Shown here: positions 1 to 61,549 of the stretch, in pieces | How positions within the stretch are numbered: the first letter of the stretch is position 1 | How the letters are laid out: each line of letters begins with the position of its first letter | Assembly: GCA_041192345.1 (NCBI GenBank) | Contig: JBEEND010000004.1 | Location: 1 to 61,549, forward strand | Direction: 5' to 3' | From: Actinomycetota bacterium | GTDB lineage: Bacteria; Actinomycetota; Actinomycetes; S36-B12; UBA5976 | Length of the DNA stretch: 61,549 bases | Notes under the pieces: generated by a model | Databases searched by the model: none | Told to the model about the DNA's origin: nothing | Seen by the model: the letters and a program-made list of their open reading frames with translations, nothing else | Made by a program: the position numbers and the translations under genes

Positions 1-1283
<1,283 letters not shown>

Positions 1284-1286
1284 ATT

Positions 1287-2048
1287 GTGAAAATTTATTC
1301 CACGCCAAATCAGTTCGGCGATCCAATTGGATTACCACTTGGCGAGGTTGTTCGACCAGGCTTACCCGATGAAGCAGTAAAGCTCTCTGGTCAATATTGC
1401 TATCTAGAAGCACTTGATGCTGACAAGCATGCAGCTGAACTTTATGCTGCCTATTCCTTGGACACTGATGGGCGACTTTGGACATACATGCCACAGGGAC
1501 CATTTAGTAGCGAAGCGGAATATCGCATTTGGGTTGAAGGGGCACACCACAAAACAGATCCATTTTTTTACGCAATCATTGATAGCGAGTCAAATAAAGC
1601 AGTGGGTGTTGCTTCGTACTTGCGCGTTGATCCAAATTCCAGTTCGATCGAAGTTGGTTGGATCACCTACTCACCGTTGATTCAACAAAAGCCAATCGCT
1701 ACTGAATCTATGTATTTGATGATGAAGAACGCATTTGATCTTGGTTACCGTCGCTATGAGTGGAAATGCAATTCCTTGAACCTGCCTTCAATCAATGCTG
1801 CTATGCGTTTGGGTATGTCATTTGAAGGACTGTTTCGCCAAATGTCTATTGTGAAGGGCCAGAATCGCGACACAGCATGGTTTGCAATTCTGGACCGAGA
1901 CTGGCCAGTTGCCCAGGATGCATTCATGGCATGGCTGGACCCAGAGAACTTTGATGAAAACGGACAGCAAGCTTTACGGCTATCGGAGCTGACTGCGCCA
2001 ATAGTTGAGTCCCGTTGGCCAAACCTGAACTTGGATGTCCAGCGCTAG
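1287..2048 (+). CDS. GNAT-family N-acetyltransferase (RimJ/RimL-like)
   Basis: 253-aa ORF with a GTG start 3 nt after the purA stop. Acetyltransferase core resembles RimJ-type GNATs (YRRYEWKCNSLNLPSINAAMRLGMSFEG). Confidence 0.7.
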   Translation: MKIYSTPNQFGDPIGLPLGEVVRPGLPDEAVKLSGQYCYLEALDADKHAAELYAAYSLDTDGRLWTYMPQGPFSSEAEYRIWVEGAHHKTDPFFYAIIDSESNKAVGVASYLRVDPNSSSIEVGWITYSPLIQQKPIATESMYLMMKNAFDLGYRRYEWKCNSLNLPSINAAMRLGMSFEGLFRQMSIVKGQNRDTAWFAILDRDWPVAQDAFMAWLDPENFDENGQQALRLSELTAPIVESRWPNLNLDVQR

Positions 2049-2132
2049 GTGGATTAACCAATAAAGTTCGCCAGGTCTATGCCACAGGCGTAACATTGGC
2101 TAGACCACTTGGTAATAGGAGTTGTTATACCC

Positions 2133-3476
2133 ATGGAAGCTAACACTATTCGCGGCAAAGAAGTTTACGATCTAGACCGCAATCACGTTTTTCACTCTTG
2201 GAGCGCGCAAGGCGCCCTAAATCCAATGCTGATTCAGGGTGGTGAAGGTTCATACGTTTGGGATTATGACGGCAACCGGTTCTTAGATTTTTCAAGTCAA
2301 CTTGTGAACGTAAACATTGGTCACCAGCATCCAAAAGTTGTGAAGGCAATTCAAGAGCAAGCTGGCAAGATGACAACAATTGCGCCACAACATGCAAATG
2401 ATATGCGCGGCGAAGCTGCTAAGCGCATTGCAGATCTTGCACCTGATCACATGAACAAAGTTTTCTTCACCAATGGTGGCGCGGATGCTGTTGAAAATGC
2501 GATCCGTATGGCCCGCATCCACACTCGCAAACATAAAGTACTTTCGTTTTACCGGTCCTACCATGGCAACACCGGCTCAGCAATCAATGCAACTGGTGAC
2601 CCACGTCGCTGGCCAAATGAATTCTCCGCTGGTCACGTTCACTTCTTCGGGCCACATCTTTACCGCACAAGTTTCTGGTCACAAACGCCTGAGCAAGAGA
2701 CCGAGCGTGCACTGGCTCACCTGGCAGAGGTTATTAAGTATGAAGGCCCCAACACCATTGGTTCCATAATCATCGAAACTGTTGTCGGTACTGCCGGAGT
2801 ACTAGTTCCACCACCGGGTTATCTCGAAGGTGTACGCAAACTTTGTGATGACAACAACATCATGTTGATTCTGGATGAAGTTATGGCTGGCTTTGGTAGA
2901 ACTGGTGAATGGTTCGCTTTTGATGCCTTTGACGTGAAGCCAGATCTGTTTGTATTTGCCAAGGGATCTAACAGTGGTTACGTCCCAGTTGGCGGCGTAG
3001 TTATCAGTGATGACATCGCAGCAACATTTGACGCTCAAGTTTTCCCAGGTGGACTTACTTATTCGGGACACCCACTTGCTGCAGCCTCAATCGTGGCAAC
3101 TATCGATGTCATGAAAGAAGAAAAGATAGTCGAGAATGCAAAGCACATTGGTGAAACGATTCTTGGCCCAGGTCTAAAAGAATTAGCTGATCGCCACAAG
3201 ATCATTGGCGAGGCCCGCGGCAAGGGAGTCTTCTGGGCTCTTGACTTAGTTACTGATCGCGACACTAAAGAAATGGTGGCTCCATACGGTGGAACTTCAC
3301 CCGTTATGGCAGAACTTGTTGCCTCATGTAAGAAGAATGGTTTGATGCCATTTACTAATTACAACCGACTACACGTAGTGCCACCATGCAACGTCAGTGA
3401 AACCGAAGCTAAAGAGGGCTTAGCCATCTTGGATGAAGTTTTTGCTGGTCTTGGAAAGTTTTACACTGGAAAGTAA
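2133..3476 (+). CDS. class-III (omega) PLP aminotransferase
   Basis: ORF 2109..3476. An AGGAG sits about 9 nt upstream of ATG 2133. LDEVMAGFGRTGEWFA motif and overall length are typical of omega-aminotransferases. Confidence 0.9.
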   Translation: MEANTIRGKEVYDLDRNHVFHSWSAQGALNPMLIQGGEGSYVWDYDGNRFLDFSSQLVNVNIGHQHPKVVKAIQEQAGKMTTIAPQHANDMRGEAAKRIADLAPDHMNKVFFTNGGADAVENAIRMARIHTRKHKVLSFYRSYHGNTGSAINATGDPRRWPNEFSAGHVHFFGPHLYRTSFWSQTPEQETERALAHLAEVIKYEGPNTIGSIIIETVVGTAGVLVPPPGYLEGVRKLCDDNNIMLILDEVMAGFGRTGEWFAFDAFDVKPDLFVFAKGSNSGYVPVGGVVISDDIAATFDAQVFPGGLTYSGHPLAAASIVATIDVMKEEKIVENAKHIGETILGPGLKELADRHKIIGEARGKGVFWALDLVTDRDTKEMVAPYGGTSPVMAELVASCKKNGLMPFTNYNRLHVVPPCNVSETEAKEGLAILDEVFAGLGKFYTGK

Positions 3477-3489
3477 GTTTTAAGAAAAG

Positions 3490-3535
3490 AAATCCCAAGC
3501 CTGAATGAGAATTCAAGCTTGGGATTTTCTTTCAT
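3490..3535 (+). terminator. rho-independent terminator after the aminotransferase gene
   Basis: Stem aaatcccaagc/gcttgggattt with inner tgaat/attca pairs, followed by TTTTCTTTC. Confidence 0.7.
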
Positions 3536-4846
3536 ATGGCCATTAGCAATAGGCTTGGGAAAGTGTTAATCCTGGTTATTGGTCAAGGTGCAAGAGAGCA
3601 CGCCATAACACAACATCTGCTGCGGGATCCGGATGTACAAGTAATTTGCGCTCCAGGAAATCCCGGAATTGCAAAAATTTCCAAAATTTCCGCGATAGAC
3701 GTTGCTGACACGAATTCCATTGTCGCCTTAGCAAAAAAATGCAATCCCGACTTAGTTGTTATTGGTCCAGAAGCGCCTCTAGTTGCTGGCGTTGTTGACG
3801 AGTTAACTAATGCGGGATTTTTAGTCTTTGGTCCAAGTAAATCTGCTGCGCAACTTGAAGGCAGTAAAGCATTTGCGAAAGAGATCATGAATGCCGCAGG
3901 GGTTCCAACTGCAAAGAGTTTTTACTGCGCCACAGAATTTGAAGTGGAGTCCGCATTGCAAGAATTCAGCGCACCTTATGTCGTTAAGGATGACGGTTTA
4001 GCCGCAGGCAAAGGTGTAGTAGTTACCGATGACTTTGCTGTGGCAGTTTCGCACGCTATGGCATGTATCGATAGTCGCCATGGTGGAGCTGTCGTTATCG
4101 AAGAATTCCTGGATGGCCCCGAAGTAAGCCTGTTTGGCGTAAGTGATGGCAAAGTCGTCGTTCCGCTGACTCCAGCCCAAGACTTCAAACGTGTTGGCGA
4201 CAATGATGCTGGCTCAAACACTGGTGGCATGGGCGCTTACTCACCACTTCCATGGGCACCAAAAGATTTCGTTGCTGATGTAACCAAAACTGTTTTGCAG
4301 CCGATGATTGCTGAGATGAATCGTCGGGGTACGCCATTTGTTGGATTGCTGTTTGCTGGTCTTGCCGTAACAAGTCGGGGAGTTCGAGTTATTGAATTCA
4401 ACGCTCGATTTGGTGACCCTGAGACGCAAGTTGTGCTTGCTCGCCTTAACTCTTCACTGCGTGAATTGCTGTTGGCAGCAGCTACCGGAGAGCTATCTAG
4501 CCTGGCGAAACTCGATTGGAAGCCAGAATCAGCAGTCACTGTTGTAATGGCTGCCAAAGGTTATCCAGAATCACCAGTTTCGGGCGCTGTCATATCTGGA
4601 ATTGAGGTGGCAGAAAACCTAGGTCTGTCGGTATTTCATGCGGGTACGAAACTTAATGAACACGGTGATATCGCTGTAAGTGGTGGCCGAGTTTTGAGCG
4701 TTACCGCCACAGGCAAAGACTTAATCGATGCTCGTAGCCAGGCATACGCCGGAGTTGAGAGAATTAGATTCGACGGCGAACATCACCGCTCGGACATTGC
4801 GCTAAAGGCAGCGCATGGTGAGATCAGATTGGGAGTCGAAAATTGA
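3536..4846 (+). CDS. purD: phosphoribosylamine-glycine ligase
   Basis: ATP-grasp PurD with VLILVIGQGAREHAI and FNARFGDPETQ. GTG 3563 is an alternative start and gives the canonical MKVLVIG-type N-terminus. Confidence 0.93.
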   Translation: MAISNRLGKVLILVIGQGAREHAITQHLLRDPDVQVICAPGNPGIAKISKISAIDVADTNSIVALAKKCNPDLVVIGPEAPLVAGVVDELTNAGFLVFGPSKSAAQLEGSKAFAKEIMNAAGVPTAKSFYCATEFEVESALQEFSAPYVVKDDGLAAGKGVVVTDDFAVAVSHAMACIDSRHGGAVVIEEFLDGPEVSLFGVSDGKVVVPLTPAQDFKRVGDNDAGSNTGGMGAYSPLPWAPKDFVADVTKTVLQPMIAEMNRRGTPFVGLLFAGLAVTSRGVRVIEFNARFGDPETQVVLARLNSSLRELLLAAATGELSSLAKLDWKPESAVTVVMAAKGYPESPVSGAVISGIEVAENLGLSVFHAGTKLNEHGDIAVSGGRVLSVTATGKDLIDARSQAYAGVERIRFDGEHHRSDIALKAAHGEIRLGVEN

Positions 4847-6276
4847 GTAAGCCAAACATCCCGAATGTACTAGCTGATCGCTATGCCTCGACATCGATGG
4901 CGCAGATCTGGTCGCCCACCAACAAAATCGTTTTAGAACGAAGGCTTTGGATCGTGGTGCTACGTGCGCAAAAGGATCTCGGTATTGAAGTTCCGCCGGG
5001 CGCTATTGAGGCTTACGAAAAGGTTATTGACAATGTTGATTTAGCAAGCATCGCGCAGCGCGAGAAAATTTCTCGCCATGATGTGAAAGCCCGGATTGAA
5101 GAGTTCTGCGCCCTAGCTGGTCACGAACAAATTCATAAAGGCATGACAAGCCGTGATTTAACAGAGAACGTCGAACAGCTTCAGGTATTAGCCAGCTTGC
5201 AGCTGATTCGTATCAAGGCAGTTGCAACTGCTGGAGTACTTGCAGAATTAGCAGTTCGGTATACAGCTGTGGCGCTTACTGGTCGCAGTCATAACGTTGC
5301 TGCGCAAACCACAACTCTGGGAAAGAGATTCGCTTCGGCTGCTGATGAATTGCTAGTAGCAATTGCTCGACTTGATGATCTGATTAAGCGATACCCATCG
5401 CGTGGCATTAAGGGACCAGTTGGAACTGCGCAGGACATGCTTGATTTGTTAGACGGTGACGCCGTGAAATTAACTGATCTGGAATCCCGAATCGCGTCTC
5501 ACTTAGGGTTTACAAATACTTTCACCAGCGTAGGCCAGGTTTACCCGCGCTCAGTTGATTACGACACTGTCACTGCATTAGTTCAATTAGCAGCCAGTCC
5601 AAGTTCTTTTGCCACCACGATTCGATTAATGGCTGGACTAGAGCTTGTCACTGAAGGATTCAAAGAGGGGCAAGTTGGATCTAGTGCAATGCCACACAAA
5701 ATGAATACTCGTTCCTGTGAACGCATTAATGGTTTCGCAGTGATTCTGCGCGGGTATGCATCGATGGCTGGCGAACTTGCTGGCAATCAATGGAATGAAG
5801 GTGATGTTTCTTGTTCAGTAGTTCGCCGGGTTGCGTTGCCAGATTCTTTTTATGCCATTGATGGTCTGTTCGAAACTTTCTTAACTGTGTTGGAAGATTT
5901 TGGCGCATTCCCAGCAGTTATAGAAAGAGAGCTGGCTCGCTATTTGCCATTCTTGGCAACGACCAAAATTTTGATGGCGGCAGTTCGAAGTGGAATAGGC
6001 CGCGAAACTGCGCACGAAGTTATCAAGGAGCATGCTGTAGCAGTTGCTCTTGAGATGCGTGGAGTAAATGGTGGCGATGGCAGTGCGGTCTTAGATCGTT
6101 TAGCTAATGATTCCCGTCTTGGACTTACCCGCAGTGAACTCGAAGCTTTGCTTTCCCAGCCACTTGAATTTACTGGTGCGGCCCAAGGGCAAGTTGCGGG
6201 CGTTGCGGCAAAAGTTTCCACTCTTCTTGCTGCTACCCCAGGTGCTGCAACTTATCGACCGGAGCCAATCCTTTGA
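4843..6276 (+). CDS. purB: adenylosuccinate lyase
   Basis: 477 aa with the fumarate-lyase signature GSSAMPHKMNTRSCE. The TTG start overlaps the purD stop (TTGA). Confidence 0.93.
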   Translation: MSKPNIPNVLADRYASTSMAQIWSPTNKIVLERRLWIVVLRAQKDLGIEVPPGAIEAYEKVIDNVDLASIAQREKISRHDVKARIEEFCALAGHEQIHKGMTSRDLTENVEQLQVLASLQLIRIKAVATAGVLAELAVRYTAVALTGRSHNVAAQTTTLGKRFASAADELLVAIARLDDLIKRYPSRGIKGPVGTAQDMLDLLDGDAVKLTDLESRIASHLGFTNTFTSVGQVYPRSVDYDTVTALVQLAASPSSFATTIRLMAGLELVTEGFKEGQVGSSAMPHKMNTRSCERINGFAVILRGYASMAGELAGNQWNEGDVSCSVVRRVALPDSFYAIDGLFETFLTVLEDFGAFPAVIERELARYLPFLATTKILMAAVRSGIGRETAHEVIKEHAVAVALEMRGVNGGDGSAVLDRLANDSRLGLTRSELEALLSQPLEFTGAAQGQVAGVAAKVSTLLAATPGAATYRPEPIL

Positions 6277-7169
6277 CCGTTACACCAGTTGACTATGGCT
6301 TAGATGCCCAGTTCAAACATGTCTACTCAGGTAAAGTTCGTGATCTTTATGAAGCCATAGATGGACGCTTGCTGTTTGTCGCTAGCGATCGAATTTCAGC
6401 ATACGACTGGGTCTTGCCTTCGTTAATTCCTGACAAGGGTCGCATCCTGACGGCAATGTCGATGTGGTGGTTTGATCGCTTGCAAGGCATTCTCCCAAAT
6501 CACGTCCTGTCGAACAATGTTCCAGATCAAGTTCGGGGTCGAGCAACTTATTGTGAAAAATTGGAAATGTTACCTATCGAATGCGTCGCACGAGGCTATC
6601 TTGCCGGGTCAGGTTATTCCGATTACCTGCGCGAGCAATCAATTTGTGGCAACGGTTTACCACCGGGTCTCAAAGAAGGTGCCAAACTACCTAAACCGTT
6701 ATTTACTCCGGCCACCAAAGCCGCCATCGGCGATCATGATCAGAATGTGACTTTTGATGAAGTGATTACTTCCATTGGCATGGAAGAGGCACAACAACTA
6801 AAGAGATTCACGCTCTGGGTTTATGAAGTAGCAGCCGAGATAGCACTTGGCCGTGGACTCATTCTGGCTGATACAAAATTTGAATTTGGTCTAGGCATCG
6901 TTGGCCCAAATAAAAATCAAATTGTTTTAGCAGATGAAGTTTTAACACCAGATTCATCCAGGTACTGGCCAGCAGATCAATGGCAGCCCGGGCGTCCTCA
7001 GCCCTCTTACGACAAGCAATACGTGCGCGATTGGTTGACATTGCCTGCATCTGGTTGGGATAAAAATTCAGGGGAAGCGCCACCGGTACTTCCTGATGAA
7101 GTTATTGAAAAAACACGTGAGCGGTACATCGGAGCTTACGAACAACTAACTGGCCAAAAATTCAGTTAG
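6273..7169 (+). CDS. purC: SAICAR synthetase
   Basis: 298 aa with YSGKVRDLYE and LILADTKFEFG motifs. The TTG start overlaps the purB stop (TTGA). Confidence 0.93.
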   Translation: MTVTPVDYGLDAQFKHVYSGKVRDLYEAIDGRLLFVASDRISAYDWVLPSLIPDKGRILTAMSMWWFDRLQGILPNHVLSNNVPDQVRGRATYCEKLEMLPIECVARGYLAGSGYSDYLREQSICGNGLPPGLKEGAKLPKPLFTPATKAAIGDHDQNVTFDEVITSIGMEEAQQLKRFTLWVYEVAAEIALGRGLILADTKFEFGLGIVGPNKNQIVLADEVLTPDSSRYWPADQWQPGRPQPSYDKQYVRDWLTLPASGWDKNSGEAPPVLPDEVIEKTRERYIGAYEQLTGQKFS

Positions 7170-7175
7170 TAGGCA

Positions 7176-7205
7176 AACCCGCAATGCAACATCACATTGC
7201 GGGTT
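7176..7205. terminator. 11-bp stem-loop between purC and the tRNA-like gene (possibly bidirectional)
   Basis: Stem aacccgcaatg / cattgcgggtt with loop caacatca. The T-tract is weak on both strands. Confidence 0.5.
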
Positions 7206-7218
7206 CACCGAGTTTGGG

Positions 7219-7291
7219 AACCCCTGGCGGGAATCGAACCCGCATCTCCAATTGAGTCAAAAGTGGGCTCTGTCCATTGAGCTACAGAGGT
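7219..7291 (-). tRNA. tRNA-like gene with a non-canonical anticodon arm (best fit anticodon GAC, Val; possibly a pseudo-tRNA)
   Basis: Folded by hand on the minus strand. Acceptor ACCTCTG/CAGGGGT, D arm GCTC-AATGGACA-GAGC, T arm GCGGG-TTCGATT-CCCGC. The anticodon arm CACTT-TTGACTC-AATTG has a C:T mismatch, and U occupies position 37. The first pair is A1:U72. Confidence 0.55.
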
Positions 7292-7385
7292 ACCCCAAAT
7301 CAATAGTCGATTCGTAAGTTGACTAATTGAATACGGCAATGACTTCTGTGGAAAAATAAATCATGTGAATCAGATGTAGTTGCTA

Positions 7386-7414
7386 TTGACAAGAATCCTT
7401 CAGGGTGTGAAAAT
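7386..7414 (+). promoter_or_regulatory. candidate sigma70-type promoter (TTGACA-17 nt-GAAAAT, with TGT upstream of the -10)
   Basis: ttgaca at 7386-7391, a 17-nt spacer and gaaaat at 7409-7414. No protein gene lies downstream before the terminator. Confidence 0.25.
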
Positions 7415-7420
7415 TAGGTA

Positions 7421-7502
7421 TTGAGTCAAGAGTGGATATCGGGTAACCGATGCTCTAACCGAAAAAGACCCGCGAAACATCTCGCGGGTCTTTTCCTTTT
7501 TT
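7421..7502 (+). ncRNA. candidate ~80-nt small RNA (unvalidated)
   Basis: Lies between the candidate promoter and a strong terminator. It contains hairpin atcgg-gtaa-ccgat plus the terminator hairpin. There is no ORF. Confidence 0.25.
7462..7502. terminator. bidirectional intrinsic terminator
   Basis: Stem gacccgcga / tcgcgggtc with loop aacatc. Flanked by AAAAA upstream and TTTTCCTTTTTT downstream. It sits 4 nt from the stop of the minus-strand TPP gene. Confidence 0.8.
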
Positions 7503-7506
7503 AAGT

Positions 7507-9138
7507 TTATTTTTCGTTCCAACGTGGGCTTGTGCTCTTAGGTGGATACAAAGTCTCACGAATCAAAATGATTCCTGGCTGCTTTAGTTCGAGTGCATCG
7601 CCCAAATCCTCGATTGTGGTTTCGGTGAACGACAATCCAAACGCCTGCGCGAGAACAGCCCAATCAGGAGAAACTAAATCAACACCGCGCTCGGGGTGAC
7701 CCATAACTTGCTGGTCATAGCGCAACATGCCATAGCCACCGTCATCAACAATTAACAAGGTGTAAGGCAGGTTTTCTTGCACGATAGTTGCAAGTTCACC
7801 GAGTGCAAAAGCGACTCCGCCATCACCACATACGGCAAGTGTGCGAGTACCAATTGCTGCTGGTCCTATAGCCGCAGGTAAGCCAAAGCCAAGTGTTCCC
7901 CAACCGACTGGATAAACAATTCGGCGCGGACGAGGTTGTTGCGCATAAACTCCAGTCCAGTAGCCGCAAACCGACATGTCGCAAACGATTGCAGCATCGG
8001 CAGGCCAGTGATTTTCAATCGCTTCAACTAGGGCAATCCCACGTTTGGATTTTTCGCCAACGCGAAGTCGCTCACGGACGGCGGTGTTAACTTCGCCAAC
8101 GCCAGCCCAGGAAACTCTCGCAGTTGTGCCAGCAACCAATGCGGATGCGACACCGTTTAAGTTGCTATTCAAAACTACTGCGGTTGGATCAACATTGCGC
8201 ATTGTTTTTGTTGGATCTACATCAACTAGCACAATTGTTTTTGGCCACGCAATAGCCCAGTTTTTAGTATTCATGCCATCAAGTTGGCTACCAAAAACGA
8301 CAAGTGCGTCAGCTTGCGCCAAGACTGCTTCAATTTCTGGTTCATGAATTGGCGCAGTTAATGTTAAAGCCGATGACGCTGCGATGCCACGGCCTGAAAA
8401 TGAAGTCAGAATCGGTGCGTTCCAATGCGTGGCAAGGGCAGAAATGGAATCAGAAGCATCAACTGCGCCGCCACCAGCCCAAATTACGATCTTGTTCGCA
8501 TTTACTAGCGCAGCTTGGGCGGCTGAGATTTCTACTTCAATAACTTCTTGGCCAAGTTCTAGTTTTGGCTTAGTGCCAGTGAATTGCTGCGCCAAGATGT
8601 CGGCAGGAATGCCAAGGTAACCAGCGCCAACTGGCGCGCGCAATAAATCGCGAATCATTTCGGCAGCTACATCAACGGCCGTAACTCCATCGGTCACACT
8701 AATTGCCATTGAGATGCCAGCTAGTTTTTTTGCCAACGGCGCAAACATCGCAGCTTGGTCATCCATTTCGTGTAGCAACCCGCGAGCGCCATCTTTTGAG
8801 CGCTTTCCAATTGGCGCTTCGGAAGAAATTACAAACACTGGCGAACCGCTAATGGCAGCTTCGCCAAATGCGCCCAAGGTATTTGCCGCGCCAGGTCCTG
8901 TCGTTGTTAACGCCACACCAAGCGATCCAGTGGTTCGAGCCACACCATCGGCGGCATACGCAGTGGTTTGTTCGTGCCTAACTCCAATGATTTCGGGGCG
9001 TTGTGGCCCCAATGCATCCCAGAACGCCAGGTTATGTACGCCAGGAATACCAAATGTGGTGCGAACTCCTGCTTCCCAGAGTAAATCCAGGATTACCCCG
9101 GCTACAGTTTGGTGATTTGTACTGGCATTGTTAGACAT
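7507..9138 (-). CDS. thiamine-pyrophosphate enzyme (IlvB/AruI/Xsc-like 2-oxo-acid decarboxylase/carboligase family)
   Basis: ORF 7507..9276. The internal ATG 9138 gives the homologous N-terminus (VAGVILDLLWEAGVRTTFGIPGVHN). TPP motif GDGGVAFALGELAT...VDDGGYG is present. Confidence 0.85.
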   Translation of the reverse strand: MSNNASTNHQTVAGVILDLLWEAGVRTTFGIPGVHNLAFWDALGPQRPEIIGVRHEQTTAYAADGVARTTGSLGVALTTTGPGAANTLGAFGEAAISGSPVFVISSEAPIGKRSKDGARGLLHEMDDQAAMFAPLAKKLAGISMAISVTDGVTAVDVAAEMIRDLLRAPVGAGYLGIPADILAQQFTGTKPKLELGQEVIEVEISAAQAALVNANKIVIWAGGGAVDASDSISALATHWNAPILTSFSGRGIAASSALTLTAPIHEPEIEAVLAQADALVVFGSQLDGMNTKNWAIAWPKTIVLVDVDPTKTMRNVDPTAVVLNSNLNGVASALVAGTTARVSWAGVGEVNTAVRERLRVGEKSKRGIALVEAIENHWPADAAIVCDMSVCGYWTGVYAQQPRPRRIVYPVGWGTLGFGLPAAIGPAAIGTRTLAVCGDGGVAFALGELATIVQENLPYTLLIVDDGGYGMLRYDQQVMGHPERGVDLVSPDWAVLAQAFGLSFTETTIEDLGDALELKQPGIILIRETLYPPKSTSPRWNEK

Positions 9139-9157
9139 GTTAGTTACTTTATCGTCA

Positions 9158-10669
9158 ATGAAAGAGGCCCTGGTGTCCACCATCAAATCTCTAAACCCAA
9201 CAAATCTGAGCGACGTGGTTGTTGAAACCAAGTTGGCAACTGCTGATGACATCGCGGCTGCTGCGCGTCGCGCCAAGGCAGCTCAAAAGGCTTGGGCCAA
9301 GATGCCGGCTCCAGCACGTGGACGAGTTATTGCCAACGCTGGTCGGTTATTCGAGAACAATAAGGAAGCACTTTCCAAGCTGGTTACTCGCGAAATGGGC
9401 AAGGTCTACCGCGAAGCCCTCGGCGATGTGCAAGAAGTAATTGATACTTGTGATTTCTTCTTGGGTGAAGGTCGCCGCATGTATGGCCAAACTGTTCCAA
9501 GTGAAATGCCAAACAAGAATTTGTTTACTTTCCGGATGCCGGTTGGAACTGCGCTGATCATTACTGCAGGTAACTTCCCAGCAGCTGTGCCATCTTGGTA
9601 CATCATTCCTGCGCTACTTACAGGCAACTCAGTAGTTTGGAAGCCTTCCGAATTCACTCCTGCAGTTGCTGAAGCAATGACAGCAATTTTCCACGCTGCT
9701 GGAGTTCCAAAAGATGTCTTGATAACAGTTGTTGCAGAAGGTAAAGAAACTTTCGATGGCATGGTTAAAGGTCTAGATGAAGGCACCATCAACAAAGTTG
9801 GCTTTACTGGCTCAACTGAAGTTGGTCGATTAATCGGCGCGAAAGTCGGCGAATACATTCAAAGTGCGTGCCTGGAACTTGGCGGCAAAAATCCAATGGT
9901 GATCATGCCAGATGCTGATCTTGATTTAGCACTTGATGGCGCATTGTTTGCTGGCTTTGGTACGGCAGGTCAGCGTTGCACATCACTTGGCACACTTTGG
10001 ATTCACGATTCTATTTACGACAAATTCCTAAAAATGTATGCCGACAAAGTAGCTAGTTCTAAAGTTGGCGATCCAATGCAAGACGTACTTTTCGGTCCAA
10101 TGATCGGCGAGAAGTATGCCGAAACCCACGAACACAATCTGAAAATGATTCAGTCGCACCACAGCGTTCATGGCTCAACTGGAATGGGTCGAATCACGAA
10201 AGAGAATCCACGCGAAGGTTTCGTAGGAGATCCAGAAGCAGGTGTGTTTGTGCACCCAACAATCGTTGCTGGAATTAAAAAAGATGATGAACTTTATTAC
10301 ACCGAAACATTCGGACCATTGGTAACGGTAGGTCGCTTCAAAACATTAGAAGAAGCAATTGATCTTGGTAACGATCATGGCTTTGGTTTGTCTGCTGCGA
10401 TCTACACCAGTGATCCTAAAGCGGTTTGGACTTTCCGCGAAGGTATTTCTGCGGGCATGATCTCAATTAACAATTCGACATCAGGCGCCGAAGCTCACCT
10501 GCCATTTGGTGGTAACGGAAACAGCGGCAATGGCTCACGTCAGTCGGGCATTTGGGTTCTGGATCAGTTCACTCGCTGGCAATCACTGAACTGGGATTGG
10601 TCTGGCAAATTGCAAAAGGCTCAAATGGATAACGAAGAAGTGCCGCATAACCCTGATTTCAAGATTTAA
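9158..10669 (+). CDS. NAD(P)-dependent aldehyde dehydrogenase
   Basis: ORF 9128..10669 with possible starts at TTG 9128, ATG 9137 or ATG 9158. ELGGKNP and catalytic GQRCTS motifs are present. Confidence 0.88.
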   Translation: MKEALVSTIKSLNPTNLSDVVVETKLATADDIAAAARRAKAAQKAWAKMPAPARGRVIANAGRLFENNKEALSKLVTREMGKVYREALGDVQEVIDTCDFFLGEGRRMYGQTVPSEMPNKNLFTFRMPVGTALIITAGNFPAAVPSWYIIPALLTGNSVVWKPSEFTPAVAEAMTAIFHAAGVPKDVLITVVAEGKETFDGMVKGLDEGTINKVGFTGSTEVGRLIGAKVGEYIQSACLELGGKNPMVIMPDADLDLALDGALFAGFGTAGQRCTSLGTLWIHDSIYDKFLKMYADKVASSKVGDPMQDVLFGPMIGEKYAETHEHNLKMIQSHHSVHGSTGMGRITKENPREGFVGDPEAGVFVHPTIVAGIKKDDELYYTETFGPLVTVGRFKTLEEAIDLGNDHGFGLSAAIYTSDPKAVWTFREGISAGMISINNSTSGAEAHLPFGGNGNSGNGSRQSGIWVLDQFTRWQSLNWDWSGKLQKAQMDNEEVPHNPDFKI

Positions 10670-10681
10670 GGAATTGCTTCG

Positions 10682-11848
10682 ATGGTAAATCTTCCGCAAG
10701 AAGCAGATGTTGTTGTGATTGGCGGCGGCGTCATGGGCGCCTCCGCAGCATTCCATTTAGCTGAGGCTGGCGTAAGTGTTGTCCTGATTGAGAAGAATGA
10801 ACTCGCTAGTGGTTCAACTTCAAAAGCTGCTGGTGGCGTGCGGGCGAACTTCTCCGATGAACTAAACGTCGCAATGGGCGCTCGATCGTTAGATCTGTTG
10901 GCAGATTTTCCAAATCGACCAGGACAAGAAATTGATTTACATCGACCAGGATATTTATTCGCACTTTCCACCACCGAAGATGTGACTGCTTTTGAGGCAG
11001 CCACAAAAATACATCATAAGTTTGGTGTTGAGTCTCGAATGATCACTCCCCAAGAAGCAAAAGAATTAAACCCGCTATTAGAAATTGACGGAATTTTGGC
11101 AGCCTCATTTACGCCAAATGATGGTTACTGCACGCCAGAATCAGTGGTTCTTGGATATGCCTCAGGTGCTCGCAAACATGGCGCAGTAATCCTTACCCAA
11201 ACTGAGGCAACCGACATTTCGGTGGTCGATGGCAAAATCGTAAGCGTATCCACTTCCGCTGGAGTGATTAAAACTTCGACTGTAATTAACTGTGCCGGAG
11301 CATGGTCACCAACAATTGGCGCCATGGTTGGATTAGAAATTCCAGTTAAGCCATTGCGCCGTGAGCTTCTTATTACCGAGCCACTGACCGAAGACTTTGC
11401 TGATGTCCCTGACAACATGCCGATGACAATTGATTATTCGACTTCGCTGTACTGGCACCGAGAAGGCAACGCAATGTTGATGGGCTTCTCAGATAAGTCT
11501 GCCGAATACGGATTTGATTTAAAGCGGGATCCAAAGTTTCCGGAAAAAATTGGCGAACTTGCATATGAACGTGCGCCTCGCCTGCTCGAACTTGGCGCGG
11601 CAAGTGGATGGGCTGGCTTGTATGACGTAGCGCCAGATCACAATGCGATCATGGGCGAATGGGATGGCGTTTCCCGCTTCCTTTATGCAACTGGCTTCAG
11701 TGGACATGGCTTCCTGCAAGGACCAGCTATCGGCGAAATTTTGCGCGACATGTATTTGGGCAAAACACCATTTGTAGATATTTCCCCGTTTAGTAATGAT
11801 CGATTTTCTTCTGGCGGCGAACTTCGCCCTGAGAAAAACATCATCTAA
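10682..11848 (+). CDS. FAD-dependent oxidoreductase (DAO / sarcosine-oxidase-beta-like amine or amino-acid oxidase)
   Basis: N-terminal dinucleotide fold VVVIGGGVMGASAAFHLAEAG. 388 aa with DAO-family layout. Confidence 0.85.
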   Translation: MVNLPQEADVVVIGGGVMGASAAFHLAEAGVSVVLIEKNELASGSTSKAAGGVRANFSDELNVAMGARSLDLLADFPNRPGQEIDLHRPGYLFALSTTEDVTAFEAATKIHHKFGVESRMITPQEAKELNPLLEIDGILAASFTPNDGYCTPESVVLGYASGARKHGAVILTQTEATDISVVDGKIVSVSTSAGVIKTSTVINCAGAWSPTIGAMVGLEIPVKPLRRELLITEPLTEDFADVPDNMPMTIDYSTSLYWHREGNAMLMGFSDKSAEYGFDLKRDPKFPEKIGELAYERAPRLLELGAASGWAGLYDVAPDHNAIMGEWDGVSRFLYATGFSGHGFLQGPAIGEILRDMYLGKTPFVDISPFSNDRFSSGGELRPEKNII

Positions 11849-11853
11849 TTCCG

Positions 11854-12552
11854 ATGGCTACTTTGCGTCAATGGCTCACGCCAGCCAGAACAGTTCCCAT
11901 TACATCTTGGAGCTCAACTGGATCGATGTGGAAAGCGAAACCAAAAACTTTCTTCTACGTTATTCTTGGTAACTGGTGTTACGGCACGGGGGAAGCGATT
12001 CTCATCAAAGCCGACATTGGCCAATCACCGGGAACCGTTTTGGCGCAAGGAATTCAAAATTTGACTGGCCACTCCCTAGGTTGGACAAGTTTTTACATTT
12101 CAGTCGGCGTAATGTTTTTATGGCTTCCACTTAAAATTAAAATTGGAATTGGAACGGTTTTAAATATCATTCTTGTTTCTGTTGCAATTGATGTCATGAT
12201 GCCAGTTTTCCCAAGTCCTGATAGTTACGCACTTTCGATTGTGCAAGTAATCATTGGAATCCTCGTAATCGGTTTAGGAAGTGCGTTTTACATCCCTTGT
12301 TATTTGGGTGCTGGTCCGCGAGATGGGCTAATGACTGGACTAAACACCAGGACGGGAATCCCAATTGGACGTGTCAGATTTGCGATCGAAGCAACTCTCC
12401 TAGTAGCTGGTTGGCTATTGGGTGGATCTGTAGGTCTTGGTACTGTTTTGGTGACCGTGCTAATTGGTGAAGTGGTTGCACTTTTCTTTGGAATTGCCGG
12501 GCGATTAAGTAGGCCTGAAAATGGTTTTTCACCTAGCAAATCAAAAATTTAG
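11854..12552 (+). CDS. YczE/YitT-like integral membrane protein, paralog 1
   Basis: Polytopic hydrophobic protein with the GAGPRDGLMTGL motif. Confidence 0.65.
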   Translation: MATLRQWLTPARTVPITSWSSTGSMWKAKPKTFFYVILGNWCYGTGEAILIKADIGQSPGTVLAQGIQNLTGHSLGWTSFYISVGVMFLWLPLKIKIGIGTVLNIILVSVAIDVMMPVFPSPDSYALSIVQVIIGILVIGLGSAFYIPCYLGAGPRDGLMTGLNTRTGIPIGRVRFAIEATLLVAGWLLGGSVGLGTVLVTVLIGEVVALFFGIAGRLSRPENGFSPSKSKI

Positions 12553-12555
12553 AAT

Positions 12556-13236
12556 ATGTCAGCAATTGGCAAATGGTTACGGCCAGCGCTCAGCGTACCT
12601 AAAACATCTTGGTCGGCTGGGGAATCAAATTGGAAAGTTAGTCCAAAGACCTTAATTGTTTTGATAATTGGGCTTTGGCTATTTGGAGCAGGTGAGGCTG
12701 CTTTAGTAGCCGCTGGGATCGGACAATCCCCTTGGACAGTTTTGGCGGCAGGTGTCTCAGTCCAAGCAGGTATCTCAATTGGGTGGGCCTACTTGTGGGT
12801 TTCAGTCTTTGTTTTGTCGCTTTGGTTTCCACTACGGCAAAAACCAGGCCTTGGAACCTTTCTAAACATTGTCGTGATTGCTATTTCAATTCAAGTAATG
12901 ATTGAAATTTTTCCAAACCCGCAGCGATTCGATCAACAAGTGCTACAAGTACTTTTTGGAATTTTTTTAGTTGGTGCTGGTAGCGGCCTATATCTAACCT
13001 GCAATGTTGGACCAGGTACGCGCGATGGTTTGATGACAGGCTTAAATGCAAGAACTGGAATTCGAGTAGGTCGGGCTCGCACTTTTGTTGAAGTTTCTGC
13101 ATTGACAGTTGGTTGGCTGCTTGGTGGCGTTGTTGGACTTGGCACTTTGCTATTTGCGCTTTTAGTTGGGCAAGGTGTGGCACTTGCTTTTGGAATAGTT
13201 GAGCGCATTAGTCCGGAAGTAAAACCCCAGGATTAA
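12556..13236 (+). CDS. YczE/YitT-like integral membrane protein, paralog 2
   Basis: Collinear with the preceding gene at roughly 40-45% identity by eye. GPGTRDGLMTGL motif. Confidence 0.65.
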   Translation: MSAIGKWLRPALSVPKTSWSAGESNWKVSPKTLIVLIIGLWLFGAGEAALVAAGIGQSPWTVLAAGVSVQAGISIGWAYLWVSVFVLSLWFPLRQKPGLGTFLNIVVIAISIQVMIEIFPNPQRFDQQVLQVLFGIFLVGAGSGLYLTCNVGPGTRDGLMTGLNARTGIRVGRARTFVEVSALTVGWLLGGVVGLGTLLFALLVGQGVALAFGIVERISPEVKPQD

Positions 13237-14545
13237 ATAATTTTTCTGGATCAAAAACTTCTTTAATTTTTTGCATTAGTTCAATGTCAATAGTGTCCCG
13301 AGTAAGTCCTAAATATTCCCGCTTAGCTCGGCCGATTCCGTGTTCAGCGCTGATGCTGCCATGAAATTGTGCTACTAGTTCTAGCACCGATTTATCAATT
13401 TCATAATCATCCTGCGCTGGGCCGACAATCTCAATATGCAAATTTCCGTCTGCAAGGTGTCCAAACGAACCGTAGCTTGTGACTATTTCAAAATTGGAAA
13501 GCATCACACTTAACTTTGATTCAAAAGTACCAATCTGATCCACGGCAACGCTGACGTCAAGTTTGTGCACTTTGCCAACTGCAGTCCAACTATCACTCGC
13601 TGCTTCCCGATACTTCCAAAAGTTTTTCATTTCCCCAGAGTTGGAAGTGCCAAGGGCGCGTGGATCTACTTCTAATTGAATATTTGAGCCAGCAACTTCA
13701 ATGAACACTGTGACATTTGGCGGAACTGGCCACAGCGGTCGCAATTCTGAGTAACTCATAATTAGTTGCATTGATTTTGCATCCACATATTCAGCAGCAA
13801 GCAAGTTATGCCCAGCTTTTTGCACACTCAATAAAGTCTCGTATGCCAGCTGCACTGAATCGCAAGGTATTACAAACAAAGTTGATGACAATGTAGGGCG
13901 AATCAATTTCATCCGAACTGCAGTGATTATCCCTAAAGTTCCTTCAGCACCGACTGCTAGATCCGAAATTGGATATCCAGTGTTATCTTTCAGCGGACTA
14001 GTTAGATTACTAATTACTTGCCCATCAGCTAAAACCATTTCAATCCCAGCAACACTTTGCTTGGTCATGCCAAATGCACACACCCTGATCCCGCCAGCAT
14101 TAGTTGCGACTAAGCCACCAATGGTTGCACTTTCCCGGGATGCTAAATCAATTGGAAATTCCCAGCCGCGAGCCCGAACTGTGCTTTGAACCTGCGCAAC
14201 GCTTACCCCGGCGCCTACTGTGATGTGTCCCGTAACGACATCGAAATCAAGAATGGAGTTTAAGGAGGAGGTGGATATCAAACAAATTGGACGCAGCGAA
14301 TTCGGCGGCGGAACTGATCCGCCAACCAGTCCGGTGTTCCCGCCTTGAATTTGAATCGCAGCGCCAAATTTTTTGCACAAAAGTACAACTTCGGTGATTT
14401 GAGCAGCATTTTCCGGCCTAATTACAACATCTGCTTTTCCGTTAAATCGACCCGTCCAGTCGCTGGTGTAAGAAGCTATTAAATCTTCATCGGTTATGAC
14501 GCTGGGAATAACATTTGCCAAAGCTAGATTGAAGGCACTTGTCAT
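13208..14545 (-). CDS. FAD-linked oxidase (GlcD / D-lactate or D-2-hydroxyacid dehydrogenase family)
   Basis: ORF 13208..14626. ATG 14545 avoids overlap with the upstream EamA gene. PCMH-type FAD motif QGGNTGLVGGSVP. Confidence 0.85.
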   Translation of the reverse strand: MTSAFNLALANVIPSVITDEDLIASYTSDWTGRFNGKADVVIRPENAAQITEVVLLCKKFGAAIQIQGGNTGLVGGSVPPPNSLRPICLISTSSLNSILDFDVVTGHITVGAGVSVAQVQSTVRARGWEFPIDLASRESATIGGLVATNAGGIRVCAFGMTKQSVAGIEMVLADGQVISNLTSPLKDNTGYPISDLAVGAEGTLGIITAVRMKLIRPTLSSTLFVIPCDSVQLAYETLLSVQKAGHNLLAAEYVDAKSMQLIMSYSELRPLWPVPPNVTVFIEVAGSNIQLEVDPRALGTSNSGEMKNFWKYREAASDSWTAVGKVHKLDVSVAVDQIGTFESKLSVMLSNFEIVTSYGSFGHLADGNLHIEIVGPAQDDYEIDKSVLELVAQFHGSISAEHGIGRAKREYLGLTRDTIDIELMQKIKEVFDPEKLFNPGVLLPD

Positions 14546-14555
14546 AGAGATTAGT

Positions 14556-15536
14556 TTAAGTTGCGCTTTGATATTCGGGCAGCACTTCGTGTGGATTTTG
14601 CTGGCGAGCACGCTGGGATACCACAATCCCGACTAACATCACGGCGCCACCAATTAGTTGGATTGGCGAAAGAATTTCGCTCAGAACAAGCCACGCAAAT
14701 ATCGCTGCGATCGGTGGCTCTGTCATTCCCATAATGCTTGCGCCGGCTCCACCTATATGACGGATCGAATGAATTACTAAAACATATGGTACTAGTGTTC
14801 CGAGAATTACCATAGATGCGAAGAATGGCCAGATTGGATAAACGTCAGTACCACCGTCAAATGGCGTTACTTGGGCTTGCAGTGCTTCCCAAGGAAATCC
14901 GGTCCAAGGACGAAGAATCGCAAAGAACAAAGTGGCAAATCCAAATGCCCACATCAACAGTGAAACCGGATCGCGGCGCTGACTTGCCTTATCACCCAGG
15001 ATGTACATAACAATAAGAGTCATCATTGACATGACTGCAAAGATTACGCCAAGTCGATTCAAGGTAAAGCCGAGCCAAACTTGAGCAACAAGAGCTAGTC
15101 CAACAACCGCAAGACCAAGTCCCAGCCAAACAGTGTTTCTAACATTCTGCTTCATGACGAATCTGGCGTACAGAACGACGAAGATTGGTGCCATAAATTC
15201 AATTAACAAACTAATTGTGATTGGCATACGGGATATTGATTCATAGTAAAACCACTGACACATGGCGACACCAACAATGCCGTACCCAGCCAGCAGAAGT
15301 GCTTCTTTGGCATCAATCCGGAATGCTTTTCGATTGGTTATTGCAACAAATCCAAAAAGTAACAGCGCAGTCACGGTAGCTCGAAATTGTGAAACCCGAA
15401 TTGGGTCACCAATCTCTTGCAGGATAACTTTTGCGATAGTGCCGTTCAGAGCCCATGCGGTAGCCGCAATCAGATAGAGGGAGTAGCCCAACTTGGCATT
15501 CTTCTCATGGGCCTTTTTGTGCTTAGACATTGTCAA
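14556..15536 (-). CDS. EamA/DMT-family transporter
   Basis: 326 aa with about 10 TM segments and a duplicated EamA-like architecture. Confidence 0.8.
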   Translation of the reverse strand: MTMSKHKKAHEKNAKLGYSLYLIAATAWALNGTIAKVILQEIGDPIRVSQFRATVTALLLFGFVAITNRKAFRIDAKEALLLAGYGIVGVAMCQWFYYESISRMPITISLLIEFMAPIFVVLYARFVMKQNVRNTVWLGLGLAVVGLALVAQVWLGFTLNRLGVIFAVMSMMTLIVMYILGDKASQRRDPVSLLMWAFGFATLFFAILRPWTGFPWEALQAQVTPFDGGTDVYPIWPFFASMVILGTLVPYVLVIHSIRHIGGAGASIMGMTEPPIAAIFAWLVLSEILSPIQLIGGAVMLVGIVVSQRARQQNPHEVLPEYQSAT

Positions 15537-15665
15537 GAAAACCTGAAATTTAACTCTCTGAAGGGTGGTGGATTTGGAGGATTTGAACTAGTTATGACCA
15601 TAGCAGGTCGATTACCTTTGTTTTCAAGGAAAAACGGACCGCATTCACTCAAACTATCGATAAAT

Positions 15666-15687
15666 GTTTTCCGTACGTTCACCTTCT
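15666..15687 (+). promoter_or_regulatory. candidate PHO box (two 11-nt direct-repeat units) upstream of pstS
   Basis: GTTTTCCGTAC followed by GTTCACCTTCT, about 75-96 nt upstream of the pstS ATG. The core matches the actinobacterial PhoP unit GTTCACC. Confidence 0.4.
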
Positions 15688-15761
15688 AGAAAGTTTCAGT
15701 TTGCTTGCGGTGCGTACTTTGAAGATACCGAGAAAGTCTCCTACCGAAAGGAATAAGGCAA

Positions 15762-16715
15762 ATGCCTCGTTTTAACTTAAAAGTAGCAGCAGTGGTAATC
15801 CCTGCTGCACTACTTCTAGCCGCCTGTGGTGGCACAAATGCCGAATCGACCGATACGGCTGCTCCTGTCGCTTCAGCTGAAATTCGTGTTGATGGCTCCT
15901 CAACCGTTGCTCCACTAGCAGCAGCTGCTGGCGAATTATTCAAAGCTGAAAATCCAAACATTAACGTATCTGTTGGTACTTCAGGTACTGGTGGCGGATT
16001 TGCAAAATTCTGTGCAGGTGAAACAGATATTTCAAATGCCTCTCGTCAAATTAAAGATGAAGAAGCAGCAGAGTGCGCAGCAGCCGGAATCGAATTCACC
16101 GAAATAGTGGTCGCTAACGATGCGCTAACAGTTGTAGTGAACAAGGCAAATACCTGGGCAACTTGCCTAACAATTGAAGAGTTGAACAAAATGTGGGCTC
16201 CTGAGTCTGAAGGTACCGTTACTTCTTGGTCACAGATTCGCGCTGGATTCCCAGATGTTCCGCTTGATCTTTATGGCGCAGGTACTGATTCAGGTACGTT
16301 CGATTACTTCACAAAGGAAATCAACGGAGAAGAAGGTGCATCTCGTACTGACTACAACCCAACCGAAGATGACAACGTAACTGTTCAAGGTGTTGAAGGT
16401 GCAGAAGGCGCTATCGGTTATTTCGGACTTTCTTATTTTGAAGAAAATTCTGACAAGTTAACTGCCGTTGAAATTGATGGTGGGTCAGGTTGTGTCGCTC
16501 CAAATAGCGCAAATGCACAAGATGGAACATATGAACCATTAGGTCGTCCACTTTTCATCTATGCAAGTAAGACAGCGGCAGCAAAACCAGAAGTACTCTC
16601 ATTCTTAGAGTTCTTTGTTGCAAATGACGATGCAATCACGAAAAAGGCACTTTTCGTACCTTTGAGTGCAGATCAAAAGACGGCGGCGCAAGCAGCTGTG
16701 GCAGGACTGAAGTAA
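15762..16715 (+). CDS. pstS: phosphate ABC transporter substrate-binding lipoprotein
   Basis: Lipobox LLLAACGG and phosphate-binding motif [12 protein letters not shown]. Followed by pstCAB. Confidence 0.95.
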
Positions 16716-16735
16716 GTCACAGTCAGATCAGCAAT

Positions 16736-16776
16736 AAAACTGGCTCGGTTGGAGGATCTCTAACCGAGCCAGTTTT
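16736..16776 (+). terminator. intra-operon 15-bp perfect stem-loop between pstS and pstC (attenuator or mRNA stabiliser)
   Basis: Stem aaaactggctcggtt / aaccgagccagtttt with an 11-nt loop. Confidence 0.6.
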
Positions 16777-16835
16777 GCATCCAGTAGTCTAAAAGTGACC
16801 CTTTACCTTCGGTGAGAAAGTGAAAATTTACGGCG

Positions 16836-17771
16836 ATGAGTGAAGTAACTGGTTCGACTAACTTGCGAGAATTTTCCCTTGCAAGTTCATCGCCACGGGT
16901 AGGTGAACGAGCCATTCGTGGCACATTGTTTATTGCTGCGGCATTTTCAGTACTCATAACAGTCGGTATTGTTTGGTCGTTGTTAGTGCCAGCAATTGAA
17001 TTTTTTCGACAAGTTTCTGTTATGGAATTTTTGACAGGTACTCGCTGGGCACCACGATTCAAGCCAGCAACCTTTGGCGTGCTGCCATTAATTGTAGGAA
17101 CGCTTTGGACCACAGGAATCGCACTTTTAGTGGCAGTGCCGTTTGGTTTGGGTTCAGCTGTCTATCTTTCAGAATATGCCAGTGACAAAAATCGTCGGCG
17201 CCTAAAACCTATTGTTGAGTTGCTAGCTGGCATTCCAACTGTGGTGTACGGATTCTTTGCGATTGAATTTATAACGCGAGTAGTTTTCAAGGAATGGATG
17301 GGACTTACTGTTGGCACATTTAGTGTGTTGTCAGCTGGCCTAGTGATGGGCATCATGATCATTCCAACTGTTGCTTCGCTTTCCGAAGATGCGCTTTCTG
17401 CAGTACCACTTGCGATGCGGCAAGGATCTTTTGCACTGGGCGCAAATAAAATGCAGACGACTTTAAGAGTGGTGTTCCCAGCAGCATTTTCTGGTATCGC
17501 AGCCGCTGTGGTTCTTGGCATTTCGCGAGCAATTGGAGAAACTATGATCGTTGCCCTCGCAGCTGGAAATAAACCAAATATCTCGAGTAACCCTCTTGAA
17601 GGCGCTCAAACCATGACGGGCTTTATCGCTAATGCAGCGTTAGGTGATTCGCGAGTTGGATCCTTGGAATATGACACATTATTTGCGGTTGGCTTGCTAC
17701 TTTTCATCATTACGTTATTAATTAATTTCATTAGCATTCGACTAGTTCGTCGCTATCGAGAGGCTTATTAA
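16836..17771 (+). CDS. pstC: phosphate ABC transporter permease
   Basis: 311-aa polytopic permease in the position expected for PstC. Confidence 0.92.
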   Translation: MSEVTGSTNLREFSLASSSPRVGERAIRGTLFIAAAFSVLITVGIVWSLLVPAIEFFRQVSVMEFLTGTRWAPRFKPATFGVLPLIVGTLWTTGIALLVAVPFGLGSAVYLSEYASDKNRRRLKPIVELLAGIPTVVYGFFAIEFITRVVFKEWMGLTVGTFSVLSAGLVMGIMIIPTVASLSEDALSAVPLAMRQGSFALGANKMQTTLRVVFPAAFSGIAAAVVLGISRAIGETMIVALAAGNKPNISSNPLEGAQTMTGFIANAALGDSRVGSLEYDTLFAVGLLLFIITLLINFISIRLVRRYREAY

Positions 17772-18655
17772 TGAGTGTTTCAACACCTTGGACTATCGAG
17801 GGCAAGAATCATGAGCGAAATTTTAAATCGGTAATGTTTCTTGGGTTACTTTGGCTGAGTTTATTTGTTGCCTTCTTGTTCCTTTTAATTTTGCTCGTAA
17901 CCACAGCCATGAACGGCATGGGCAGATATGACTTGCGCTTGTTTACTGCATATAACAACACAACTCCTGCTGATGCTGGAGCTAGGGCCGCAATTCTTGG
18001 TTCGCTATTTGTGGTTACAGTTACGGCCCTGATGGCAATCCCCATGGGCATCGCAGCAGCAGTTTATTTAGAAGAGTTTGCTGATCGAACAAAGTGGTAC
18101 AACAATTTTATTGAATTAAATATTCAAAATTTAGCTGCCGTCCCTGCAATTATCTATGGCATGCTAACTCTTGGCGTACTAACAATCATGGGCCTAAAGA
18201 ACAAGAATGTTGTTATTGGTGGATCGATTGCGCTGGCACTGCTAATTTTGCCCGTTGTAATCTTGACCACTCGAGAAGCTCTTAGAGCAGTGCCACAAGA
18301 AATTCGGGATGGTTCATTGGCTCTAGGCGCCACTGAAGTTCAAACTGTAACAAAACAAACATTGCCTGCTGCAATCCCAGGAATTGCGACGGGAACAATT
18401 CTTGCGGTTTCCCGAGCAATCGGTGAAGCTGCGCCTTTATTGCTACTTGGCGCACTGGTATTCATCACTTATGATCCGAATGGATTATTAGCAGGGTTTA
18501 CTACAATGCCAATTCAGATTTTTGGTTGGACAAGTGCAGCTCAAGCTGAATTCAAGCAGATTGCTGCAGCAATGAGCATGGTACTTCTTATCATTCTGCT
18601 GGGTATGAACGGAATTGCTATTTACATTCGAAATAAGTTTGCGAAGCGCTGGTAG
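17771..18655 (+). CDS. pstA: phosphate ABC transporter permease
   Basis: 294-aa permease. Its ATG shares one base with the pstC stop. Confidence 0.92.
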
Positions 18656-18666
18656 GAGCGAAAAAA

Positions 18667-19518
18667 ATGACATCAGAATCACAGAGACTTACACGCACTA
18701 TGCACTTAGGTGGATCAGCGCGAGGAGAAACCGCGTATCCAATTATGGAGCTTCGAAATCTTGATGTGTACTACGGGGATTTCCACGCGGTGCGAGACGT
18801 CTCATTAGACATTGGTGCAAATCAAATCACCGCCTTTATCGGTCCATCTGGTTGTGGCAAGTCGACCGTTCTTCGTTGTCTAAATCGAACTAATGACTTA
18901 GTGCCAAGTGCTCGCGTTACAGGAGTAATTGATTACCGGGGACATGATCTTTATGGCCCAAAAGTGGACCCAATCGAAGTTCGTCGCCGAGTAGGCATGG
19001 TTTTTCAAAAGCCAAACCCATTTCCAAAATCAATTTTTGACAACATTGCGTACGGCCCAAGAGTCACCGGAATGAAATTGAACAAATCGGAAACTGCTGA
19101 TTTAGTTGAGCACGCCTTAACCAAAGCTGGGTTATGGACTGAAGTAAAGGACAAATTAGATCAAAGTGGATTTGCGCTTTCTGGGGGCCAGCAACAGCGA
19201 CTTTGTATTGCTCGTGCGATTGCAACGTCGCCAGACATATTGTTAATGGACGAACCATGTGCTTCCTTAGATCCAATTGCCACTTCGCTGATTGAAGATT
19301 TGATGCTGGAGTTGGTCAGTGATTACACGGTTGTTATTGTGACTCACAATATGCAGCAGGCCGCTCGGGTGTCTAGTCGTACTGGATTCTTTAGTGCGAA
19401 AGTAGATGATGCCGGACAGCGCTATGGACATTTAGTGGAAATAGATCAAACAACTACAATCTTCACAAATCCCTCTGATTCACGGACTGAAGATTACATC
19501 ACAGGACGATTTGGGTAA
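18667..19518 (+). CDS. pstB: phosphate ABC transporter ATP-binding protein
   Basis: Walker [10 protein letters not shown], signature LSGGQQQRL, Walker B LLMDEP. A GGAG lies 8 nt upstream. Confidence 0.95.
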
Positions 19519-19522
19519 TCTT

Positions 19523-20452
19523 CTAGTTTTGGTGTCGTTCGACGGAAACGATGTGACGTAGATTCGCGGCGTCCCGATGGTAGACAACCATAGTTCCAGG
19601 GGTAAATGCTGAGTCAAAGGATTTCTTTGTTTCATTTTCAACTGTGAAAATAGATCTCAAAGCATCCATCACAGCGGGCAGAACTGGCCGGTGAGTACAT
19701 AACACGAGTGCGATTGGATTTTCTGCAAGTTCCAGCACGCGAGCGATGGCACTTTCGGGACTGACTTTGTGCCGTTCTTCACTTACAGTTTTTTCTAACG
19801 TCACGGCCAAACTTCTGCCCGTGGCATAAGGGCCCACAGTGTCGCGACATCTGCGCGAATCAGAGGAGTGCAGGGCGGAAACACCATAAGCAGCTAATGC
19901 GCCAACAAGAGAGTTAGCCTGCATTCTGCCAACGGCGGTAAGTGGCCTACTCGCGTCAACTTCGGATAACTCGTCACTGCTAAGTAACCACTCTGATCGT
20001 TTAACTGATTGGGTATGGCGCAAAATAATTAACGGGATAGTTGGAATTGCATTTGAAGCCGCTAATAGAACCTCTCGATCATGCTTATAAGTTAATTTTG
20101 CTTTTGCTTCCGCCAGAGGCAGCCAGGCTATTTGCGTAACTTCATCATTTGGTACAAATTCACCTGTAAGTTTCTTGGCAACCCAGTAGTGCGAATCTTT
20201 GACTCTACCTTCAACTTCGTAGGTCTGAGTTGGCAGCGGCACCCCAAGCTCGACAGCCATTCCAGTTTCTTCCCGAACCTCCCGAACTGCCGCAGTTAGT
20301 AAATGCTCGCCTGGATCAACTTTGCCTTTTGGAAATGTCCAATCGTCGCGGTAATTGCGATAGATCAGCAAAAACTCTGTTTCCTCTGCGCCAGTTCGGG
20401 TAACTACTGCGCCGGCAGCAACAATTCGGTCAGTGGCTGCCAAAGAGTCCAA
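19523..20452 (-). CDS. Nudix hydrolase fused to a histidine-phosphatase (SixA-like) domain, MutT1-type
   Basis: Nudix box [22 protein letters not shown] and a C-terminal RH motif (LRHTQS). Lies next to ppk, as in Mycobacterium and Streptomyces. Confidence 0.85.
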
Positions 20453-22589
20453 CCTTGTTCAAGATGGTGTCTATTCGTCGTGGGGTGGGTGCATCAGCGG
20501 CTGATCTTGCTACTGGATGTCGATTAATTAACAATTCTTGATAGTTGATCAATGGCTCGCCATTTTCATCTAGATGATGTCGAATCCAGTCACCAGTTGG
20601 GAGCAGATGCCAAGAAGCCGTATTGTCTGACATCGCAAGATCAATAGTTTCCACGATGCTTTCTGCTGCATCTGGATTTATCCGAACAAGTGCTTCAACA
20701 CGTCTATCCAAATTGCGATGCATTAAGTCAGGTGAACCAATCCATGTTTCGCGGTCACCAGCATTAGCAAAATCATAAACGCGACTATGCTCCAAGAATC
20801 GACCCAGGACGCTACGAACTCTGATGTTCTCGGAGTACCCTGCAACGCCAGGTCGCAATGCGCATATTCCTCGAACAAAAATATCGACATTTACCCCAGC
20901 CTGAGAAGCGCTATACAGTGCATCAATTATGGTTTCATCAACTATGGCATTGCACTTAAACCGAATGTAACCCTGGTGGCCATTTTTAACATGTTCGATT
21001 TCTCGCTCAATACGTTCAACTAATCCAAGTCTTAAACCCTTTGGCGCAACTATCAGTCGATTGTAATTACCCTGAACGCCGTAGCCACTTAAATGATTAA
21101 ATAAGCTGGCAACATCTTCACCAATCTTTGGATCTGTGGATAACAAGCCATAATCTTCGTAATGTCGAGCAGTTTTTGGATTGTAGTTTCCAGTTCCAAT
21201 GTGAACGTATCGGTTCAGTTTTCCATTATCGTTTCGAACCACTAAGCAAAGTTTTGCATGTGTTTTTAAGCCGACAATTCCGTAAACAACGTGAACTCCA
21301 GCTTCTTCAAGTTTGCGGGACCAATCGATGTTATTTTGCTCATCAAATCGTGCCTTGATTTCAACAACAGCCAAAACTTGCTTCCCCAACTGAGCAGCAT
21401 TAATTAGCGCATCAACAATTGGAGAGTCACCAGAAGTGCGATACAACGTCTGCTTAATCGCTAAAACATTTGGATCATTAGATGCTTGCTCGAGGAAGAG
21501 TTGCATGCTGGTAGAAAATGAGTCATATGGATGATGCAATAAAATTTCATGATGGCGCATAACATCCAGCACATCAGGGGGAGTAGCACTTTCCACTTCG
21601 GCTAAGGCAACACTTGTTCTAGCGACAAATACTGGCGCCTTTAAATCACCGCGCGGTAACTGCATGAACTCTAAGAGTGATTCGTGGTCTAACAGACCAT
21701 TTAGGCGAAAAACTTCGTTGCTTTCTACGCCTAATTCGCCAACGATCAAATCCAAAATGTGAGCATCAATTGAATTTTCGACTTCAAGTCGAACGGCAGG
21801 TCCAAATCTTCGACGCATCAATTCGCGTTCGAGTGCTTGGAGCAAATTCTCAGCATCGTCCTCTTCAACATCTAACTCTTCATTACGAGTGATTCGGAAG
21901 GCGTGATATTGAAGTACCTGCATGCCAGGAAATAACTTATCTAGGTGGCCAGCAATGACATCTTCCAGTGGTACAAAGCGCTGACGTGACACTTCAATAA
22001 ATCTAGGCAGGGAAGGCGGTACCTTAACGCGGGCGAAAAGCTCGTTGCCCGTTGTTGGATTTTGGACAGTTACTGCCAAGTTCATTGATAAACCGGATAT
22101 GTATGGAAATGGGTGCGAAGGGTCAACTGCGAGTGGAGTCAGAACTGGAAAAACTTGTTGATCAAATAATTCAGACATGGCTTGACGTTCGTCAATAGTT
22201 AATTCCTCCCATCGCAAAATTTCAATTCCGCTTGCAACCAGGGCAGGCAAAATGGAGTCATTGAAAGTTTTGGAAGCTTGCTTCATGGCGGCGTGGCTCT
22301 GAGCCAAGACTGCATTATGCAATTCACTTGGAAGCATTCCCGATATTGTTTTCTTAGCAATTCCGGTAGCTATTCGTCGCTTAAGTCCCGCTACACGAAC
22401 CATAAAAAATTCGTCAAGGTTACTGGCAAAGATCGAAAGGTACTTTACCCGCTCTAGCAATTCCATATTTTGGTCTTGGGCAAGTTCTAGGACACGTTGA
22501 TTAAAGGCAAGCCAAGAAAGTTCTCGATCTAAAAATCGATCAGAAGTTAATTCGATTGCGCTGTTTGGCGCTGGGAAAGTCTCACTCAT
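20430..22589 (-). CDS. ppk: polyphosphate kinase 1
   Basis: ORF 20430..22610. ATG 22589 is preceded by GGTGGGG. Full-length PPK1 architecture with N-terminal [18 protein letters not shown]. Confidence 0.95.
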
Positions 22590-22612
22590 AACCCCACCAT
22601 GATCACACATTT

Positions 22613-22654
22613 AGGTGAACAACACCTAAAGTCAAGATTGCAAAAGGTGAACAA
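22613..22654 (-). promoter_or_regulatory. two TTGTTCACCT repeats (PHO-box-like) in the ppk / S51-like divergent region
   Basis: aggtgaacaa at 22613-22622 and at 22645-22654, which reads TTGTTCACCT in ppk orientation. The proximal copy lies within the 7-bp inverted repeat ttaggtg/cacctaa. Confidence 0.35.
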
Positions 22655-22681
22655 TATGGTGGAAAGTGGGATGATTTAGCG

Positions 22682-23848
22682 GTGACCAGGCAAATAGTGA
22701 TTATGGGATCTGGTGAAACCAGTCCAACTATGGTCACCCCACATCAACAAATTTTGGCGGGCCTGGGCAAATCAGAACAGATCAAACTGAGCATTGTTGA
22801 TACACCATTTGGCTTTCAAGAGAATGCTGATGATTTAACCCAAAAGTTAATTGATTTCTTCGCCCAATCTGTAGGAGCACACGCGCAAGTTGTTTCGCTT
22901 CGAAACACCATGGTCAAAGGCGCCGCACTCGGTGAGGCTGTCAATGCAATCCGAGAATCTAATTGGATTTTTGCTGGTCCAGGAAGTCCTTCGTATGCCT
23001 TAAAAGTTTGGCAAGAATTAGGCGTGAGTCCGCACTTCGATGAAGTACTAGTTGATGGTGTGATAGTTCTAGCATCGGCAGCAGCTTTGACTGCTGGTTC
23101 GCACACTATTCCGGTTTATGAAATGTATAAAGTAGGCGAGGATCCACACTGGCTTCCCGGTTTAAATTTAATTGAGCGACACACTGGAATGCCAGCTACG
23201 ATCATTCCGCATTACGACAATGCAGACGGCGCAAATCATGATACGCGATTTTGTTACGTGGGCGAGGCTCGACTTCGTATTCTTGAATCTTTGTTGCCTC
23301 CGCAAATTTTCATAATTGGAGTGGATGAACACACTGGTGTCCGCTTTGACTTAGATGATCGCGTTGCATATGTGTTTGGTCGAGGCAGTATGACAATTCG
23401 TCATCATGGGGAAGCTTGGACAGTTGCGGCTGGTGAGTCTGCGACATTCGAAGAAATCATCGCGCATACTGGCAGCACAATTGTCCTGGGTGAACCAGCG
23501 CCGCTATTCAAGGTCGATCCACATAAAGTCGAGGAGTTACTTGATTCTGGAAACGTAACTGCTGCTGTTGATGCATTACTAAATCTTGATGAGTTGGATC
23601 GAGATATGGAAACTCGCGCTGCAGTACATTCCCTTGTTGCAAGATTGGGTCACATTGCCGCTAGCCCGAAAGTTGACATCATGTCAGTTGTTGGCCCTTA
23701 TATTGAAGCGCTATTGCAAGCTCGCCAAGCAGCGCGCACAGGTGGTCGCTGGGATGATGCGGACGCTATCCGTGATCGCTTAATGGAATTGAAAGTAACC
23801 ATCAAGGATTCCAAAGATGGATCGAGTTGGGATATCGAGTCCAAATGA
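22682..23848 (+). CDS. uncharacterised protein: cyanophycinase/peptidase-S51-like fold (nucleophile apparently lost) plus a CysRS-type C-terminal helical domain
   Basis: N-terminal IVIMGSGETSP...PFGFQEN. ASAAAL occupies the position of the GxSAG nucleophile elbow. The C-terminus QARQAARTGGRWDDADAIRDRLMELKVTIKDSKDGSSW resembles the CysS C-terminal segment. Confidence 0.5.
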   Translation: MTRQIVIMGSGETSPTMVTPHQQILAGLGKSEQIKLSIVDTPFGFQENADDLTQKLIDFFAQSVGAHAQVVSLRNTMVKGAALGEAVNAIRESNWIFAGPGSPSYALKVWQELGVSPHFDEVLVDGVIVLASAAALTAGSHTIPVYEMYKVGEDPHWLPGLNLIERHTGMPATIIPHYDNADGANHDTRFCYVGEARLRILESLLPPQIFIIGVDEHTGVRFDLDDRVAYVFGRGSMTIRHHGEAWTVAAGESATFEEIIAHTGSTIVLGEPAPLFKVDPHKVEELLDSGNVTAAVDALLNLDELDRDMETRAAVHSLVARLGHIAASPKVDIMSVVGPYIEALLQARQAARTGGRWDDADAIRDRLMELKVTIKDSKDGSSWDIESK

Positions 23849-24552
23849 CGCCAGGCCCAATCGCACTTGTTGGCTCCGGAGAATATTTACCAGTAATGCT
23901 AGAAGTGGAAGCAAGTTTGATCGCAGGTCGCAATCCGATTTATGTGCAGATCCCAACCGCAGCAGCCCCAGAAGGCGAGAGTTCGTTAACTCGTTGGATT
24001 GAGTTGGGCAAAGCCCAAGCTAATCGAATGGGAGTAACTGCCGTCTCGGTCGTCGCGCACGACCGTAACGACGCACAAGATCCACGCATTGCTGAATTAG
24101 TTCGTGATGCTGGTTTAATTTATCTTTCAGGCGGTAACCCATCGTTCTTAGCAAATACCTTGCGCGACTCTTTACTTTGGCAAGAGATTGAAACTGCTTG
24201 GCGAAATGGTGCGGCGCTTGCCGGCTGTAGCGCCGGTGCAATGGCACTTGCTGATCACATTCCAGCACTGAGATTGCCCACACATTCGGCAACGCATGGC
24301 GTTGGCCTACTCCCACATCTTCGCGTTCTGCCGCACTTTGATCAAATGTTTGCGCGCATACCCGATTTCCTAACTCGATTTATGAAAGTCCCTGATGGTG
24401 TGAGCATTGTGGGGATAGACGAGGACACTGCAATTGTTGGGGGACCATTTGAGTGGGAAGTTAAAGGACGCCAGTCCGCTTGGCTATTTGTGGATGGACA
24501 TCGAAAAGAATTTAAGCCAGGTGAGACTTTAGTTACGCCAGGGATTTCCTAA
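23845..24552 (+). CDS. peptidase S51 / cyanophycinase-like (type-1 glutamine-amidotransferase-like) protein
   Basis: ORF 23827..24552. ATG 23845 overlaps the upstream stop (ATGA). IALVGSGEY, LSGGNP and nucleophile elbow GCSAGAMAL are present. Confidence 0.7.
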   Translation: MTPGPIALVGSGEYLPVMLEVEASLIAGRNPIYVQIPTAAAPEGESSLTRWIELGKAQANRMGVTAVSVVAHDRNDAQDPRIAELVRDAGLIYLSGGNPSFLANTLRDSLLWQEIETAWRNGAALAGCSAGAMALADHIPALRLPTHSATHGVGLLPHLRVLPHFDQMFARIPDFLTRFMKVPDGVSIVGIDEDTAIVGGPFEWEVKGRQSAWLFVDGHRKEFKPGETLVTPGIS

Positions 24553-25468
24553 ACATTACGTCAGTATCCCAATGCGCAAACCCAAGTGATTCATAAAGAG
24601 AAATTGCTGCTTGGTTATCGGCGTCAACATATAGCATGGCCGCAGGTATTCCTTTTCCTCGAAGATATTCCAGTCCGCGAATACTTAGCAATTTTGCCAA
24701 TCCAGTACCGCGTTGATCTGGTGCGATTCCGAGAACGTAAATCTCACCCATTTCGGAATGCCCATGTCCGCCTGTGCCGCCATGGATTTTGGTCCAGTGG
24801 TAACCAACCACAGTTTCAAGACCAGAGCTATCTGCAGTGGTAGCAATCAAGAAGCCAGCGGGATCAAACCAACTTTCTGACATGCGTGCCTTCAAATCTT
24901 CTGGCGACATGCGCCCCTGCTCGGGATGATCAACAAAAACTTTGGCATTTAGCTCAAGCCAAGCTGATTCATCCTTGCCAACTTGAAATGGGCGAATCGT
25001 GAATTTTGGATTCTCAATTAATTTAGGTAGCGGCGCAAATAGCGAGCGACGCATTTGCCAAAGTTCTCGAGTTTTTGCAAAGCCAAGCTTTGCTGCCAGA
25101 GAGTAGGCGCTGGCGAGTTCACCATGCGCCCAAAGCCGCATTCGAGAATCGTCAGATTTTGAAATTGCTAACTCAATTAACCCTCTGCCAATACCTTGGT
25201 TTCGAAAATCAGGATGCACCACGACTTCCACAACGGGGCCAGCGACTGCATCAGTTTGATCCAAGTGCAAATAACCTAGGATTTTCCCAGCAGCATCTGT
25301 TGCAATCAAGTGTTCATCTGCTTCATCGCCACCGTGATGTAAGTGAATCAATACGTGCTCAGAAAGTGGAGCCATTTCATCGACTGCCGCCGCAGCAAAT
25401 GCGAGTTGGGTGATCTCCTTCGTAAGCTCGGGAGTTAAGTGAACTAACGCGGAGATCGTCAGGGACAT
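24533..25468 (-). CDS. mshD: mycothiol synthase (two-GNAT-domain acetyltransferase)
   Basis: 311 aa with tandem GNAT domains (QGIGRGL and QRGTGLAKLL). Lies next to the glnR homolog, as in M. tuberculosis. Confidence 0.88.
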   Translation of the reverse strand: MSLTISALVHLTPELTKEITQLAFAAAAVDEMAPLSEHVLIHLHHGGDEADEHLIATDAAGKILGYLHLDQTDAVAGPVVEVVVHPDFRNQGIGRGLIELAISKSDDSRMRLWAHGELASAYSLAAKLGFAKTRELWQMRRSLFAPLPKLIENPKFTIRPFQVGKDESAWLELNAKVFVDHPEQGRMSPEDLKARMSESWFDPAGFLIATTADSSGLETVVGYHWTKIHGGTGGHGHSEMGEIYVLGIAPDQRGTGLAKLLSIRGLEYLRGKGIPAAMLYVDADNQAAISLYESLGFAHWDTDVMFRKSLA

Positions 25469-25471
25469 AAA

Positions 25472-26179
25472 TTAAACGAGAACTTCGAAGGATTCGCTAT
25501 TTGATGCGGGCGTTGTTACATAGCGGTAGCCAACATTTCGAACGGTACCAATTAAGTTTTCATTCTCTGGACCTAGTTTTGCGCGCAACCGACGCACATG
25601 CACGTCCACTGTTCGAGTTCCACCAAAGTAGTCATATCCCCAGACTTCGCGAAGAAGCTGATCGCGCGAAAATACGCGACCAGGGTGTTGTGCAAGGAAT
25701 TTAAGCAATTCAAATTCTTTGAATGTTAAATCCAAAGTGCGACCACGTAATTTTGCTGAATATGTAGCTTCATTAATTAAAAGTTCGCCAGCTTTAATTT
25801 CGCCAGATATCTCTATATTTTGCTCAGTGACAGCTTTTGTGGTTGCTAACCGAATTCGAACTTCGATCTCAGCTGGGCTGGCGTCTACTAGAAGTACATC
25901 GGTTAGCCCCCACTCGCGGTTCACGGCCGCTAGACCGCCCTGGGTAGTTATCAAAATAACTGGTGAAGTATTTCCGGTAGTTTCCATTAGCCGGCAAAGA
26001 CTTCTAACTGCAGGTAAATCCGTGCGGCCATCAATGAGAATGACATCTACTTCAGGTGCCATTAGTAAGGCAGTTGGTTCAGGTGACATCACTTTAATGT
26101 GGTGGCTGAGCAGTTCAAGTCCAGGTAATACCGCGCTGGAAGGGGTTAACGCGCGGGTCAAAAGCAGCACTTGTGCCAT
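25472..26179 (-). CDS. glnR: GlnR-type orphan OmpR-family response regulator
   Basis: Winged helix [15 protein letters not shown]...TVRNVGY. The atypical receiver lacks the N-terminal acidic DD pair ([13 protein letters not shown]). It closely resembles mycobacterial GlnR as recalled. Confidence 0.8.
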
Positions 26180-26278
26180 AAGACCACCCGCTTCGCTGAT
26201 TTATCCCGTAGATACTCAAGTTAAGTCTAGAGCAGGATGCAGTAAGTAAAACTTTGGCACCCGAAAAATGCCACTAAA

Positions 26279-26698
26279 TCAGGCTAATTGTGACACTGCG
26301 TGCGCAACTTCGGATTTCTTTGGCACGCCAACTGCCCTGAAATGCACTGTGCCGGCATTGTCAATGATCAAGGTAGTTGGAGTTCGGTGAATCCCATAAG
26401 TCTTGACCAGGTCCAAGTGCTCAACTACGTCAAGTTCAATGTGACAAATGTCGGGAAAGCTATTTGTTACCTCATCAAGAATCTTGGTAGTAACGCGACA
26501 GGGTTGGCAAAACTCCGAGGAGAACTGTAAAAACGTTACTTGCGGAGCATGGTCGTGATGCAGGTGCAAGTGCTCAGCTAAACCAAGTCGTGGCAACACA
26601 ATTTCCTCACGAAGTTTTCCATCGCTAAGTTTCCGATAGATACCAAAGGCACCAGAGAGCAGCAGGACAGCCAGTAGGACGTATGCACCTGCTGACAT
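26279..26698 (-). CDS. membrane-anchored thioredoxin-like protein
   Basis: N-terminal TM helix and CQPC redox motif. An AGGAG RBS is present. Confidence 0.8.
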   Translation of the reverse strand: MSAGAYVLLAVLLLSGAFGIYRKLSDGKLREEIVLPRLGLAEHLHLHHDHAPQVTFLQFSSEFCQPCRVTTKILDEVTNSFPDICHIELDVVEHLDLVKTYGIHRTPTTLIIDNAGTVHFRAVGVPKKSEVAHAVSQLA

Positions 26699-26773
26699 TC
26701 GTACTCCTAGTTAGTTGGTAATTACGAACATAGGTGAAATTTCAAATATCTCCAACTCAGCAAAACTAAGTCG

Positions 26774-26798
26774 CCTACTGCAAAGACTTTGCAGTAGG
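26774..26798. promoter_or_regulatory. 25-bp perfect palindrome, candidate operator
   Basis: CCTACTGCAAAG-A-CTTTGCAGTAGG in the divergent region between the thioredoxin-like gene and the sulfurtransferase operon. Flanked by the outer inverted repeat gtgaaattt (26734-26742) / aaatttcac (26800-26808). Confidence 0.45.
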
Positions 26799-26845
26799 TA
26801 AATTTCACTTAACGCATTTGGTGGATTCCGATTACAGTTAAAGAC

Positions 26846-26926
26846 ATGTCCGGCATCGAGGTTTTAACCAAAAGGCGCGTCGTGGATTACGGCCGCCTTA
26901 GTTCTGCCATGTGTTGCTTCTCTTAA
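26846..26926 (+). CDS. candidate 26-aa Cys-rich leader peptide (MSGIEVLTKRRVVDYGRLSSAMCCFS)
   Basis: Hand-translated ORF, too short for the supplied track. It has tandem Cys codons 3-4 codons before the stop and lies 63 nt upstream of the DUF4395/rhodanese operon. It resembles the LTKRRxVD...C leader-peptide family as recalled. Confidence 0.5.
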   Translation: MSGIEVLTKRRVVDYGRLSSAMCCFS

Positions 26927-26989
26927 TTCCGCAGTCTAGATTTCTCAGGCTGCATTTAACCAGCCGACTAGAAACTTAAGGAATTTTAA

Positions 26990-27415
26990 ATGAGTAAACA
27001 AATTGATCCACGTGGTCCGCGTTTTGGAGCAGTCATAACTACAGTCGTGCTAGCAATTATTTTGTTAACGATTCCATCAACAATCGCAACCGTGCTGCTT
27101 GCGATTCAAACCGCTGTTTTTGGTCTTGGCGCATTTGTCGGCCTGCACGCCCAACCGTATGGAATCATCTATCGAAAGTTTGTACTTGCCAGAATTGGCA
27201 AGCCAACAGAACTTGAACCAGTTGAACCACCACAGTTTGCCCAGCTCGTAGGGTTCTTATTTGCAGTGGTTGGCTTCATTGCACTTTTATCTGGCGCTGA
27301 TCTAGTGGCGACTATCGCTGTTGGATTTGCATTAGCAGCAGCATTTTTAAATGCTGCATTTAACTTTTGCCTCGGGTGCGAAATGTACTTAATTGGCAAA
27401 CGAATTTTTTCATAA
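26990..27415 (+). CDS. DUF4395-like membrane protein
   Basis: 141 aa with 4 hydrophobic segments and a C-terminal CLGC. Lies upstream of the rhodanese gene, as in other actinobacteria. Confidence 0.6.
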   Translation: MSKQIDPRGPRFGAVITTVVLAIILLTIPSTIATVLLAIQTAVFGLGAFVGLHAQPYGIIYRKFVLARIGKPTELEPVEPPQFAQLVGFLFAVVGFIALLSGADLVATIAVGFALAAAFLNAAFNFCLGCEMYLIGKRIFS

Positions 27416-27438
27416 TCAAAATTAATCAGGAGAACTAA

Positions 27439-28284
27439 ATGAGTAATAATTCACTAGTAGATGCAACTTGGGCGCTAGCGCACCTAGATGATGCCAAAGT
27501 TGTGTTCATCGAAGTAGATGAAGATACCCAGGCATATGCTGCAAACCACATTAAGAATGCAATTGCGCTTAATTGGCAGAGTGATCTGCAAGATCCAGTT
27601 CGCCGAGATTTTGTAAATAAAGAACAGTTCTCAGCGCTGCTCAGTGACAAGGGTGTTTCCAACGATGACACAGTAATTCTTTACGGTGGAAACAATAACT
27701 GGTTTGCCGCATATGCCTTCTGGTATTTCAAACTTTACGGACATGGCGACGTCCGCTTACTAGATGGTGGCCGCAAAAAGTGGGAATTGGACGGTCGTGA
27801 ACTCGTGAGCGAAGTTCCAGCTCGCGCGGCAACTAAGTATGTTGCCAAGGAACAAGATCTTTCGATTCGGTCCTTCCGTGATGATGTGTTAAACGCCATT
27901 GGAACAAAGAACCTTGTGGATGTTCGCAGTCCTGATGAATATGCAGGTCGGTTACTTGCCCCTGCACATTTACCACAGGAAGCTGCGCGCATTGGTGGAC
28001 ATATTCCAACCGCTGCAAATATTCCGTGGAGTAAGGCAGCTAACGATGATGGATCATTTAAGTCAATTGCGGATTTGAAAGCACTATATGAAGGCGCGGG
28101 CGTTGACTTAAGTAAAGACACGATTGCTTACTGCCGAATCGGTGAACGTTCTGCACATTCTTGGTTTGTATTGCACGAGTTGTTAGGCGTTAAGAATGTC
28201 AGCAACTATGACGGATCTTGGACTGAGTATGGTTCGTTAGTCGGAGTTCCAGTTGCCGTTGGCGATGAACCTGGTCAAGTATGA
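27439..28284 (+). CDS. thiosulfate sulfurtransferase (tandem rhodanese domains)
   Basis: 281 aa with active-site loop CRIGERS and an AGGAG RBS. Resembles CysA/SseA. Confidence 0.9.
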   Translation: MSNNSLVDATWALAHLDDAKVVFIEVDEDTQAYAANHIKNAIALNWQSDLQDPVRRDFVNKEQFSALLSDKGVSNDDTVILYGGNNNWFAAYAFWYFKLYGHGDVRLLDGGRKKWELDGRELVSEVPARAATKYVAKEQDLSIRSFRDDVLNAIGTKNLVDVRSPDEYAGRLLAPAHLPQEAARIGGHIPTAANIPWSKAANDDGSFKSIADLKALYEGAGVDLSKDTIAYCRIGERSAHSWFVLHELLGVKNVSNYDGSWTEYGSLVGVPVAVGDEPGQV

Positions 28285-28583
28285 GTGCATGCGGCGCAGT
28301 AGTTGGGGGTGTCTCGTTAGAAAATGTCGACATTAAGACCCAATCGGTCATTCAAGGAGTCGTAAGCCAACAGAATGCTCCGGTAAGTGTTGGGTATGTT
28401 CGGCTTTTGGATAAGAGTGATGAATTTGTTGCTGAGGTCCCAGTGTCAAAGCAAGGGGAGTTTAGATTCTTTGCAGCCCCTGGTGACTGGACAGTAGTGA
28501 CATTAATTCCTGGCGCAACGAATCGCACGCCGGTTAGCGCAGCACTTGGCAAAATTGTTGACCTTGAGATTGTTGTTAATTAG
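28281..28583 (+). CDS. DUF1416 (SseC-like) protein
   Basis: 100 aa, coupled by an ATGA overlap to the rhodanese gene. This is the conserved partner of actinobacterial cysA/sseA. Confidence 0.65.
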   Translation: MSACGAVVGGVSLENVDIKTQSVIQGVVSQQNAPVSVGYVRLLDKSDEFVAEVPVSKQGEFRFFAAPGDWTVVTLIPGATNRTPVSAALGKIVDLEIVVN

Positions 28584-28605
28584 TCGCTTTACTTGTTTAA
28601 GCGCG

Positions 28606-29037
28606 CTAGCTTCCTTCCGGAATCAAATTCTGGTAATCGACTTTGATACAACGATCCATAACAACTGTCATACCCGCATCCATAGCTTTCTGAGCTACCT
28701 CTTGATTTTCGATACCGAGCTGCATCCACCAAGTTTTTCCGAGAGCCTCGGAAGAAATAGCAGGAAACTCTTTTTCAAAAACGGCGGGCATGTCCTCACC
28801 TTTTCGAAAGACATCAATAATGTCTGGGACAAGTGGAAGTTCAGCGAGTGATTTGTAAACTGGTCGCCCCAAGATATCTTCTGTCGCTGCAGGATTAATT
28901 AAGAAAACTTCAAAGTGTGTCTGTTCAATCAAGTAAGCGGCAACTTGATGACTGGCTCGATCTGATTTGCTGGAAACTCCGATTACTGCAACAGTTTTGG
29001 CCGAGGCCAAGATATTTCCTATTTCGTTTTCGTCCAT
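28606..29037 (-). CDS. CoA-binding domain protein (YccU-like)
   Basis: Contains VAVIGVSSKSDRASHQVAAYL. 143 aa. Confidence 0.75.
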   Translation of the reverse strand: MDENEIGNILASAKTVAVIGVSSKSDRASHQVAAYLIEQTHFEVFLINPAATEDILGRPVYKSLAELPLVPDIIDVFRKGEDMPAVFEKEFPAISSEALGKTWWMQLGIENQEVAQKAMDAGMTVVMDRCIKVDYQNLIPEGS

Positions 29038-29099
29038 GTCAATGCCCCCTCCTTACGACAATAGCGCGATGACATTAGTTGCCAGATAGACTTTAGAAC

Positions 29100-29201
29100 A
29101 TGGCGCAGACGTTTTACACTGGATTACTTGTTGCCTGCTCCCTTGCCATCACAGGGTATGCCAGTTACATGGTTTACAAATTATTTAAAGGTCAAGCATG
29201 A
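29100..29201 (+). CDS. candidate 33-aa single-TM small protein (MAQTFYTGLLVACSLAITGYASYMVYKLFKGQA)
   Basis: Hand-translated. Its stop overlaps the next start (ATGA). A TAGACT -10-like hexamer ends 7 nt before the ATG, which suggests a leaderless mRNA. Confidence 0.4.
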   Translation: MAQTFYTGLLVACSLAITGYASYMVYKLFKGQA

Positions 29202-29722
29202 CTGTTAAATTGCATCCAGATTTAGCGCCGCTCTCTTGGCTAGTCGGCACTTGGGTTGGTGTTGGTGTTGTTGGGTACCCAAGTATGGAATCTGACATTC
29301 AGGTTGGCCAGGAACTCAGTATTCATTCAGATGGTCGTCCATTCTTAATACACTGGTCACGCACCTGGGAACTTGATGATGAAGGTGAAAGAGTGCGCCC
29401 ATTGGCTCTGGAAAGTGGATTCTGGCGTCCCCGCCCAAATAACGAAGTTGAATTACTGCTTGCGCATCCAACTGGATTTTTAGAATCTTGGTTTGGCAAA
29501 GTTACTATCACTGGTTTAGAAAATGCCGCGATAACCGGGGCTCGGGTTGAGTTAAAGACGGATGCGATACTGCGAACCGCTTCGGCGAAAGTAGTTGATT
29601 CGGGCGAACGCATTTATGGATTAGTAGATGGAAACATCGGCTGGGTCTACGACATGGCTGCCGAAGGTCACACTATGAAATCACATGCCTCATTCCATCT
29701 CACCAAGGCGATGTCCCCGTGA
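29198..29722 (+). CDS. FABP/nitrobindin-like beta-barrel protein (DUF1794)
   Basis: LSWLVGTWVGVG N-terminal motif. 174 aa. Confidence 0.7.
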   Translation: MTVKLHPDLAPLSWLVGTWVGVGVVGYPSMESDIQVGQELSIHSDGRPFLIHWSRTWELDDEGERVRPLALESGFWRPRPNNEVELLLAHPTGFLESWFGKVTITGLENAAITGARVELKTDAILRTASAKVVDSGERIYGLVDGNIGWVYDMAAEGHTMKSHASFHLTKAMSP

Positions 29723-30147
29723 ACCAGGGTTGGGATGACGTCTTACGAGATCAGGGTTATCGAATCACGCCACAGCGTCAACTAGTTCTCGAAGCAGTTA
29801 ACACACTTGGCCACGCAACACCAGAAGAATTGTTGGCCGAAGTCCAGAAAACAGCCGCAGCTGTAAATTTATCGACTATTTATCGAACTCTTGAAGTGCT
29901 GGAGCAAGTCGGACTAGTAACCCATGCACACATAGGTCATGGCGCGCCAACATATCACTCAGTTGATAAAGATGCGCATATTCATTTAGTTTGCGATACC
30001 TGCCAAGCTGTTTCATCTATCCCTGCTGATGCTGCTGAATTATTTGTGCAAATGCTTCGGGAGACTGTTGGTTTTGAAACTGACGTTGCCCATGTTTCAG
30101 TTCACGGGCAATGCGCCGCCTGCATGGATCGTCAAAAGCTGCTTTAG
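29719..30147 (+). CDS. Fur-family metalloregulator
   Basis: Contains RITPQRQLVLEAV, HAHIGHG, CDTC and CAAC. The GTG start overlaps the upstream stop (GTGA). Confidence 0.88.
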   Translation: MNQGWDDVLRDQGYRITPQRQLVLEAVNTLGHATPEELLAEVQKTAAAVNLSTIYRTLEVLEQVGLVTHAHIGHGAPTYHSVDKDAHIHLVCDTCQAVSSIPADAAELFVQMLRETVGFETDVAHVSVHGQCAACMDRQKLL

Positions 30148-30212
30148 TTACTAGGCAATTTTCCAGTGGTCCAACTGGTAGGCATTCCAAAGTAACTGCG
30201 AGAGAATTAACC

Positions 30213-31190
30213 ATGACCGCAATTGCGCACATGGATGAGACCAGTATTGATTCTGGTGTGCCCTGGCATTATGGCGATCCATTCAAGGAGCAGCGAGAGC
30301 TTGTTGCTGGACGTGGTCGCGTAGATCTTTCGCATCGCGGAGTTGTAACAGTAAGCGGCGTAGATCGTAAATCTTGGCTGCACTCGATTACCACGCAGGA
30401 TTTTGAGTCACCAATTGCACATTTAACTTCATTGATTTTGTCGCCTCATGGACATATCGAACATGACATTCACGCCATTGATGATGGCGAAACTACTTGG
30501 ATAAGTTGTGAGCCAGGTACTGTGAACGACTTAATGAATTACTTGATGTCCATGAAGTTCATGCTTCGTGTGGAAGTAACTGATGTCAGCGATCAGATTG
30601 CAATCGTTGGAGCTCCTGGCTGGATTACCTCAGAAACTTTTCCAGTTTGGCACTCCTCAGAAGTATTTGTTGTTGGATCTGAGTTCGTTGATAAGTATGT
30701 TGCCAAGCGCCCAGGAGATTGGAAAGTAAGCGAGATTTTTGTGCCGCGCGCAGATTTAGCGCAAGTCATGTCACAGGAAACTCCAGTAGGCACTTGGGCT
30801 TGGGAGGCGCATCGAATTCGCGCCGGAGTTCCAAGATTGAATTTTGAAACCGATCATAAGACAATCCCACACGAACTTGGTTTAATTGCTTCCTCCGTGC
30901 ACCTAAATAAAGGTTGCTATCGTGGCCAAGAAACAGTGGCTCGGGTTTACAACTTAGGTAAACCACCACGGCGCATAGTCCAACTTGAATTAGATGGCTC
31001 AACTAATGACACACCACTAATAGGTGATGCGGTGCTCTGGGATGAAAAAGTTGTTGGCCGAGTTACTTCAGTGACGCAAGACTTTGAAAGTGGACCATTA
31101 GCACTTGCAGTAATTAAGAGATCTGTTCCTACCGACGCAGTTCTAACTGCAGGCACAGTTTCAGCCAGCCAAACTGTAATTGTTGAGTAA
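30213..31190 (+). CDS. ygfZ: folate-binding YgfZ-family protein
   Basis: ORF 30111..31190. ATG 30213 avoids overlap with fur. KGCYRGQE signature. Confidence 0.85.
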   Translation: MTAIAHMDETSIDSGVPWHYGDPFKEQRELVAGRGRVDLSHRGVVTVSGVDRKSWLHSITTQDFESPIAHLTSLILSPHGHIEHDIHAIDDGETTWISCEPGTVNDLMNYLMSMKFMLRVEVTDVSDQIAIVGAPGWITSETFPVWHSSEVFVVGSEFVDKYVAKRPGDWKVSEIFVPRADLAQVMSQETPVGTWAWEAHRIRAGVPRLNFETDHKTIPHELGLIASSVHLNKGCYRGQETVARVYNLGKPPRRIVQLELDGSTNDTPLIGDAVLWDEKVVGRVTSVTQDFESGPLALAVIKRSVPTDAVLTAGTVSASQTVIVE

Positions 31191-31233
31191 CAAATTTTTA
31201 GCTAATTCTCCAGCCAAATCCTTACGAATCTGA

Positions 31234-32439
31234 TTGACTTTTGCTGTCGAAAGGTCTGATTTGGCTACATTTGCGGAATCAATTACGGTTGCGGATCTTG
31301 ATCGCGATCCGTACCCGATATATGCCAAGCTGCGAAAAGAAGCGCCAGTTGCTTACGTCCCTGCAGTTAACTTATGGCTGGTAACTCGAGCTGAAGATGT
31401 TGAGTTTGTAACAACACATCCGGATCTCTTTACTGCGCAAGTAACAGATTCGCCGCTCGATCGATCCTTTAATGGCAAAAGCCTTCTCACGATGGACGGT
31501 GATGAACATTTAAGTATGCGCAAGAGCTTAGATAGCAAGTATCGCCCTCGCATGGTTTCCACCTACATTGATGATTTAGTGATGCCGATAGCGACACAAC
31601 AACTTACTGAAATCATTTCAAATGATCGTCATGAATTAGTGTCTTCATATTTTGAGCCAATTTCAGTTTTGAGCCTCGGTGCGGTCTTGGGTTTGGGCCA
31701 CTTGAGTGCTGACACATTGCAGCACTGGTTTCATGGATTAGCGATGGGCGCCACGAACTTTGAACGCGACCCTGAGAAGCAAAAGATTTCAGATGCAGTT
31801 GAATCCGAGATGAATGATGAGCTGCTGCCAATTATGGAGCAGTTGCTGGCGACGCCTGACGATTCAACAATTTCGCACATGCTTCATTCTGGAATGCCAG
31901 ATGGTGAGAAGCGCAGCGCTGAGTATATTTTGCCAACTCTTAAACTTACGATTTTAGGTGGCATGCAAGAACCAGGCCATGGCGCTGCCGCTACGTTTTT
32001 TGCTTTGGCAAACATTCCAGGTGCATTTGATCGACTGCGTCAAAGTTCTGAACTCTGGGACGACGTAATCCAAGAAGGTTTGCGCTGGATCGCACCAATT
32101 GGAACTCAGACTCGCCAGACCACCCAGGATGTTGAGTTAGGTGGAGTTGTGATTCCTGCGGGTTCAGCAGTTGCGGCAGTCATTGCTAGTGCGTCAAGAG
32201 ATGAAACAGTATTTACAAATCCAGATACATTCGATATGGATCGACCACGTGAGTCAAATGCTTCGTTTGGCTATGGGCCACATTTTTGTGCGGGGCACGC
32301 GTTTGCACGCGGTGTTGAGAGAATTGCACTTCAGGTTCTTGTTGAAGGTTTACCAAGTATCGCATTGCGCGACAGCAGGGAAGTTGAATTTGCGGGCTGG
32401 GAATTCCGAGCACCTACGTTGCTAAATGCAACTTGGTAA
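31234..32439 (+). CDS. cytochrome P450
   Basis: Heme loop FGYGPHFCAGHAFAR. TTG start. 401 aa. Confidence 0.9.
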   Translation: MTFAVERSDLATFAESITVADLDRDPYPIYAKLRKEAPVAYVPAVNLWLVTRAEDVEFVTTHPDLFTAQVTDSPLDRSFNGKSLLTMDGDEHLSMRKSLDSKYRPRMVSTYIDDLVMPIATQQLTEIISNDRHELVSSYFEPISVLSLGAVLGLGHLSADTLQHWFHGLAMGATNFERDPEKQKISDAVESEMNDELLPIMEQLLATPDDSTISHMLHSGMPDGEKRSAEYILPTLKLTILGGMQEPGHGAAATFFALANIPGAFDRLRQSSELWDDVIQEGLRWIAPIGTQTRQTTQDVELGGVVIPAGSAVAAVIASASRDETVFTNPDTFDMDRPRESNASFGYGPHFCAGHAFARGVERIALQVLVEGLPSIALRDSREVEFAGWEFRAPTLLNATW

Positions 32440-32910
32440 CTAAACTTCTAGCGTTACGGTCATTGGGCCATCACATACTGCGCTAATTCGCATGTCAGCA
32501 CCAAATTTTCCAGTTTCCACCTGAGCGCCTAAATCTCGCAGCGCACGAATTACTTCATTGACAAGTGGTTCTGCTTGTGGTCCACGCGCGGCTTGCTGCC
32601 AAGTTGGTCGCCGACCGTTTGAGGTGTCTGCAAAAAGTGTGAACTGACTTATGGCAAGTATGGGTAGGCAAGCATCTGCGGCGGCGACCTCGACAGCGTC
32701 TGAGGTAACTTTTTTACCGGCAAGTTTTAAGTTTGCTGATTCAAAAATTCGCAGTTTCCAAATTTTGTCAGCCAGAATTGCACACTTAGTTTCATCATCA
32801 TCAACACTTACCCCGATTAAAACCAATAAGCCAGGTCCAGTGAATGCGCCAATAACTGAGTTGTCTACTTCAACGCTGGCACCATCAACTCGTTGCACTA
32901 TTGCTCGCAT
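32440..32910 (-). CDS. dtd: D-aminoacyl-tRNA deacylase
   Basis: Contains MRAIVQRV... and SQFTLFADTSNGRRP. Confidence 0.92.
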   Translation of the reverse strand: MRAIVQRVDGASVEVDNSVIGAFTGPGLLVLIGVSVDDDETKCAILADKIWKLRIFESANLKLAGKKVTSDAVEVAAADACLPILAISQFTLFADTSNGRRPTWQQAARGPQAEPLVNEVIRALRDLGAQVETGKFGADMRISAVCDGPMTVTLEV

Positions 32911-32981
32911 GCCTACATTCTGCTGGGAATCTTGGAAATCTGCATTAGGTGTTCACTAATTGATAGTGGAACACTAAGAAC

Positions 32982-33932
32982 ATGTCAGTACCGCTCGCCC
33001 AATTAGTCCGAAGTGGCTTAGTAGAAGGCACGCATTTTGGCAACGCCGTTGTAGTGGATGCCCAGGGAAAAGTTGAATGGTCAATTGGCGATGTCACCAG
33101 CGCAATGTTTCCTCGCTCAGCTAATAAATTGATGCAGGGACTTGCCATGGTTCGCAGCGGGCTTCCTTTAAAGAATGAATTACTTGCTCTCGCGTGCGCT
33201 TCACATAGTGGCGAAGAATTCCACTTAGCTGGTGTTCAAGATATTCTTAATGCTGGGAATTTGGGAACCGATTCCTTAAAGTGCCCACCAGATTATCCAC
33301 TTGATGAAGTTGAACGAGACACTTTTTTGGCCGAAGGCTTGGGGAAGGCATCGCTTTACATGAACTGCAGTGGAAAACATTCCGCAATGCTGTTTACTTG
33401 CGTGCTAAATGGCTGGGATACTGAAAGTTATTTATCGGCAACACATCCAGTTCAAGTTGCCTGCCTAGAAACGATCGAAGAAGTTACACGTGAGAAGGTT
33501 GCGCACATTGGCGTAGATGGCTGTGGTGCGCCGTTAATGTCAACTTCGTTATCGGGGTTAGCTCGAGCTTTTTCAAAATTTTCTGGACCAGCCGCAGACC
33601 CGGATCAAAAAAAGATTGCTGATGCGATTCGTTCCAATCCCGAATACTTGGCAGGAACTAGACGGGACGTCACAAAATTGATGCAAGGTGTGCCAAGTTT
33701 GCTAGCCAAGGATGGCGCCGAAGGCGTATACGGAATCGGACTAGGAGATGGTCGCGCGCTCGCACTTAAAATCGAAGATGGCGCAGATCGGGCTCGAATT
33801 GTTGTGGCAATGAAAATTCTGCAGAGTGTTATGGGCGTAGTTTCCAGCGAAGTTGATAGTCAGTTAGAGAGTCAAGAATTGCTCGGTGGCGGTATCCCAG
33901 TTGGCAAAGTAATCGCCACTTTTTCGGTTTAG
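32982..33932 (+). CDS. asparaginase-II-family (PF06089-like) protein
   Basis: 316 aa with SANKLMQGLA and NCSGKHSAML motifs recalled from this family. Confidence 0.7.
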   Translation: MSVPLAQLVRSGLVEGTHFGNAVVVDAQGKVEWSIGDVTSAMFPRSANKLMQGLAMVRSGLPLKNELLALACASHSGEEFHLAGVQDILNAGNLGTDSLKCPPDYPLDEVERDTFLAEGLGKASLYMNCSGKHSAMLFTCVLNGWDTESYLSATHPVQVACLETIEEVTREKVAHIGVDGCGAPLMSTSLSGLARAFSKFSGPAADPDQKKIADAIRSNPEYLAGTRRDVTKLMQGVPSLLAKDGAEGVYGIGLGDGRALALKIEDGADRARIVVAMKILQSVMGVVSSEVDSQLESQELLGGGIPVGKVIATFSV

Positions 33933-35138
33933 CTAAATACTAAGAAGCTGCTTGCGGTACTTCATAATTTCTGAAGTCATTCCAATACCCACAGCCCCGA
34001 TAAGAATATCATTTCGGAAGTAAGCCATAACAAGCTCATCAGTTAATTCCCCAGCAACTAAGTCATATCGATCAGCACTTCCAGGCATGCCAAAACCTTG
34101 AATCTTCATGTCATATTGATCTGACCAAAAAGTTGGTAGCGGCGTGAAAGGCTGCGCTGCTAGTTCAGCAAAGTTATCTGCCTGGGACAAGTAAGCACTC
34201 AACACCGCACCTACTCGCTTTCCAGTTTCTGTGGGGATATTCCAGTGCTCAATTCTTCTTGGCTCATCATCAAAAAGCGGATTGGCGAACCTAGCTAGGT
34301 CTCCAACTACATAAACTCCTTCGACGGGATTCCCATCAGTGGTAACTGCTCGAAGGGCTGAATCAGTGAGTACTCCGTTAGAGATATCAAGATTTGTATT
34401 TGCTAGCCATTCGACATTGCAATGTGAACTAATAGCTTCAACCAATACGGTAGCTTCCAATAATTCACCGTCATCTAAAATTACGCCAGTGAGGGAATCA
34501 GTTCCAGCTAAATCCGTTATGCCATGGCCCAACCGAAAATGTACGCCATGAGATTCGTGTCGACGCTGTAGTTCAGCAGCAAGCGTTTCTCCAAGCGGAC
34601 GGATCATCGGGAAACTATCGATCGCAACATTTGTAACTTCGCAACCTAATCCTCTTGCGGTAGCTGCAACCTCGCAGCCAATGAAACCAGCGCCAGCTAC
34701 AACAACTTTGGCGCCGGGCACTAATTCGGCGCGTAGTCCAATTGCATCATCTAGGGTGCGAACTGTATGACGACCAGATAATTTTCCATTTGGCAGGTCA
34801 AGCACCCGTGGTCGTAAGCCGGATGCAATAACTAGCCCGTCATATTTAAAGGTTTTGCCGGAATTTGTTTCTACGACCCGTGTTTCTAAATCAACGGAAG
34901 TTGCTGGATCACCCAAATGCCAAATGACATCTTCGACTTGGGTACGCAACTTAAAGGCAACAGCATCGTGAGTTACTTCTTTAGCCAGCACCTCTTTTGA
35001 AAGTGGTGGGCGGTTGTACGGAGCGTGAATCTCCGCACCGATCACCGTAATCTGACCTTCGAAACCGCTATTGCGCAAAGCTTCAGCTGCCCGCAGGCCG
35101 CCCATTGAGGCCCCAACAATAACGACTGACTTTGGCAT
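33933..35138 (-). CDS. FAD/NAD(P)H ferredoxin reductase (putidaredoxin-reductase-like)
   Basis: Two dinucleotide folds: VVIVGASMGGLRAAEAL and VVVAGAGFIGCEVAA. 401 aa. Confidence 0.88.
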   Translation of the reverse strand: MPKSVVIVGASMGGLRAAEALRNSGFEGQITVIGAEIHAPYNRPPLSKEVLAKEVTHDAVAFKLRTQVEDVIWHLGDPATSVDLETRVVETNSGKTFKYDGLVIASGLRPRVLDLPNGKLSGRHTVRTLDDAIGLRAELVPGAKVVVAGAGFIGCEVAATARGLGCEVTNVAIDSFPMIRPLGETLAAELQRRHESHGVHFRLGHGITDLAGTDSLTGVILDDGELLEATVLVEAISSHCNVEWLANTNLDISNGVLTDSALRAVTTDGNPVEGVYVVGDLARFANPLFDDEPRRIEHWNIPTETGKRVGAVLSAYLSQADNFAELAAQPFTPLPTFWSDQYDMKIQGFGMPGSADRYDLVAGELTDELVMAYFRNDILIGAVGIGMTSEIMKYRKQLLSI

Positions 35139-35152
35139 GTAGAACGCGTCAG

Positions 35153-35344
35153 TTATTCAACAATGGAGATTGCCTGCATTGGGCAAACATCCACAGCGCT
35201 TTCGACATCGCTTCGGCGACTGTCATCAGCGGTAGCAACAAATTCCAGCTTGTCATTGTCATTCAACGCAAAAATGTCTGGCGCCTCGAAGACGCACTGT
35301 CCATAATGTTGGCACTTATCCATGTCGACATCGATGGTTATCAT
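35153..35344 (-). CDS. small ferredoxin (3-Cys, 3Fe-4S type)
   Basis: CQHYGQC...CP pattern. 63 aa. ATGA overlap with the upstream gene. Confidence 0.85.
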   Translation of the reverse strand: MITIDVDMDKCQHYGQCVFEAPDIFALNDNDKLEFVATADDSRRSDVESAVDVCPMQAISIVE

Positions 35345-36219
35345 TTCTTCTCCTCAACAGTTGATGGATATAGATCTTTGGATGGCGTTCGAATTCCGCG
35401 GAACTCCCAGTCACCACCTAAAGCGGTGGAAATTACTTCTTCACTTTCTGTTGGCTGGGCGCCTACATCAGTACGGATTGCAGTTGGCCCCGTGACGATT
35501 GTGTTAGTAAGTTTGCCAAGCCCTTCAACTTCTACTTCAACCACGTCACCTGGTTCAACGGGACGTGAATTAGCTGGAGTTCCAGAGAACAAAATGTCAC
35601 CAGGAACTAACGTGATCGTTCGGGCAATGTCAGCAACCAAGTAATGCATATCCCATTCCATGTTGCTGGTGTTGTCATCTTGCTTCACAACGCCATTAAC
35701 TAAAGTTCGTATCTGCTTCCCCCGGAAGTCCCAATCCGTAATCAAGCCAGGACCAACAGGCGCCAATGTGTCGCTGCCCTTAACCCGAAGCATTGAACCA
35801 GCATCGGTATCGCGGAAGTCATGAAGACCGTAATCATTTCCGATGGTGTAGCCAGCTATGTAATCCCCAGCTTCAGCCGGGCTGATGTTACGGCAAGTCT
35901 TGCCAATCACGATTACGATTTCGCCTTCGTAGTTCAACCATTTACAACCCTGCGGGCGAACAATTGACCCTAAATGACTATTCAGTGCAGTAATCGGCTT
36001 GTGAAAGTAAGTTGGTGCCGCTGGAAGTTTGGTCATGAACTCCTGAGTACGACTGTCGTAATTCAAATGAACCGCAATGATTTTTGTTGGCTCAGTTGGT
36101 GGCAAGTGAATTGCATCAGCAATAGCTACTTCTCTGCCATCTGGAGCAACCAGAGTTTCGCCATGGCGAAGTGCTTGAACTGCAAACCCATCAAGCAAGA
36201 TACGACGATACTCAGCCAC
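35341..36219 (-). CDS. fumarylacetoacetate-hydrolase-family enzyme (HpaG/HpcE-like isomerase/decarboxylase)
   Basis: ORF 35341..36360. GTG 36219 overlaps the upstream stop by 8 nt (GTGGCTGA). FAH-fold C-terminal region PGDILFSGTPAN...PGDVVEVEVEGLG. Confidence 0.82.
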   Translation of the reverse strand: MAEYRRILLDGFAVQALRHGETLVAPDGREVAIADAIHLPPTEPTKIIAVHLNYDSRTQEFMTKLPAAPTYFHKPITALNSHLGSIVRPQGCKWLNYEGEIVIVIGKTCRNISPAEAGDYIAGYTIGNDYGLHDFRDTDAGSMLRVKGSDTLAPVGPGLITDWDFRGKQIRTLVNGVVKQDDNTSNMEWDMHYLVADIARTITLVPGDILFSGTPANSRPVEPGDVVEVEVEGLGKLTNTIVTGPTAIRTDVGAQPTESEEVISTALGGDWEFRGIRTPSKDLYPSTVEEKK

Positions 36220-37120
36220 GTGACACCACTGGGTGTTTAACTGACGGGAAACCTTCAGCTGGTTTATCGAACCAAATGTGGACCTGGCCGGTACCAATCG
36301 AGTTTTCGTATTCTCCGTATTGGCGACCAGGCGCAGTGCAATCCGTCTCACCGAGCGCACCGTGCATCATCATGCCGTGTCCGTACCGAGCTTCTGGCTT
36401 GTACTTATGGAACTCAGCCATGGTGTTGAGCACTTTGGCATGTTCGCCAGCAAGGTACCAATCGATACGTTTTTCGTCGGCCGCGCGAGCTTCGGGTGTA
36501 TAAATCGAATTCAAGTCTGCTGACTCATGCTTGCGTAGTTCGCGCAGTGGCCAAAACGTATGTGACAAAGCACCAGAGGCAATTAGCAAAACTTTACGAT
36601 CCGAATTTGCGATTGCTTCCCCAACCGCGCGGCCCAACCGTAAGTTATCTTCGTCATCACCGGTTTGGCACATGCCAATACTGATCCAGTTTTTATCCAA
36701 GCCTTTTCCGAGATACATCCAGAGATTTAAAGTTGCGTAGAAAGTTGGCAGGTGAGCGTTGTCGATCGGGGTGATCCAAGTCCCATGCTTTTCACCAAGT
36801 GATGAAATTTCCTTAGCTAGCGCGGGGTCACCTTTCCAGTCATAAGGTACTGATGACATTCCTCGAGGCAGTTCTTCGCTGGTATAAAACCCCTCGCGCC
36901 GATCATGTGAGGTGACTACGAACTCAACTGTGGTTGCCCAATGCGAGTCAAAGACAATTACTGTGTCGTAATCGACTTTTTCAAATACGTCTTTACGCAG
37001 TTGTTCTAATCCTGCTACCAGTGTGAAGTCTTCACCGTTGTTGAGTTCTTTACGAATCTCAAGTGGCAAGACAATGGTAGGCACATGTGCCAATAGGCCA
37101 GCTCCAACAATTTCACCCAT
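36212..37120 (-). CDS. hpaD: LigB-superfamily extradiol dioxygenase, homoprotocatechuate 2,3-dioxygenase-like
   Basis: IVFDSHW, YTSEELP, SGALSH and GTGQV blocks are collinear with E. coli HpcB/HpaD as recalled. Confidence 0.8.
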   Translation of the reverse strand: MGEIVGAGLLAHVPTIVLPLEIRKELNNGEDFTLVAGLEQLRKDVFEKVDYDTVIVFDSHWATTVEFVVTSHDRREGFYTSEELPRGMSSVPYDWKGDPALAKEISSLGEKHGTWITPIDNAHLPTFYATLNLWMYLGKGLDKNWISIGMCQTGDDEDNLRLGRAVGEAIANSDRKVLLIASGALSHTFWPLRELRKHESADLNSIYTPEARAADEKRIDWYLAGEHAKVLNTMAEFHKYKPEARYGHGMMMHGALGETDCTAPGRQYGEYENSIGTGQVHIWFDKPAEGFPSVKHPVVSRG

Positions 37121-37123
37121 GAT

Positions 37124-38587
37124 TTATTCCTTCCAACCGTTAGGCGCAAAGACCGTGTTCTTTACGTCTGCATAAAAATCAAATGACCAGATTCCACCTT
37201 CGCGGCCGATACCTGATTTTTTAGATCCACCAAAAGGTGCACCAAGATCTCGTACGAAGAAACAGTTAACCCAAATCGTTCCAGCAACGAGCCGATTAGT
37301 GATTGCTTCAGCTCGCTTCTTGTTTCCACAAACGACCACTGCGGCTAACCCGAACTCAGTTCCGTTAGCCATATCAATTGCTTCTTCATCGGTGTCGAAT
37401 TGCTGCATACTGAGCACTGGTCCAAACACTTCTTGAGTTACGATTTCGCTGCCGACCATTGGATTATCAATCAAAGTCGGCATAAAGAAGTTGCCGCCCA
37501 ATTCTGCATTAGGGCCACCACCCATAACTATCGTTTGTCCTTCGGCTACTGCGCGGTCGACGAATCCCTTAACACGTGCAAAATGTTCTGGATGAATTTG
37601 CGGACCAATGTCAGTAGCTTCATCGCGCGGGTCACCCTGCTTGATTTGCTTGGCTCGTTCGATAAATGCGGCTTTGAACTTGTCCGCAATTCCACTTTGC
37701 ACCAAGAATCTAGTTCCAGATAAACAAACCTGACCGGCATTGTCATACTGTTCCACGGCAACCGTAACTGCGATATCCAAATCAGCATCGTCAGTGATGA
37801 TAAGCGGACTCTTGCCACCAAGCTCAAATGAACATGGCACTAGATTTTCTGCGGCAGCTTTAGCGACAAGTTTGGCGGTAGGTACTGAACCGGTAAATGA
37901 AATTCGGGACAAATCTGGATGCGTAGTTAGCGCCGCTCCAGCTTCTTCACCAAAACCTTGCACAACATTGAAAACTCCCGGTGGCATTCCTGCCTCCGCA
38001 GCTATGTCTGCAAGTAGCGAAGCAGTCAGAGGTGCCCACTCAGGTGGTTTTGCGACGACAGTGTCGCCAGCTGCAAGCGCCGGACCAATCCGCCAAGTTG
38101 CGAGCATAAGCGGGGCATTCCAGGGTGTGATGATTGCGGTAACACCGGCTGGGTCCCAAGTTACGTGATTGGTATGACCACGAGTTTCAAAATCAGGGTA
38201 ACTCAATTGATTCATCGCGTAGTCAGCAAAAAATCTAAAGTTCATGGCAACGCGAGGCATGACACCACGACGGTGCGAGCGAAGTAGCGAACCGTTGTCC
38301 GTGGTCTCAACGATTGCTAAGTCTTCAATTCTGGATTCGATAATGTCAGCAACCCGATTCAAAATTACGCCACGTTCAGTCGGAGACATTTGAGACCAAA
38401 TTGGAAAGGCAGCTTTTGCTGCAGCAACAGCTAAATCAACTTCCCGTTTGCCACCGCGGGAAATGTCTGCCAGAAAAGTGCCATCTATTGGTGAATAATC
38501 AGTGAATGTTGAATCAGAGGCAATCCGCTTGCCGCCGATGAAATGCCGAGTATCAACTTCAACCCCAGCAACTGTTGCCATTGTCAT
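37124..38587 (-). CDS. hpaE: aldehyde dehydrogenase, 5-carboxymethyl-2-hydroxymuconate-semialdehyde dehydrogenase-like
   Basis: 487 aa with FELGGKSP and GQVCLSG. First gene of the ALDH-dioxygenase-FAH-Fdx-FdR operon. Confidence 0.8.
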   Translation of the reverse strand: MTMATVAGVEVDTRHFIGGKRIASDSTFTDYSPIDGTFLADISRGGKREVDLAVAAAKAAFPIWSQMSPTERGVILNRVADIIESRIEDLAIVETTDNGSLLRSHRRGVMPRVAMNFRFFADYAMNQLSYPDFETRGHTNHVTWDPAGVTAIITPWNAPLMLATWRIGPALAAGDTVVAKPPEWAPLTASLLADIAAEAGMPPGVFNVVQGFGEEAGAALTTHPDLSRISFTGSVPTAKLVAKAAAENLVPCSFELGGKSPLIITDDADLDIAVTVAVEQYDNAGQVCLSGTRFLVQSGIADKFKAAFIERAKQIKQGDPRDEATDIGPQIHPEHFARVKGFVDRAVAEGQTIVMGGGPNAELGGNFFMPTLIDNPMVGSEIVTQEVFGPVLSMQQFDTDEEAIDMANGTEFGLAAVVVCGNKKRAEAITNRLVAGTIWVNCFFVRDLGAPFGGSKKSGIGREGGIWSFDFYADVKNTVFAPNGWKE

Positions 38588-38603
38588 GCCATCCCCTGAA
38601 AAG

Positions 38604-38621
38604 TCGTTCGGGTACTAACGA
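38604..38621 (+). promoter_or_regulatory. operator-like motif, copy 1 (TCGTTCGGGTACTAACGA)
   Basis: TCGTT-N8-AACGA inverted repeat in the hpaE / puuD-like divergent region. Confidence 0.5.
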
Positions 38622-38688
38622 ATTACGATACGTTAAATTTAGTGATTTGGGAACCAAATTAAAGTAATTCTTTCATTAGGCTGGTGGC

Positions 38689-39369
38689 ATGTCGTTACGT
38701 CCAAAAATCGCACTAATAGGGCGGTTTACAAACTCTGCTTCTGCGCTTCGGTATGCCGGAGTCGTTAGTTCACGAACACTCCTGGAATCACTCTGGGATG
38801 CAGGCGCTGAACCGGTAACCCTGCTAGCAGCACCGGAAAGTGATTGGGAGCAAAGACTTCGAGGATATCAAGGCGTTTTACTTGCAGGTGGCGGTGATAT
38901 CAATCCCGCCAGATACGGTCGAGCACCGGATGTGAGCGTCTATGACGTGGATGATTTGCAAGATGAGACAGATTTTGGAATGACTGAGTATGTTCTGCAG
39001 CAGGGTATTCCAACTTTGGCAGTATGTCGAGGCTTGCACGTGGTAAATGTTGTTCGCGGCGGAACCCTGATCCAAGATATGCCAGTAAATCATCGACATG
39101 TTGTGCAGGAAGTAAAAGTTAGTGACTACGAATCATTTGGATTCACCACCGAGCTGGTAAAAACTTCTTGTTACCACCATCAGGCAATTGATAAAATTGG
39201 CACGGGATTAGAAGTGCTCGGACGCGGTCCAGATGGAACCATAGAAGCCGTTGGAATTGAATCAACTGGTTGGGCTCGCGGTGTGCAGTGGCACCCTGAA
39301 GATTCGGCGAAATCTGATCCAAACCAACACGGTTTATTTACCCGGTTAGTTAAAGAGGCAAGTGCTTAG
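38689..39369 (+). CDS. gamma-glutamyl-amide hydrolase (peptidase C26, PuuD-like class-I amidotransferase)
   Basis: Nucleophile LAVCRGLH and GVQWHPE. 226 aa. Confidence 0.82.
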   Translation: MSLRPKIALIGRFTNSASALRYAGVVSSRTLLESLWDAGAEPVTLLAAPESDWEQRLRGYQGVLLAGGGDINPARYGRAPDVSVYDVDDLQDETDFGMTEYVLQQGIPTLAVCRGLHVVNVVRGGTLIQDMPVNHRHVVQEVKVSDYESFGFTTELVKTSCYHHQAIDKIGTGLEVLGRGPDGTIEAVGIESTGWARGVQWHPEDSAKSDPNQHGLFTRLVKEASA

Positions 39370-39872
39370 AAAGTTTTTTGGGAATCTGCAGTAAGAGTGA
39401 CCGCTCTAAGCAGATCAGCAAATGAACCCAAATCAGATCGCTTTAAGTCAGCTACAGCTAGTTGCTCACCCTTATTAAATTCTGGAAATAGTTGCTTCAT
39501 CATTTTGCGACCTTTGGCAGTTAGCTTCACTAAAACTAAACGACCATCTTTTCTGCTGCGAGTTCGCGTTATGAGGCCGCGTCCTTCTAGGGTTTGCATC
39601 ACGCCTGTCAAAGTAGCCTTAGAAAACCCACCCTCTTCTGCAATGACTCGGGACTCAACTGGTTCCCAAATCCACACCACCCAAAGAACCACAAATGCAG
39701 TCCAAGATAAATCATGCTCCGCAAGTACCGTGCGCTCCAAGTAATTGCGGACTGAGTTTGCTGCTCGGAAAAGGTTAGAGGTAACTGCCATAGCCTCGAA
39801 ATCGATTTTCAGATCGCCGAGTCGCGCCTGAACTTGGCGTTCAGTTTCATCTAAAGTGTGCTGACCGGCCAT
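39366..39872 (-). CDS. MarR-family transcriptional regulator
   Basis: 168 aa with a winged-HTH core (ATLTGVMQTLEGRGLITRTRSRKDGR). GAGG RBS. Confidence 0.88.
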   Translation of the reverse strand: MAGQHTLDETERQVQARLGDLKIDFEAMAVTSNLFRAANSVRNYLERTVLAEHDLSWTAFVVLWVVWIWEPVESRVIAEEGGFSKATLTGVMQTLEGRGLITRTRSRKDGRLVLVKLTAKGRKMMKQLFPEFNKGEQLAVADLKRSDLGSFADLLRAVTLTADSQKTF

Positions 39873-39959
39873 GGAACCTCAATTTACTAGAACCTAGGCC
39901 AACGTTATCGGCTTTCTTGAAAATGATCGCAGTATGGGTCAGAATCAGGTATCTTAAAA

Positions 39960-39977
39960 CTGTTCGTACCCGAACGA
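39960..39977 (-). promoter_or_regulatory. operator-like motif, copy 2 (reverse complement TCGTTCGGGTACGAACAG)
   Basis: Lies between marR and the P450 gene. 15/18 identical to copy 1. Confidence 0.5.
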
Positions 39978-40005
39978 TTATTTCAACTTGGGGTGAGGTG
40001 AGTTA

Positions 40006-41256
40006 GTGTCAGCAACTACAGATGTCAGCTTGGCAAATCTAGATCTTTTCGAAGCACAAATTCCATGGCAAACTTTTGACGAGTTGCGTGCCAATAGTCC
40101 GGTGCACTGGAGCGACGAACCTGCTCCAAACTCGGGATTCTGGTCGCTTACTCGCTATCACGATATTGTTCGCGTGTTACGCGACACCGAAACTTATTCA
40201 AGCGAAAAAGGCACCGTAAATCTTGAGGAACTCGACGACGAGCAAATGGAAGCTCGTAAATCAATGATCGAGACAGATGGTATTCGTCATCGCGCGCTGC
40301 GTAAGTTGATGCAAGATTCATTCACACCCAAGGCAGTGGCGGGATATGAAACCTTTCTTCGGGGATTAACTGCCAGCACCCTTGATGATGCTTTTGCAAA
40401 GGGATCTTTTGACTTCGTTAAAGAAGTTGCCGCAGATTTCCCAATTCGGGTTTTGGCTCGACTTATGGATGTTCCCGACACGGACATTGACAAGTTGATC
40501 GCTTGGGGAAACCGAATGGTTGGAAACACCGACCCAGAACATGCTGATGTTTTGCTGGATTCACCAGAATCAGAAAAATACCGAATGTTGCCATTTCGTT
40601 CCCCTGCGGCCCTGGAAGTTTGGGCATATGGCGATGACTTAGCAAAGCAAAGACTGGGTGGCAAAGGTGTGGACATTGTTTCCACACTTATCAATCAAAC
40701 ACCAATTGATGGACTACCACTTTCCACTAGAGATTTTCATGCCTACTTCTTGCTGCTAATTGTTGCTGGAAACGAAACCACACGACACACAATTAGTCAC
40801 AGCATGAACTACTTGATTGATAACCCAGATCAATTGGCATTGATGCAGGAACGCCCAGAGTTAATTGAATGGGGTGTAGAAGAAATGCTTCGCATGGCCA
40901 GCCCGGTTTATCATTTCCGTCGTACTGCTGCGAAGGACGCTGAAATCAATGGTCAAGCAATCAAGGAAGGCGACAAAGTTGTCACTTGGTTTGCTGCTGG
41001 GAATCGTGATCCAGAAGTATTCAAAGATCCATACCGTATGGACGTGACGAGAAATCCAAACGAACATATGACATTTGGTCGAGGTGGGCCACATATGTGC
41101 TTAGGTAACTCGCTAGCCCGACTTGAAATAAAGATCATGTTCGAAGAATTGTTGCCAAGAATTTCTAACATCAAGCGAGTTGGCGAAGTAGAGCGGTTGC
41201 GTAGTAATTTCGTTAATGGCATAAAGCGTTTCCCGGTTGAGGTAACGCTTAAGTAG
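40006..41256 (+). CDS. cytochrome P450
   Basis: Heme loop FGRGGPHMCLGNSLAR and EXXR EEMLR. GTG start after GAGGTGAG. Confidence 0.92.
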   Translation: MSATTDVSLANLDLFEAQIPWQTFDELRANSPVHWSDEPAPNSGFWSLTRYHDIVRVLRDTETYSSEKGTVNLEELDDEQMEARKSMIETDGIRHRALRKLMQDSFTPKAVAGYETFLRGLTASTLDDAFAKGSFDFVKEVAADFPIRVLARLMDVPDTDIDKLIAWGNRMVGNTDPEHADVLLDSPESEKYRMLPFRSPAALEVWAYGDDLAKQRLGGKGVDIVSTLINQTPIDGLPLSTRDFHAYFLLLIVAGNETTRHTISHSMNYLIDNPDQLALMQERPELIEWGVEEMLRMASPVYHFRRTAAKDAEINGQAIKEGDKVVTWFAAGNRDPEVFKDPYRMDVTRNPNEHMTFGRGGPHMCLGNSLARLEIKIMFEELLPRISNIKRVGEVERLRSNFVNGIKRFPVEVTLK

Positions 41257-41964
41257 TTAAGTCAATTGAGCAATATCACGCAAGAACGCATCAACTAGCT
41301 GGTTGGTGCGTTCTTTTGCACTATTTTGCTCCGCAGCGGTGTGAGCAAGTAACACATCTGGATCTTGGCCATCTTTGATAACTAAGTCACGACCGCCATT
41401 ATTGAGCCAGCCAGTTAGCATTTCAACCGTCAACTCGGGATGAAATTGAACTCCCAAATTTCGTTCATTAGTAAATGCTTGACTTGCCGCAGAGTTTCGA
41501 GCTACTTCTAATGCAACCCCTGGTAGCTGCCAACGGTCATAGTGAAATTGAAACCACGGACCAGCAGAAACCAAATCTGGACGGTCGGTGTGAACAACTG
41601 TCCAACCAATTTCAGGCTTGGGTCCCGGAGCTACGCTGCCTCCTAGGGCTCGAGCAAGTAGTTGACCGCCAAAACAAATACCAAAGATGGGCACATCTTG
41701 TGCGATCGCATTGGTTAGGAATTCCAACTCAGGCGCGAGCCAGTTCCCTATGCGATCATCATCCCAAGCTCCCCATGGTGCGCCCATTGGGACAATTACG
41801 TCGTAGTTGGCAAGATTGGGGAATTCCCGAACGACGTTTGGTTCAGGGAAGTTTTCCTCAGGAACTACTAAAAACTCATCTACTTCAAAGCCATGATGGC
41901 GAAACCGCTCGGCCACGGGGCCAGGTGGGCTGACGTGGTCATGTGCAATTATGAGAACTCGCAT
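41257..41964 (-). CDS. class-I glutamine amidotransferase-like protein
   Basis: ORF to 41997. ATG 41964 lies 6 nt after GGAAAGAG. Nucleophile GICFGGQLLA and FHPE. Confidence 0.82.
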   Translation of the reverse strand: MRVLIIAHDHVSPPGPVAERFRHHGFEVDEFLVVPEENFPEPNVVREFPNLANYDVIVPMGAPWGAWDDDRIGNWLAPELEFLTNAIAQDVPIFGICFGGQLLARALGGSVAPGPKPEIGWTVVHTDRPDLVSAGPWFQFHYDRWQLPGVALEVARNSAASQAFTNERNLGVQFHPELTVEMLTGWLNNGGRDLVIKDGQDPDVLLAHTAAEQNSAKERTNQLVDAFLRDIAQLT

Positions 41965-42037
41965 GGCCATCTCTTTCCGGGTCAGAATTTCTACCATTCT
42001 GCCCTAAAAAGTTCTCGAAGCGATTAAAATAAAAAAA

Positions 42038-42055
42038 TCGTTCATACCCTAACGA
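42038..42055 (-). promoter_or_regulatory. operator-like motif, copy 3 (reverse complement TCGTTAGGGTATGAACGA)
   Basis: Lies in the GATase / GS-like divergent region. 15/18 identical to copy 1. Confidence 0.5.
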
Positions 42056-42069
42056 CTTTTGGAGGAAAC

Positions 42070-43416
42070 ATGTCTCTTGATCTTTCTGCACTTCGCGCCC
42101 AACTGCAGAGTGAGAACATTGATATATTGCGACTCGTTTACGCCGATGTACTGGGTATTCCTCGCTCTAAAGATTTAGTTGTTAGCCAAATGGAAAAGGC
42201 TGCCGCACACGGGCCAGCTTTTTGCCAAGGGGTTTGGGTTACCACTACCCGTGGCGGTGTTTTGGATGGTCATGGCAGCATTTCGTCTGGACTATCCGAC
42301 TTCGTCAGTCGAATAGATCCAAACACCATTCGTAAACTTCCGTGGGAACCAGGAGTTGCATATGCAATCGTGGATGCGTTTGAGCCAAATGGTGATGATA
42401 ATCCGGTCGCACCCCGCACTGCTCTAATGCGCGTAATAAAGGAATACGAAAAACTCGGATTGACACCAGTTATCGGACCAGAGCTTGAGTTCTACTTAGC
42501 TAAACAAGAAGACAACCAATGGGTACGAGCACTCCATCGAACTGGTCGGGTTTACACAACTGGAGCCATCGTTGATCCAGATGGCACTTTCTTATATATG
42601 TTGCGCATGTTAGATCAAATGGCAATTGGCGTCTTTGCAGGTAATCATGAGTTTGCCCCGGCCCAATACGAAATCAATTTGTGGCACGGCGAGGCCTTGG
42701 AATCTACGGACCGAACTTTCTTGTTCAAAACTGCGATTAAAGACATCGCAGTGCGCCGGGGTTACAACGCCACTTTCCTAGGAAAGCCTTGGGCTGAGTC
42801 TGAAGGCAGTGGTTTCCATTTGCACTTCTCAGTTGTGGATGCCAAGGGCAAGAATCAAATGCATAATGGCGAAGAGCTATCCGAAATAGCAAATCAAATG
42901 ATTGCTGGAATCCTGAGCCATGCAAATGCGCTCACTGCATTTACCAACCCAACAATCAATGCGTTTAAGCGTCTGGGTCCAGATACTTTGGCCCCAAGTC
43001 GTGCGAACTGGGGTTATGACAACCGGGCCACTTTGCTCCGTGTGCCACCAGAGCGTGGCGAAGGCACGCGCCTTGAGATTCGAATTGGTGATGGCGCAGC
43101 CAACCCATACTTAATGGTTGCTTCAGTCTTAGCTGCCGGCCTAGATGGAATTAAACAGAAAATGAAGCCTAACAAAGCTGCGGAAGGTTGGGCTTATGAA
43201 GATGAAGCAGATCCTTTGCTTCCACTTACATTCACTGCAGCATTAGATGCCCTTGATGCGGATCCACTCTTTGCAGTTCTGATGGGACCAGTAGTGGTTT
43301 CAACTCACTTAACTTTGAAGCGCGATGAAATTGAACGCTACGAAGCAGAGGTTCCGGACCCAAGTACTCGCGAAATTACGTCTTGGGAACTGGATGAATA
43401 TATTTGGGACTACTAG
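42070..43416 (+). CDS. glutamine-synthetase-family ligase (gamma-glutamyl-amine synthetase-like)
   Basis: Contains GPELEFYL, NHEFAPAQYEINL and GSGFHLHFS. 448 aa. GGAGG RBS. Confidence 0.85.
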   Translation: MSLDLSALRAQLQSENIDILRLVYADVLGIPRSKDLVVSQMEKAAAHGPAFCQGVWVTTTRGGVLDGHGSISSGLSDFVSRIDPNTIRKLPWEPGVAYAIVDAFEPNGDDNPVAPRTALMRVIKEYEKLGLTPVIGPELEFYLAKQEDNQWVRALHRTGRVYTTGAIVDPDGTFLYMLRMLDQMAIGVFAGNHEFAPAQYEINLWHGEALESTDRTFLFKTAIKDIAVRRGYNATFLGKPWAESEGSGFHLHFSVVDAKGKNQMHNGEELSEIANQMIAGILSHANALTAFTNPTINAFKRLGPDTLAPSRANWGYDNRATLLRVPPERGEGTRLEIRIGDGAANPYLMVASVLAAGLDGIKQKMKPNKAAEGWAYEDEADPLLPLTFTAALDALDADPLFAVLMGPVVVSTHLTLKRDEIERYEAEVPDPSTREITSWELDEYIWDY

Positions 43417-44222
43417 ATCGGCTTTGAACGGTCAGCAATTAATTTGCCGCCTGCGAAAGTAACTCCAACTTCGCGGTAATAGCCACCAAGTATTTTTTCA
43501 ACGGGAAGTATCGAAGCTAGTTCATCCCATTGCGAATCACCAAGGACTAGTTCAGCATCGCCCTTCCAAGCTTGACCAAGGTCTGCATCGATGCCATGCA
43601 TTGTTATTAATTGATCCATAGATAGGCCGGCATCTTTTGTGATTGAAGGCATGAAGCGGCTATGCAACATCGCATGACCGTTTACAAATCCGTTGGTTTC
43701 AGATGGTTCGCGAAGCGTTACTACTGCGGATGCAAGTCTGTGATCGTAAGCAGACAAAGTTGCGCCAAGCTTGGCGCCAGCCTCTAGGCGAGGGGATGCT
43801 TTGCCACGATTAAAAATTCGGGTGACATGTGCTGAGCCAATTTTCTTTGGATAACCCTGGTACCAACCACGAGCAACTGCGAAATCTTTAGTCACCCAAA
43901 TTGCTACACAGCGGCTGTAAGTAACGCCTTCATAAGCACAGCGCACTACTGCAAAAGTTTCCAGGTACTGCGAGCGAATCGGATCTAGTAGCTCAGCACC
44001 ACCTTCACTGCAGGATTGCCAATCTGCCCAAATCAAAGCAACAGCGCCAGGCTGGTCTGGGGCTAGATCGATATCTGGTGGCAGGATCGCGCGAACATTC
44101 GCAGGATCAGTTAAGTACTCGACAGTTAGCAAAGTACCGCTGTAGTACCAGGGCATTTGCGGAATAATTCCACTTTTGCCGCTTGGAGTAAGTGGGGGCA
44201 TAAATCCATGTAGTTCAGACAT
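43413..44222 (-). CDS. acetoacetate-decarboxylase-family protein
   Basis: 269 aa. The N-terminal MPPLTPSGKS...PWYY and overall pattern resemble the ADC (PF06314) family as recalled. Confidence 0.6.
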   Translation of the reverse strand: MSELHGFMPPLTPSGKSGIIPQMPWYYSGTLLTVEYLTDPANVRAILPPDIDLAPDQPGAVALIWADWQSCSEGGAELLDPIRSQYLETFAVVRCAYEGVTYSRCVAIWVTKDFAVARGWYQGYPKKIGSAHVTRIFNRGKASPRLEAGAKLGATLSAYDHRLASAVVTLREPSETNGFVNGHAMLHSRFMPSITKDAGLSMDQLITMHGIDADLGQAWKGDAELVLGDSQWDELASILPVEKILGGYYREVGVTFAGGKLIADRSKPI

Positions 44223-44245
44223 GCGTCTAGCGTAGTACGAAATAT

Positions 44246-44263
44246 TCGTTAGGGCACAAAAGA
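44246..44263 (+). promoter_or_regulatory. operator-like motif, degenerate copy 4 (TCGTTAGGGCACAAAAGA)
   Basis: 15/18 match to the consensus. Lies between ferredoxin 2 and the ADC-family gene. Confidence 0.35.
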
Positions 44264-44267
44264 TTAA

Positions 44268-44459
44268 TCAGTTAGTTATGGAGATTGCCTGCATTGGGCA
44301 AAGGTCAGCAGCAGCTAGCGCGAACTTTTCGTTTTCAGGGGTGACCCCCACGGCCAATATTTGGGCCACGCCGGATTCGCCCAGCTCAAATACTTCTGGA
44401 GCTTCGTGAACGCATTGCGCGTAACCTTGGCATTTACCAAGGTCTACTTTGATGTCCAT
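44268..44459 (-). CDS. small ferredoxin (3-Cys type), paralog of 35153..35344
   Basis: ORF to 44501. ATG 44459 is preceded by GAGAGAGG. CQGYAQC...CP pattern. The shared C-terminus CPMQAISI matches the other ferredoxin. Confidence 0.85.
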   Translation of the reverse strand: MDIKVDLGKCQGYAQCVHEAPEVFELGESGVAQILAVGVTPENEKFALAAADLCPMQAISITN

Positions 44460-44547
44460 GAAAGCCTCTCTCATTACAAAATTGTAATCTGATGCCTGCA
44501 ATATGGGTCATCCCACACAGTGCTTTAAATGATGATACAAATAGTGA

Positions 44548-45702
44548 ATGGATTTGAAGACAAGTGTGGGTCACGAAGATTTACGTTCTGCTATTGCAGC
44601 ATTGTGTGCAGATTTTCCAGGGGAGTACTGGCGCTCGTTAGAGCCAGATAAGTATCCAGACGCTTTTGTTGAAACGCTTACTAAGAATGGCTGGCTTTCC
44701 GTTTTGATTCCCGAAGAATATGGCGGCGGCGGCGCCTCGCTTACTGAGGCTTCGATAATTTTGGAAGAGATTTCCGTGTCAGGTGGAAACCCAAGTGCTT
44801 GCCATGCCCAGATGTACGTCATGGGAACTTTGTTGCGTCATGGTAGCGAAGCTCAAAAGCAGCAATATCTGCCGAAGATTGCGGCTGGCGAATTACGACT
44901 CCAAGCTTTTGGCGTAACTGAGCCAAGTGCCGGATCTGAAACAACCAAGATTCGCACTAAGGCAGAGCGCGTCGAAGGTGGTTGGAAAATCAATGGTCAA
45001 AAAATCTGGACCTCCAGGGCCCTGCAATCCGATTTAATGTTGCTATTGGCGCGTACCTCACCGTTTGATGAATCTGGAAAACCTTCTGCTGGTATGTCTG
45101 TGTTCATTTTTGATATGAGAAATCTTGAAGGATTAACTATTCGCCCTATCAAAACCATGATGAATCACAACACCACTGAAGTTTTTTTTGACAATGTAAT
45201 TATTCCTGAAGATTCACTAATTGGCGAAGAGGGACGAGGATTCAAATACATTTTGGACGGCATGAATGCCGAACGAATTTTGATCGCGGCTGAGTGCATT
45301 GGTGATGGTCGATTCTTTCTTGAACGCGCTGTGGCGTATGCCAATAGCCGAGAAATTTTCGGTGGCCCAATCGGCAAGAATCAAGGCGTGCAATTTCCGT
45401 TAGCTCGTTCCTACATGCAACTTCGAGCTGCCGATTTAGTTAGGTTTGACGCCGCCGCTCGCTTTGACGCTGGCGAAGATTGTGGCGCACAAGCAAACAC
45501 TGCGAAGTTCTTAGCAGCTGAAGCATCCTGGGCTGCTGGAAATGCTGCGATCGATACTCATGGCGGAATGGGATTCGCGGAAGAGTACGACATTGAGCGC
45601 AAGTTCCGTGAAACTAGGCTTTACCAAGTTGCCCCAATTAATAACAACTTGATTATGGCCTACATCGGACAGCACGTTCTGGGCATGCCAAAGTCTTATT
45701 AA
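44548..45702 (+). CDS. acyl-CoA dehydrogenase family protein
   Basis: 384 aa with ACAD three-domain layout. Contains GVTEPSAGSE and GGMGFAEEYDIERKFRE. Confidence 0.88.
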   Translation: MDLKTSVGHEDLRSAIAALCADFPGEYWRSLEPDKYPDAFVETLTKNGWLSVLIPEEYGGGGASLTEASIILEEISVSGGNPSACHAQMYVMGTLLRHGSEAQKQQYLPKIAAGELRLQAFGVTEPSAGSETTKIRTKAERVEGGWKINGQKIWTSRALQSDLMLLLARTSPFDESGKPSAGMSVFIFDMRNLEGLTIRPIKTMMNHNTTEVFFDNVIIPEDSLIGEEGRGFKYILDGMNAERILIAAECIGDGRFFLERAVAYANSREIFGGPIGKNQGVQFPLARSYMQLRAADLVRFDAAARFDAGEDCGAQANTAKFLAAEASWAAGNAAIDTHGGMGFAEEYDIERKFRETRLYQVAPINNNLIMAYIGQHVLGMPKSY

Positions 45703-46397
45703 TACCTTTTGGCGGTTACATATTCTGAAATAAACCAGTCGACCAAGACTTCACAGTTTTGTGCAGTCTCATCAGAAATTGCGTTTAACTCAGACATCAA
45801 TATCTCAGTGGTCATCCCTGTTGGTAAATAGTTAGCTCCACCGATGTCTAACCAGGCTTGAACTAAGTCAGTCGTAGCTTCAGGATGAAACTGGAGACCG
45901 ACTGCAGTTTTGTGCCGGAAGGCTTGCACAGCCGATGGTGTCTCGGCCATAACTTCGATGTGTTCGGGCAGGATCATCCGATCACTGTGCCAAGAAAACC
46001 AAGGACCTTCCGGAAACGGTAAACCGAGTGAGGTTTCCTTTATGTGCAGTTCACCAAGTTCAAGTTCATCAGATTTTTCAACATGGCCACCCACTGCTTT
46101 CGCCAACACTTGGCCACCGAAGCAAACACCAAGAAATGGAATTTCCTGATCAAAAGTGAGATTTATCAATGCTTCTTCAGCATCTACCCAAGTGGCGACC
46201 TCGGGATCATATGCACTGTAGAAAGAACCAAATGAAATTATGAAATCAAATTCAGATGGATCAGGAAAATTCAAGTTCAGTTCGCCATCTTCGCCAAGGA
46301 TTACATGACGTTGCGTTTCGATACCGCGTGACTTGAGAATGTCACCAATTACACCTGGCCGGCCCGCTTCTTCATGACTAATTAACAAAGTACGCAT
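45699..46397 (-). CDS. class-I glutamine amidotransferase-like protein
   Basis: Nucleophile GVCFGGQVLA and QFHPE. Lies immediately downstream of a GS-like gene. Confidence 0.82.
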   Translation of the reverse strand: MRTLLISHEEAGRPGVIGDILKSRGIETQRHVILGEDGELNLNFPDPSEFDFIISFGSFYSAYDPEVATWVDAEEALINLTFDQEIPFLGVCFGGQVLAKAVGGHVEKSDELELGELHIKETSLGLPFPEGPWFSWHSDRMILPEHIEVMAETPSAVQAFRHKTAVGLQFHPEATTDLVQAWLDIGGANYLPTGMTTEILMSELNAISDETAQNCEVLVDWFISEYVTAKRY

Positions 46398-46400
46398 GAT

Positions 46401-47723
46401 CTAAATTATCTCCCGATAACGCGCTAGTTCCCAGTCTGTAACTTGCGACGCAAACGTTGCTAATTCGACACGCTGGACGGCAGCCCACATATCTACAAAC
46501 GCATCACTAAATGCACGTCGAGCAAATGCACTCGTCTCCCAGTTGTCGATCGCTTCAGCTGGATGATTTGGAAGCCGATCCCATTTATCTTCAGGGTGTG
46601 GGTCTCCGGTTACCATTTGTGGCAGTGGCAAGTCGTTCGTAAGTCCTTCATAGCCTGCAGCTAGCGCGCCGTTTAGAACTAAGTAAGGATGTGCATCCGC
46701 AGCAGCCCAACGCCATTCAATGCGATTTGAACTCTTTGCGCCATTAATGCAACGAACTCCAACTAAGCGATTATCCAGCCCCCAAGTAACTTGCGTTGGT
46801 GAGAAACTGTAATCCACTAATCGCTTGTAGCCATTAATGGTTGGAGTGTTAACTACCTGTAAATCTTTAGTGTAGGCCATCAATCCAGTAAGGTACTTTT
46901 CCATCAATGCGGAATCAAGTACACCTTTTCCGTCAGTTGCATCAAAAGCATTCTTGCCATCTTTTGTAACCAAACTTTGATGCACGTGCATACCGCAACC
47001 GGACTCACCCAGAATTGGTTTGGCCATGAAGCTCGCAACTAAACCATGTTTTTGGGCAACCAAACGAACGATGTATTTGTACAGGACGGTGTCATCAGCC
47101 ATTTTCATGGCCTCGCTGTAACGCAAGTTGATTTCGATTTGCGATGGACCGTATTCAACATTGCTGGCCTCAACCAACATGCCAGTCTTTCTCAAGGCTT
47201 CACGAATTTCAAGAATTATTGGTTCTAGCTCGGCGCCTTTATTGATTCCGTAACACTGTAGTGAAGTGAACAACGGTGTGCCGTCTGGATTGAAAAGATA
47301 AAACTCAAGCTCAGTTGCGGCATTCACTGAGTAACCCAAATCAGCAAACTTCTTTAAAGTTGTTTTCAGCATCTGCCTTGGGTCAATATCTACCGGTTGA
47401 TGAGTATCGGCTGTGTAGGTATCGCATATCACAACACCGATACCTTCAGCCCAACCAGCGACTCGGAACGAACTCAAGTCTGGTTGCACGTGAATGTCTT
47501 TCACTTCTTGAACAGGGGTTACTTCAATTTCACAACGTGGTTGCCAAGTGTGCACAACATTTGCGATTCCATATCCTTCATTGCGCAAGAACTGCTCAGT
47601 GGGTAGTCGCTTGCCACGCGGGACACCCCAGTTGTCGACAATTATGCATTCGACGGTGTGAATGTTGTGTTTTTCGCATAAGTCTGCGACGCGCTTTAGA
47701 TCTGCGGATTGAGTTTGCGACAC
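46401..47723 (-). CDS. glutamine-synthetase-family ligase (gamma-glutamyl-amine synthetase-like), second copy
   Basis: ORF to 47735 (TTG). GTG 47723 lies 5 nt after GGGGGA. Contains ATELEFYLF, GPSQIEINLRY and GCGMHVHQS. Confidence 0.85.
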   Translation of the reverse strand: MSQTQSADLKRVADLCEKHNIHTVECIIVDNWGVPRGKRLPTEQFLRNEGYGIANVVHTWQPRCEIEVTPVQEVKDIHVQPDLSSFRVAGWAEGIGVVICDTYTADTHQPVDIDPRQMLKTTLKKFADLGYSVNAATELEFYLFNPDGTPLFTSLQCYGINKGAELEPIILEIREALRKTGMLVEASNVEYGPSQIEINLRYSEAMKMADDTVLYKYIVRLVAQKHGLVASFMAKPILGESGCGMHVHQSLVTKDGKNAFDATDGKGVLDSALMEKYLTGLMAYTKDLQVVNTPTINGYKRLVDYSFSPTQVTWGLDNRLVGVRCINGAKSSNRIEWRWAAADAHPYLVLNGALAAGYEGLTNDLPLPQMVTGDPHPEDKWDRLPNHPAEAIDNWETSAFARRAFSDAFVDMWAAVQRVELATFASQVTDWELARYREII

Positions 47724-47843
47724 GAATTCCCCCAAAGTCAGGTTTTAGATATTTCTTAAGGGTAATGTGCCTTGAAACTGAATGTACGTGATTTCGCTTC
47801 GAAATAGATTTGATTCGGAAGCAAACGAAAGGTAGGCCTGCCA

Positions 47844-48800
47844 GTGAAAGCCGTAGTTTTGAGTGGTGTGGGAGCAACGCTTGAGTATTTGGACTACCCA
47901 GACCCGAATCCAAGTGGATCCGAAACCGTGATTGATGTGACGGCATGTGGCGTCTGCCATTCAGATTTACACGTGGTTGAAGGTATTTACCCAAGCCCGC
48001 TGCCAATGGTCATGGGACATGAGGTGGTCGGGGTTCATGTCGAACTAGGTCCGGTAATGGTTTACCCATGCTGGGGATGCCTGAAGGCTGATTGCTGGGC
48101 CTGCTCAAGTGGGCAGGAAATGATTTGCCCAAACGCGACCGAAGCGGGCCTTTTTCGCAACGGCGGCTATGCCGAGAAAATGCTAATCAAAAACAAGTCG
48201 TACCTAGTTCCACTTGGCGACTTGGATCCTCTATCTGCTGCACCACTAGCCTGCGGGGGGCTTACTGCTTATCGCGCAGTCAGTCATGTCTTGCCAAACT
48301 TAACTGAGAAAAGCCGCGTACTAGTTATTGGTGCTGGTGGACTTGGACAGTTTGGAATTCAATTCTTAAAAATTCAATCAGATGCCAAAGTGATTGCAGC
48401 TGATTTGTCGAGTGACAAACTTGAGCGCGCACTGGCTGTTGGCGCAGATGAAGTTGCCAGCCCGACAGAGCTAGATGGAACTTTTGATGCGATTATTGAC
48501 TTCGTTGGCGCCCAGAACACACTTGAATTAGCGGCCAAGCAAATTGCACGTCAAGGCACAGCTGTTTTAGTTGGAATTTTTGGTGGCAAGATCCCATTTG
48601 GCTTTGGTGCCGTGCCGCATGAAGCACGTTTCATGACAAGCATTTGGGGAACGCAAGGACAACTAGGTGAGTTATTGGCTCTAGCGAACAAATATGAATT
48701 GAAACATTCCGTTGAAGCAATACCCCTAGCTCGCGCTCAAGAAGCACACGAAAGACTTATTGCCGGCACAGTCGCTGGTCGGATTGCTTTAGTTCCTTAA
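47844..48800 (+). CDS. zinc-dependent alcohol dehydrogenase
   Basis: GVCHSDLH and GAGGLGQFG motifs. GTG start. Confidence 0.88.
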   Translation: MKAVVLSGVGATLEYLDYPDPNPSGSETVIDVTACGVCHSDLHVVEGIYPSPLPMVMGHEVVGVHVELGPVMVYPCWGCLKADCWACSSGQEMICPNATEAGLFRNGGYAEKMLIKNKSYLVPLGDLDPLSAAPLACGGLTAYRAVSHVLPNLTEKSRVLVIGAGGLGQFGIQFLKIQSDAKVIAADLSSDKLERALAVGADEVASPTELDGTFDAIIDFVGAQNTLELAAKQIARQGTAVLVGIFGGKIPFGFGAVPHEARFMTSIWGTQGQLGELLALANKYELKHSVEAIPLARAQEAHERLIAGTVAGRIALVP

Positions 48801-48820
48801 AGAAAATTTTGGAGATTCAA

Positions 48821-50065
48821 ATGACCATCACTGAAGCTATCAACATCGTTGATCCCGCAATTTACGAACAAGGGATTCCACATGAAACATTTAGTTGGAT
48901 GCGACACAATGCTCCCGTTTATCGGCACGAATATGCAGATGGCGATTTTTGGGCGGTAACTAGGTACAACGACATAATCCAAGTAACCAGGGACTGGGAA
49001 ACTTTTTCATCTGCAAAGAAAATGGTAAATCTTTGGGATCTGTCAGACGAAGCAATGCAGGCTAGACGTTCAATTATTGAAAGTGATCCACCTATCCATG
49101 CCCGATTGCGCAAACTTGCAATGCCACCATTCACTTTGCGCAAAGTAGCTGATTATGAGGCAGCAACTCGTAAGATTGCATCGACACTTCTGGATGCTGC
49201 GCTTGAAAACTCAAACGTAGATCTTGTTACTGCGATTTCATCTCCGCTGCCAATTCAAGTAATCGTAAACATTCTTGGCGTACCGAGTGAAGACACTGAC
49301 TACATGGTTGAGCTCAGTGATCACTTAGTTGAGGGAACAACAGGTGAGCCGCTGGTACCGGATGCTTATGGAAATAAAACTCCACTCGAACTTTTGCCAT
49401 TCAATAGCCCGGCAGCATTCGCACTCTTTGAATACGGACGCAAACTAGGCGATGAAAGACGAGCTAATCCGCATGAAGATGTCGTCAGTACTTTGGTGCA
49501 CTCACAAGTTGATGGTGAACATTTATCCGAAACGGAGTTCGCAAATTTTTTCCAAGTACTTGTTTTTGCTGGGAATGAAACTACGCGCACCGCGATTTCA
49601 AATGGTCTGCATGCATTTATGGATAATCCAGATCAGCTAGAAAAGTTTTACGACAACCCAGATTTACTTGAAAACGCAGTCGAAGAAATCATCCGGTATG
49701 CCACCCCAGTTCTACATTTTCGCCGCACGGCCACTAAGGACACCGAGATAGATGGCCACCCAATTGCGGCCGGGGACAAGGTTGTGATGTGGTACGCCTC
49801 ATCGAACTTTGATGAAGAATTTTTTGAAAACCCCTTAAAATTCGATGTTTCACGTCCGACACGCCCAAAACACTTGGCTTTTGGTGCCCAGGGCCCCCAT
49901 CACTGCATTGGAGCCTCATTAGCACGCCTGGAAATAAAGATTTTGTTGGAAGAAATGCGAAAAAGACGGATTTTTTTGGAAAGAACTGGAAATATCGTTA
50001 GGACCCGTTCGAATTTCGTGAATGGGGTGTTAAGTCTTCCAGCCCGCGTTAAGCAGGGTGGATAA
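48821..50065 (+). CDS. cytochrome P450
   Basis: ORF from 48809. GGAG lies 6 nt before ATG 48821. Heme loop FGAQGPHHCIGASLAR. Paralogous to the P450 at 40006. Confidence 0.92.
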   Translation: MTITEAINIVDPAIYEQGIPHETFSWMRHNAPVYRHEYADGDFWAVTRYNDIIQVTRDWETFSSAKKMVNLWDLSDEAMQARRSIIESDPPIHARLRKLAMPPFTLRKVADYEAATRKIASTLLDAALENSNVDLVTAISSPLPIQVIVNILGVPSEDTDYMVELSDHLVEGTTGEPLVPDAYGNKTPLELLPFNSPAAFALFEYGRKLGDERRANPHEDVVSTLVHSQVDGEHLSETEFANFFQVLVFAGNETTRTAISNGLHAFMDNPDQLEKFYDNPDLLENAVEEIIRYATPVLHFRRTATKDTEIDGHPIAAGDKVVMWYASSNFDEEFFENPLKFDVSRPTRPKHLAFGAQGPHHCIGASLARLEIKILLEEMRKRRIFLERTGNIVRTRSNFVNGVLSLPARVKQGG

Positions 50066-50131
50066 GCAAGACAAGTTGTTGGCATCGCGCAAACAATGCA
50101 AGACGCAATTGAAGGACTCTAGGAGGAGCTC

Positions 50132-51646
50132 ATGGCAACACATGATTCAGGTCATGTTTCAGAAAAGGAAGGTTTGCGTAAAGGCACCATCGGTGTTCTT
50201 GGCATTGTCTTCTTCGTTGTAGCTGCCGCTGCACCACTTGCCGGTATGACCGGCGCGGCACCAGTTGCAATTGTTCTCGGAAGTGGATCAGGAACCCCAG
50301 GTGCATATCTTCTGGTTGGTCTTGTCCTTCTACTGTTCAGTGTTGGCTATGCGGCAATGACACATCGCGTAACTAACGCTGGCGCATTCTTTGCCTACGT
50401 TGGTCGTGGCTTGGGAACTAATGCAGGCGTCGGTTCTGCCTTGGTTTCAATGGTTGCTTACCTAACCGTGCAATGGGCTATCTATGGCTTCTTCGGCGCA
50501 GTTATGGCTGGACAAATGTCTGCCCAATTCGGAATTGATTTAGCTTGGTACTCGTGGGCATTAATCGCTCTTGTAATTGCGACAGTGCTTTCACTACTTA
50601 GTGTTGACGTTGGCGCGAAGGTACTTGGCGTACTAATGATCGCTGAAATGGCTTCGTTAGTTATCACCTCACTTGCCGTTCTTGTTGATGGTGGCCCAGA
50701 AGGCTGGAACTTAGCTGCCTCATTCTCACCAGGCAATATTTTCGCAGGTGGTTTGGTAGGTACTGCTGGTATCGCATTCGCATTCGCATTCGCATCCTTC
50801 ATCGGCTTCGAAGCAACTGCAATTTATGGTGAAGAATCAAAAGATCCAAAGCGAACTGTCCCTCGGGCAACTTACCTCGCAGTAGGACTCATTACTGCGG
50901 TATTTGTGTTGGTGACCTTTGCAATGATTACCGCCATGGGTGCATCAGAAGCAGTTAACAAGACAGTTGAATGGTCATCCGTTGATGGTGTGCCATTGGC
51001 AAACCCAGCAAACGTCTTGATCACAGTTGCTAACACTTATGTTGGTTCTTGGCTAGGAACTCTAATGGGATGGTTAATTCTTTCCAGTCTGTTTGCAGCC
51101 ACTGTGGCATTCCAGAACTCAGCAAGTCGTTACCTCTATGCGATGGGTCGCGGCGGAGTTCTACCTAAGTCAATGGCAAAAGTTAATGGTCGCGGCGCTC
51201 CACAGAATGCAGCGATTGTGACTTCTGTATTGGCAGTGCTTGTAATCCTTTACTTCCAAATCAATGCTCTTGATCCAATCTTGAATTTGTTCTATTGGAT
51301 GAGCGCAACATCGGTCATTGCCATTGTGTTGGTGGAAATCCTGGTCAGCATTGCAGTCATCGTGTTCTTTGCTAAGAACAAGCTTGACGAAGGCGTGTTC
51401 ACCCGAGTTATTGCACCAGTACTTGCAGCGCTAGGTTTGGCATTCGGTGAATACTTGCTGATGTCACGCTTTGCATTGCTTGCTGGCACTACGGCGCCAG
51501 ATGTTGACCCAACGGTTACCGCCTGGGCACAAAGCATGACGGGAACTGTGTTAATGGCAATCCCATTCATTGCCCTTGTTATTGGATACTTAATTGGTGT
51601 CGCACGCAAGGAAAATGAATCGGCCATTAAAGATCTCGTTAGTTAG
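50132..51646 (+). CDS. APC-superfamily amino-acid/amine permease
   Basis: 504 aa with about 12 TM segments. AGGAGG RBS. Confidence 0.85.
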   Translation: MATHDSGHVSEKEGLRKGTIGVLGIVFFVVAAAAPLAGMTGAAPVAIVLGSGSGTPGAYLLVGLVLLLFSVGYAAMTHRVTNAGAFFAYVGRGLGTNAGVGSALVSMVAYLTVQWAIYGFFGAVMAGQMSAQFGIDLAWYSWALIALVIATVLSLLSVDVGAKVLGVLMIAEMASLVITSLAVLVDGGPEGWNLAASFSPGNIFAGGLVGTAGIAFAFAFASFIGFEATAIYGEESKDPKRTVPRATYLAVGLITAVFVLVTFAMITAMGASEAVNKTVEWSSVDGVPLANPANVLITVANTYVGSWLGTLMGWLILSSLFAATVAFQNSASRYLYAMGRGGVLPKSMAKVNGRGAPQNAAIVTSVLAVLVILYFQINALDPILNLFYWMSATSVIAIVLVEILVSIAVIVFFAKNKLDEGVFTRVIAPVLAALGLAFGEYLLMSRFALLAGTTAPDVDPTVTAWAQSMTGTVLMAIPFIALVIGYLIGVARKENESAIKDLVS

Positions 51647-51657
51647 CTGACTATAAA

Positions 51658-51692
51658 TAAAGGGCTACCGGAAACGGTAGCCCTTTATTTTT
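51658..51692 (+). terminator. rho-independent terminator
   Basis: Stem aaagggctaccg / cggtagcccttt with GAAA tetraloop, followed by ATTTTTT. Confidence 0.85.
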
Positions 51693-51758
51693 TGCTCCGT
51701 AAAATAAACTTGCTCGCGCCTACTGTAATAAAGCCCAATTGCTTTATACCGTTATCGT

Positions 51759-52439
51759 GTGACAGGTGTAGTTCATCCAATTGGCCCCGAAGAACCGGTG
51801 GTTTATTGGCGACGCAGATTTCTGGTCGGATTAGCAGCAGTTTTGACATTATTTTTAATGACGCGAATGTTTTCTGGCGGCGACGATGGTAATCCAGCTG
51901 CTGCTGCAATTCCTGCCACCACCTCCTCAGCAACGCCTTTAGTCGTTGCATCGGCTGACCCAAGCACTTCTGGTTTGCCAATTGCTGTCAGCACCGTTCC
52001 TAGCACTCAAACCCTGCAGCCAACTGCGGAGCCCACAGTTCAAGTTGTTGCCGAAGGGGAATGCTCCGATGCGCAAATCTCAATGCAAGTTGAAATCGAT
52101 CGCACCACAACTGCCGTTGGTGAAGGCGTTCACATAAAAATGATTTTGAAAAATACTTCTGCGACAACATGTAAGCGGGACGTTGGCAGCGGCGCAAATG
52201 AAATAACAGTCATATCCGGGCCAGCTTTAATTTGGTCAACAGATCACTGCAATGCCAGCACCGAAAAAGATCTCAAAGAGTTCGCCCCAGGCCAAGAGTG
52301 GAGCGTAAACGTGGTCTGGATTGGAAAGCAGACTGCTAAAGGGTGCAAAGTGCGAAACATGGCGCAGTCAGGTGCATATTGGGCGCATGGCCGCAACGGC
52401 AGTTTAAATAGTGACGGCATGAAGTTTGAAGTTCGATAA
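51759..52439 (+). CDS. membrane-anchored protein with a Cys-containing C-terminal domain (DUF4232/Rv3587c-like)
   Basis: N-terminal TM helix, a Pro/Ala/Thr-rich linker, and a C-terminal domain with four Cys. Lies next to disA, as in mycobacteria. Confidence 0.5.
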   Translation: MTGVVHPIGPEEPVVYWRRRFLVGLAAVLTLFLMTRMFSGGDDGNPAAAAIPATTSSATPLVVASADPSTSGLPIAVSTVPSTQTLQPTAEPTVQVVAEGECSDAQISMQVEIDRTTTAVGEGVHIKMILKNTSATTCKRDVGSGANEITVISGPALIWSTDHCNASTEKDLKEFAPGQEWSVNVVWIGKQTAKGCKVRNMAQSGAYWAHGRNGSLNSDGMKFEVR

Positions 52440-52451
52440 CTTGGCAAGAAG

Positions 52452-53570
52452 TTAGACGTAGCGCTCTAATAAACTCGCTTCAGCAACTCTCGACAAATTC
52501 TCCCGAATAGCCCGGGCTCTAGTTTCGCCCACACCTTCAACGTCGCGCAATTCTTCAGCAGAAGCTGAGAGTAAATTTTGCAAACTACCGAAGTGGGCAA
52601 TTAAGTTTTCAAAAATTTGTTCTGGCAATCTAGGAACTCTGGCCAGCAGTCGGAAGCCGCGCGGATGAATTACGTTATCCAAGGATTCGGTGTCACTTGG
52701 TAAGCCAATAACTTCGGCAATCTTTGAGACATCCAATAATCCAGAGGCATCTAATTCTGAAAGGTTCGCCAGAATTGTCCCTGCTTTATTGGCCTTTCTG
52801 CCACCACTTGGTAAGTAGTCAGCAATTATGTAGCTCAAATCAGTGGCAGTACCTGAAACCAGTTCCTCCAGCTGCAGTGACAGCAATCGTCCATCAGAAC
52901 CAAGTTCAATAACGTGCGCCGCAATCTCACTTGAAATTCTTCGAACCATTTCATGACGTTGCACGACTGTTGAAACGTCACGGCAGGTAACTAAGTCTTC
53001 AATTTCCATAGTAGAAAGTGAACCAGTGACTTCGTCTAAGCGGGCTCGGTATCGCTCCAAAGTGGCTAGCGCCTGGTTAGCTTTGGAAAGTATGGTTGCT
53101 GAATCCTCCAACACATAACGCCGACCATCTAGGTACAGCGCAATGATGTTCATTGATTTACTTACGCTAATAACTGGCAAGTTTGATTGGCGCGAAACAC
53201 GATCCGCCGTGCGGTGCCGGGTACCTTGCTCATCAGTTGGAATTTTAGGATCTGGCAGCAGTTGCACAGCAGCTGAAATAATCTTTACCGCCTCACGGTC
53301 ACAAATAACGGCGCCATCCATTTTTGCTAACTCGCGAAGTCGAGTTGCAGAAAAATCTATGTTCACATCAAAACCACCGCTGCTTATTGCGCTAATGGTC
53401 TTGTCCTGGCCAAGGACGATTAATGCCCCGGTGCTGCCGCGCAGAATTCGCTCCAAGCCATCGCGTAGCGCAGTACCGGGCGCAACTTGAGCGAGAACAG
53501 AACGAAGAGTTTCAGCGGAATCAACTTGCTCTTTGATAACCACGACTGTTCTTTCTATCTGGAGTTGCAA
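52452..53570 (-). CDS. disA: DNA integrity scanning protein / diadenylate cyclase
   Basis: Contains APGTALRDGLERILRGSTGALIVLG and GTRHRTA, with a C-terminal HhH (VEGVGETRARAIRE). TTG start, exact start uncertain. Confidence 0.92.
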   Translation of the reverse strand: MQLQIERTVVVIKEQVDSAETLRSVLAQVAPGTALRDGLERILRGSTGALIVLGQDKTISAISSGGFDVNIDFSATRLRELAKMDGAVICDREAVKIISAAVQLLPDPKIPTDEQGTRHRTADRVSRQSNLPVISVSKSMNIIALYLDGRRYVLEDSATILSKANQALATLERYRARLDEVTGSLSTMEIEDLVTCRDVSTVVQRHEMVRRISSEIAAHVIELGSDGRLLSLQLEELVSGTATDLSYIIADYLPSGGRKANKAGTILANLSELDASGLLDVSKIAEVIGLPSDTESLDNVIHPRGFRLLARVPRLPEQIFENLIAHFGSLQNLLSASAEELRDVEGVGETRARAIRENLSRVAEASLLERYV

Positions 53571-53615
53571 TGAGTCTATGGTGAATTCGACAAAATTCTA
53601 GGTATTGAAAAGAAT

Positions 53616-54989
53616 TCAGACTGCGTTAACCGCATCGCCAAGTGAACTTACTTCTATGAGTCGGATGCCTTTTATGCCTGGTGGCAACTTGGCACCTTTC
53701 GGCACTAAAGCAGTCTTGAAACCGATACGGGCAGCTTCACTTAATCTTTGATTCATCCCAGGAACTGGCCTGACATCGCCGCTTAGTGCAACCTCGCCAA
53801 TTGCTACCAAGTCAATAGGTAAAGCGGTATCGCGGGCCGAGGAAGTTATTGCTAAGCACATGGCTAAATCCGCGCCAGGATCAGAAATCTTGGCGCCCGC
53901 AACTGTGGCTAAGTAAACGTCTTTATCCCAAAGCTTTAATCGAGCTGCCCGCTCTGTCACAGCAATCAACATTGCGGCTCGAGCATTATCAAAACCAGTT
54001 GTCCGGCGCATTGGGTTGTTTCCAGGGCTCGTTGTAGTTAGCGCCTGGACTTCAACTAATAGGGCGCGACGACCTTCAAGGGTTATGGCAATGCACGTGC
54101 CAGGGATTGCCTGGTCGCGTTGCGAGCGAAATAACGCAGAAGGATCAGTGACTTGACGCAAGCCATCATCAGCTTGTTCAAAGCAAGCAACTTCATCCGC
54201 TGGCCCATAACGATTTTTATTTGCTCGCAATAAACGTAGCGGCGTTCCTCGGTCACCTTCAAATGTCAGCACGGTATCTACCAGGTGCTCTAAGGAGCGT
54301 GGTCCAGCAACCGAGTTATCTCTGGTGGATTGACCAATGAGTAGCAGTGGCATGCGGCGGCCTTTGGCGGCGCGCGTCAAAACTTGCGTCACTTCGTGCA
54401 CCTGGGCAACGCCACCTGCTCGACCATCAAGTTCTGCCGAGGCGATGGTCTGGACGCTATCAACAATTAACAAATCTGGGTCAACATCTTCGACATGACC
54501 AAGTAGCACTGCTAAATCAGTTTCATCTGCGATCAATAGTGTGTCGGCATTAACACCAATGCGTCTGGCTCTAATACCAATTTGCTCAGCCGATTCTTCG
54601 CCGGATATGTAAAGTACTTTTCGAGGCTTGGCACCTGCGCGCGCAAACTTATCTGCAGCTTCGAGTAACAAGGTAGATTTTCCGACGCCAGGCTCACCCG
54701 CAAGTAGTACGCATTGACCAGCCACGAGTCCACCACCTAAAACTCGATCGAATTCTTCGATACCCGTGGAGGTGCGTTCGACTTCGCCAAGTGGAATTTC
54801 TTTGACCGGTCGAGCTGGTTTTCCAGGGGCAACCCCAGTAGTTGAAGTGCGCAGTCCCGCACTGCTGGCGCCACCAGATGACTCTGTGACTGAACTCCAG
54901 GCTTGGCATTCCGGGCAACGCCCGACCCATTTGTGGCCCGTCCAGCCACACTCGGTGCATTTGTAAGTTGGACGTGCTGCTTTTGCCAT
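53616..54989 (-). CDS. radA: DNA repair protein RadA/Sms
   Basis: Zinc finger CTECGW...CPEC, Walker A GEPGVGKST, KNRYG motif and a Lon-like C-terminus. Confidence 0.95.
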   Translation of the reverse strand: MAKAARPTYKCTECGWTGHKWVGRCPECQAWSSVTESSGGASSAGLRTSTTGVAPGKPARPVKEIPLGEVERTSTGIEEFDRVLGGGLVAGQCVLLAGEPGVGKSTLLLEAADKFARAGAKPRKVLYISGEESAEQIGIRARRIGVNADTLLIADETDLAVLLGHVEDVDPDLLIVDSVQTIASAELDGRAGGVAQVHEVTQVLTRAAKGRRMPLLLIGQSTRDNSVAGPRSLEHLVDTVLTFEGDRGTPLRLLRANKNRYGPADEVACFEQADDGLRQVTDPSALFRSQRDQAIPGTCIAITLEGRRALLVEVQALTTTSPGNNPMRRTTGFDNARAAMLIAVTERAARLKLWDKDVYLATVAGAKISDPGADLAMCLAITSSARDTALPIDLVAIGEVALSGDVRPVPGMNQRLSEAARIGFKTALVPKGAKLPPGIKGIRLIEVSSLGDAVNAV

Positions 54990-55037
54990 GCCCTTACATT
55001 ACGGGTTACTGCCGACAGTTAAATAGGGCGAGTATGA

Positions 55038-55817
55038 CTATTTAGGAGTTGCTGGGTGGATCGCAAGGTACTTGATTGCTCGAGTGTTATTTGCGGCTTT
55101 TGCTGCGGCAATAACTTCTTCGCGGGCGCTGCAGTGCTCAGCTAAAATTTTGTAAGCCTTTTTACCCATAAGAGCAGTTAGTTCTGGTTCATAGGACTGG
55201 TAAACCGCGCGGGCGCCAACATGGGCTTCAGTGGCTGTGGTGCAGTACCAGTCAAGATCTTCCCCGCCTGGCCCCCAGCCACGCCGGGAATATTCCTCGA
55301 TACCGATAACGGTTATTTCCACATCATCAGGGCGCTTAACTTCCTCGAAAGTGCGACGAATTGGTAGCTCCCAGCAAACTTGTGGCTTTGTCACTAGAGG
55401 ATTTACACCAAGTTTTCCAGCCAAGATATGTAGCGAGCAACCATCGCCACCTTCAAATTCGTTTCGGTTGTGAAAAATGCATGCACCGTTAAAGGCTCGA
55501 GTTTTGCGATCGCCTTCGTCATCTTTTTCAAACATGCCGTTCTTGTGACCCTCTTTGTGGTTTTGCCAAATGTCAGGTGTCAGCATCGCTGCATATTTTT
55601 TAGTATTTTTAAAATCCTCTTTGTCAGCAATATGGGCACCTAACGTGCAACAACCAACATCAGGATTTTCCTTGTCGATACCTTTGCAACCATTTCCCCA
55701 AATACACATCCAACGACTTGTGAGCCAAGTTAGATCGCAACGATATAAATTTGTTTCATCCTCGGGATCAACAAACTCTACCCAAGCGCGAGGGAAATCA
55801 GGATTCTTTTCAACCAC
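55038..55817 (-). CDS. conserved cysteine-rich protein of unknown function
   Basis: 259 aa with a GTG start. About 10 Cys, including GNGCKG...VGCC and ACIFHNR...GCSLH. I do not recognise a named family. Confidence 0.4.
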   Translation of the reverse strand: MVEKNPDFPRAWVEFVDPEDETNLYRCDLTWLTSRWMCIWGNGCKGIDKENPDVGCCTLGAHIADKEDFKNTKKYAAMLTPDIWQNHKEGHKNGMFEKDDEGDRKTRAFNGACIFHNRNEFEGGDGCSLHILAGKLGVNPLVTKPQVCWELPIRRTFEEVKRPDDVEITVIGIEEYSRRGWGPGGEDLDWYCTTATEAHVGARAVYQSYEPELTALMGKKAYKILAEHCSAREEVIAAAKAANNTRAIKYLAIHPATPK

Positions 55818-55885
55818 GTGTGAATCTTATTACGCTTTGGTGTGCTTACGCACATTGCACTGGTCTCACCAGTAACATTTCGATT

Positions 55886-56818
55886 ATGCGCATGGCGGTG
55901 TTAGACGTTGGTTCAAACACTGTTCACCTATTAATTGTGGACGCGTATGCTGGCGCAGCTCCCATCCCAGCGCTGTCCCAAAAGTATGAGCTTAGGTTGG
56001 CGCAGCAACTGCAAGATGAAGGCGGCTTAACCAAGTCATCAGTTAAATCCTTAATAGAAGTGCTGCACGAATGCAATGCCTTTATTAAGAATCACGATTG
56101 CGACGAGCTTCTTGCCTTCGCTACATCAGCCATTCGTGAATCAAGTAACTCTGATGCAATTCTGGCCAAAATTAAGTCAGAAACGGGTATCGAACTTCAG
56201 GTTCTAAGTGGCGAACATGAGGCTGCCCTGACGTTTCTAGCGGTTCGACGTTGGTTCGGCTGGTCATCAGGACACTTGTTAGTGGCGGACATTGGCGGCG
56301 GTTCATTTGAAGTGGCGTTTGGCGCTGATGAACATCCGGATCTTGCCATGTCAACTCCACTGGGCGCCGGGCGCTTAACACGAGACTTCATTACTTCGGA
56401 AATTCCAAGTAGCGATGAAATTAAAGCGTTACGTAAACATATAAAAAGAACTTTAGAAGAGAATTTTTCAGAGCTTCAAGATGTCGCTTTTGATCACGCC
56501 GTTGCAACCAGTAAAACCTTTCGCCAGCTAGCCCGAATTGGTGGCGCGGCAACTTCAAGTGAAGGCCAGTGGGTCCAGCGTGAACTAACGCTAAAGACTC
56601 TTGACACTTGGGTTCCGAACTTATGTGAGATGACTTTCGCCCAGCGTGCGCAACTTCCTGGGGTATCAACTGGGCGAGCAGAACAGTTGATTGCAGGCGC
56701 GATTGTTGCGCAAGAAGCCATGGGATTTCTGGGATTAACAATTCTGGAAATTTGTCCTTGGGCGCTTCGTGAAGGGCTGATTCTGCGCCGGTTGGACTGG
56801 TTCCCTGACGATGCGTGA
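55886..56818 (+). CDS. Ppx/GppA-family phosphatase (exopolyphosphatase-like)
   Basis: ORF from 55751. ATG 55886 or 55892 gives the canonical MAVLDVGSNTVHLLIV N-terminus. Confidence 0.88.
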   Translation: MRMAVLDVGSNTVHLLIVDAYAGAAPIPALSQKYELRLAQQLQDEGGLTKSSVKSLIEVLHECNAFIKNHDCDELLAFATSAIRESSNSDAILAKIKSETGIELQVLSGEHEAALTFLAVRRWFGWSSGHLLVADIGGGSFEVAFGADEHPDLAMSTPLGAGRLTRDFITSEIPSSDEIKALRKHIKRTLEENFSELQDVAFDHAVATSKTFRQLARIGGAATSSEGQWVQRELTLKTLDTWVPNLCEMTFAQRAQLPGVSTGRAEQLIAGAIVAQEAMGFLGLTILEICPWALREGLILRRLDWFPDDA

Positions 56819-56879
56819 CTAAGTAATGAGCGTAAAGTTAGGCTTAAGGTCGCTCAAGGTCGAATAAGTCAGGAGAAAC

Positions 56880-57809
56880 ATGCTTCGCGAATTGTTGGTT
56901 TCGGCATCTCGAAGTGAAAAGTTGGAACACCTGGTTTCAACCTCACCACTGAGCCGTGGCGTCGTGAATCGATTTGTTGCTGGCACGACTACCGCGGACG
57001 TTATTGCCACAGTGCAGGGTTTGCATGACGTTGGCTTGTTAGCATCCGTTGATCGACTTGGCGAGGACACCCTGGATCGCGCGGCAGCAGATACAACAGT
57101 TTCAGATTACAAAGATGTTTTAAGCGCGCTCTCGAGCGCTGGATTAACCGGCAGTTCTGAAGTTTCAGTTAAGTTATCCGCAGTGGGACAAGCCCTTGGT
57201 CCCGATGGCGAAGCCATAGCCCTGGAAAACGGGCTTTCTATTTGCGCTGCTGCGAAGGCGGCGGGCACGACCGTTACTTTTGATATGGAAGATCACACCA
57301 CGATTGATTCGACTCTTCGGATACTCGCGGCAATTCGAAAAGAGTTCCCAACAACTGGCGGCGTGCTACAGGCACAATTGCTTCGTACTGAAGATGACGT
57401 AGTTGCCTTGTCTTACCACGATTCCCGAATCCGGTTATGCAAAGGTGCCTACGCGGAAGCATCTGATGTTGCTTATGTGGAACGCGTTGAAATCGACAAA
57501 GCATATGTGCGCAGCATGCGAAACTTAATTGAGTCCAGTGCATATCCAATGTTGGCCACTCACGACCCACGATTAATTCAAATTGGCCAAGCTTTGGCAC
57601 TTAGTAGTGGGCGCGATAAATCCACATTTGAATTCCAGATGCTCCTTGGAGTGCGACCACAAGAACAACTTCGACTTGCTGAACTCGGCCACAAAGTGCG
57701 AATTTACGTGCCTTACGGCCAGCAGTGGTACCCATATTTGATGCGGAGAATGGCCGAAAAGCCGACAAACTTGGCGCTTTTCTTGCGTTCCTTAATTTCT
57801 AAAAGTTAA
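56880..57809 (+). CDS. proline dehydrogenase
   Basis: 309-aa monofunctional PutA-like TIM barrel. AGGAG RBS. Confidence 0.82.
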   Translation: MLRELLVSASRSEKLEHLVSTSPLSRGVVNRFVAGTTTADVIATVQGLHDVGLLASVDRLGEDTLDRAAADTTVSDYKDVLSALSSAGLTGSSEVSVKLSAVGQALGPDGEAIALENGLSICAAAKAAGTTVTFDMEDHTTIDSTLRILAAIRKEFPTTGGVLQAQLLRTEDDVVALSYHDSRIRLCKGAYAEASDVAYVERVEIDKAYVRSMRNLIESSAYPMLATHDPRLIQIGQALALSSGRDKSTFEFQMLLGVRPQEQLRLAELGHKVRIYVPYGQQWYPYLMRRMAEKPTNLALFLRSLISKS

Positions 57810-57819
57810 TCTTGCGATT

Positions 57820-58617
57820 ATGACTATCGCAATTATTGGTGCGGGCGTAATGGGCGAGGCCCTGCTATCCGGACTGTTGCGCGCGGGTGTCCCGACAAGT
57901 GAATTGCTCATTGCAGATCGAAGATTGGAACGTTCGGCCCAGGTCACACAAAAACATGGCGTTAAAAATGGCACAAATCAAGACGTTGCCGCTAAAGCAC
58001 AAACCGTAGTTTTAGTTGTTAAGCCGCAAGACATGGCAATAGTTCTGGAAGAGATTCGCGACTCCTTAAAACCAAACACGTTAGTTGTTTCATTGGCGGC
58101 TGGAATAACAACCGCGTTTATTGAGAATTTACTGCCACCTGAAACTCCAGTTATCCGTGTTATGCCAAACACTCCGGCACTAGTTGATGAGGGTATGGCT
58201 GCAATCAACTCTGGTTCACATTGCACTGAAGACCACATGCAAACTGCGGAGAAATTATTGCGCAGCGTTGGGCAAGTAGTTCGGGTCCCTGAAAAATATC
58301 AAGATGCAGTAACTGCAATTTCAGGTTCCGGTCCGGCCTACATTTTTTATGCGGTGGAAGCCATGATCGAGGGCGGGGTAATGCTTGGACTTCCGCGCGA
58401 TGTGGCAAATGCATTGGTACTGCAAACGGTTTATGGCGCAGCAACTATGTTGCGAGAAACTGGCGAGCACCCAACCGTATTGCGCGAGCAAGTAACTTCG
58501 CCAGGTGGCACAACAGTTGCAGCGCTTAGGCAATTTGATGATTTTAAAGTTCGGGCAGCTTTCTTGAGTGCGATGGAAGCAGCGCGAGATCGCTCAAAAG
58601 AACTGGGTATGCAATAA
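57820..58617 (+). CDS. proC: pyrroline-5-carboxylate reductase
   Basis: Contains IGAGVMGEAL and TSPGGTTVAAL. Confidence 0.93.
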   Translation: MTIAIIGAGVMGEALLSGLLRAGVPTSELLIADRRLERSAQVTQKHGVKNGTNQDVAAKAQTVVLVVKPQDMAIVLEEIRDSLKPNTLVVSLAAGITTAFIENLLPPETPVIRVMPNTPALVDEGMAAINSGSHCTEDHMQTAEKLLRSVGQVVRVPEKYQDAVTAISGSGPAYIFYAVEAMIEGGVMLGLPRDVANALVLQTVYGAATMLRETGEHPTVLREQVTSPGGTTVAALRQFDDFKVRAAFLSAMEAARDRSKELGMQ

Positions 58618-58855
58618 CCAGTTCTTTTGAGCTAATAAGAAAAAGTCAAAAAGTTGTTCGCAGGCGAACAAAATGAAACTGGGTATGCAATAGCCAGTTC
58701 TTTTGAGCCTATAAGAAAAAGTCGAAAAGTTGTTCGCAGGCGAACAAAATGAAACTGGGTATGCAATAACCAGTTCTTTTGAGCTAATAAGAAAAAGTCG
58801 AAAAGTTGTTCGCAGGCGAACAAAATGAAACTGGGTATGCAATAGCCAGTTCTTT
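58601..58855. repeat. 76-bp tandem repeat, about 3.35 copies, beginning inside the proC stop region
   Basis: Units start at 58601, 58677, 58753 and 58829. Each carries hairpins gaactgg/ccagttc and ttgttcg-cagg-cgaacaa. Variants alternate in an A-B-A-B pattern. Confidence 0.95.
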
Positions 58856-59019
58856 AACGCTAGTGAATAGAAATTACACCGCTGTAGTTTAAATTACTTT
58901 TAAAACCGACTTTCACTTGAGCCCCATTCGCCACTAATGTAAGCATCTACGTACAAGTGTGATGTTCAGCCCGGAGGGGATGCCGGTGCTTAACCCACAC
59001 AGAATGGTTTTGGTGACCT

Positions 59020-59226
59020 ATGGGTGCATCTAATGAAAGGCCGCTTGGCGAAGTTCGTTTTTTAACAGTGGCTGAAGTTGCAACAGTTATGCGAGTATCA
59101 AAAATGACTGTGTATCGGTTAGTGCACAACGGTGAGTTGCCAGCAGTACAAGTTGGTCGCTCATTTCGAATTCCAGAGCAAGCAGTTCACACTTACTTAC
59201 AAGAATCATTCGTCGAAGCTGGCTAG
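59020..59226 (+). CDS. excisionase-family helix-turn-helix DNA-binding protein (Rv0500A-like)
   Basis: Contains LTVAEVATVMRVSKMTVYRLVHNGELPAVQVGRSFRI. 68 aa. Confidence 0.8.
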   Translation: MGASNERPLGEVRFLTVAEVATVMRVSKMTVYRLVHNGELPAVQVGRSFRIPEQAVHTYLQESFVEAG

Positions 59227-59309
59227 TTTGCTGGCTTAATTTTCGCGGTAATGAGCTCCCGGATAAGTGCATAAACTCGTGATTAATAACAGATGTAAAG
59301 GTGGTCCAA

Positions 59310-59411
59310 ATGGGATCGGTGATTAAGAAGCGCCGCAAGCGTATGGCCAAGAAAAAGCATCGCAAAATGCTCAAGAAGACGCGTTCTCAGCGTCGAAATA
59401 AAAGCAAATAA
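59310..59411 (+). CDS. 30S ribosomal protein bS22-like (33 aa, MGSVIKKRRKRMAKKKHRKMLKKTRSQRRNKSK)
   Basis: Hand-translated. AAAGGTGG RBS 5 nt upstream. Highly basic, and close to the mycobacterial bS22/Rv0500B sequence as recalled. Confidence 0.8.
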   Translation: MGSVIKKRRKRMAKKKHRKMLKKTRSQRRNKSK

Positions 59412-59428
59412 TTTTTACTTAAAAATCT

Positions 59429-60277
59429 TCAGGCGCGGGAGCGTCGGGTTGCCGCAATTGCGAGCCCGGCACCCGCGCCTACTAATGCAATGGCTGTCGC
59501 GCCGGCTGGTATTCCGTAACGCTTTACCAGCCGCTGGCGACGGAAATCATGGATCGGCCAGTTGTTTGCAGTTGCGTGATTGCGTAAAGCGGAATCAGGA
59601 TTTATCGCAGTTGGATTTCCAACACTGTTGAGCAAGGGAATGTCATTACTCGAATCTGAATACGCAAAGCTGTGGTCGAGATTGATTTTGTTTTCCTGGG
59701 CAAGGTGAGTAACTGCCAGCGCTTTTTGCTCCCCATGCATCGGTGGATTTTTCAATTTCCCGGTGTAGATGCCATTTTCTATTTCGCTGACGGTTGCGAT
59801 TGCTCCCGAAAGACCAAGTTTCGTGGCGATGATGTTGGCGAGCTCAATCGGCGCAGCAGAGACTAACCAAACTTGATGACCAGCTGCGCGATGCATATGA
59901 GCTAGTTGCACGGTGCCTGGCCAAATTTTGTCAGCCATGATTTCGTCAAAAATTTCTTCAGATAGCGCAGTTACTTCTGCAACTGATCTCCCCGTAACAA
60001 ATGACAGGGCATTTTCGGTGATTCTTGCCATGTCGGAAAGATTCTCAGAACCATAAGTCAGAAACTTCCCTTGGGCAATTGCGAAGTTTGCTAAGTCAGT
60101 TGCGCTCAAAATTTTGCGAGCAAAAAGTCCTCGGGCAAGGTGATAGATACTTGCGCCTCGCATAATTGTGTTGTCGATGTCGAAAAACGCACCTATATTT
60201 TCAGGATCAGGTTGAGTTTCAGGGACAGCACGAAGACGTAAATCTGCGTCAACATTCAGTCCATCGTTTGTCACCAT
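59429..60277 (-). CDS. HAD-IB family hydrolase (SerB-like) with a C-terminal TM segment
   Basis: ORF to 60382. ATG 60277 avoids overlap with the divergent gene. DxD motif FFDIDNT. Confidence 0.8.
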   Translation of the reverse strand: MVTNDGLNVDADLRLRAVPETQPDPENIGAFFDIDNTIMRGASIYHLARGLFARKILSATDLANFAIAQGKFLTYGSENLSDMARITENALSFVTGRSVAEVTALSEEIFDEIMADKIWPGTVQLAHMHRAAGHQVWLVSAAPIELANIIATKLGLSGAIATVSEIENGIYTGKLKNPPMHGEQKALAVTHLAQENKINLDHSFAYSDSSNDIPLLNSVGNPTAINPDSALRNHATANNWPIHDFRRQRLVKRYGIPAGATAIALVGAGAGLAIAATRRSRA

Positions 60278-60359
60278 ATTCAAAGGGTACTGGGAAAGTA
60301 TTACTGGGAACTTGGAATGCAATGTGCCACACTGGGTACAACTGGAAGGTAACAAAAAC

Positions 60360-60608
60360 ATGGATTCACGTTTGGTTCTCATAGCAAAACCAGAGTGTCA
60401 CCTGTGTGAAAACGCGAGATTAACGATTGCTAAAGTTTGCGCGGAACTTGGTGAAACTTGGAGTGAATTATCAATTTTGGATGATGCACAATTAGCTGAT
60501 CAGTATTTTGAATCAATTCCGGTCGTATTAATCGATGGAAAAGTTCACGACAAGTGGCGAGTAGACGAGCAGCGATTGCGGACCGCTTTGTTGAAAAAAA
60601 ACAACTGA
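60360..60608 (+). CDS. glutaredoxin-like protein (DUF836 type)
   Basis: ORF from 60312. ATG 60360 follows AAGGT. CHLC motif near the N-terminus. Confidence 0.75.
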   Translation: MDSRLVLIAKPECHLCENARLTIAKVCAELGETWSELSILDDAQLADQYFESIPVVLIDGKVHDKWRVDEQRLRTALLKKNN

Positions 60609-60760
60609 AAATACTCGGCTAGTCAAATCACATTAGTCACGCTTGTCACACCTAAAATCCCTAATTTACCTAGCATGAATTGGGGTATCTACGCCAATTT
60701 TGCACTCAGCGAGTTACCGCATAACCTGTTCGCCATAAGGACACTAGAAGGGTGGTTTTC

Positions 60761-61465
60761 ATGGCGCTGTCACAGGCACCTAAAACGCACTTAAGTTCGC
60801 GCGGTGCAATTCCCGACGCAACTGTTAGTCGCCTTCCGATGTATCACCGCAACCTCGTTTCTCTAACAGCTCGTGGTGTAATTCTGGTCTCGTCCGAAGA
60901 ACTGGCCGAGGCCAGTGGTGTGTCTAGCGCAAAACTTCGCAAGGATTTATCATTCCTTGGCTCGTACGGAACTCGTGGCGTTGGCTATGACGTTGAATTC
61001 TTGCTTTATCAAATTGCGCGCGCACTTGGCCTGACCCAAGAATGGCCCGTTGTAATTGTTGGCATTGGAAATCTCGGACACGCTCTTGCTGGTTATCCAG
61101 GTTTCGCTTCCCGTGGATTTTCGGTAGTTGGATTATTCGACACTGATAAAAAACTGGTTGGTGAATCTGTCATTGTCGCTGGAAAAGAAATTGTGGTCCA
61201 AGACATTTCTAAACTGGCGCAAGTTGTCCTGAGCTCCAATGCTTCCATTGGCGTAATTGCAACTCCAGAATCAGCTGCGCAAGAAGTTTGCGATTTGATG
61301 TTGCGCAATGGCGTAACAAGTATTTTGAATTTCGCCCCGGTACAAATCGAAGTACCGGCTGGTGTTGATGTTCGTCGCGTTGATCTCGCGACGGAGCTAC
61401 AGATTCTTGCATTCCATGAGCAACGCAAATCTCAATCTGCGCTTACTCAGGCGAATGTGAGTTAA
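60761..61465 (+). CDS. rex: redox-sensing transcriptional repressor Rex
   Basis: Contains RLPMYHR and the Rossmann motif GIGNLGHAL. ATG 60761 lies 6-8 nt after AAGGGTGG. Confidence 0.92.
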   Translation: MALSQAPKTHLSSRGAIPDATVSRLPMYHRNLVSLTARGVILVSSEELAEASGVSSAKLRKDLSFLGSYGTRGVGYDVEFLLYQIARALGLTQEWPVVIVGIGNLGHALAGYPGFASRGFSVVGLFDTDKKLVGESVIVAGKEIVVQDISKLAQVVLSSNASIGVIATPESAAQEVCDLMLRNGVTSILNFAPVQIEVPAGVDVRRVDLATELQILAFHEQRKSQSALTQANVS

Positions 61466-61513
61466 TAAATGACTTCCCAAAGCTGCAAGTACACAAACAA
61501 GGTAGGTGTGTAA

Positions 61514-61549
61514 ATGGCTAGCTCGCAGGTATCTGCTGCAGTCGGAGTG
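61514..61549 (+). CDS. 5' end of an ORF, possibly glutamyl-tRNA reductase by position after rex
   Basis: Only 12 codons are visible (MASSQVSAAVGV). The assignment rests on rex-hemA synteny in actinobacteria. Confidence 0.25.
   Translation, partial: MASSQVSAAVGV

Follow-up and report, generated by a model that had tools for sequence, protein, structure and literature searches.

A candidate arylethylamine catabolism gene cluster and a separate inserted amine module in an Actinomycetota genome

Gene content of the locus

The window analyzed was the whole 61,549-nt stretch of contig JBEEND010000004.1 from a freshwater Actinomycetota bacterium. Within it, 18 genes were counted at 33933–51646, where the first-pass annotation had 17; the gene families and places it had listed were each borne out by Pfam, and the gene content was confirmed. 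The G+C content of this island was 0.46–0.49, with flanks no different, and the flanking genes were housekeeping genes (pur genes, pst, ppk, mshC, glnR, and dtd; disA, radA, and proC). The island is two units and not one composite system. The core unit, which we tentatively read as one MarR-controlled regulon, comprises 33933–44263 plus the permease at 50132–51646 and is made up of the following genes and operator-like sites.

33933–35138, minus strand: FdR, ferredoxin-NAD(P)+ reductase (Pfam Pyr_redox_2 and Reductase_C)
35153–35344, minus: Fdx1, small single-cluster ferredoxin (Fer4_15 and Fer4_13)
35341–36219, minus: FAH, single-domain, HpcE/HpaG-like
36212–37120, minus: LigB-type (class III) extradiol ring-cleavage dioxygenase (Pfam LigB)
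37124–38587, minus: ALDH, NAD(P)-dependent, HpaE-like (Aldedh, 500 bits)
38604–38621: operator-like O1, TCGTTAGTACCCGAACGA as read on the minus strand, placed in the divergent ALDH/C26 spacer 17 nt upstream of ALDH
38689–39369, plus: PuuD-like hydrolase, C26 (Peptidase_C26, 129 bits)
39366–39872, minus: MarR-family regulator (Pfam MarR)
39960–39977: operator-like O2, CTGTTCGTACCCGAACGA, placed in the MarR/P450 spacer 29 nt upstream of P450-1
40006–41256, plus: P450-1 (Pfam p450)
41257–41997, minus: GAT1, stand-alone class-I GATase-type hydrolase (Pfam GATase), divergent from GS-like-1
42038–42055: operator-like O3, TCGTTCATACCCTAACGA, placed in the GAT1/GS-like-1 spacer 15 nt upstream of GS-like-1
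42070–43416, plus: GS-like-1, ligase (Gln-synt_C)
43413–44222, minus: ADC-superfamily protein, MppR/Sbi00515 type
44246–44263: operator-like O4, TCTTTTGTGCCCTAACGA as read on the minus strand, 24 nt upstream of ADC
50132–51646, plus: APC-family permease (AA_permease), 66 nt downstream of P450-2

Conservation, operator palindromes, and the inserted module

The co-conservation check that accompanied the first interpretation came out in its favor for the core. Forty loci extended at least 9 kb beyond a GS-like-1 ortholog on its upstream side; FAH, LigB, ALDH, MarR, P450-1, and GAT1 were each present in all 40, and FdR and Fdx in 39. The ADC gene was found in 60 of 61 loci and the permease in 55 of 61. 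The core gene order is repeated in freshwater Actinomycetota and recurs in 80 species-level genomes, which is far from chance; relatives of GS-like-1 are encoded in 372. Of the 40 loci, 25 had the C26 gene, which for the most part alternates with a PLP decarboxylase gene; the model below gives no reason for the alternation of C26 with the type-1 decarboxylase, a point against it.

The starts of ALDH, P450-1, GS-like-1, and ADC are each preceded, at 15–29 nt, by an 18-bp palindrome, TCGTTnnTACCCnAACGA. Five matches with at most three mismatches were observed in the window versus 0.98 expected, and none of 100 shuffles reached five. Relatives whose GS-like-1 is 62–67% identical carry the palindrome in the same spacers, and a related palindrome (TCGTTTG-N4-CAAACGA) occurs in the ALDH/PuuC-like-ALDH, ADC/MarR, and MarR/GS spacers of pSLUN1 and in the ALDH/PuuC-like-ALDH and ADC/GS spacers of Embleya. 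This predicted operator argues for the four core transcription units being one regulon, and the MarR protein is the probable repressor binding it.

An inserted segment (44264–50111), called module B, separates the ADC gene from the permease.

44268–44501, minus: Fdx2 (Fer4_15), 44% identical to Fdx1; the start is probably ATG 44459, for a protein of 63 aa like that of L001
44548–45702, plus: ACAD, acyl-CoA dehydrogenase family (Acyl-CoA_dh_N, _M, and _1)
45699–46397, minus: GAT2, class-I GATase-type hydrolase (GATase), in the same operon as GS-like-2
46401–47735, minus: GS-like-2 (Gln-synt_C)
47844–48800, plus: Zn-ADH (ADH_N and ADH_zinc_N)
48809–50065, plus: P450-2 (p450; motif FGAQGPHHCIG)

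Homology to locus L008 stops at 44263 and that to L019 restarts at 50112, which sets the edges of the insertion; O4 holds the final bases in common with relatives lacking the insertion. In three relatives whose GS-like-1 is 77–96% identical, the module is absent (L008 and L019) or absent in part (L001, where ACAD adjoins Fdx2 without the GS-like-2 module); it is present in 7 of 41 loci. The permease is the ancestral neighbor of the ADC gene. In L008 and L019, these two genes are transcribed divergently, and the permease gene has an operator of its own that is no longer present in the window. No operator copy was found in the promoters of 44264–50111.

The first-pass annotation had joined both GS-like/GATase pairs into one system, which does not hold, as only the first pair lies in the conserved regulon. 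Membership of module B in one composite system was rejected on its absence from close relatives, its lack of an operator, and its counterpart in Arthrobacter. Compared with that counterpart, GS-like-2 is 51% identical to the homolog of Arthrobacter sp. PAMC25564, GAT2 37%, and Zn-ADH 55%; GS-like-2 is also 37% identical to the annotated IpuC of pTC1. By these likenesses, GS-like-2 is a predicted alkylamine- or alkanolamine-type ligase, and module B is a separately regulated insertion of the known Ipu/GlnA4-like kind. It would serve a small alkylamine or alkanolamine, borrowing the core FdR.

Predicted enzymes of the core

The Hpa- and Puu-like labels first given to the core stand as likeness and not as assignment, because the best NCBIfam matches all scored below their equivalog cut-offs: HpaD 130 bits (cut-off 316), HpaE 517 (638, the best model for ALDH), HpaG C-terminal 190 (276, for FAH), PuuD 55 (266, for C26), and HpaR 54 (121, the best match of MarR). 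The ring-cleavage operon runs ALDH-LigB-FAH-Fdx-FdR, with ALDH the first gene and FdR the last, and with a 4-nt overlap between Fdx1 and the FAH stop. The FAH ORF extends to 36360; its start was set at GTG 36219 by homology with L001, and this 292-aa start, overlapping LigB by 8 nt, fits the homologs. FAH matched the C-terminal domain of HpcE (PDB 1gtt) at 200 bits, is 80–88% identical across lineages, and is proposed to be the decarboxylase/isomerase of the ring-fission acid. The only PDB relatives of LigB were DHPAO (8iq8, E 4e-19) and aminophenol dioxygenases, with whose metal/catalytic residues His12, His60, Glu243, and His187 align. The retained LigB triad and catalytic His, the similarity of FAH to HpcE, and that of ALDH to HpaE speak for aromatic ring cleavage by the core.

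FdR is the probable redox partner of the P450(s). P450-1, with the heme-Cys motif FGRGGPHMCLG and I-helix AGNETT, shares 42% identity with P450-2 and 45% with the P450 of the Arthrobacter alkylamine module, and is proposed to hydroxylate the γ-glutamyl-amine. Its nearest solved structures are CYP125/124-type aliphatic terminal hydroxylases, a point against the model, so ring hydroxylation by P450-1 is an assumption.

The two GS-like proteins share only 26.5% identity. Both keep the invariant catalytic Glu, His, and Arg residues but have lost two ammonium-site residues, with a deletion at Asp50' and, in place of Glu327, Leu in GS-like-1 and Phe in GS-like-2. Asp50 and Glu327 are likewise lacking from PuuA of E. 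coli and from the annotated IpuC. As had been claimed, both are thus predicted to be amine ligases and not ordinary glutamine synthetases, and each gene adjoins one for a class-I amidotransferase-type hydrolase. GS-like-1 is proposed to be an ATP-dependent γ-glutamyl-arylethylamine synthetase. GAT1 matched the M. smegmatis stand-alone GATase/glutaminase (PDB 7d54) at 190 bits, with motifs GICFGGQ and QFHPE, and is a proposed γ-glutamyl-amide hydrolase; C26, with visible Cys-His-Glu motifs (AVCRG and QWHPE), would be a PuuD-like γ-glutamyl-amide hydrolase accessory to the core.

The first-pass annotation had reported hpaH and hpaI as absent. Indeed, no hpaF, hpaH, hpaI, or hpaBC was found among the scanned window ORFs of at least 150 aa; the hydratase and aldolase step, however, is probably not missing, because an MppR/Sbi00515-type ADC gene is nearly always present and in S. 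canus lies in one operon with ALDH-LigB-FAH. The structures closest to the ADC-family protein are those of MppR and Sbi00515 (matches to PDB 4jm3, E 2e-45, and 4zbo/6eej, E 5e-43). The protein matched the true-ADC model at 29 bits only, and its Lys126 aligns with the Schiff-base Lys156 of MppR. Within a plasmid collection, LigB orthologs of at least 50% identity occurred in five replicons, and ADC orthologs of at least 50% in the same five. For Saccharolobus grown on phenol, independent work put forward MppR-like proteins as the meta-pathway aldolase (PMC7820114). The protein is proposed to be a 2-oxo-3-enoate hydratase/retro-aldolase replacing HpaH and HpaI.

A candidate route through glutamylated intermediates

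We infer the substrate and every chemical step of the core from sequence. The core may serve to degrade an arylethylamine derived from tyrosine (tyramine or dopamine) whose ring is opened while glutamylated, with module B separate; we put this reading at slightly below even odds (about 0.45). The amine would be imported by the APC permease or, in many relatives, made from the amino acid by a PLP decarboxylase, and GS-like-1 would join it to glutamate with ATP. P450-1 with Fdx and FdR would hydroxylate the ring to a catechol (γ-glutamyl-dopamine), which LigB would open with the nitrogen still glutamylated. The HpaE-like ALDH would oxidize the semialdehyde, and the HpcE-like FAH enzyme would decarboxylate or isomerize the acid. 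Hydration and retro-aldol cleavage of the 2-oxo-3-enoate by the ADC-family enzyme would give pyruvate and γ-glutamyl-4-aminobutanal, which an ALDH (PuuC-like in relatives) would oxidize to γ-glutamyl-GABA; a characterized HpaE-type dehydrogenase also oxidizes the terminal aldehyde of its own pathway (PMC12718150). GAT1 and/or C26 would release GABA and glutamate. Ring-opened DOPA with a free amine cyclizes spontaneously (PMC11926856); with the glutamyl group kept at ring cleavage, the amine could not cyclize onto the ring-fission aldehyde.

An aromatic biogenic amine like tyramine or dopamine, as first suggested, is the best-fitting substrate because relatives have recruited two non-orthologous aromatic- or tyrosine-type PLP decarboxylases, at different positions in several lineages. 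Type 1 follows P450-1 in Microbacteriaceae, its best solved relative being the aromatic (tryptophan) decarboxylase 4obu; type 2, in pSLUN1, best matches tyrosine decarboxylases (TIGR03811, PDB 5hsi and 7cwx). The amine might instead be converted to 4-hydroxyphenylacetate before ring cleavage, and the named enzymes most like LigB, ALDH, and FAH do act on the carboxymethyl (homoprotocatechuate) series, not on N-acyl-aminoethyl compounds, a point against our model. This conversion need not occur, however, and the evidence favors cleavage of the glutamylated amine itself. The distant Streptomyces, Embleya, and Novosphingobium variants keep the GS-like, LigB, ALDH, FAH, and ADC genes. MarR is kept as well, S. 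canus being the exception, where none lay within reach of the core. pSLUN1 carries GS, LigB (67%), ALDH, FAH (77%), ADC, MarR, and a decarboxylase, and tblastn within 25 kb found no P450, Fdx, FdR, or other deaminating enzyme. The Streptomycetaceae variants have an extra PuuC-like ALDH and PuuD-like hydrolase, which form an operon under a core-type operator in pSLUN1 and Embleya and occur in S. canus without an operator match; in L003, L049, L070, and L081, the core is flanked by PuuC-like ALDHs 45–47% identical to E. coli PuuC. The P450-less, deaminase-less pSLUN1 and these ALDH/PuuD pairs favor retention of the glutamyl group through ring cleavage.

Several observations count against the model. 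The P450-less variant is one replicon, the Novosphingobium variant has no recognizable hydrolase, and the window cluster lacks both a PLP decarboxylase and a PuuC-like ALDH. No HpaF-like tautomerase is present, and no GABA aminotransferase or PuuB-like oxidase adjoins any core locus. Overall, the first interpretation was partly supported, and its view that the combination is not a described pathway agreed with the full-text literature searched, which gave no account of it or of the proposed route.

A third P450 lies outside the island.

31234–32439, plus: third P450 (Pfam p450)

The window scan found no operator copy near it, and it is a possible accessory hydroxylase. In L006, L022, and L044, its orthologs (60–61%) sit between ALDH and MarR within the core, and in L063 an ortholog lies just beyond the FdR end of the core.

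Organisation and conservation of the core

The segment at 33933-51646 was found to hold 18 genes, one more than the seventeen counted in the first-pass annotation, and Pfam agreed with the family named there for each gene. The segment is flanked by housekeeping genes, and its composition showed no sign of recent transfer; the G+C content of the window was about 47%. The closest relatives of the window were freshwater Actinomycetota MAGs labelled Nanopelagicales or plain Actinomycetota, an exact-sequence look-up of GS-like-1 gave no match, and a tRNA-Val gene (7217-7291) was the sole find of Rfam and ARAGORN in the window. The genes for the ferredoxin reductase (FdR), ferredoxin (Fdx), FAH, LigB and ALDH all lie on the minus strand, and since they are separated by gaps of 3-14 nt or overlap by 4-8 nt, they were taken as one operon. 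The other genes are arranged as follows.

38689-39369, plus strand, Peptidase_C26/PuuD-like hydrolase (C26), convergent with the MarR gene
40006-41256, plus strand, cytochrome P450 (P450-1), convergent with GAT1
41257-41997, minus strand, class-I GATase-type hydrolase (GAT1)
42070-43416, plus strand, GS-like-1, divergent from GAT1 and convergent with the ADC-family gene
43413-44222, minus strand, ADC-family gene
Between the ADC-family gene and GAT2, second ferredoxin (Fdx2) and ACAD
45699-46397, minus strand, class-I GATase-type hydrolase (GAT2), in an operon with GS-like-2
46401-47735, minus strand, GS-like-2
Right end of the island, Zn-ADH and P450-2 (48809-50065, plus strand), then the APC permease (50132-51646)

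The haem-Cys loop and the AGNETT I-helix were intact in both P450s, and the Cys and His-Pro-Glu motifs were intact in all three hydrolases. Sequence matches to solved structures were decisive for the predicted folds, and the NCBIfam matches to HpaD, HpaE, HpaG, PuuD, HpaR, MppR and γ-glutamylputrescine synthetase all fell below the curated cut-offs.

An 18-bp palindrome, TCGTTnnTACCCnAACGA (ideal form TCGTTCGGnnCCGAACGA), was located 15-29 nt upstream of the starts of the ALDH operon, P450-1, GS-like-1 and the ADC-family gene.

38604-38621, operator-like palindrome copy
39960-39977, operator-like palindrome copy
42038-42055, operator-like palindrome copy
44246-44263, operator-like palindrome copy

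With up to three mismatches allowed, the window contained five matches against 0.98 expected, and five or more were seen in 0 of 100 shuffles. The fifth match (49995-50012, three mismatches) was rejected as an operator; it falls within the part of the P450-2 gene that encodes the conserved C terminus (IVRTRSNF). Relatives with a GS-like-1 of only 62-67% identity also had the palindrome in the corresponding spacers, and a variant, TCGTTTG-N4-CAAACGA, occupied the corresponding spacers of the clusters in Embleya and on the Streptomyces lunaelactis plasmid pSLUN1. The MarR protein is the obvious candidate for the binder of this palindrome. We infer, with a probability of about 0.75, that the core (33933-44263 and the permease) is a MarR-controlled regulon coupling amine γ-glutamylation to aromatic meta-cleavage.

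One genome per species was scanned for relatives of GS-like-1, and 372 genomes were positive; the best 80 of these 372, with GS-like-1 62-96% identical, were tabulated by tblastn. Among the adequately flanked loci of these best 80, FAH, LigB, ALDH, MarR, P450-1 and GAT1 were found in 40/40, FdR and Fdx in 39/40, the ADC-family gene in 60/61 and the permease in 55/61, and gene order was constant among the core loci tabulated. The co-occurrence check across actinobacterial genomes and MAGs that the first-pass annotation had proposed thus found the core to be co-conserved. Carriers included Nanopelagicales, Rhodoluna and cultured Microbacteriaceae (Frigoribacterium, Lacisediminihabitans, Glaciihabitans, Marisediminicola and Salinibacterium). 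These are among the most abundant freshwater bacteria; one 1.3-Mb carrier contig was taken to be most of a streamlined genome, which can presumably afford few pathways. The cluster supplies a candidate regulator-operator pair together with several cultured carriers. The C26 gene and a decarboxylase gene (type 1) were almost mutually exclusive, with C26 only in 27 loci, the decarboxylase only in 11, both in 1 and neither in 6.

Several carrier MAGs had implausible names (Bifidobacterium breve, Bifidobacteriaceae, Auritidibacter, Rubricoccaceae and Rubrivirga; loci L008, L076, L028, L063, L026, L037 and L044). Their genes were 63-97% identical to freshwater actinobacterial ones, and the names probably reflect mislabelling or mis-binning, not true host range. 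Beside the core in another related locus (L006, 11344-16914) were genes for a luciferase-like monooxygenase, a TetR regulator, a second GS-like protein (33%), a NicX-like dioxygenase and an α/β-hydrolase, which may form another GS-like-linked ring-cleavage unit.

Insertion of module B

The set of GS-like, GATase, ADH and P450 genes at 44264-50111 (module B) was present in 7/41 and absent from 34/41 adequately flanked loci among the best 80 of the 372; its carriers were six of the nearest relatives of the window and a further locus, L083, in which it is rearranged. It was absent from the related loci L008 and L019, although their GS-like-1 is 90-96% identical. Homology with L008 ends at 44263 and homology with L019 restarts at 50112, and these sharp limits indicate that 44264-50111 is an insertion into the old spacer between the ADC-family gene and the permease. 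In L008 and L019, where the intervals 12154-12365 and 12154-12363 correspond to this site, a permease-proximal operator, TCGTTCGTATCCGTTCGA, was found that had no counterpart in the window. The insertion replaced this operator, so that Zn-ADH, P450-2 and the permease now probably share a transcript. No operator copies were found in the promoters of module B.

Arthrobacter sp. PAMC25564 carries a stand-alone module of permease, ADH, GS, GATase, C26, P450, ALDH and GntR regulator genes, in which GS, ADH and P450 are 51%, 55% and 42% identical to those of module B; this uncharacterised module is the true counterpart of module B. Annotated ipu clusters are carried by plasmids of Paenarthrobacter aurescens TC1 (PMC1713258). 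With GS-like-2, GAT2, P450-2, Fdx2 and Zn-ADH, module B holds the Ipu gene set minus FdR and ALDH, and its gene set matches that of the annotated cluster on the P. aurescens plasmid pTC1 at only 30-37% identity, so that orthology to IpuC (37%) and to the Ipu P450 (30%) was not supported. Module B is therefore classed as an alkylamine or alkanolamine module of the known Ipu/GlnA4-like kind, with Ipu as the closest system; in contrast to Ipu, it lacks FdR and ALDH genes and carries ACAD. The ACAD/Fdx2 pair was also found in a related locus (L001) without the GS-like-2 module.

The first-pass annotation had treated both GS-like/GATase modules as one system, in which all 18 genes and both P450s would act on a single substrate. 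The genes are indeed contiguous, only one FdR is present for the two pairs of P450 and Fdx, Zn-ADH and P450-2 are now followed directly by the permease, and module B adjoins the core in L083 in a different arrangement. However, its absence from most loci, including the two with a 90-96% identical GS-like-1, its sharp boundaries, its operator-free promoters, its stand-alone occurrence in Arthrobacter and the identity of only 26.5% between GS-like-1 and GS-like-2 argue against a single pathway, which we consider highly improbable. The 18-gene "island" is better described as a regulon that is conserved and later received an insertion, with consequences for how such clusters should be annotated.

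Predicted amine ligases and ring-cleavage enzymes

GS-like-1 and GS-like-2 were aligned with E. coli GlnA, E. coli PuuA and the annotated IpuC (E. coli numbering, Met counted). E130, E132, E213, E221, H270, H272, R322, R340, R345, E358 and R360, which cover the metal, ATP and glutamate sites of the catalytic domain, were invariant in GS-like-1, GS-like-2, PuuA and IpuC. The ammonium-site residue Asp50' (FDGSS motif) fell in a gap in both GS-like proteins, and the flap residue Glu327 was replaced by Leu in GS-like-1 and by Phe in GS-like-2 (Tyr in PuuA, Trp in IpuC). With the GlnA model TIGR00653, they scored 263 and 232 bits, respectively, against a cut-off of 429. Both proteins are accordingly classed here as predicted amine ligases, and the deletion of Asp50' and the replacement of Glu327 remove the concern raised in the first-pass annotation that they might be ordinary ammonium-assimilating GS. 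Their gene context is of the PuuA/IpuC/GlnA4 type, with GAT1 divergent from GS-like-1 (together in 40/40 adequately flanked loci) and GAT2 co-operonic with GS-like-2. The nearest solved relative of GAT1 was the stand-alone GATase 7d54 of M. smegmatis, which is described as a glutaminase and was crystallised with glutamine.

Solved relatives of LigB were limited to 8iq8, a homoprotocatechuate dioxygenase (E 4e-19), and a pair of aminophenol dioxygenases; the LigB residues His12, His60, Glu243 and His187 were aligned with the iron ligands and catalytic His of these enzymes. LigB scored 130 bits with the HpaD_Fe model (cut-off 316) and was 27-30% identical to the products of annotated hpaD genes. 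The FAH protein is a single domain of 292 aa that matches HpcE residues 205-428 only; it scored 200 bits against the HpcE C-terminal domain and 190 bits against the HpaG C-terminal model (cut-off 276). The best model for the ALDH was HpaE, with 517 bits against a cut-off of 638. No HpaBC, HpaF, HpaH, HpaI or Rieske protein was found among the window ORFs scanned with Pfam, in agreement with the earlier remark that hpaH and hpaI are absent from the window, and no HpaBC, HpaF, HpaH or HpaI was found in the compact cores of relatives, as judged by Pfam labels in loci L001-L006 and by gene spacing elsewhere. No tautomerase was present.

The hydratase and aldolase step need not be regarded as missing, because an ADC-family protein, encoded in 60/61 loci, is proposed in its place. 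The closest structures to this protein were MppR (4jm3, E 2e-45) and Sbi00515 (4zbo, E about 5e-43 to 6e-43), and its Lys126 was aligned with the Schiff-base Lys156 of MppR in a PKK motif. It scored 29 bits with the acetoacetate decarboxylase model (cut-off 150) and 179.5 bits with the MppR model TIGR04460 (cut-off 380), and is best assigned as a relative of MppR, not MppR itself. MppR and Sbi00515 are aldolase-dehydratases that join pyruvate to aldehydes, reversibly, and MppR acts in enduracididine biosynthesis; we know of no member of this branch for which a catabolic hydratase-aldolase activity has been shown. Run in reverse, the ADC-family enzyme would cover both the HpaH hydratase and the HpaI aldolase steps. 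This role is supported by three observations. In Streptomyces canus, the ADC-family gene lies in one operon with ALDH, LigB and FAH. Five replicons of the plasmid collection encode a LigB orthologue with 50% identity or more, and the same five, and no others, encode an ADC orthologue at that level. In Saccharolobus solfataricus, the MppR-like Sso1221/Sso1222 are phenol-induced, are encoded next to a catechol 2,3-dioxygenase and have been proposed as a meta-pathway aldolase (PMC7820114). If this assignment is true, the ADC-family enzyme would account for the absence of hpaH and hpaI, and the acetoacetate-decarboxylase-like aldolase-dehydratases would gain a physiological catabolic job, a new role for the fold.

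Candidate substrates and comparison with known systems

At different places in the cluster, relatives have acquired PLP decarboxylases of two non-orthologous types. The type-1 decarboxylase is encoded after P450-1 in Microbacteriaceae, and its best solved relative was tryptophan decarboxylase 4obu, followed by 5o5c (which we take to be DesA, the desferrioxamine-pathway decarboxylase) and DOPA decarboxylases. The type-2 decarboxylase is encoded at the end of the FAH/FdR operon in loci L006, L028 and L073 and on pSLUN1, where its best matches were tyrosine decarboxylases (TIGR03811; PDB 5hsi and 7cwx). The recruitment of these two enzymes therefore points to a tyrosine- or DOPA-derived amine.

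The search with the ADC-family protein returned only orthologues at least 74% identical, and the distant contexts came from the plasmid collection. Plasmid pSLUN1 carries genes for the decarboxylase, FAH (77%), LigB (67%), ALDH (65%), the ADC-family protein (58%), MarR, a GS-like ligase (42%) and a permease, and tblastn within 25 kb revealed neither GAT1 nor any P450, ferredoxin or reductase. In pSLUN1, S. canus and Embleya, a PuuC-like ALDH is co-operonic with a PuuD-family hydrolase; operator copies were found in the promoter region of this pair in pSLUN1 and Embleya only, and none was found beside the S. canus pair. Several freshwater cores are likewise flanked by PuuC-like ALDHs, with 45-47% identity to the E. 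coli enzyme PuuC. In the relatives with the co-operonic pair, the PuuC-like ALDH scored 554 bits against a cut-off of 850, and the co-operonic hydrolase 92 against 266; in the window cluster a PuuC-like ALDH is absent, and C26 scored 55 bits against the PuuD cut-off of 266. Searches by tblastn with E. coli PuuB and PuuE revealed neither in or beside any core locus; the matches at window positions 2211-3272 and 10742-11746 were rejected as unrelated genes. Neither GabT/PuuE nor PuuB was thus detected next to the core, a result that would otherwise have helped to tell the glutamyl-retained and N-dealkylation models apart.

A reshuffled set was found on plasmid pABRDHK22 of Novosphingobium sp. 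EMRT-2 (L097, 201530-211992), in the order 2Fe-2S ferredoxin, ALDH, FAH, ADC, ALDH, GS-like, P450, LigB and MarR (FAH 72%, ADC 53%, LigB 52%, ALDH 51%, P450 41% and GS 34% identical). No recognisable γ-glutamyl hydrolase was found in this cluster, and its LigB gene is annotated "catechol 1,2-dioxygenase", the wrong enzyme class. On the S. canus plasmid NZ_CP107732.1 (L095, 6487-9347), an aminomethyltransferase-family (GcvT-like) gene, purU and folD lie beside the cluster; they hint at a tetrahydrofolate-dependent demethylation set, with O- or N-methylated aromatic amines as extra substrates.

Because pSLUN1 keeps ligase and hydrolase and has nothing for nitrogen removal, the nitrogen would stay glutamylated through ring cleavage, a model to which we give slightly less than even odds. 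Tyramine or dopamine would be γ-glutamylated and made into a catechol, the ring would be opened by the LigB dioxygenase, and the chain would be trimmed by the HpaE-like ALDH, the HpcE-like decarboxylase and the ADC-superfamily hydratase-aldolase. When the carbons are traced on the homoprotocatechuate pathway (PMC12718150), an aminoethyl instead of a carboxymethyl side chain would lead to pyruvate and γ-glutamyl-4-aminobutanal. This aldehyde is the substrate of PuuC, and the product, γ-glutamyl-GABA, is the substrate of PuuD, which would give Puu-type end steps. When the ring of DOPA is opened and its amine is free, the product cyclises spontaneously, giving betalamic acid or muscaflavin (PMC11926856); a glutamyl cap would block this reaction. 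A characterised HpaE-type enzyme also oxidises the terminal aldehyde of its pathway (PMC12718150), so the single ALDH of the window could, by analogy, act at both aldehyde steps. The 42-45% identity of P450-1 to the P450s of alkylamine modules was rejected as a guide to its regiochemistry; this argument is weak because the CYP125 group scores about equally well. Somewhat more tentatively, we propose that glutamate serves as a traceless N-protecting group through ring fission, yielding pyruvate and γ-glutamyl-GABA, in freshwater Actinomycetota, Streptomycetaceae and a Novosphingobium.

The same regulon and substrate class could also be read as an N-dealkylation route, which we regard as unlikely. 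The P450 would hydroxylate the carbon beside the amide nitrogen, the carbinolamide would give glutamine and an arylacetaldehyde, and the ALDH would form (3,)4-(di)hydroxyphenylacetate; LigB, ALDH, FAH and the ADC-family protein would then constitute an ordinary homoprotocatechuate meta-pathway to pyruvate and succinic semialdehyde, and GAT1 would be a glutaminase or proof-reading hydrolase, like those of the aniline clusters. The best named matches of LigB, ALDH, FAH and MarR are HpaD, HpaE, HpcE and HpaR, which favours this route, but none of them reaches the equivalog cut-off, and the identity of LigB to HpaD is only about 30%. The nearest solved relative of GAT1, described as a glutaminase, is also in its favour, as are the PuuC-like ALDHs, which score nearly as well with phenylacetaldehyde dehydrogenase models. 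With dopamine as the substrate each core gene would be used once, whereas tyramine would need a second hydroxylase, which most cores lack. Against it, pSLUN1 retains GS, hydrolase, LigB, ALDH, FAH and ADC without P450, Fdx or FdR, and the operon of PuuC-like ALDH and PuuD-family hydrolase is sensible only if a γ-glutamyl aldehyde is formed.

It is similarly improbable that the core handles a different aromatic nitrogen compound (γ-glutamylated tyrosine or DOPA, phenylethylamine, octopamine, or methoxylated or N-methylated amines) or builds a small metabolite. The substrate is not readable from the sequences, the core has no decarboxylase of any kind in 33/45 loci, some cores contain a second P450, the S. 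canus genes suggest demethylation, and the same chemistry with the α-carboxylate kept would end in γ-glutamyl-glutamate semialdehyde. However, the recurrent aromatic or tyrosine-type decarboxylases point to decarboxylated amines, and characterised GS-like ligases, to our knowledge, act on amines and not on α-amino acids. The regulator, the permease and the presence of the core in a presumably streamlined genome argue for catabolism instead of biosynthesis.

The glutamyl-retained route would share parts with several known systems. In common with the Puu pathway of E. coli, which handles putrescine through γ-glutamylated intermediates, the core has a GS-like ligase without the ammonium-site residues and an adjoining class-I amidotransferase/C26 hydrolase, its relatives carry the co-operonic PuuC-like and PuuD-family pair, and γ-glutamyl-GABA is both a Puu intermediate and the proposed end product. 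Unlike Puu, the core lacks a PuuB oxidase, its regulator is of the MarR type and not PuuR, GS-like-1 scored 250 bits against the cut-off of 650 of the γ-glutamylputrescine synthetase model, and the γ-glutamyl aldehyde would arise from aromatic ring fission, not amine oxidation. The isopropylamine pathway Ipu (Pseudomonas sp. KIE171 and pTC1) shares the GS-like ligase, GATase-type hydrolase, P450, ferredoxin, ferredoxin reductase and dehydrogenases, and offers a precedent for a P450 acting on a γ-glutamyl-amide, but it has no ring-cleavage, FAH or ADC genes; identity to the annotated IpuC is 37% for GS-like-2 and 32% for GS-like-1, and the P450s share about 30% identity with that of pTC1.

The Hpa/Hpc pathway of E. 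coli and Acinetobacter baumannii (PMC12718150) has the same order of steps, with a LigB dioxygenase, a semialdehyde dehydrogenase and an FAH decarboxylase/isomerase, and likewise ends in a C-C cleavage to pyruvate and a C4 aldehyde. The core differs in that an ADC-family protein stands in the hydratase/aldolase place, the FAH is single-domain, and the set is linked with a GS-like ligase and with a P450; the side chain of the proposed substrate is N-γ-glutamyl-aminoethyl, not carboxymethyl. In the aniline Tdn/Atd systems, γ-glutamylation by GS-like TdnQ/AtdA1, with GATase-like TdnT/AtdA2, precedes oxygenation. There, a Rieske dioxygenase removes the nitrogen to give catechol, whereas the core uses a P450 and probably keeps the nitrogen. 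The GlnA4 ethanolamine pathway of Streptomyces (PMC6529630) and the mycobacterial GlnA-like/GATase pairs likewise combine actinobacterial γ-glutamyl-amine synthetases with a hydrolase and dehydrogenases, but they have no aromatic ring cleavage, P450 or ADC-family enzyme. The core thus works like a fusion of Puu/Ipu-type γ-glutamylation, Hpa-type meta-cleavage and an ADC-superfamily aldolase, and it lies outside the Puu/Ipu, Hpa and aniline families, lacking PuuB, HpaBC/F/H/I and Rieske proteins and scoring below the cut-off for every named enzyme.

The open-access full texts and bioRxiv preprints that were searched contained no description of a GS-like/P450/LigB/ADC cluster and no bacterial catabolic route through γ-glutamyl-tyramine or -dopamine; γ-glutamyltyramine appeared there only as a methanofuran precursor and a metabolomics feature. 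All the enzyme families are known; what these texts did not contain is their combination and the implied logic of an ATP-paid glutamyl cap against cyclisation during ring opening. If the proposal is true, the core would represent a previously undescribed catabolic route for tyrosine-derived amines, the first meta-cleavage pathway on an N-acylated amine and a new turnover route for the carbon and nitrogen of tyrosine, tyramine and dopamine.

Other genes of the window were also noted. A third P450 (31234-32439, plus strand) is encoded close to the upstream end of the island and follows a GcvT/YgfZ-like gene (30111-31190). Orthologues of this P450 (60-61%) are found between ALDH and MarR in three related loci (L006, L022 and L044) and beside the core in L063, and it may extend the substrate range, for example by a second ring hydroxylation. 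An ORF directly after the permease (51759-52439, plus strand, 226 aa) has an N-terminal hydrophobic segment and no Pfam family; it is conserved in close relatives only (65-93%) and was therefore rejected as a cluster member and assigned to the flank. Near an aminotransferase class III gene (2109-3476), a separate small unit (7507-11848) comprises genes for a TPP-dependent enzyme (minus strand), an ALDH (9128-10669) and a DAO-type FAD oxidoreductase (10682-11848) with 24% identity to E. coli PuuB, and is possibly another amine or amino-acid oxidation unit. A response regulator of the GlnR type, the family of the actinobacterial global nitrogen regulator, is encoded about 8 kb upstream of the cluster (25472-26179, minus strand).

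Follow-up and report, generated by a model that had tools for sequence, protein, structure and literature searches.

An 18-bp palindrome conserved in the promoter gaps of an actinobacterial gene island is the probable operator of its MarR-family regulator

The promoter gaps of a gene island within a 61,549-nt stretch of DNA from an Actinomycetota bacterium (contig JBEEND010000004.1 of assembly GCA_041192345.1, the whole stretch being referred to here as the window) share an 18-bp palindrome that is restricted to the island, conserved in sequence and in position, and inherited together with a MarR-family regulator gene and the target genes. Judged from sequence, these sites very likely serve as operators for a winged-helix repressor that acts as a homodimer, the best candidate being the MarR-family product of the gene at 39366-39872. 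A preliminary description of the window had proposed a shared operator tying a meta-cleavage operon to gamma-glutamyl modules, and all comparative tests run agree with that proposal.

Operator sites and the genes they flank

Four 18-mers had been claimed in the preliminary description, and all are found exactly at the positions and on the strands given there. Site 1 (38604-38621; plus strand TCGTTCGGGTACTAACGA) lies in the gap between two divergent genes, 17 nt from the ATG of an hpaE-like ALDH gene and 68 nt from that of a peptidase-C26 gene. The ALDH gene heads a minus-strand operon (33933-38587) assigned by Pfam and NCBIfam to ALDH, a LigB-type extradiol dioxygenase, an FAH-family enzyme, ferredoxin-1 (35153-35344, minus strand), and a ferredoxin reductase, and its divergent partner encodes a peptidase C26/PuuD-like gamma-glutamyl hydrolase (38689-39369, plus strand). 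The same gap holds a second invariant palindrome, ATTTGG-GAA-CCAAAT, at 38645-38659.

Site 2 (39960-39977; minus strand TCGTTCGGGTACGAACAG, plus strand CTGTTCGTACCCGAACGA) lies between the divergent genes for MarR and cytochrome P450a (40006-41256, plus strand), 88 nt from the MarR ATG and 29 nt from the P450 GTG. Site 3 (42038-42055; minus strand TCGTTAGGGTATGAACGA, plus strand TCGTTCATACCCTAACGA) occupies the gap between GATase(b), a class-I glutamine amidotransferase-like protein (41257-41997, minus strand), and the divergently encoded GS-like ligase (a) of the gamma-glutamyl-amine synthetase type (42070-43416, plus strand), whose ATG is 15 nt away. The true start of GATase(b), likewise a predicted target gene, is probably the ATG at 41964: the annotated start, CAT at 41995-41997, reads TAT in four sister genomes, and 41968-41994 is not conserved. 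Site 4 (44246-44263; plus strand TCGTTAGGGCACAAAAGA), the weakest of the four, had been placed upstream of the ADC-family gene; this holds, the ATG being 24 nt away, and can be refined, as the site sits between the stop codon of ferredoxin-2 and the start of the ADC/MppR-family enzyme (43413-44222), two genes on the same strand that together span 43413-44459 (minus strand). The 63-aa ferredoxin ORF flanking the site (44268-44459, minus strand) is absent from the gene list of the preliminary description. Sites 1-4 all point the same way with respect to the closest gene, whose start codon lies 15-29 nt downstream, and a T-rich tract follows them.

All four copies are thus real, but the count is probably six, with the addition of two weaker candidates. 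Candidate site 5 (49995-50012; TCGTTAGGACCCGTTCGA) falls within the last codons of P450b, with the ATG of an amino-acid permease 120 nt downstream, and the weak candidate site 6 (47811-47828; TGATTCGGAAGCAAACGA) lies in the gap between the divergent genes for GS-like(b) and Zn-ADH, with the ADH GTG 15 nt downstream. Together they would bring into the regulon a further probable target unit consisting of Zn-ADH, P450b, and the permease (47844-51646, plus strand), in which sites 6 and 5 precede ADH and the permease, respectively.

Architecture of the element

The element had been described as TCGTT/AACGA half-sites around an asymmetric core, a reading that has to be replaced: it is an 18-bp palindrome of 8-2-8 layout, TCGTTCGG-RY-CCGAACGA, with A/T flanks (A preferred before, T after), and has the form of the palindromic, dimer-type operators of about 16-20 bp associated with the MarR family. 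Near-perfect palindromes such as TCGTTCGGATCCGAACGA occupy the same gaps in other families, and, set beside them, the window motif is a worn copy of what would be an ancestral 18-bp palindrome. Sites of the genus keep one good half, CC(G/T)AACGA, on the side facing the nearest gene; the opposite half has decayed and carries T in place of G at position 8, and it is because of this T that a 'GGGTA core' was seen, which in fact consists of the 2-nt centre and the inner bases of the half-sites. Operator positions T4/A15 and G3/C16 are invariant.

Rarity in the window and genome

With up to three mismatches, the originally described pattern has five matches in the window against 0.14 expected from 100 shuffles, none of which reached five, although this comparison is partly circular given that the pattern was derived from the sites themselves. 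Across the 1.69-Mb assembly, the same search returns seven matches, five of which lie at 38.6-50.0 kb of the window. A non-circular test is provided by an independent weight matrix, built only from 20 palindromes found in four distant loci beside MarR orthologues in other families: over the 1.69-Mb genome, it ranks site 2 (39960; 18.7 bits) first and site 1 (38604; 17.5 bits) second. Site 5 scores 14.1 bits, and sites 3, 6, and 4 (11.0, 9.0, and 8.5 bits) are weak relative to the family consensus. A genome scan was among the checks proposed in the preliminary description; pattern matches are essentially confined to the island, and neither the pattern nor the matrix located the motif at regulatory positions elsewhere in the organism's own 1.69-Mb genome. 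Sites scoring at least 16 bits number 5 in this genome (1.69 Mb) versus 181 in the 898 kb surrounding 80 MarR orthologues.

Conservation within and beyond the genus

Phylogenetic footprinting, another proposed check, likewise bears the shared operator out, with the palindrome recurring in the same promoter gaps of orthologous genes both in the genus and in other families. Orthologous sites are present in the same gaps of 10 sister genomes, and in the genus alignment, the site blocks are the best conserved part of each intergenic region. At site 1, 17 of 18 positions are invariant across 11 genus genomes, as are 17 of 18 at site 3 across nine; site 2 is also conserved in the genus. The half CCCTAACGA of site 4 is conserved, and sister genomes hold better copies of this site (e.g., TCATTCGTACCCTAACGA). 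The only change in the site 5 18-mer among six genomes falls in the 2-nt centre while synonymous positions nearby vary, although the location of this site within coding sequence confounds conservation there. Site 6 has a better version, TAATTTGGAACCTAACGA, in three sister loci and is lost in one. Genus genomes that possess MarR contain a mean of 8.3 matches versus 2.6 in those that do not (p = 5e-7), the same two groups do not differ in their counts of a reversed control pattern, and the genus comparison contains no case of the ADC marker gene without MarR.

Beyond the genus, the palindrome is found in the same gaps (ALDH/C26, MarR/P450, GATase/GS-like, ADC, and permease) of about 80 actinobacterial loci, ranging from freshwater metagenome-assembled genomes (MAGs) to Actinomadura. 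These 80 loci were collected via the MarR gene, which makes its presence in them a given; the sole informative result is that the motif is co-located. Distant families carry two full palindromes in the gap equivalent to site 3, one distant locus (L032) has a site upstream of ADC, and another (L033) has two palindromes upstream of the permease gene. The gene set recurs in abundant, mostly uncultured freshwater actinobacteria, as well as in cultivable Actinomadura, Spirillospora, and Microbacteriaceae.

The MarR-family regulator

The predicted binder is a 168-aa protein (39366-39872, minus strand) with a MarR winged helix-turn-helix domain, matching PF01047 at 44.8 bits (cutoff 24.6) and exceeding the cutoffs of PF12802 and PF13463; 35 solved MarR structures match it at E < 1e-3. 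It belongs to a distinct, conserved subfamily marked by the motifs WVVLWVVWIW and SK(A/G)TL(T/S)GV, the latter being the recognition helix and nearly invariant across orthologues. A near-invariant recognition helix matches the invariant operator positions, and this counts in favour of the pairing of MarR with the operator.

The gene lies beside its putative targets with site 2 in its own promoter region, in keeping with the earlier suggestion that MarR is a candidate autoregulator, and an equivalent arrangement exists elsewhere: at least one site is present in 58 of the 62 intergenic regions between MarR and a divergent neighbour, and 67 of the 181 sites of at least 16 bits in the 80 loci are found no more than 250 bp upstream of the start of MarR. 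Among gene families present in at least 15 of the 80 loci, MarR alone is a regulator, the remainder being enzymes (P450a accompanies MarR in 71 of the 80), a permease, a luciferase-like monooxygenase, and match-less ORFs resembling shadow ORFs; no second conserved regulator family was found across these loci.

Proposed mechanism and alternative explanations

We infer that MarR binds these sites, that it represses rather than activates, and which kinds of ligand would release it. With the inducer absent, MarR dimers would occupy one site per promoter gap. At ALDH, P450a, GS-like(a), ADC, and ADH, no more than 23-38 nt separate the site centre from the start codon downstream, so that each site would overlap the -10 element, the start point of transcription, or the earliest transcribed bases and a bound dimer would block RNA polymerase; this position fits repression. 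The geometry rests on start-codon distance, since a simple sigma-70 scan yields promoter-like sites no more numerous than in shuffles. The site 88 nt before the MarR gene would impose autorepression as well. A pathway substrate or intermediate—an aromatic amine, a gamma-glutamyl derivative, or a catechol acid—would be expected to bind MarR and release it from DNA, these ligand candidates coming from gene content only.

The uniform orientation of the sites, their 15-29 nt spacing from the start codon, and the T-rich tract that follows would also suit dyads acting in RNA, as 5'-UTR hairpins with a U-rich tract before ALDH, P450a, GS-like, and ADC that serve as attenuators or mask the ribosome-binding site. 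Site 2 is terminator-like by a simple scan, and base pairing is feasible between the ACCC in sites 1 and 2 and the GGGG in the Shine-Dalgarno region. The four leader folds, however, are no more stable than shuffles (z -0.74 to +0.31), with the dyad used in the best fold at site 3 only. Among 106 distinct sites, 165 of 230 departures from the consensus pair break complementarity and just 13 are compensated, which suggests that a protein reads the sequence; across lineages as far apart as Nanopelagicales-type MAGs and Actinomadura, it is the bases and not the pairings that are conserved. In relatives, moreover, palindromes are found in either orientation and serve each member of a divergent gene pair, and a cis-acting RNA role is therefore extremely unlikely. 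Another regulator, encoded outside the island, might instead bind what is a true operator, with MarR recognising some other sequence, a reading to which the second palindrome in the ALDH/C26 gap lends some weight; the co-occurrence would be compatible with a regulator encoded elsewhere and travelling with the island. This is unlikely given that the motif takes no other regulatory position in the genome, is gained and lost together with the island within the genus, and lies directly upstream of MarR at 58 of 62 loci in very distant lineages, with no conserved regulator family other than MarR found nearby; an outside regulator dedicated to an accessory island would itself be unusual.

MarR could also bind but activate, or act both ways, at some promoters, the candidates being the divergent partners C26a, MarR, and GATase(b), 50-105 nt from the sites. 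The HpaR of Yersinia represses hpa but, bound at a distal site, acts on T6SS4 as an activator (PMC7180172), and lake metatranscriptome contigs cover ALDH, P450a, GS-like, and ADC but not C26a and MarR (38869-39936), so that the two sides of a gap may differ in behaviour; contig coverage, however, reflects expression only poorly. An activator site would need a promoter downstream of it, for which the mere 23-26 nt between site centre and start codon at ALDH, GS-like(a), and ADH are too short, and most characterised MarR catabolic regulators are repressors (PMC3616709), making activation very unlikely.

A possible catabolic route

A local MarR repressor that acts through palindromic operators and also controls its own gene would be a textbook arrangement, and the value here lies in what the operator delimits, namely GS-like ligases, amidotransferase-type hydrolases, P450/ferredoxin, the extradiol operon, and a permease grouped as one probable co-regulated unit. 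We tentatively suggest that the MarR/operator pair might mark all the genes of a catabolic route not yet described, including a second module in the genus, widespread in freshwater and soil Actinomycetota. In such a route, an aromatic amine would be gamma-glutamylated by the GS-like ligase, hydroxylated by a P450 served by a dedicated ferredoxin and reductase, freed of its glutamyl group by C26/GATase-type hydrolases, and degraded via a LigB/ALDH/FAH/ADC-type meta-cleavage branch; GS-like(b), GATase(c), ADH, P450b, and the permease would form the second module, recruited by the same operator. If this is true, operator mapping offers the quickest list of pathway genes and a path to the inducer and therefore to the substrate, with the predicted MarR-operator pair as the basis for a ligand-release assay that could identify that substrate. 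The site model also provides a precise marker for regulon annotation in MAGs.

Comparison with known systems

In E. coli, PuuR is a local repressor beside a GS-like gamma-glutamyl-amine ligase gene and switches an amine-glutamylation pathway. EpuRI (SCO1614) of Streptomyces coelicolor is similarly a local repressor beside such a gene, repressing the gamma-glutamylethanolamide synthetase gene glnA4 and hence switching amine glutamylation; the paper on EpuRI defines no operator and states no family for it (PMC6529630). P450 or ring-cleavage genes are not known in either regulon.

The HpaR of the homoprotocatechuate hpa-meta operon in E. coli W and Yersinia pseudotuberculosis (PMC7180172; PDB 7el2/7el3) is, as here, a MarR-family protein, and it represses a meta-cleavage operon with HpaD/E/G-type enzymes that resembles the LigB-ALDH-FAH operon; one of its sites overlaps the -10 element (PMC7180172). 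HpaR (TIGR02337) is the best NCBIfam match of the window MarR (E = 1.6e-14), but at 53.8 bits the match falls far short of the 121.2 bits required of an equivalog. The HpaR operator, TTAA-N4-TTAA within 15 bp (PMC7180172), is unrelated to TCGTTCGG-RY-CCGAACGA, and, unlike the proposed island regulon, that of HpaR is not known to include gamma-glutamyl or P450 genes.

The regulator of protocatechuate catabolism in S. coelicolor, PcaV, is a MarR repressor from an actinobacterium, and its gene diverges from the catabolic operon under its control, as is the case here. Like the island sites, its 20-bp operators are palindromic and sit between the divergent units, one slightly past the transcription start and the other ahead of pcaV itself (PMC3616709). 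PcaV binds an imperfect palindrome more weakly than a perfect one, and its inducer is an aromatic pathway compound (PMC3616709). The PcaV structure (PDB 4fht) ranks with the closest structural matches to the window MarR (E = 4e-9), but sequence similarity is low, and the PcaV operator, TCAG-N4-CTGA, is unrelated to the island palindrome, setting the window protein apart from PcaV-type regulators. PcaV serves one operon, whereas the sites here occupy four to six promoter gaps over 12-17 kb. Both PcaV (PMC3616709) and HpaR (PMC7180172) are characterised MarR repressors of aromatic catabolism with the same working mode as that proposed for the island.

Genes and operator sites of the island

The catabolic island includes a minus-strand group at 33933-38587, encoding an ALDH, a LigB-type extradiol dioxygenase, an FAH-family enzyme, a 63-aa ferredoxin (35153-35344), and a ferredoxin reductase. 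Beyond this lie genes for a peptidase-C26/PuuD-like hydrolase (38689-39369, plus strand), the MarR protein (39366-39872, minus), P450a (40006-41256, plus), GATase-like protein b (41257-41997, minus), GS-like ligase a (42070-43416, plus), and an ADC/MppR-family enzyme (43413-44222, minus). A second 63-aa ferredoxin gene (44268-44459, minus) stands upstream of the ADC gene on the same strand, followed by an acyl-CoA dehydrogenase (44548-45702, plus), GATase-like protein c with GS-like protein b (45699-47735, minus), and a Zn-ADH, P450b, and amino-acid permease (47844-51646, plus). The two ferredoxins (MITIDVDMDKCQHYGQC..., after the FAH gene, and MDIKVDLGKCQGYAQC..., before the ADC gene) are likely redox partners of the island P450s; both of their genes are shorter than the usual ORF length cut-offs.

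An 18-bp motif, TCGTT-MGGGTAYK-AACGA, had been proposed in a preliminary description to occur four times here as a shared operator, and all four 18-mers are indeed present: site 1 at 38604-38621 (ALDH/C26 gap), site 2 at 39960-39977 (MarR/P450a), site 3 at 42038-42055 (GATase b/GS-like a), and site 4 at 44246-44263. The last was described as lying upstream of the ADC-family gene, a position that holds and can be refined to the gap between the ferredoxin and ADC-family genes, which share a strand. With up to three mismatches allowed, this degenerate pattern matches the 61.5-kb window five times, against 0.14 matches expected from shuffles, the fifth being site 5 at 49995-50012, before the permease gene. 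In the full 1.69-Mb draft assembly (62 contigs, of which the window is contig C4), only seven matches occur, five of them at 38.6-50.0 kb of the window; this distribution marks the motif as a feature of the island rather than a repeat scattered through the genome.

The genome was also scanned, as the preliminary description had suggested, with a weight matrix, here derived from 20 palindromes at four distant loci with the window sequence excluded. Site 2 (start 39960, 18.7 bits) and site 1 (start 38604, 17.5 bits) rank first and second in the genome, and sites 5 (start 49995), 3 (start 42038), and 4 (start 44246) score 14.1, 11.0, and 8.5 bits, respectively. A new candidate, site 6 at 47811-47828, scores 9.0 bits and has the ADH start 15 nt downstream. 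The four sites first described are all real, and the island probably has six in total. The remaining high scorers in the genome fall in coding sequence or duplicated contig ends and none at promoters; one of them resembles, by eye, a tRNA T-arm.

Architecture of the motif

Across 106 distinct sites, the consensus is TCGTTCGG-RY-CCGAACGA. Positions T4/A15 are invariant and G3/C16 and G7/C12 are conserved at 94%–98%, with a preference for A directly 5′ of the palindrome and T directly 3′. The earlier reading of TCGTT/AACGA half-sites around an asymmetric core is accordingly refined to an 8-2-8 palindrome. Copies in the window are eroded palindromes, in which the gene-proximal half, CC(G/T)AACGA, is good and the distal half is weaker, position 8 always being T for G; hence, the apparent GGGTA core is made up of the 2-nt centre and the half-site bases flanking it. 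All four sites have identical polarity, reading ...T(A/G)CCC(G/T)AACGA towards the nearest gene, and end 17 nt (ALDH), 29 nt (P450a), 15 nt (GS-like a), and 24 nt (ADC) from the start codon.

Other inverted repeats occur in the window. The palindrome ATTTGG-GAA-CCAAAT at 38645-38659, which precedes the peptidase-C26 ATG by 30 nt, is nearly invariant in 11 of 11 genus genomes and occurs once in the window (four loose matches versus 3.0 expected); its arms look like the inner portions of the MarR operator half-sites (TTTGG/CCAAA), with a 3-nt spacer and without the outer CG. Three copies of the perfect palindrome TTGTTCGCAGGCGAACAA, 76 bp apart at 58654-58823, lie within the tandem repeat after proC; the operator matrix gives them 13.9 bits. 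Elsewhere, this palindrome is found once each in only two genus genomes, away from promoters; a terminator-like hairpin with no link to the regulon is the probable explanation. For GATase b, the annotated start (ATG 41997, giving the longest reading frame) is probably wrong, with ATG 41964 the likelier candidate: four sister genomes have TAT in place of CAT at the former, and the following 30 nt are unconserved. A start at 41964 would place a conserved inverted repeat, CAGAAT-N7-ATTCTG (41983-42001), in the 5′ leader.

Conservation in relatives

Of 36 genomes sampled from the genus, 13 encode a MarR orthologue; further orthologues, at 45%–55% identity, occur in other families within the order. 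Phylogenetic footprinting, another check put forward at the outset, finds the four sites at orthologous positions in sister genomes, where they are the best-conserved blocks of the intergenic alignments within the genus. Distant families keep the gene order and carry near-perfect 18-bp palindromes, such as TCGTTCGGATCCGAACGA and ACGTTCGGACCCGAACGA, in the matching gaps: FAH-LigB-ALDH/C26, MarR/P450, GATase/GS-like, before ADC, and P450/permease. The presence of one site per gap is not an effect of short intergenic regions, as 100-bp gaps in other lineages have two sites.

Within the genus, no other part of the regulon varies as much as the ADC promoter region. Two loci (L023 and L025, from sister genomes G014 and G031) have other sequence in place of the second ferredoxin gene beside site 4, along with a stronger site 4 (TCATTCGTACCCTAACGA) and an additional site, TCGTTCGTATCCGTTCGA, 126 bp away. 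A MAG record titled Bifidobacterium breve (CAMBGF010000018.1, locus L038) carries a 98%-identical copy of MarR and the island, and looks like a mislabelled freshwater actinobacterial MAG.

MarR as the candidate regulator

The island regulator is a bona fide MarR-family member, its subfamily marked by WVVLWVVWIW and a nearly invariant recognition helix, SK(A/G)TL(T/S)GV. An alignment search of public genomes returned more than 571 relatives, of which the best 80 loci were analysed; these derive from freshwater MAGs labelled Candidatus Nanopelagicales or Actinomycetota, from Rhodoluna, Microbacteriaceae, Salinibacterium, and Leifsonia, and from Actinomadura, Spirillospora, and Streptomyces. Sites of at least 16 bits number 181 in the 898 kb of these loci, against five in 1.69 Mb of the own genome. 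Within 250 bp upstream of the MarR start lie 67 of the 181, and the others fall at discrete distances matching the remaining promoter gaps. Where MarR has a divergent neighbour, the common gap contains one site or a pair, each scoring 11 bits or more, in 58 of 62 loci.

The most frequent companions of MarR in the best 80 loci are P450a (71) and ALDH (65), followed by LigB, GS-like a, GATase b, and C26 (54 each), FAH (50), ADC (49), and the reductase and permease (32 each). Since these loci were collected via MarR, its presence in them is by construction, and it is motif position that carries the argument. Among gene families in at least 15 of the 80 loci, no other regulator was found; the unmatched families that were inspected and scanned turned out to be one luciferase-like monooxygenase and otherwise shadow ORFs in high-GC DNA. 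Within the genus, palindrome matches with up to three mismatches average 8.3 per MarR-positive genome versus 2.6 per MarR-negative genome (Mann–Whitney p = 5e-7), with no difference for a reversed control pattern, and the ADC marker gene was not found without MarR. Regulator, targets, and motif thus come and go as a set, and the motif serves no other purpose. From such sequence comparisons, the island MarR is predicted, with good confidence, to bind the motif.

Operator position 5 is A (TCGTACGG) in about 29% of the half-sites belonging to orthologues whose recognition helix reads SKGTLTGV (Actinomadura, Spirillospora, and relatives); for SKATL(T/S)GV orthologues, the figure is about 2% (MarR loci L038-L117). 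This may be protein–DNA co-variation; it is confounded by phylogeny and was left out as evidence.

DNA operator or RNA hairpin

A palindrome of fixed polarity, close to start codons and with a T-rich tract behind each site, could also be read as a leader RNA hairpin or attenuator, and a consensus scan calls site 2 terminator-like. The four leaders are, however, no better folded than shuffles (z from −0.74 to +0.31), and only one of them uses the dyad in its best fold. Moreover, of 230 departures from a consensus pair in the 106 distinct sites, 165 break complementarity, 52 leave at best a G-U pair, and only 13 are compensated. The hairpin reading was rejected. What is conserved is base identity, as expected from readout by a protein. 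MarR wings usually make minor-groove contacts, and the A/T flanks of the motif fit such contacts. The copies are very probably protein operators.

Proposed mode of action

From site centre to start codon, the distance is 23.5 nt for GS-like a, 24.5 nt for ADH, 26 nt for ALDH, 32.5 nt for ADC, and 37.5 nt for P450a. A Shine-Dalgarno sequence (GGAGG, GGGGA, GAGGTGAG) follows each site, so transcription should begin within the site itself or shortly before it. In that case, a dimer sitting there would cover the −10 and start region or stop early elongation. Because an activator site would need a promoter starting inside coding sequence, MarR is read as a repressor and is likely to repress the proximal promoters. 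The three divergent gaps (about 100-135 bp) have one site each, and so a single dimer may serve both promoters; at site 2, binding would result in MarR autorepression. By analogy with PcaV and HpaR, a pathway compound would derepress the system.

Scanning for sigma-70 and terminator consensus sequences gave no more hits than shuffled sequence did, leaving promoters not placeable; by eye, the −10-like hexamers TATCGT, TATCTT, and TAAAAT lie beside sites. Assembled contigs from four lake metatranscriptomes (90%–99% identity, positions 37000-45000) cover ALDH, P450a, GATase b, GS-like a, ADC, the second ferredoxin, and the acyl-CoA dehydrogenase; C26 and MarR (38869-39936) have no coverage among them. 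These contigs, on which starts are not placeable, show that relatives' copies of the island are transcribed in nature.

Comparison with known systems

Open-access literature yielded no published account of the operator, or of a gamma-glutamyl/P450/extradiol cluster under MarR, and full-text matches to the half-site strings there were just primers and unrelated DNA. Against the HpaR equivalog, the island MarR scores 53.8 bits with a cutoff of 121.2, and is thus not HpaR. Neither the HpaR operator (TTAA-N4-TTAA) nor that of PcaV (TCAG-N4-CTGA) is related to the island palindrome. One HpaR site overlaps a −10 element (PMC7180172). The two 20-bp operators of PcaV, one 10 bp past the transcription start and one ahead of pcaV, are bound with Kd values of 4.6 and 11.9 nM, the perfect palindrome more tightly (PMC3616709). 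EpuRI exemplifies the known local repressors of gamma-glutamyl amine pathways (PMC6529630). The regulon originally envisaged, joining the meta-cleavage operon to the gamma-glutamyl modules through a shared operator, is supported by site placement, conservation, and co-inheritance with MarR. Set beside these systems, the regulatory mechanism is ordinary; the value of the operator is that it delimits a widespread and apparently undescribed regulon for amine and aromatic catabolism.
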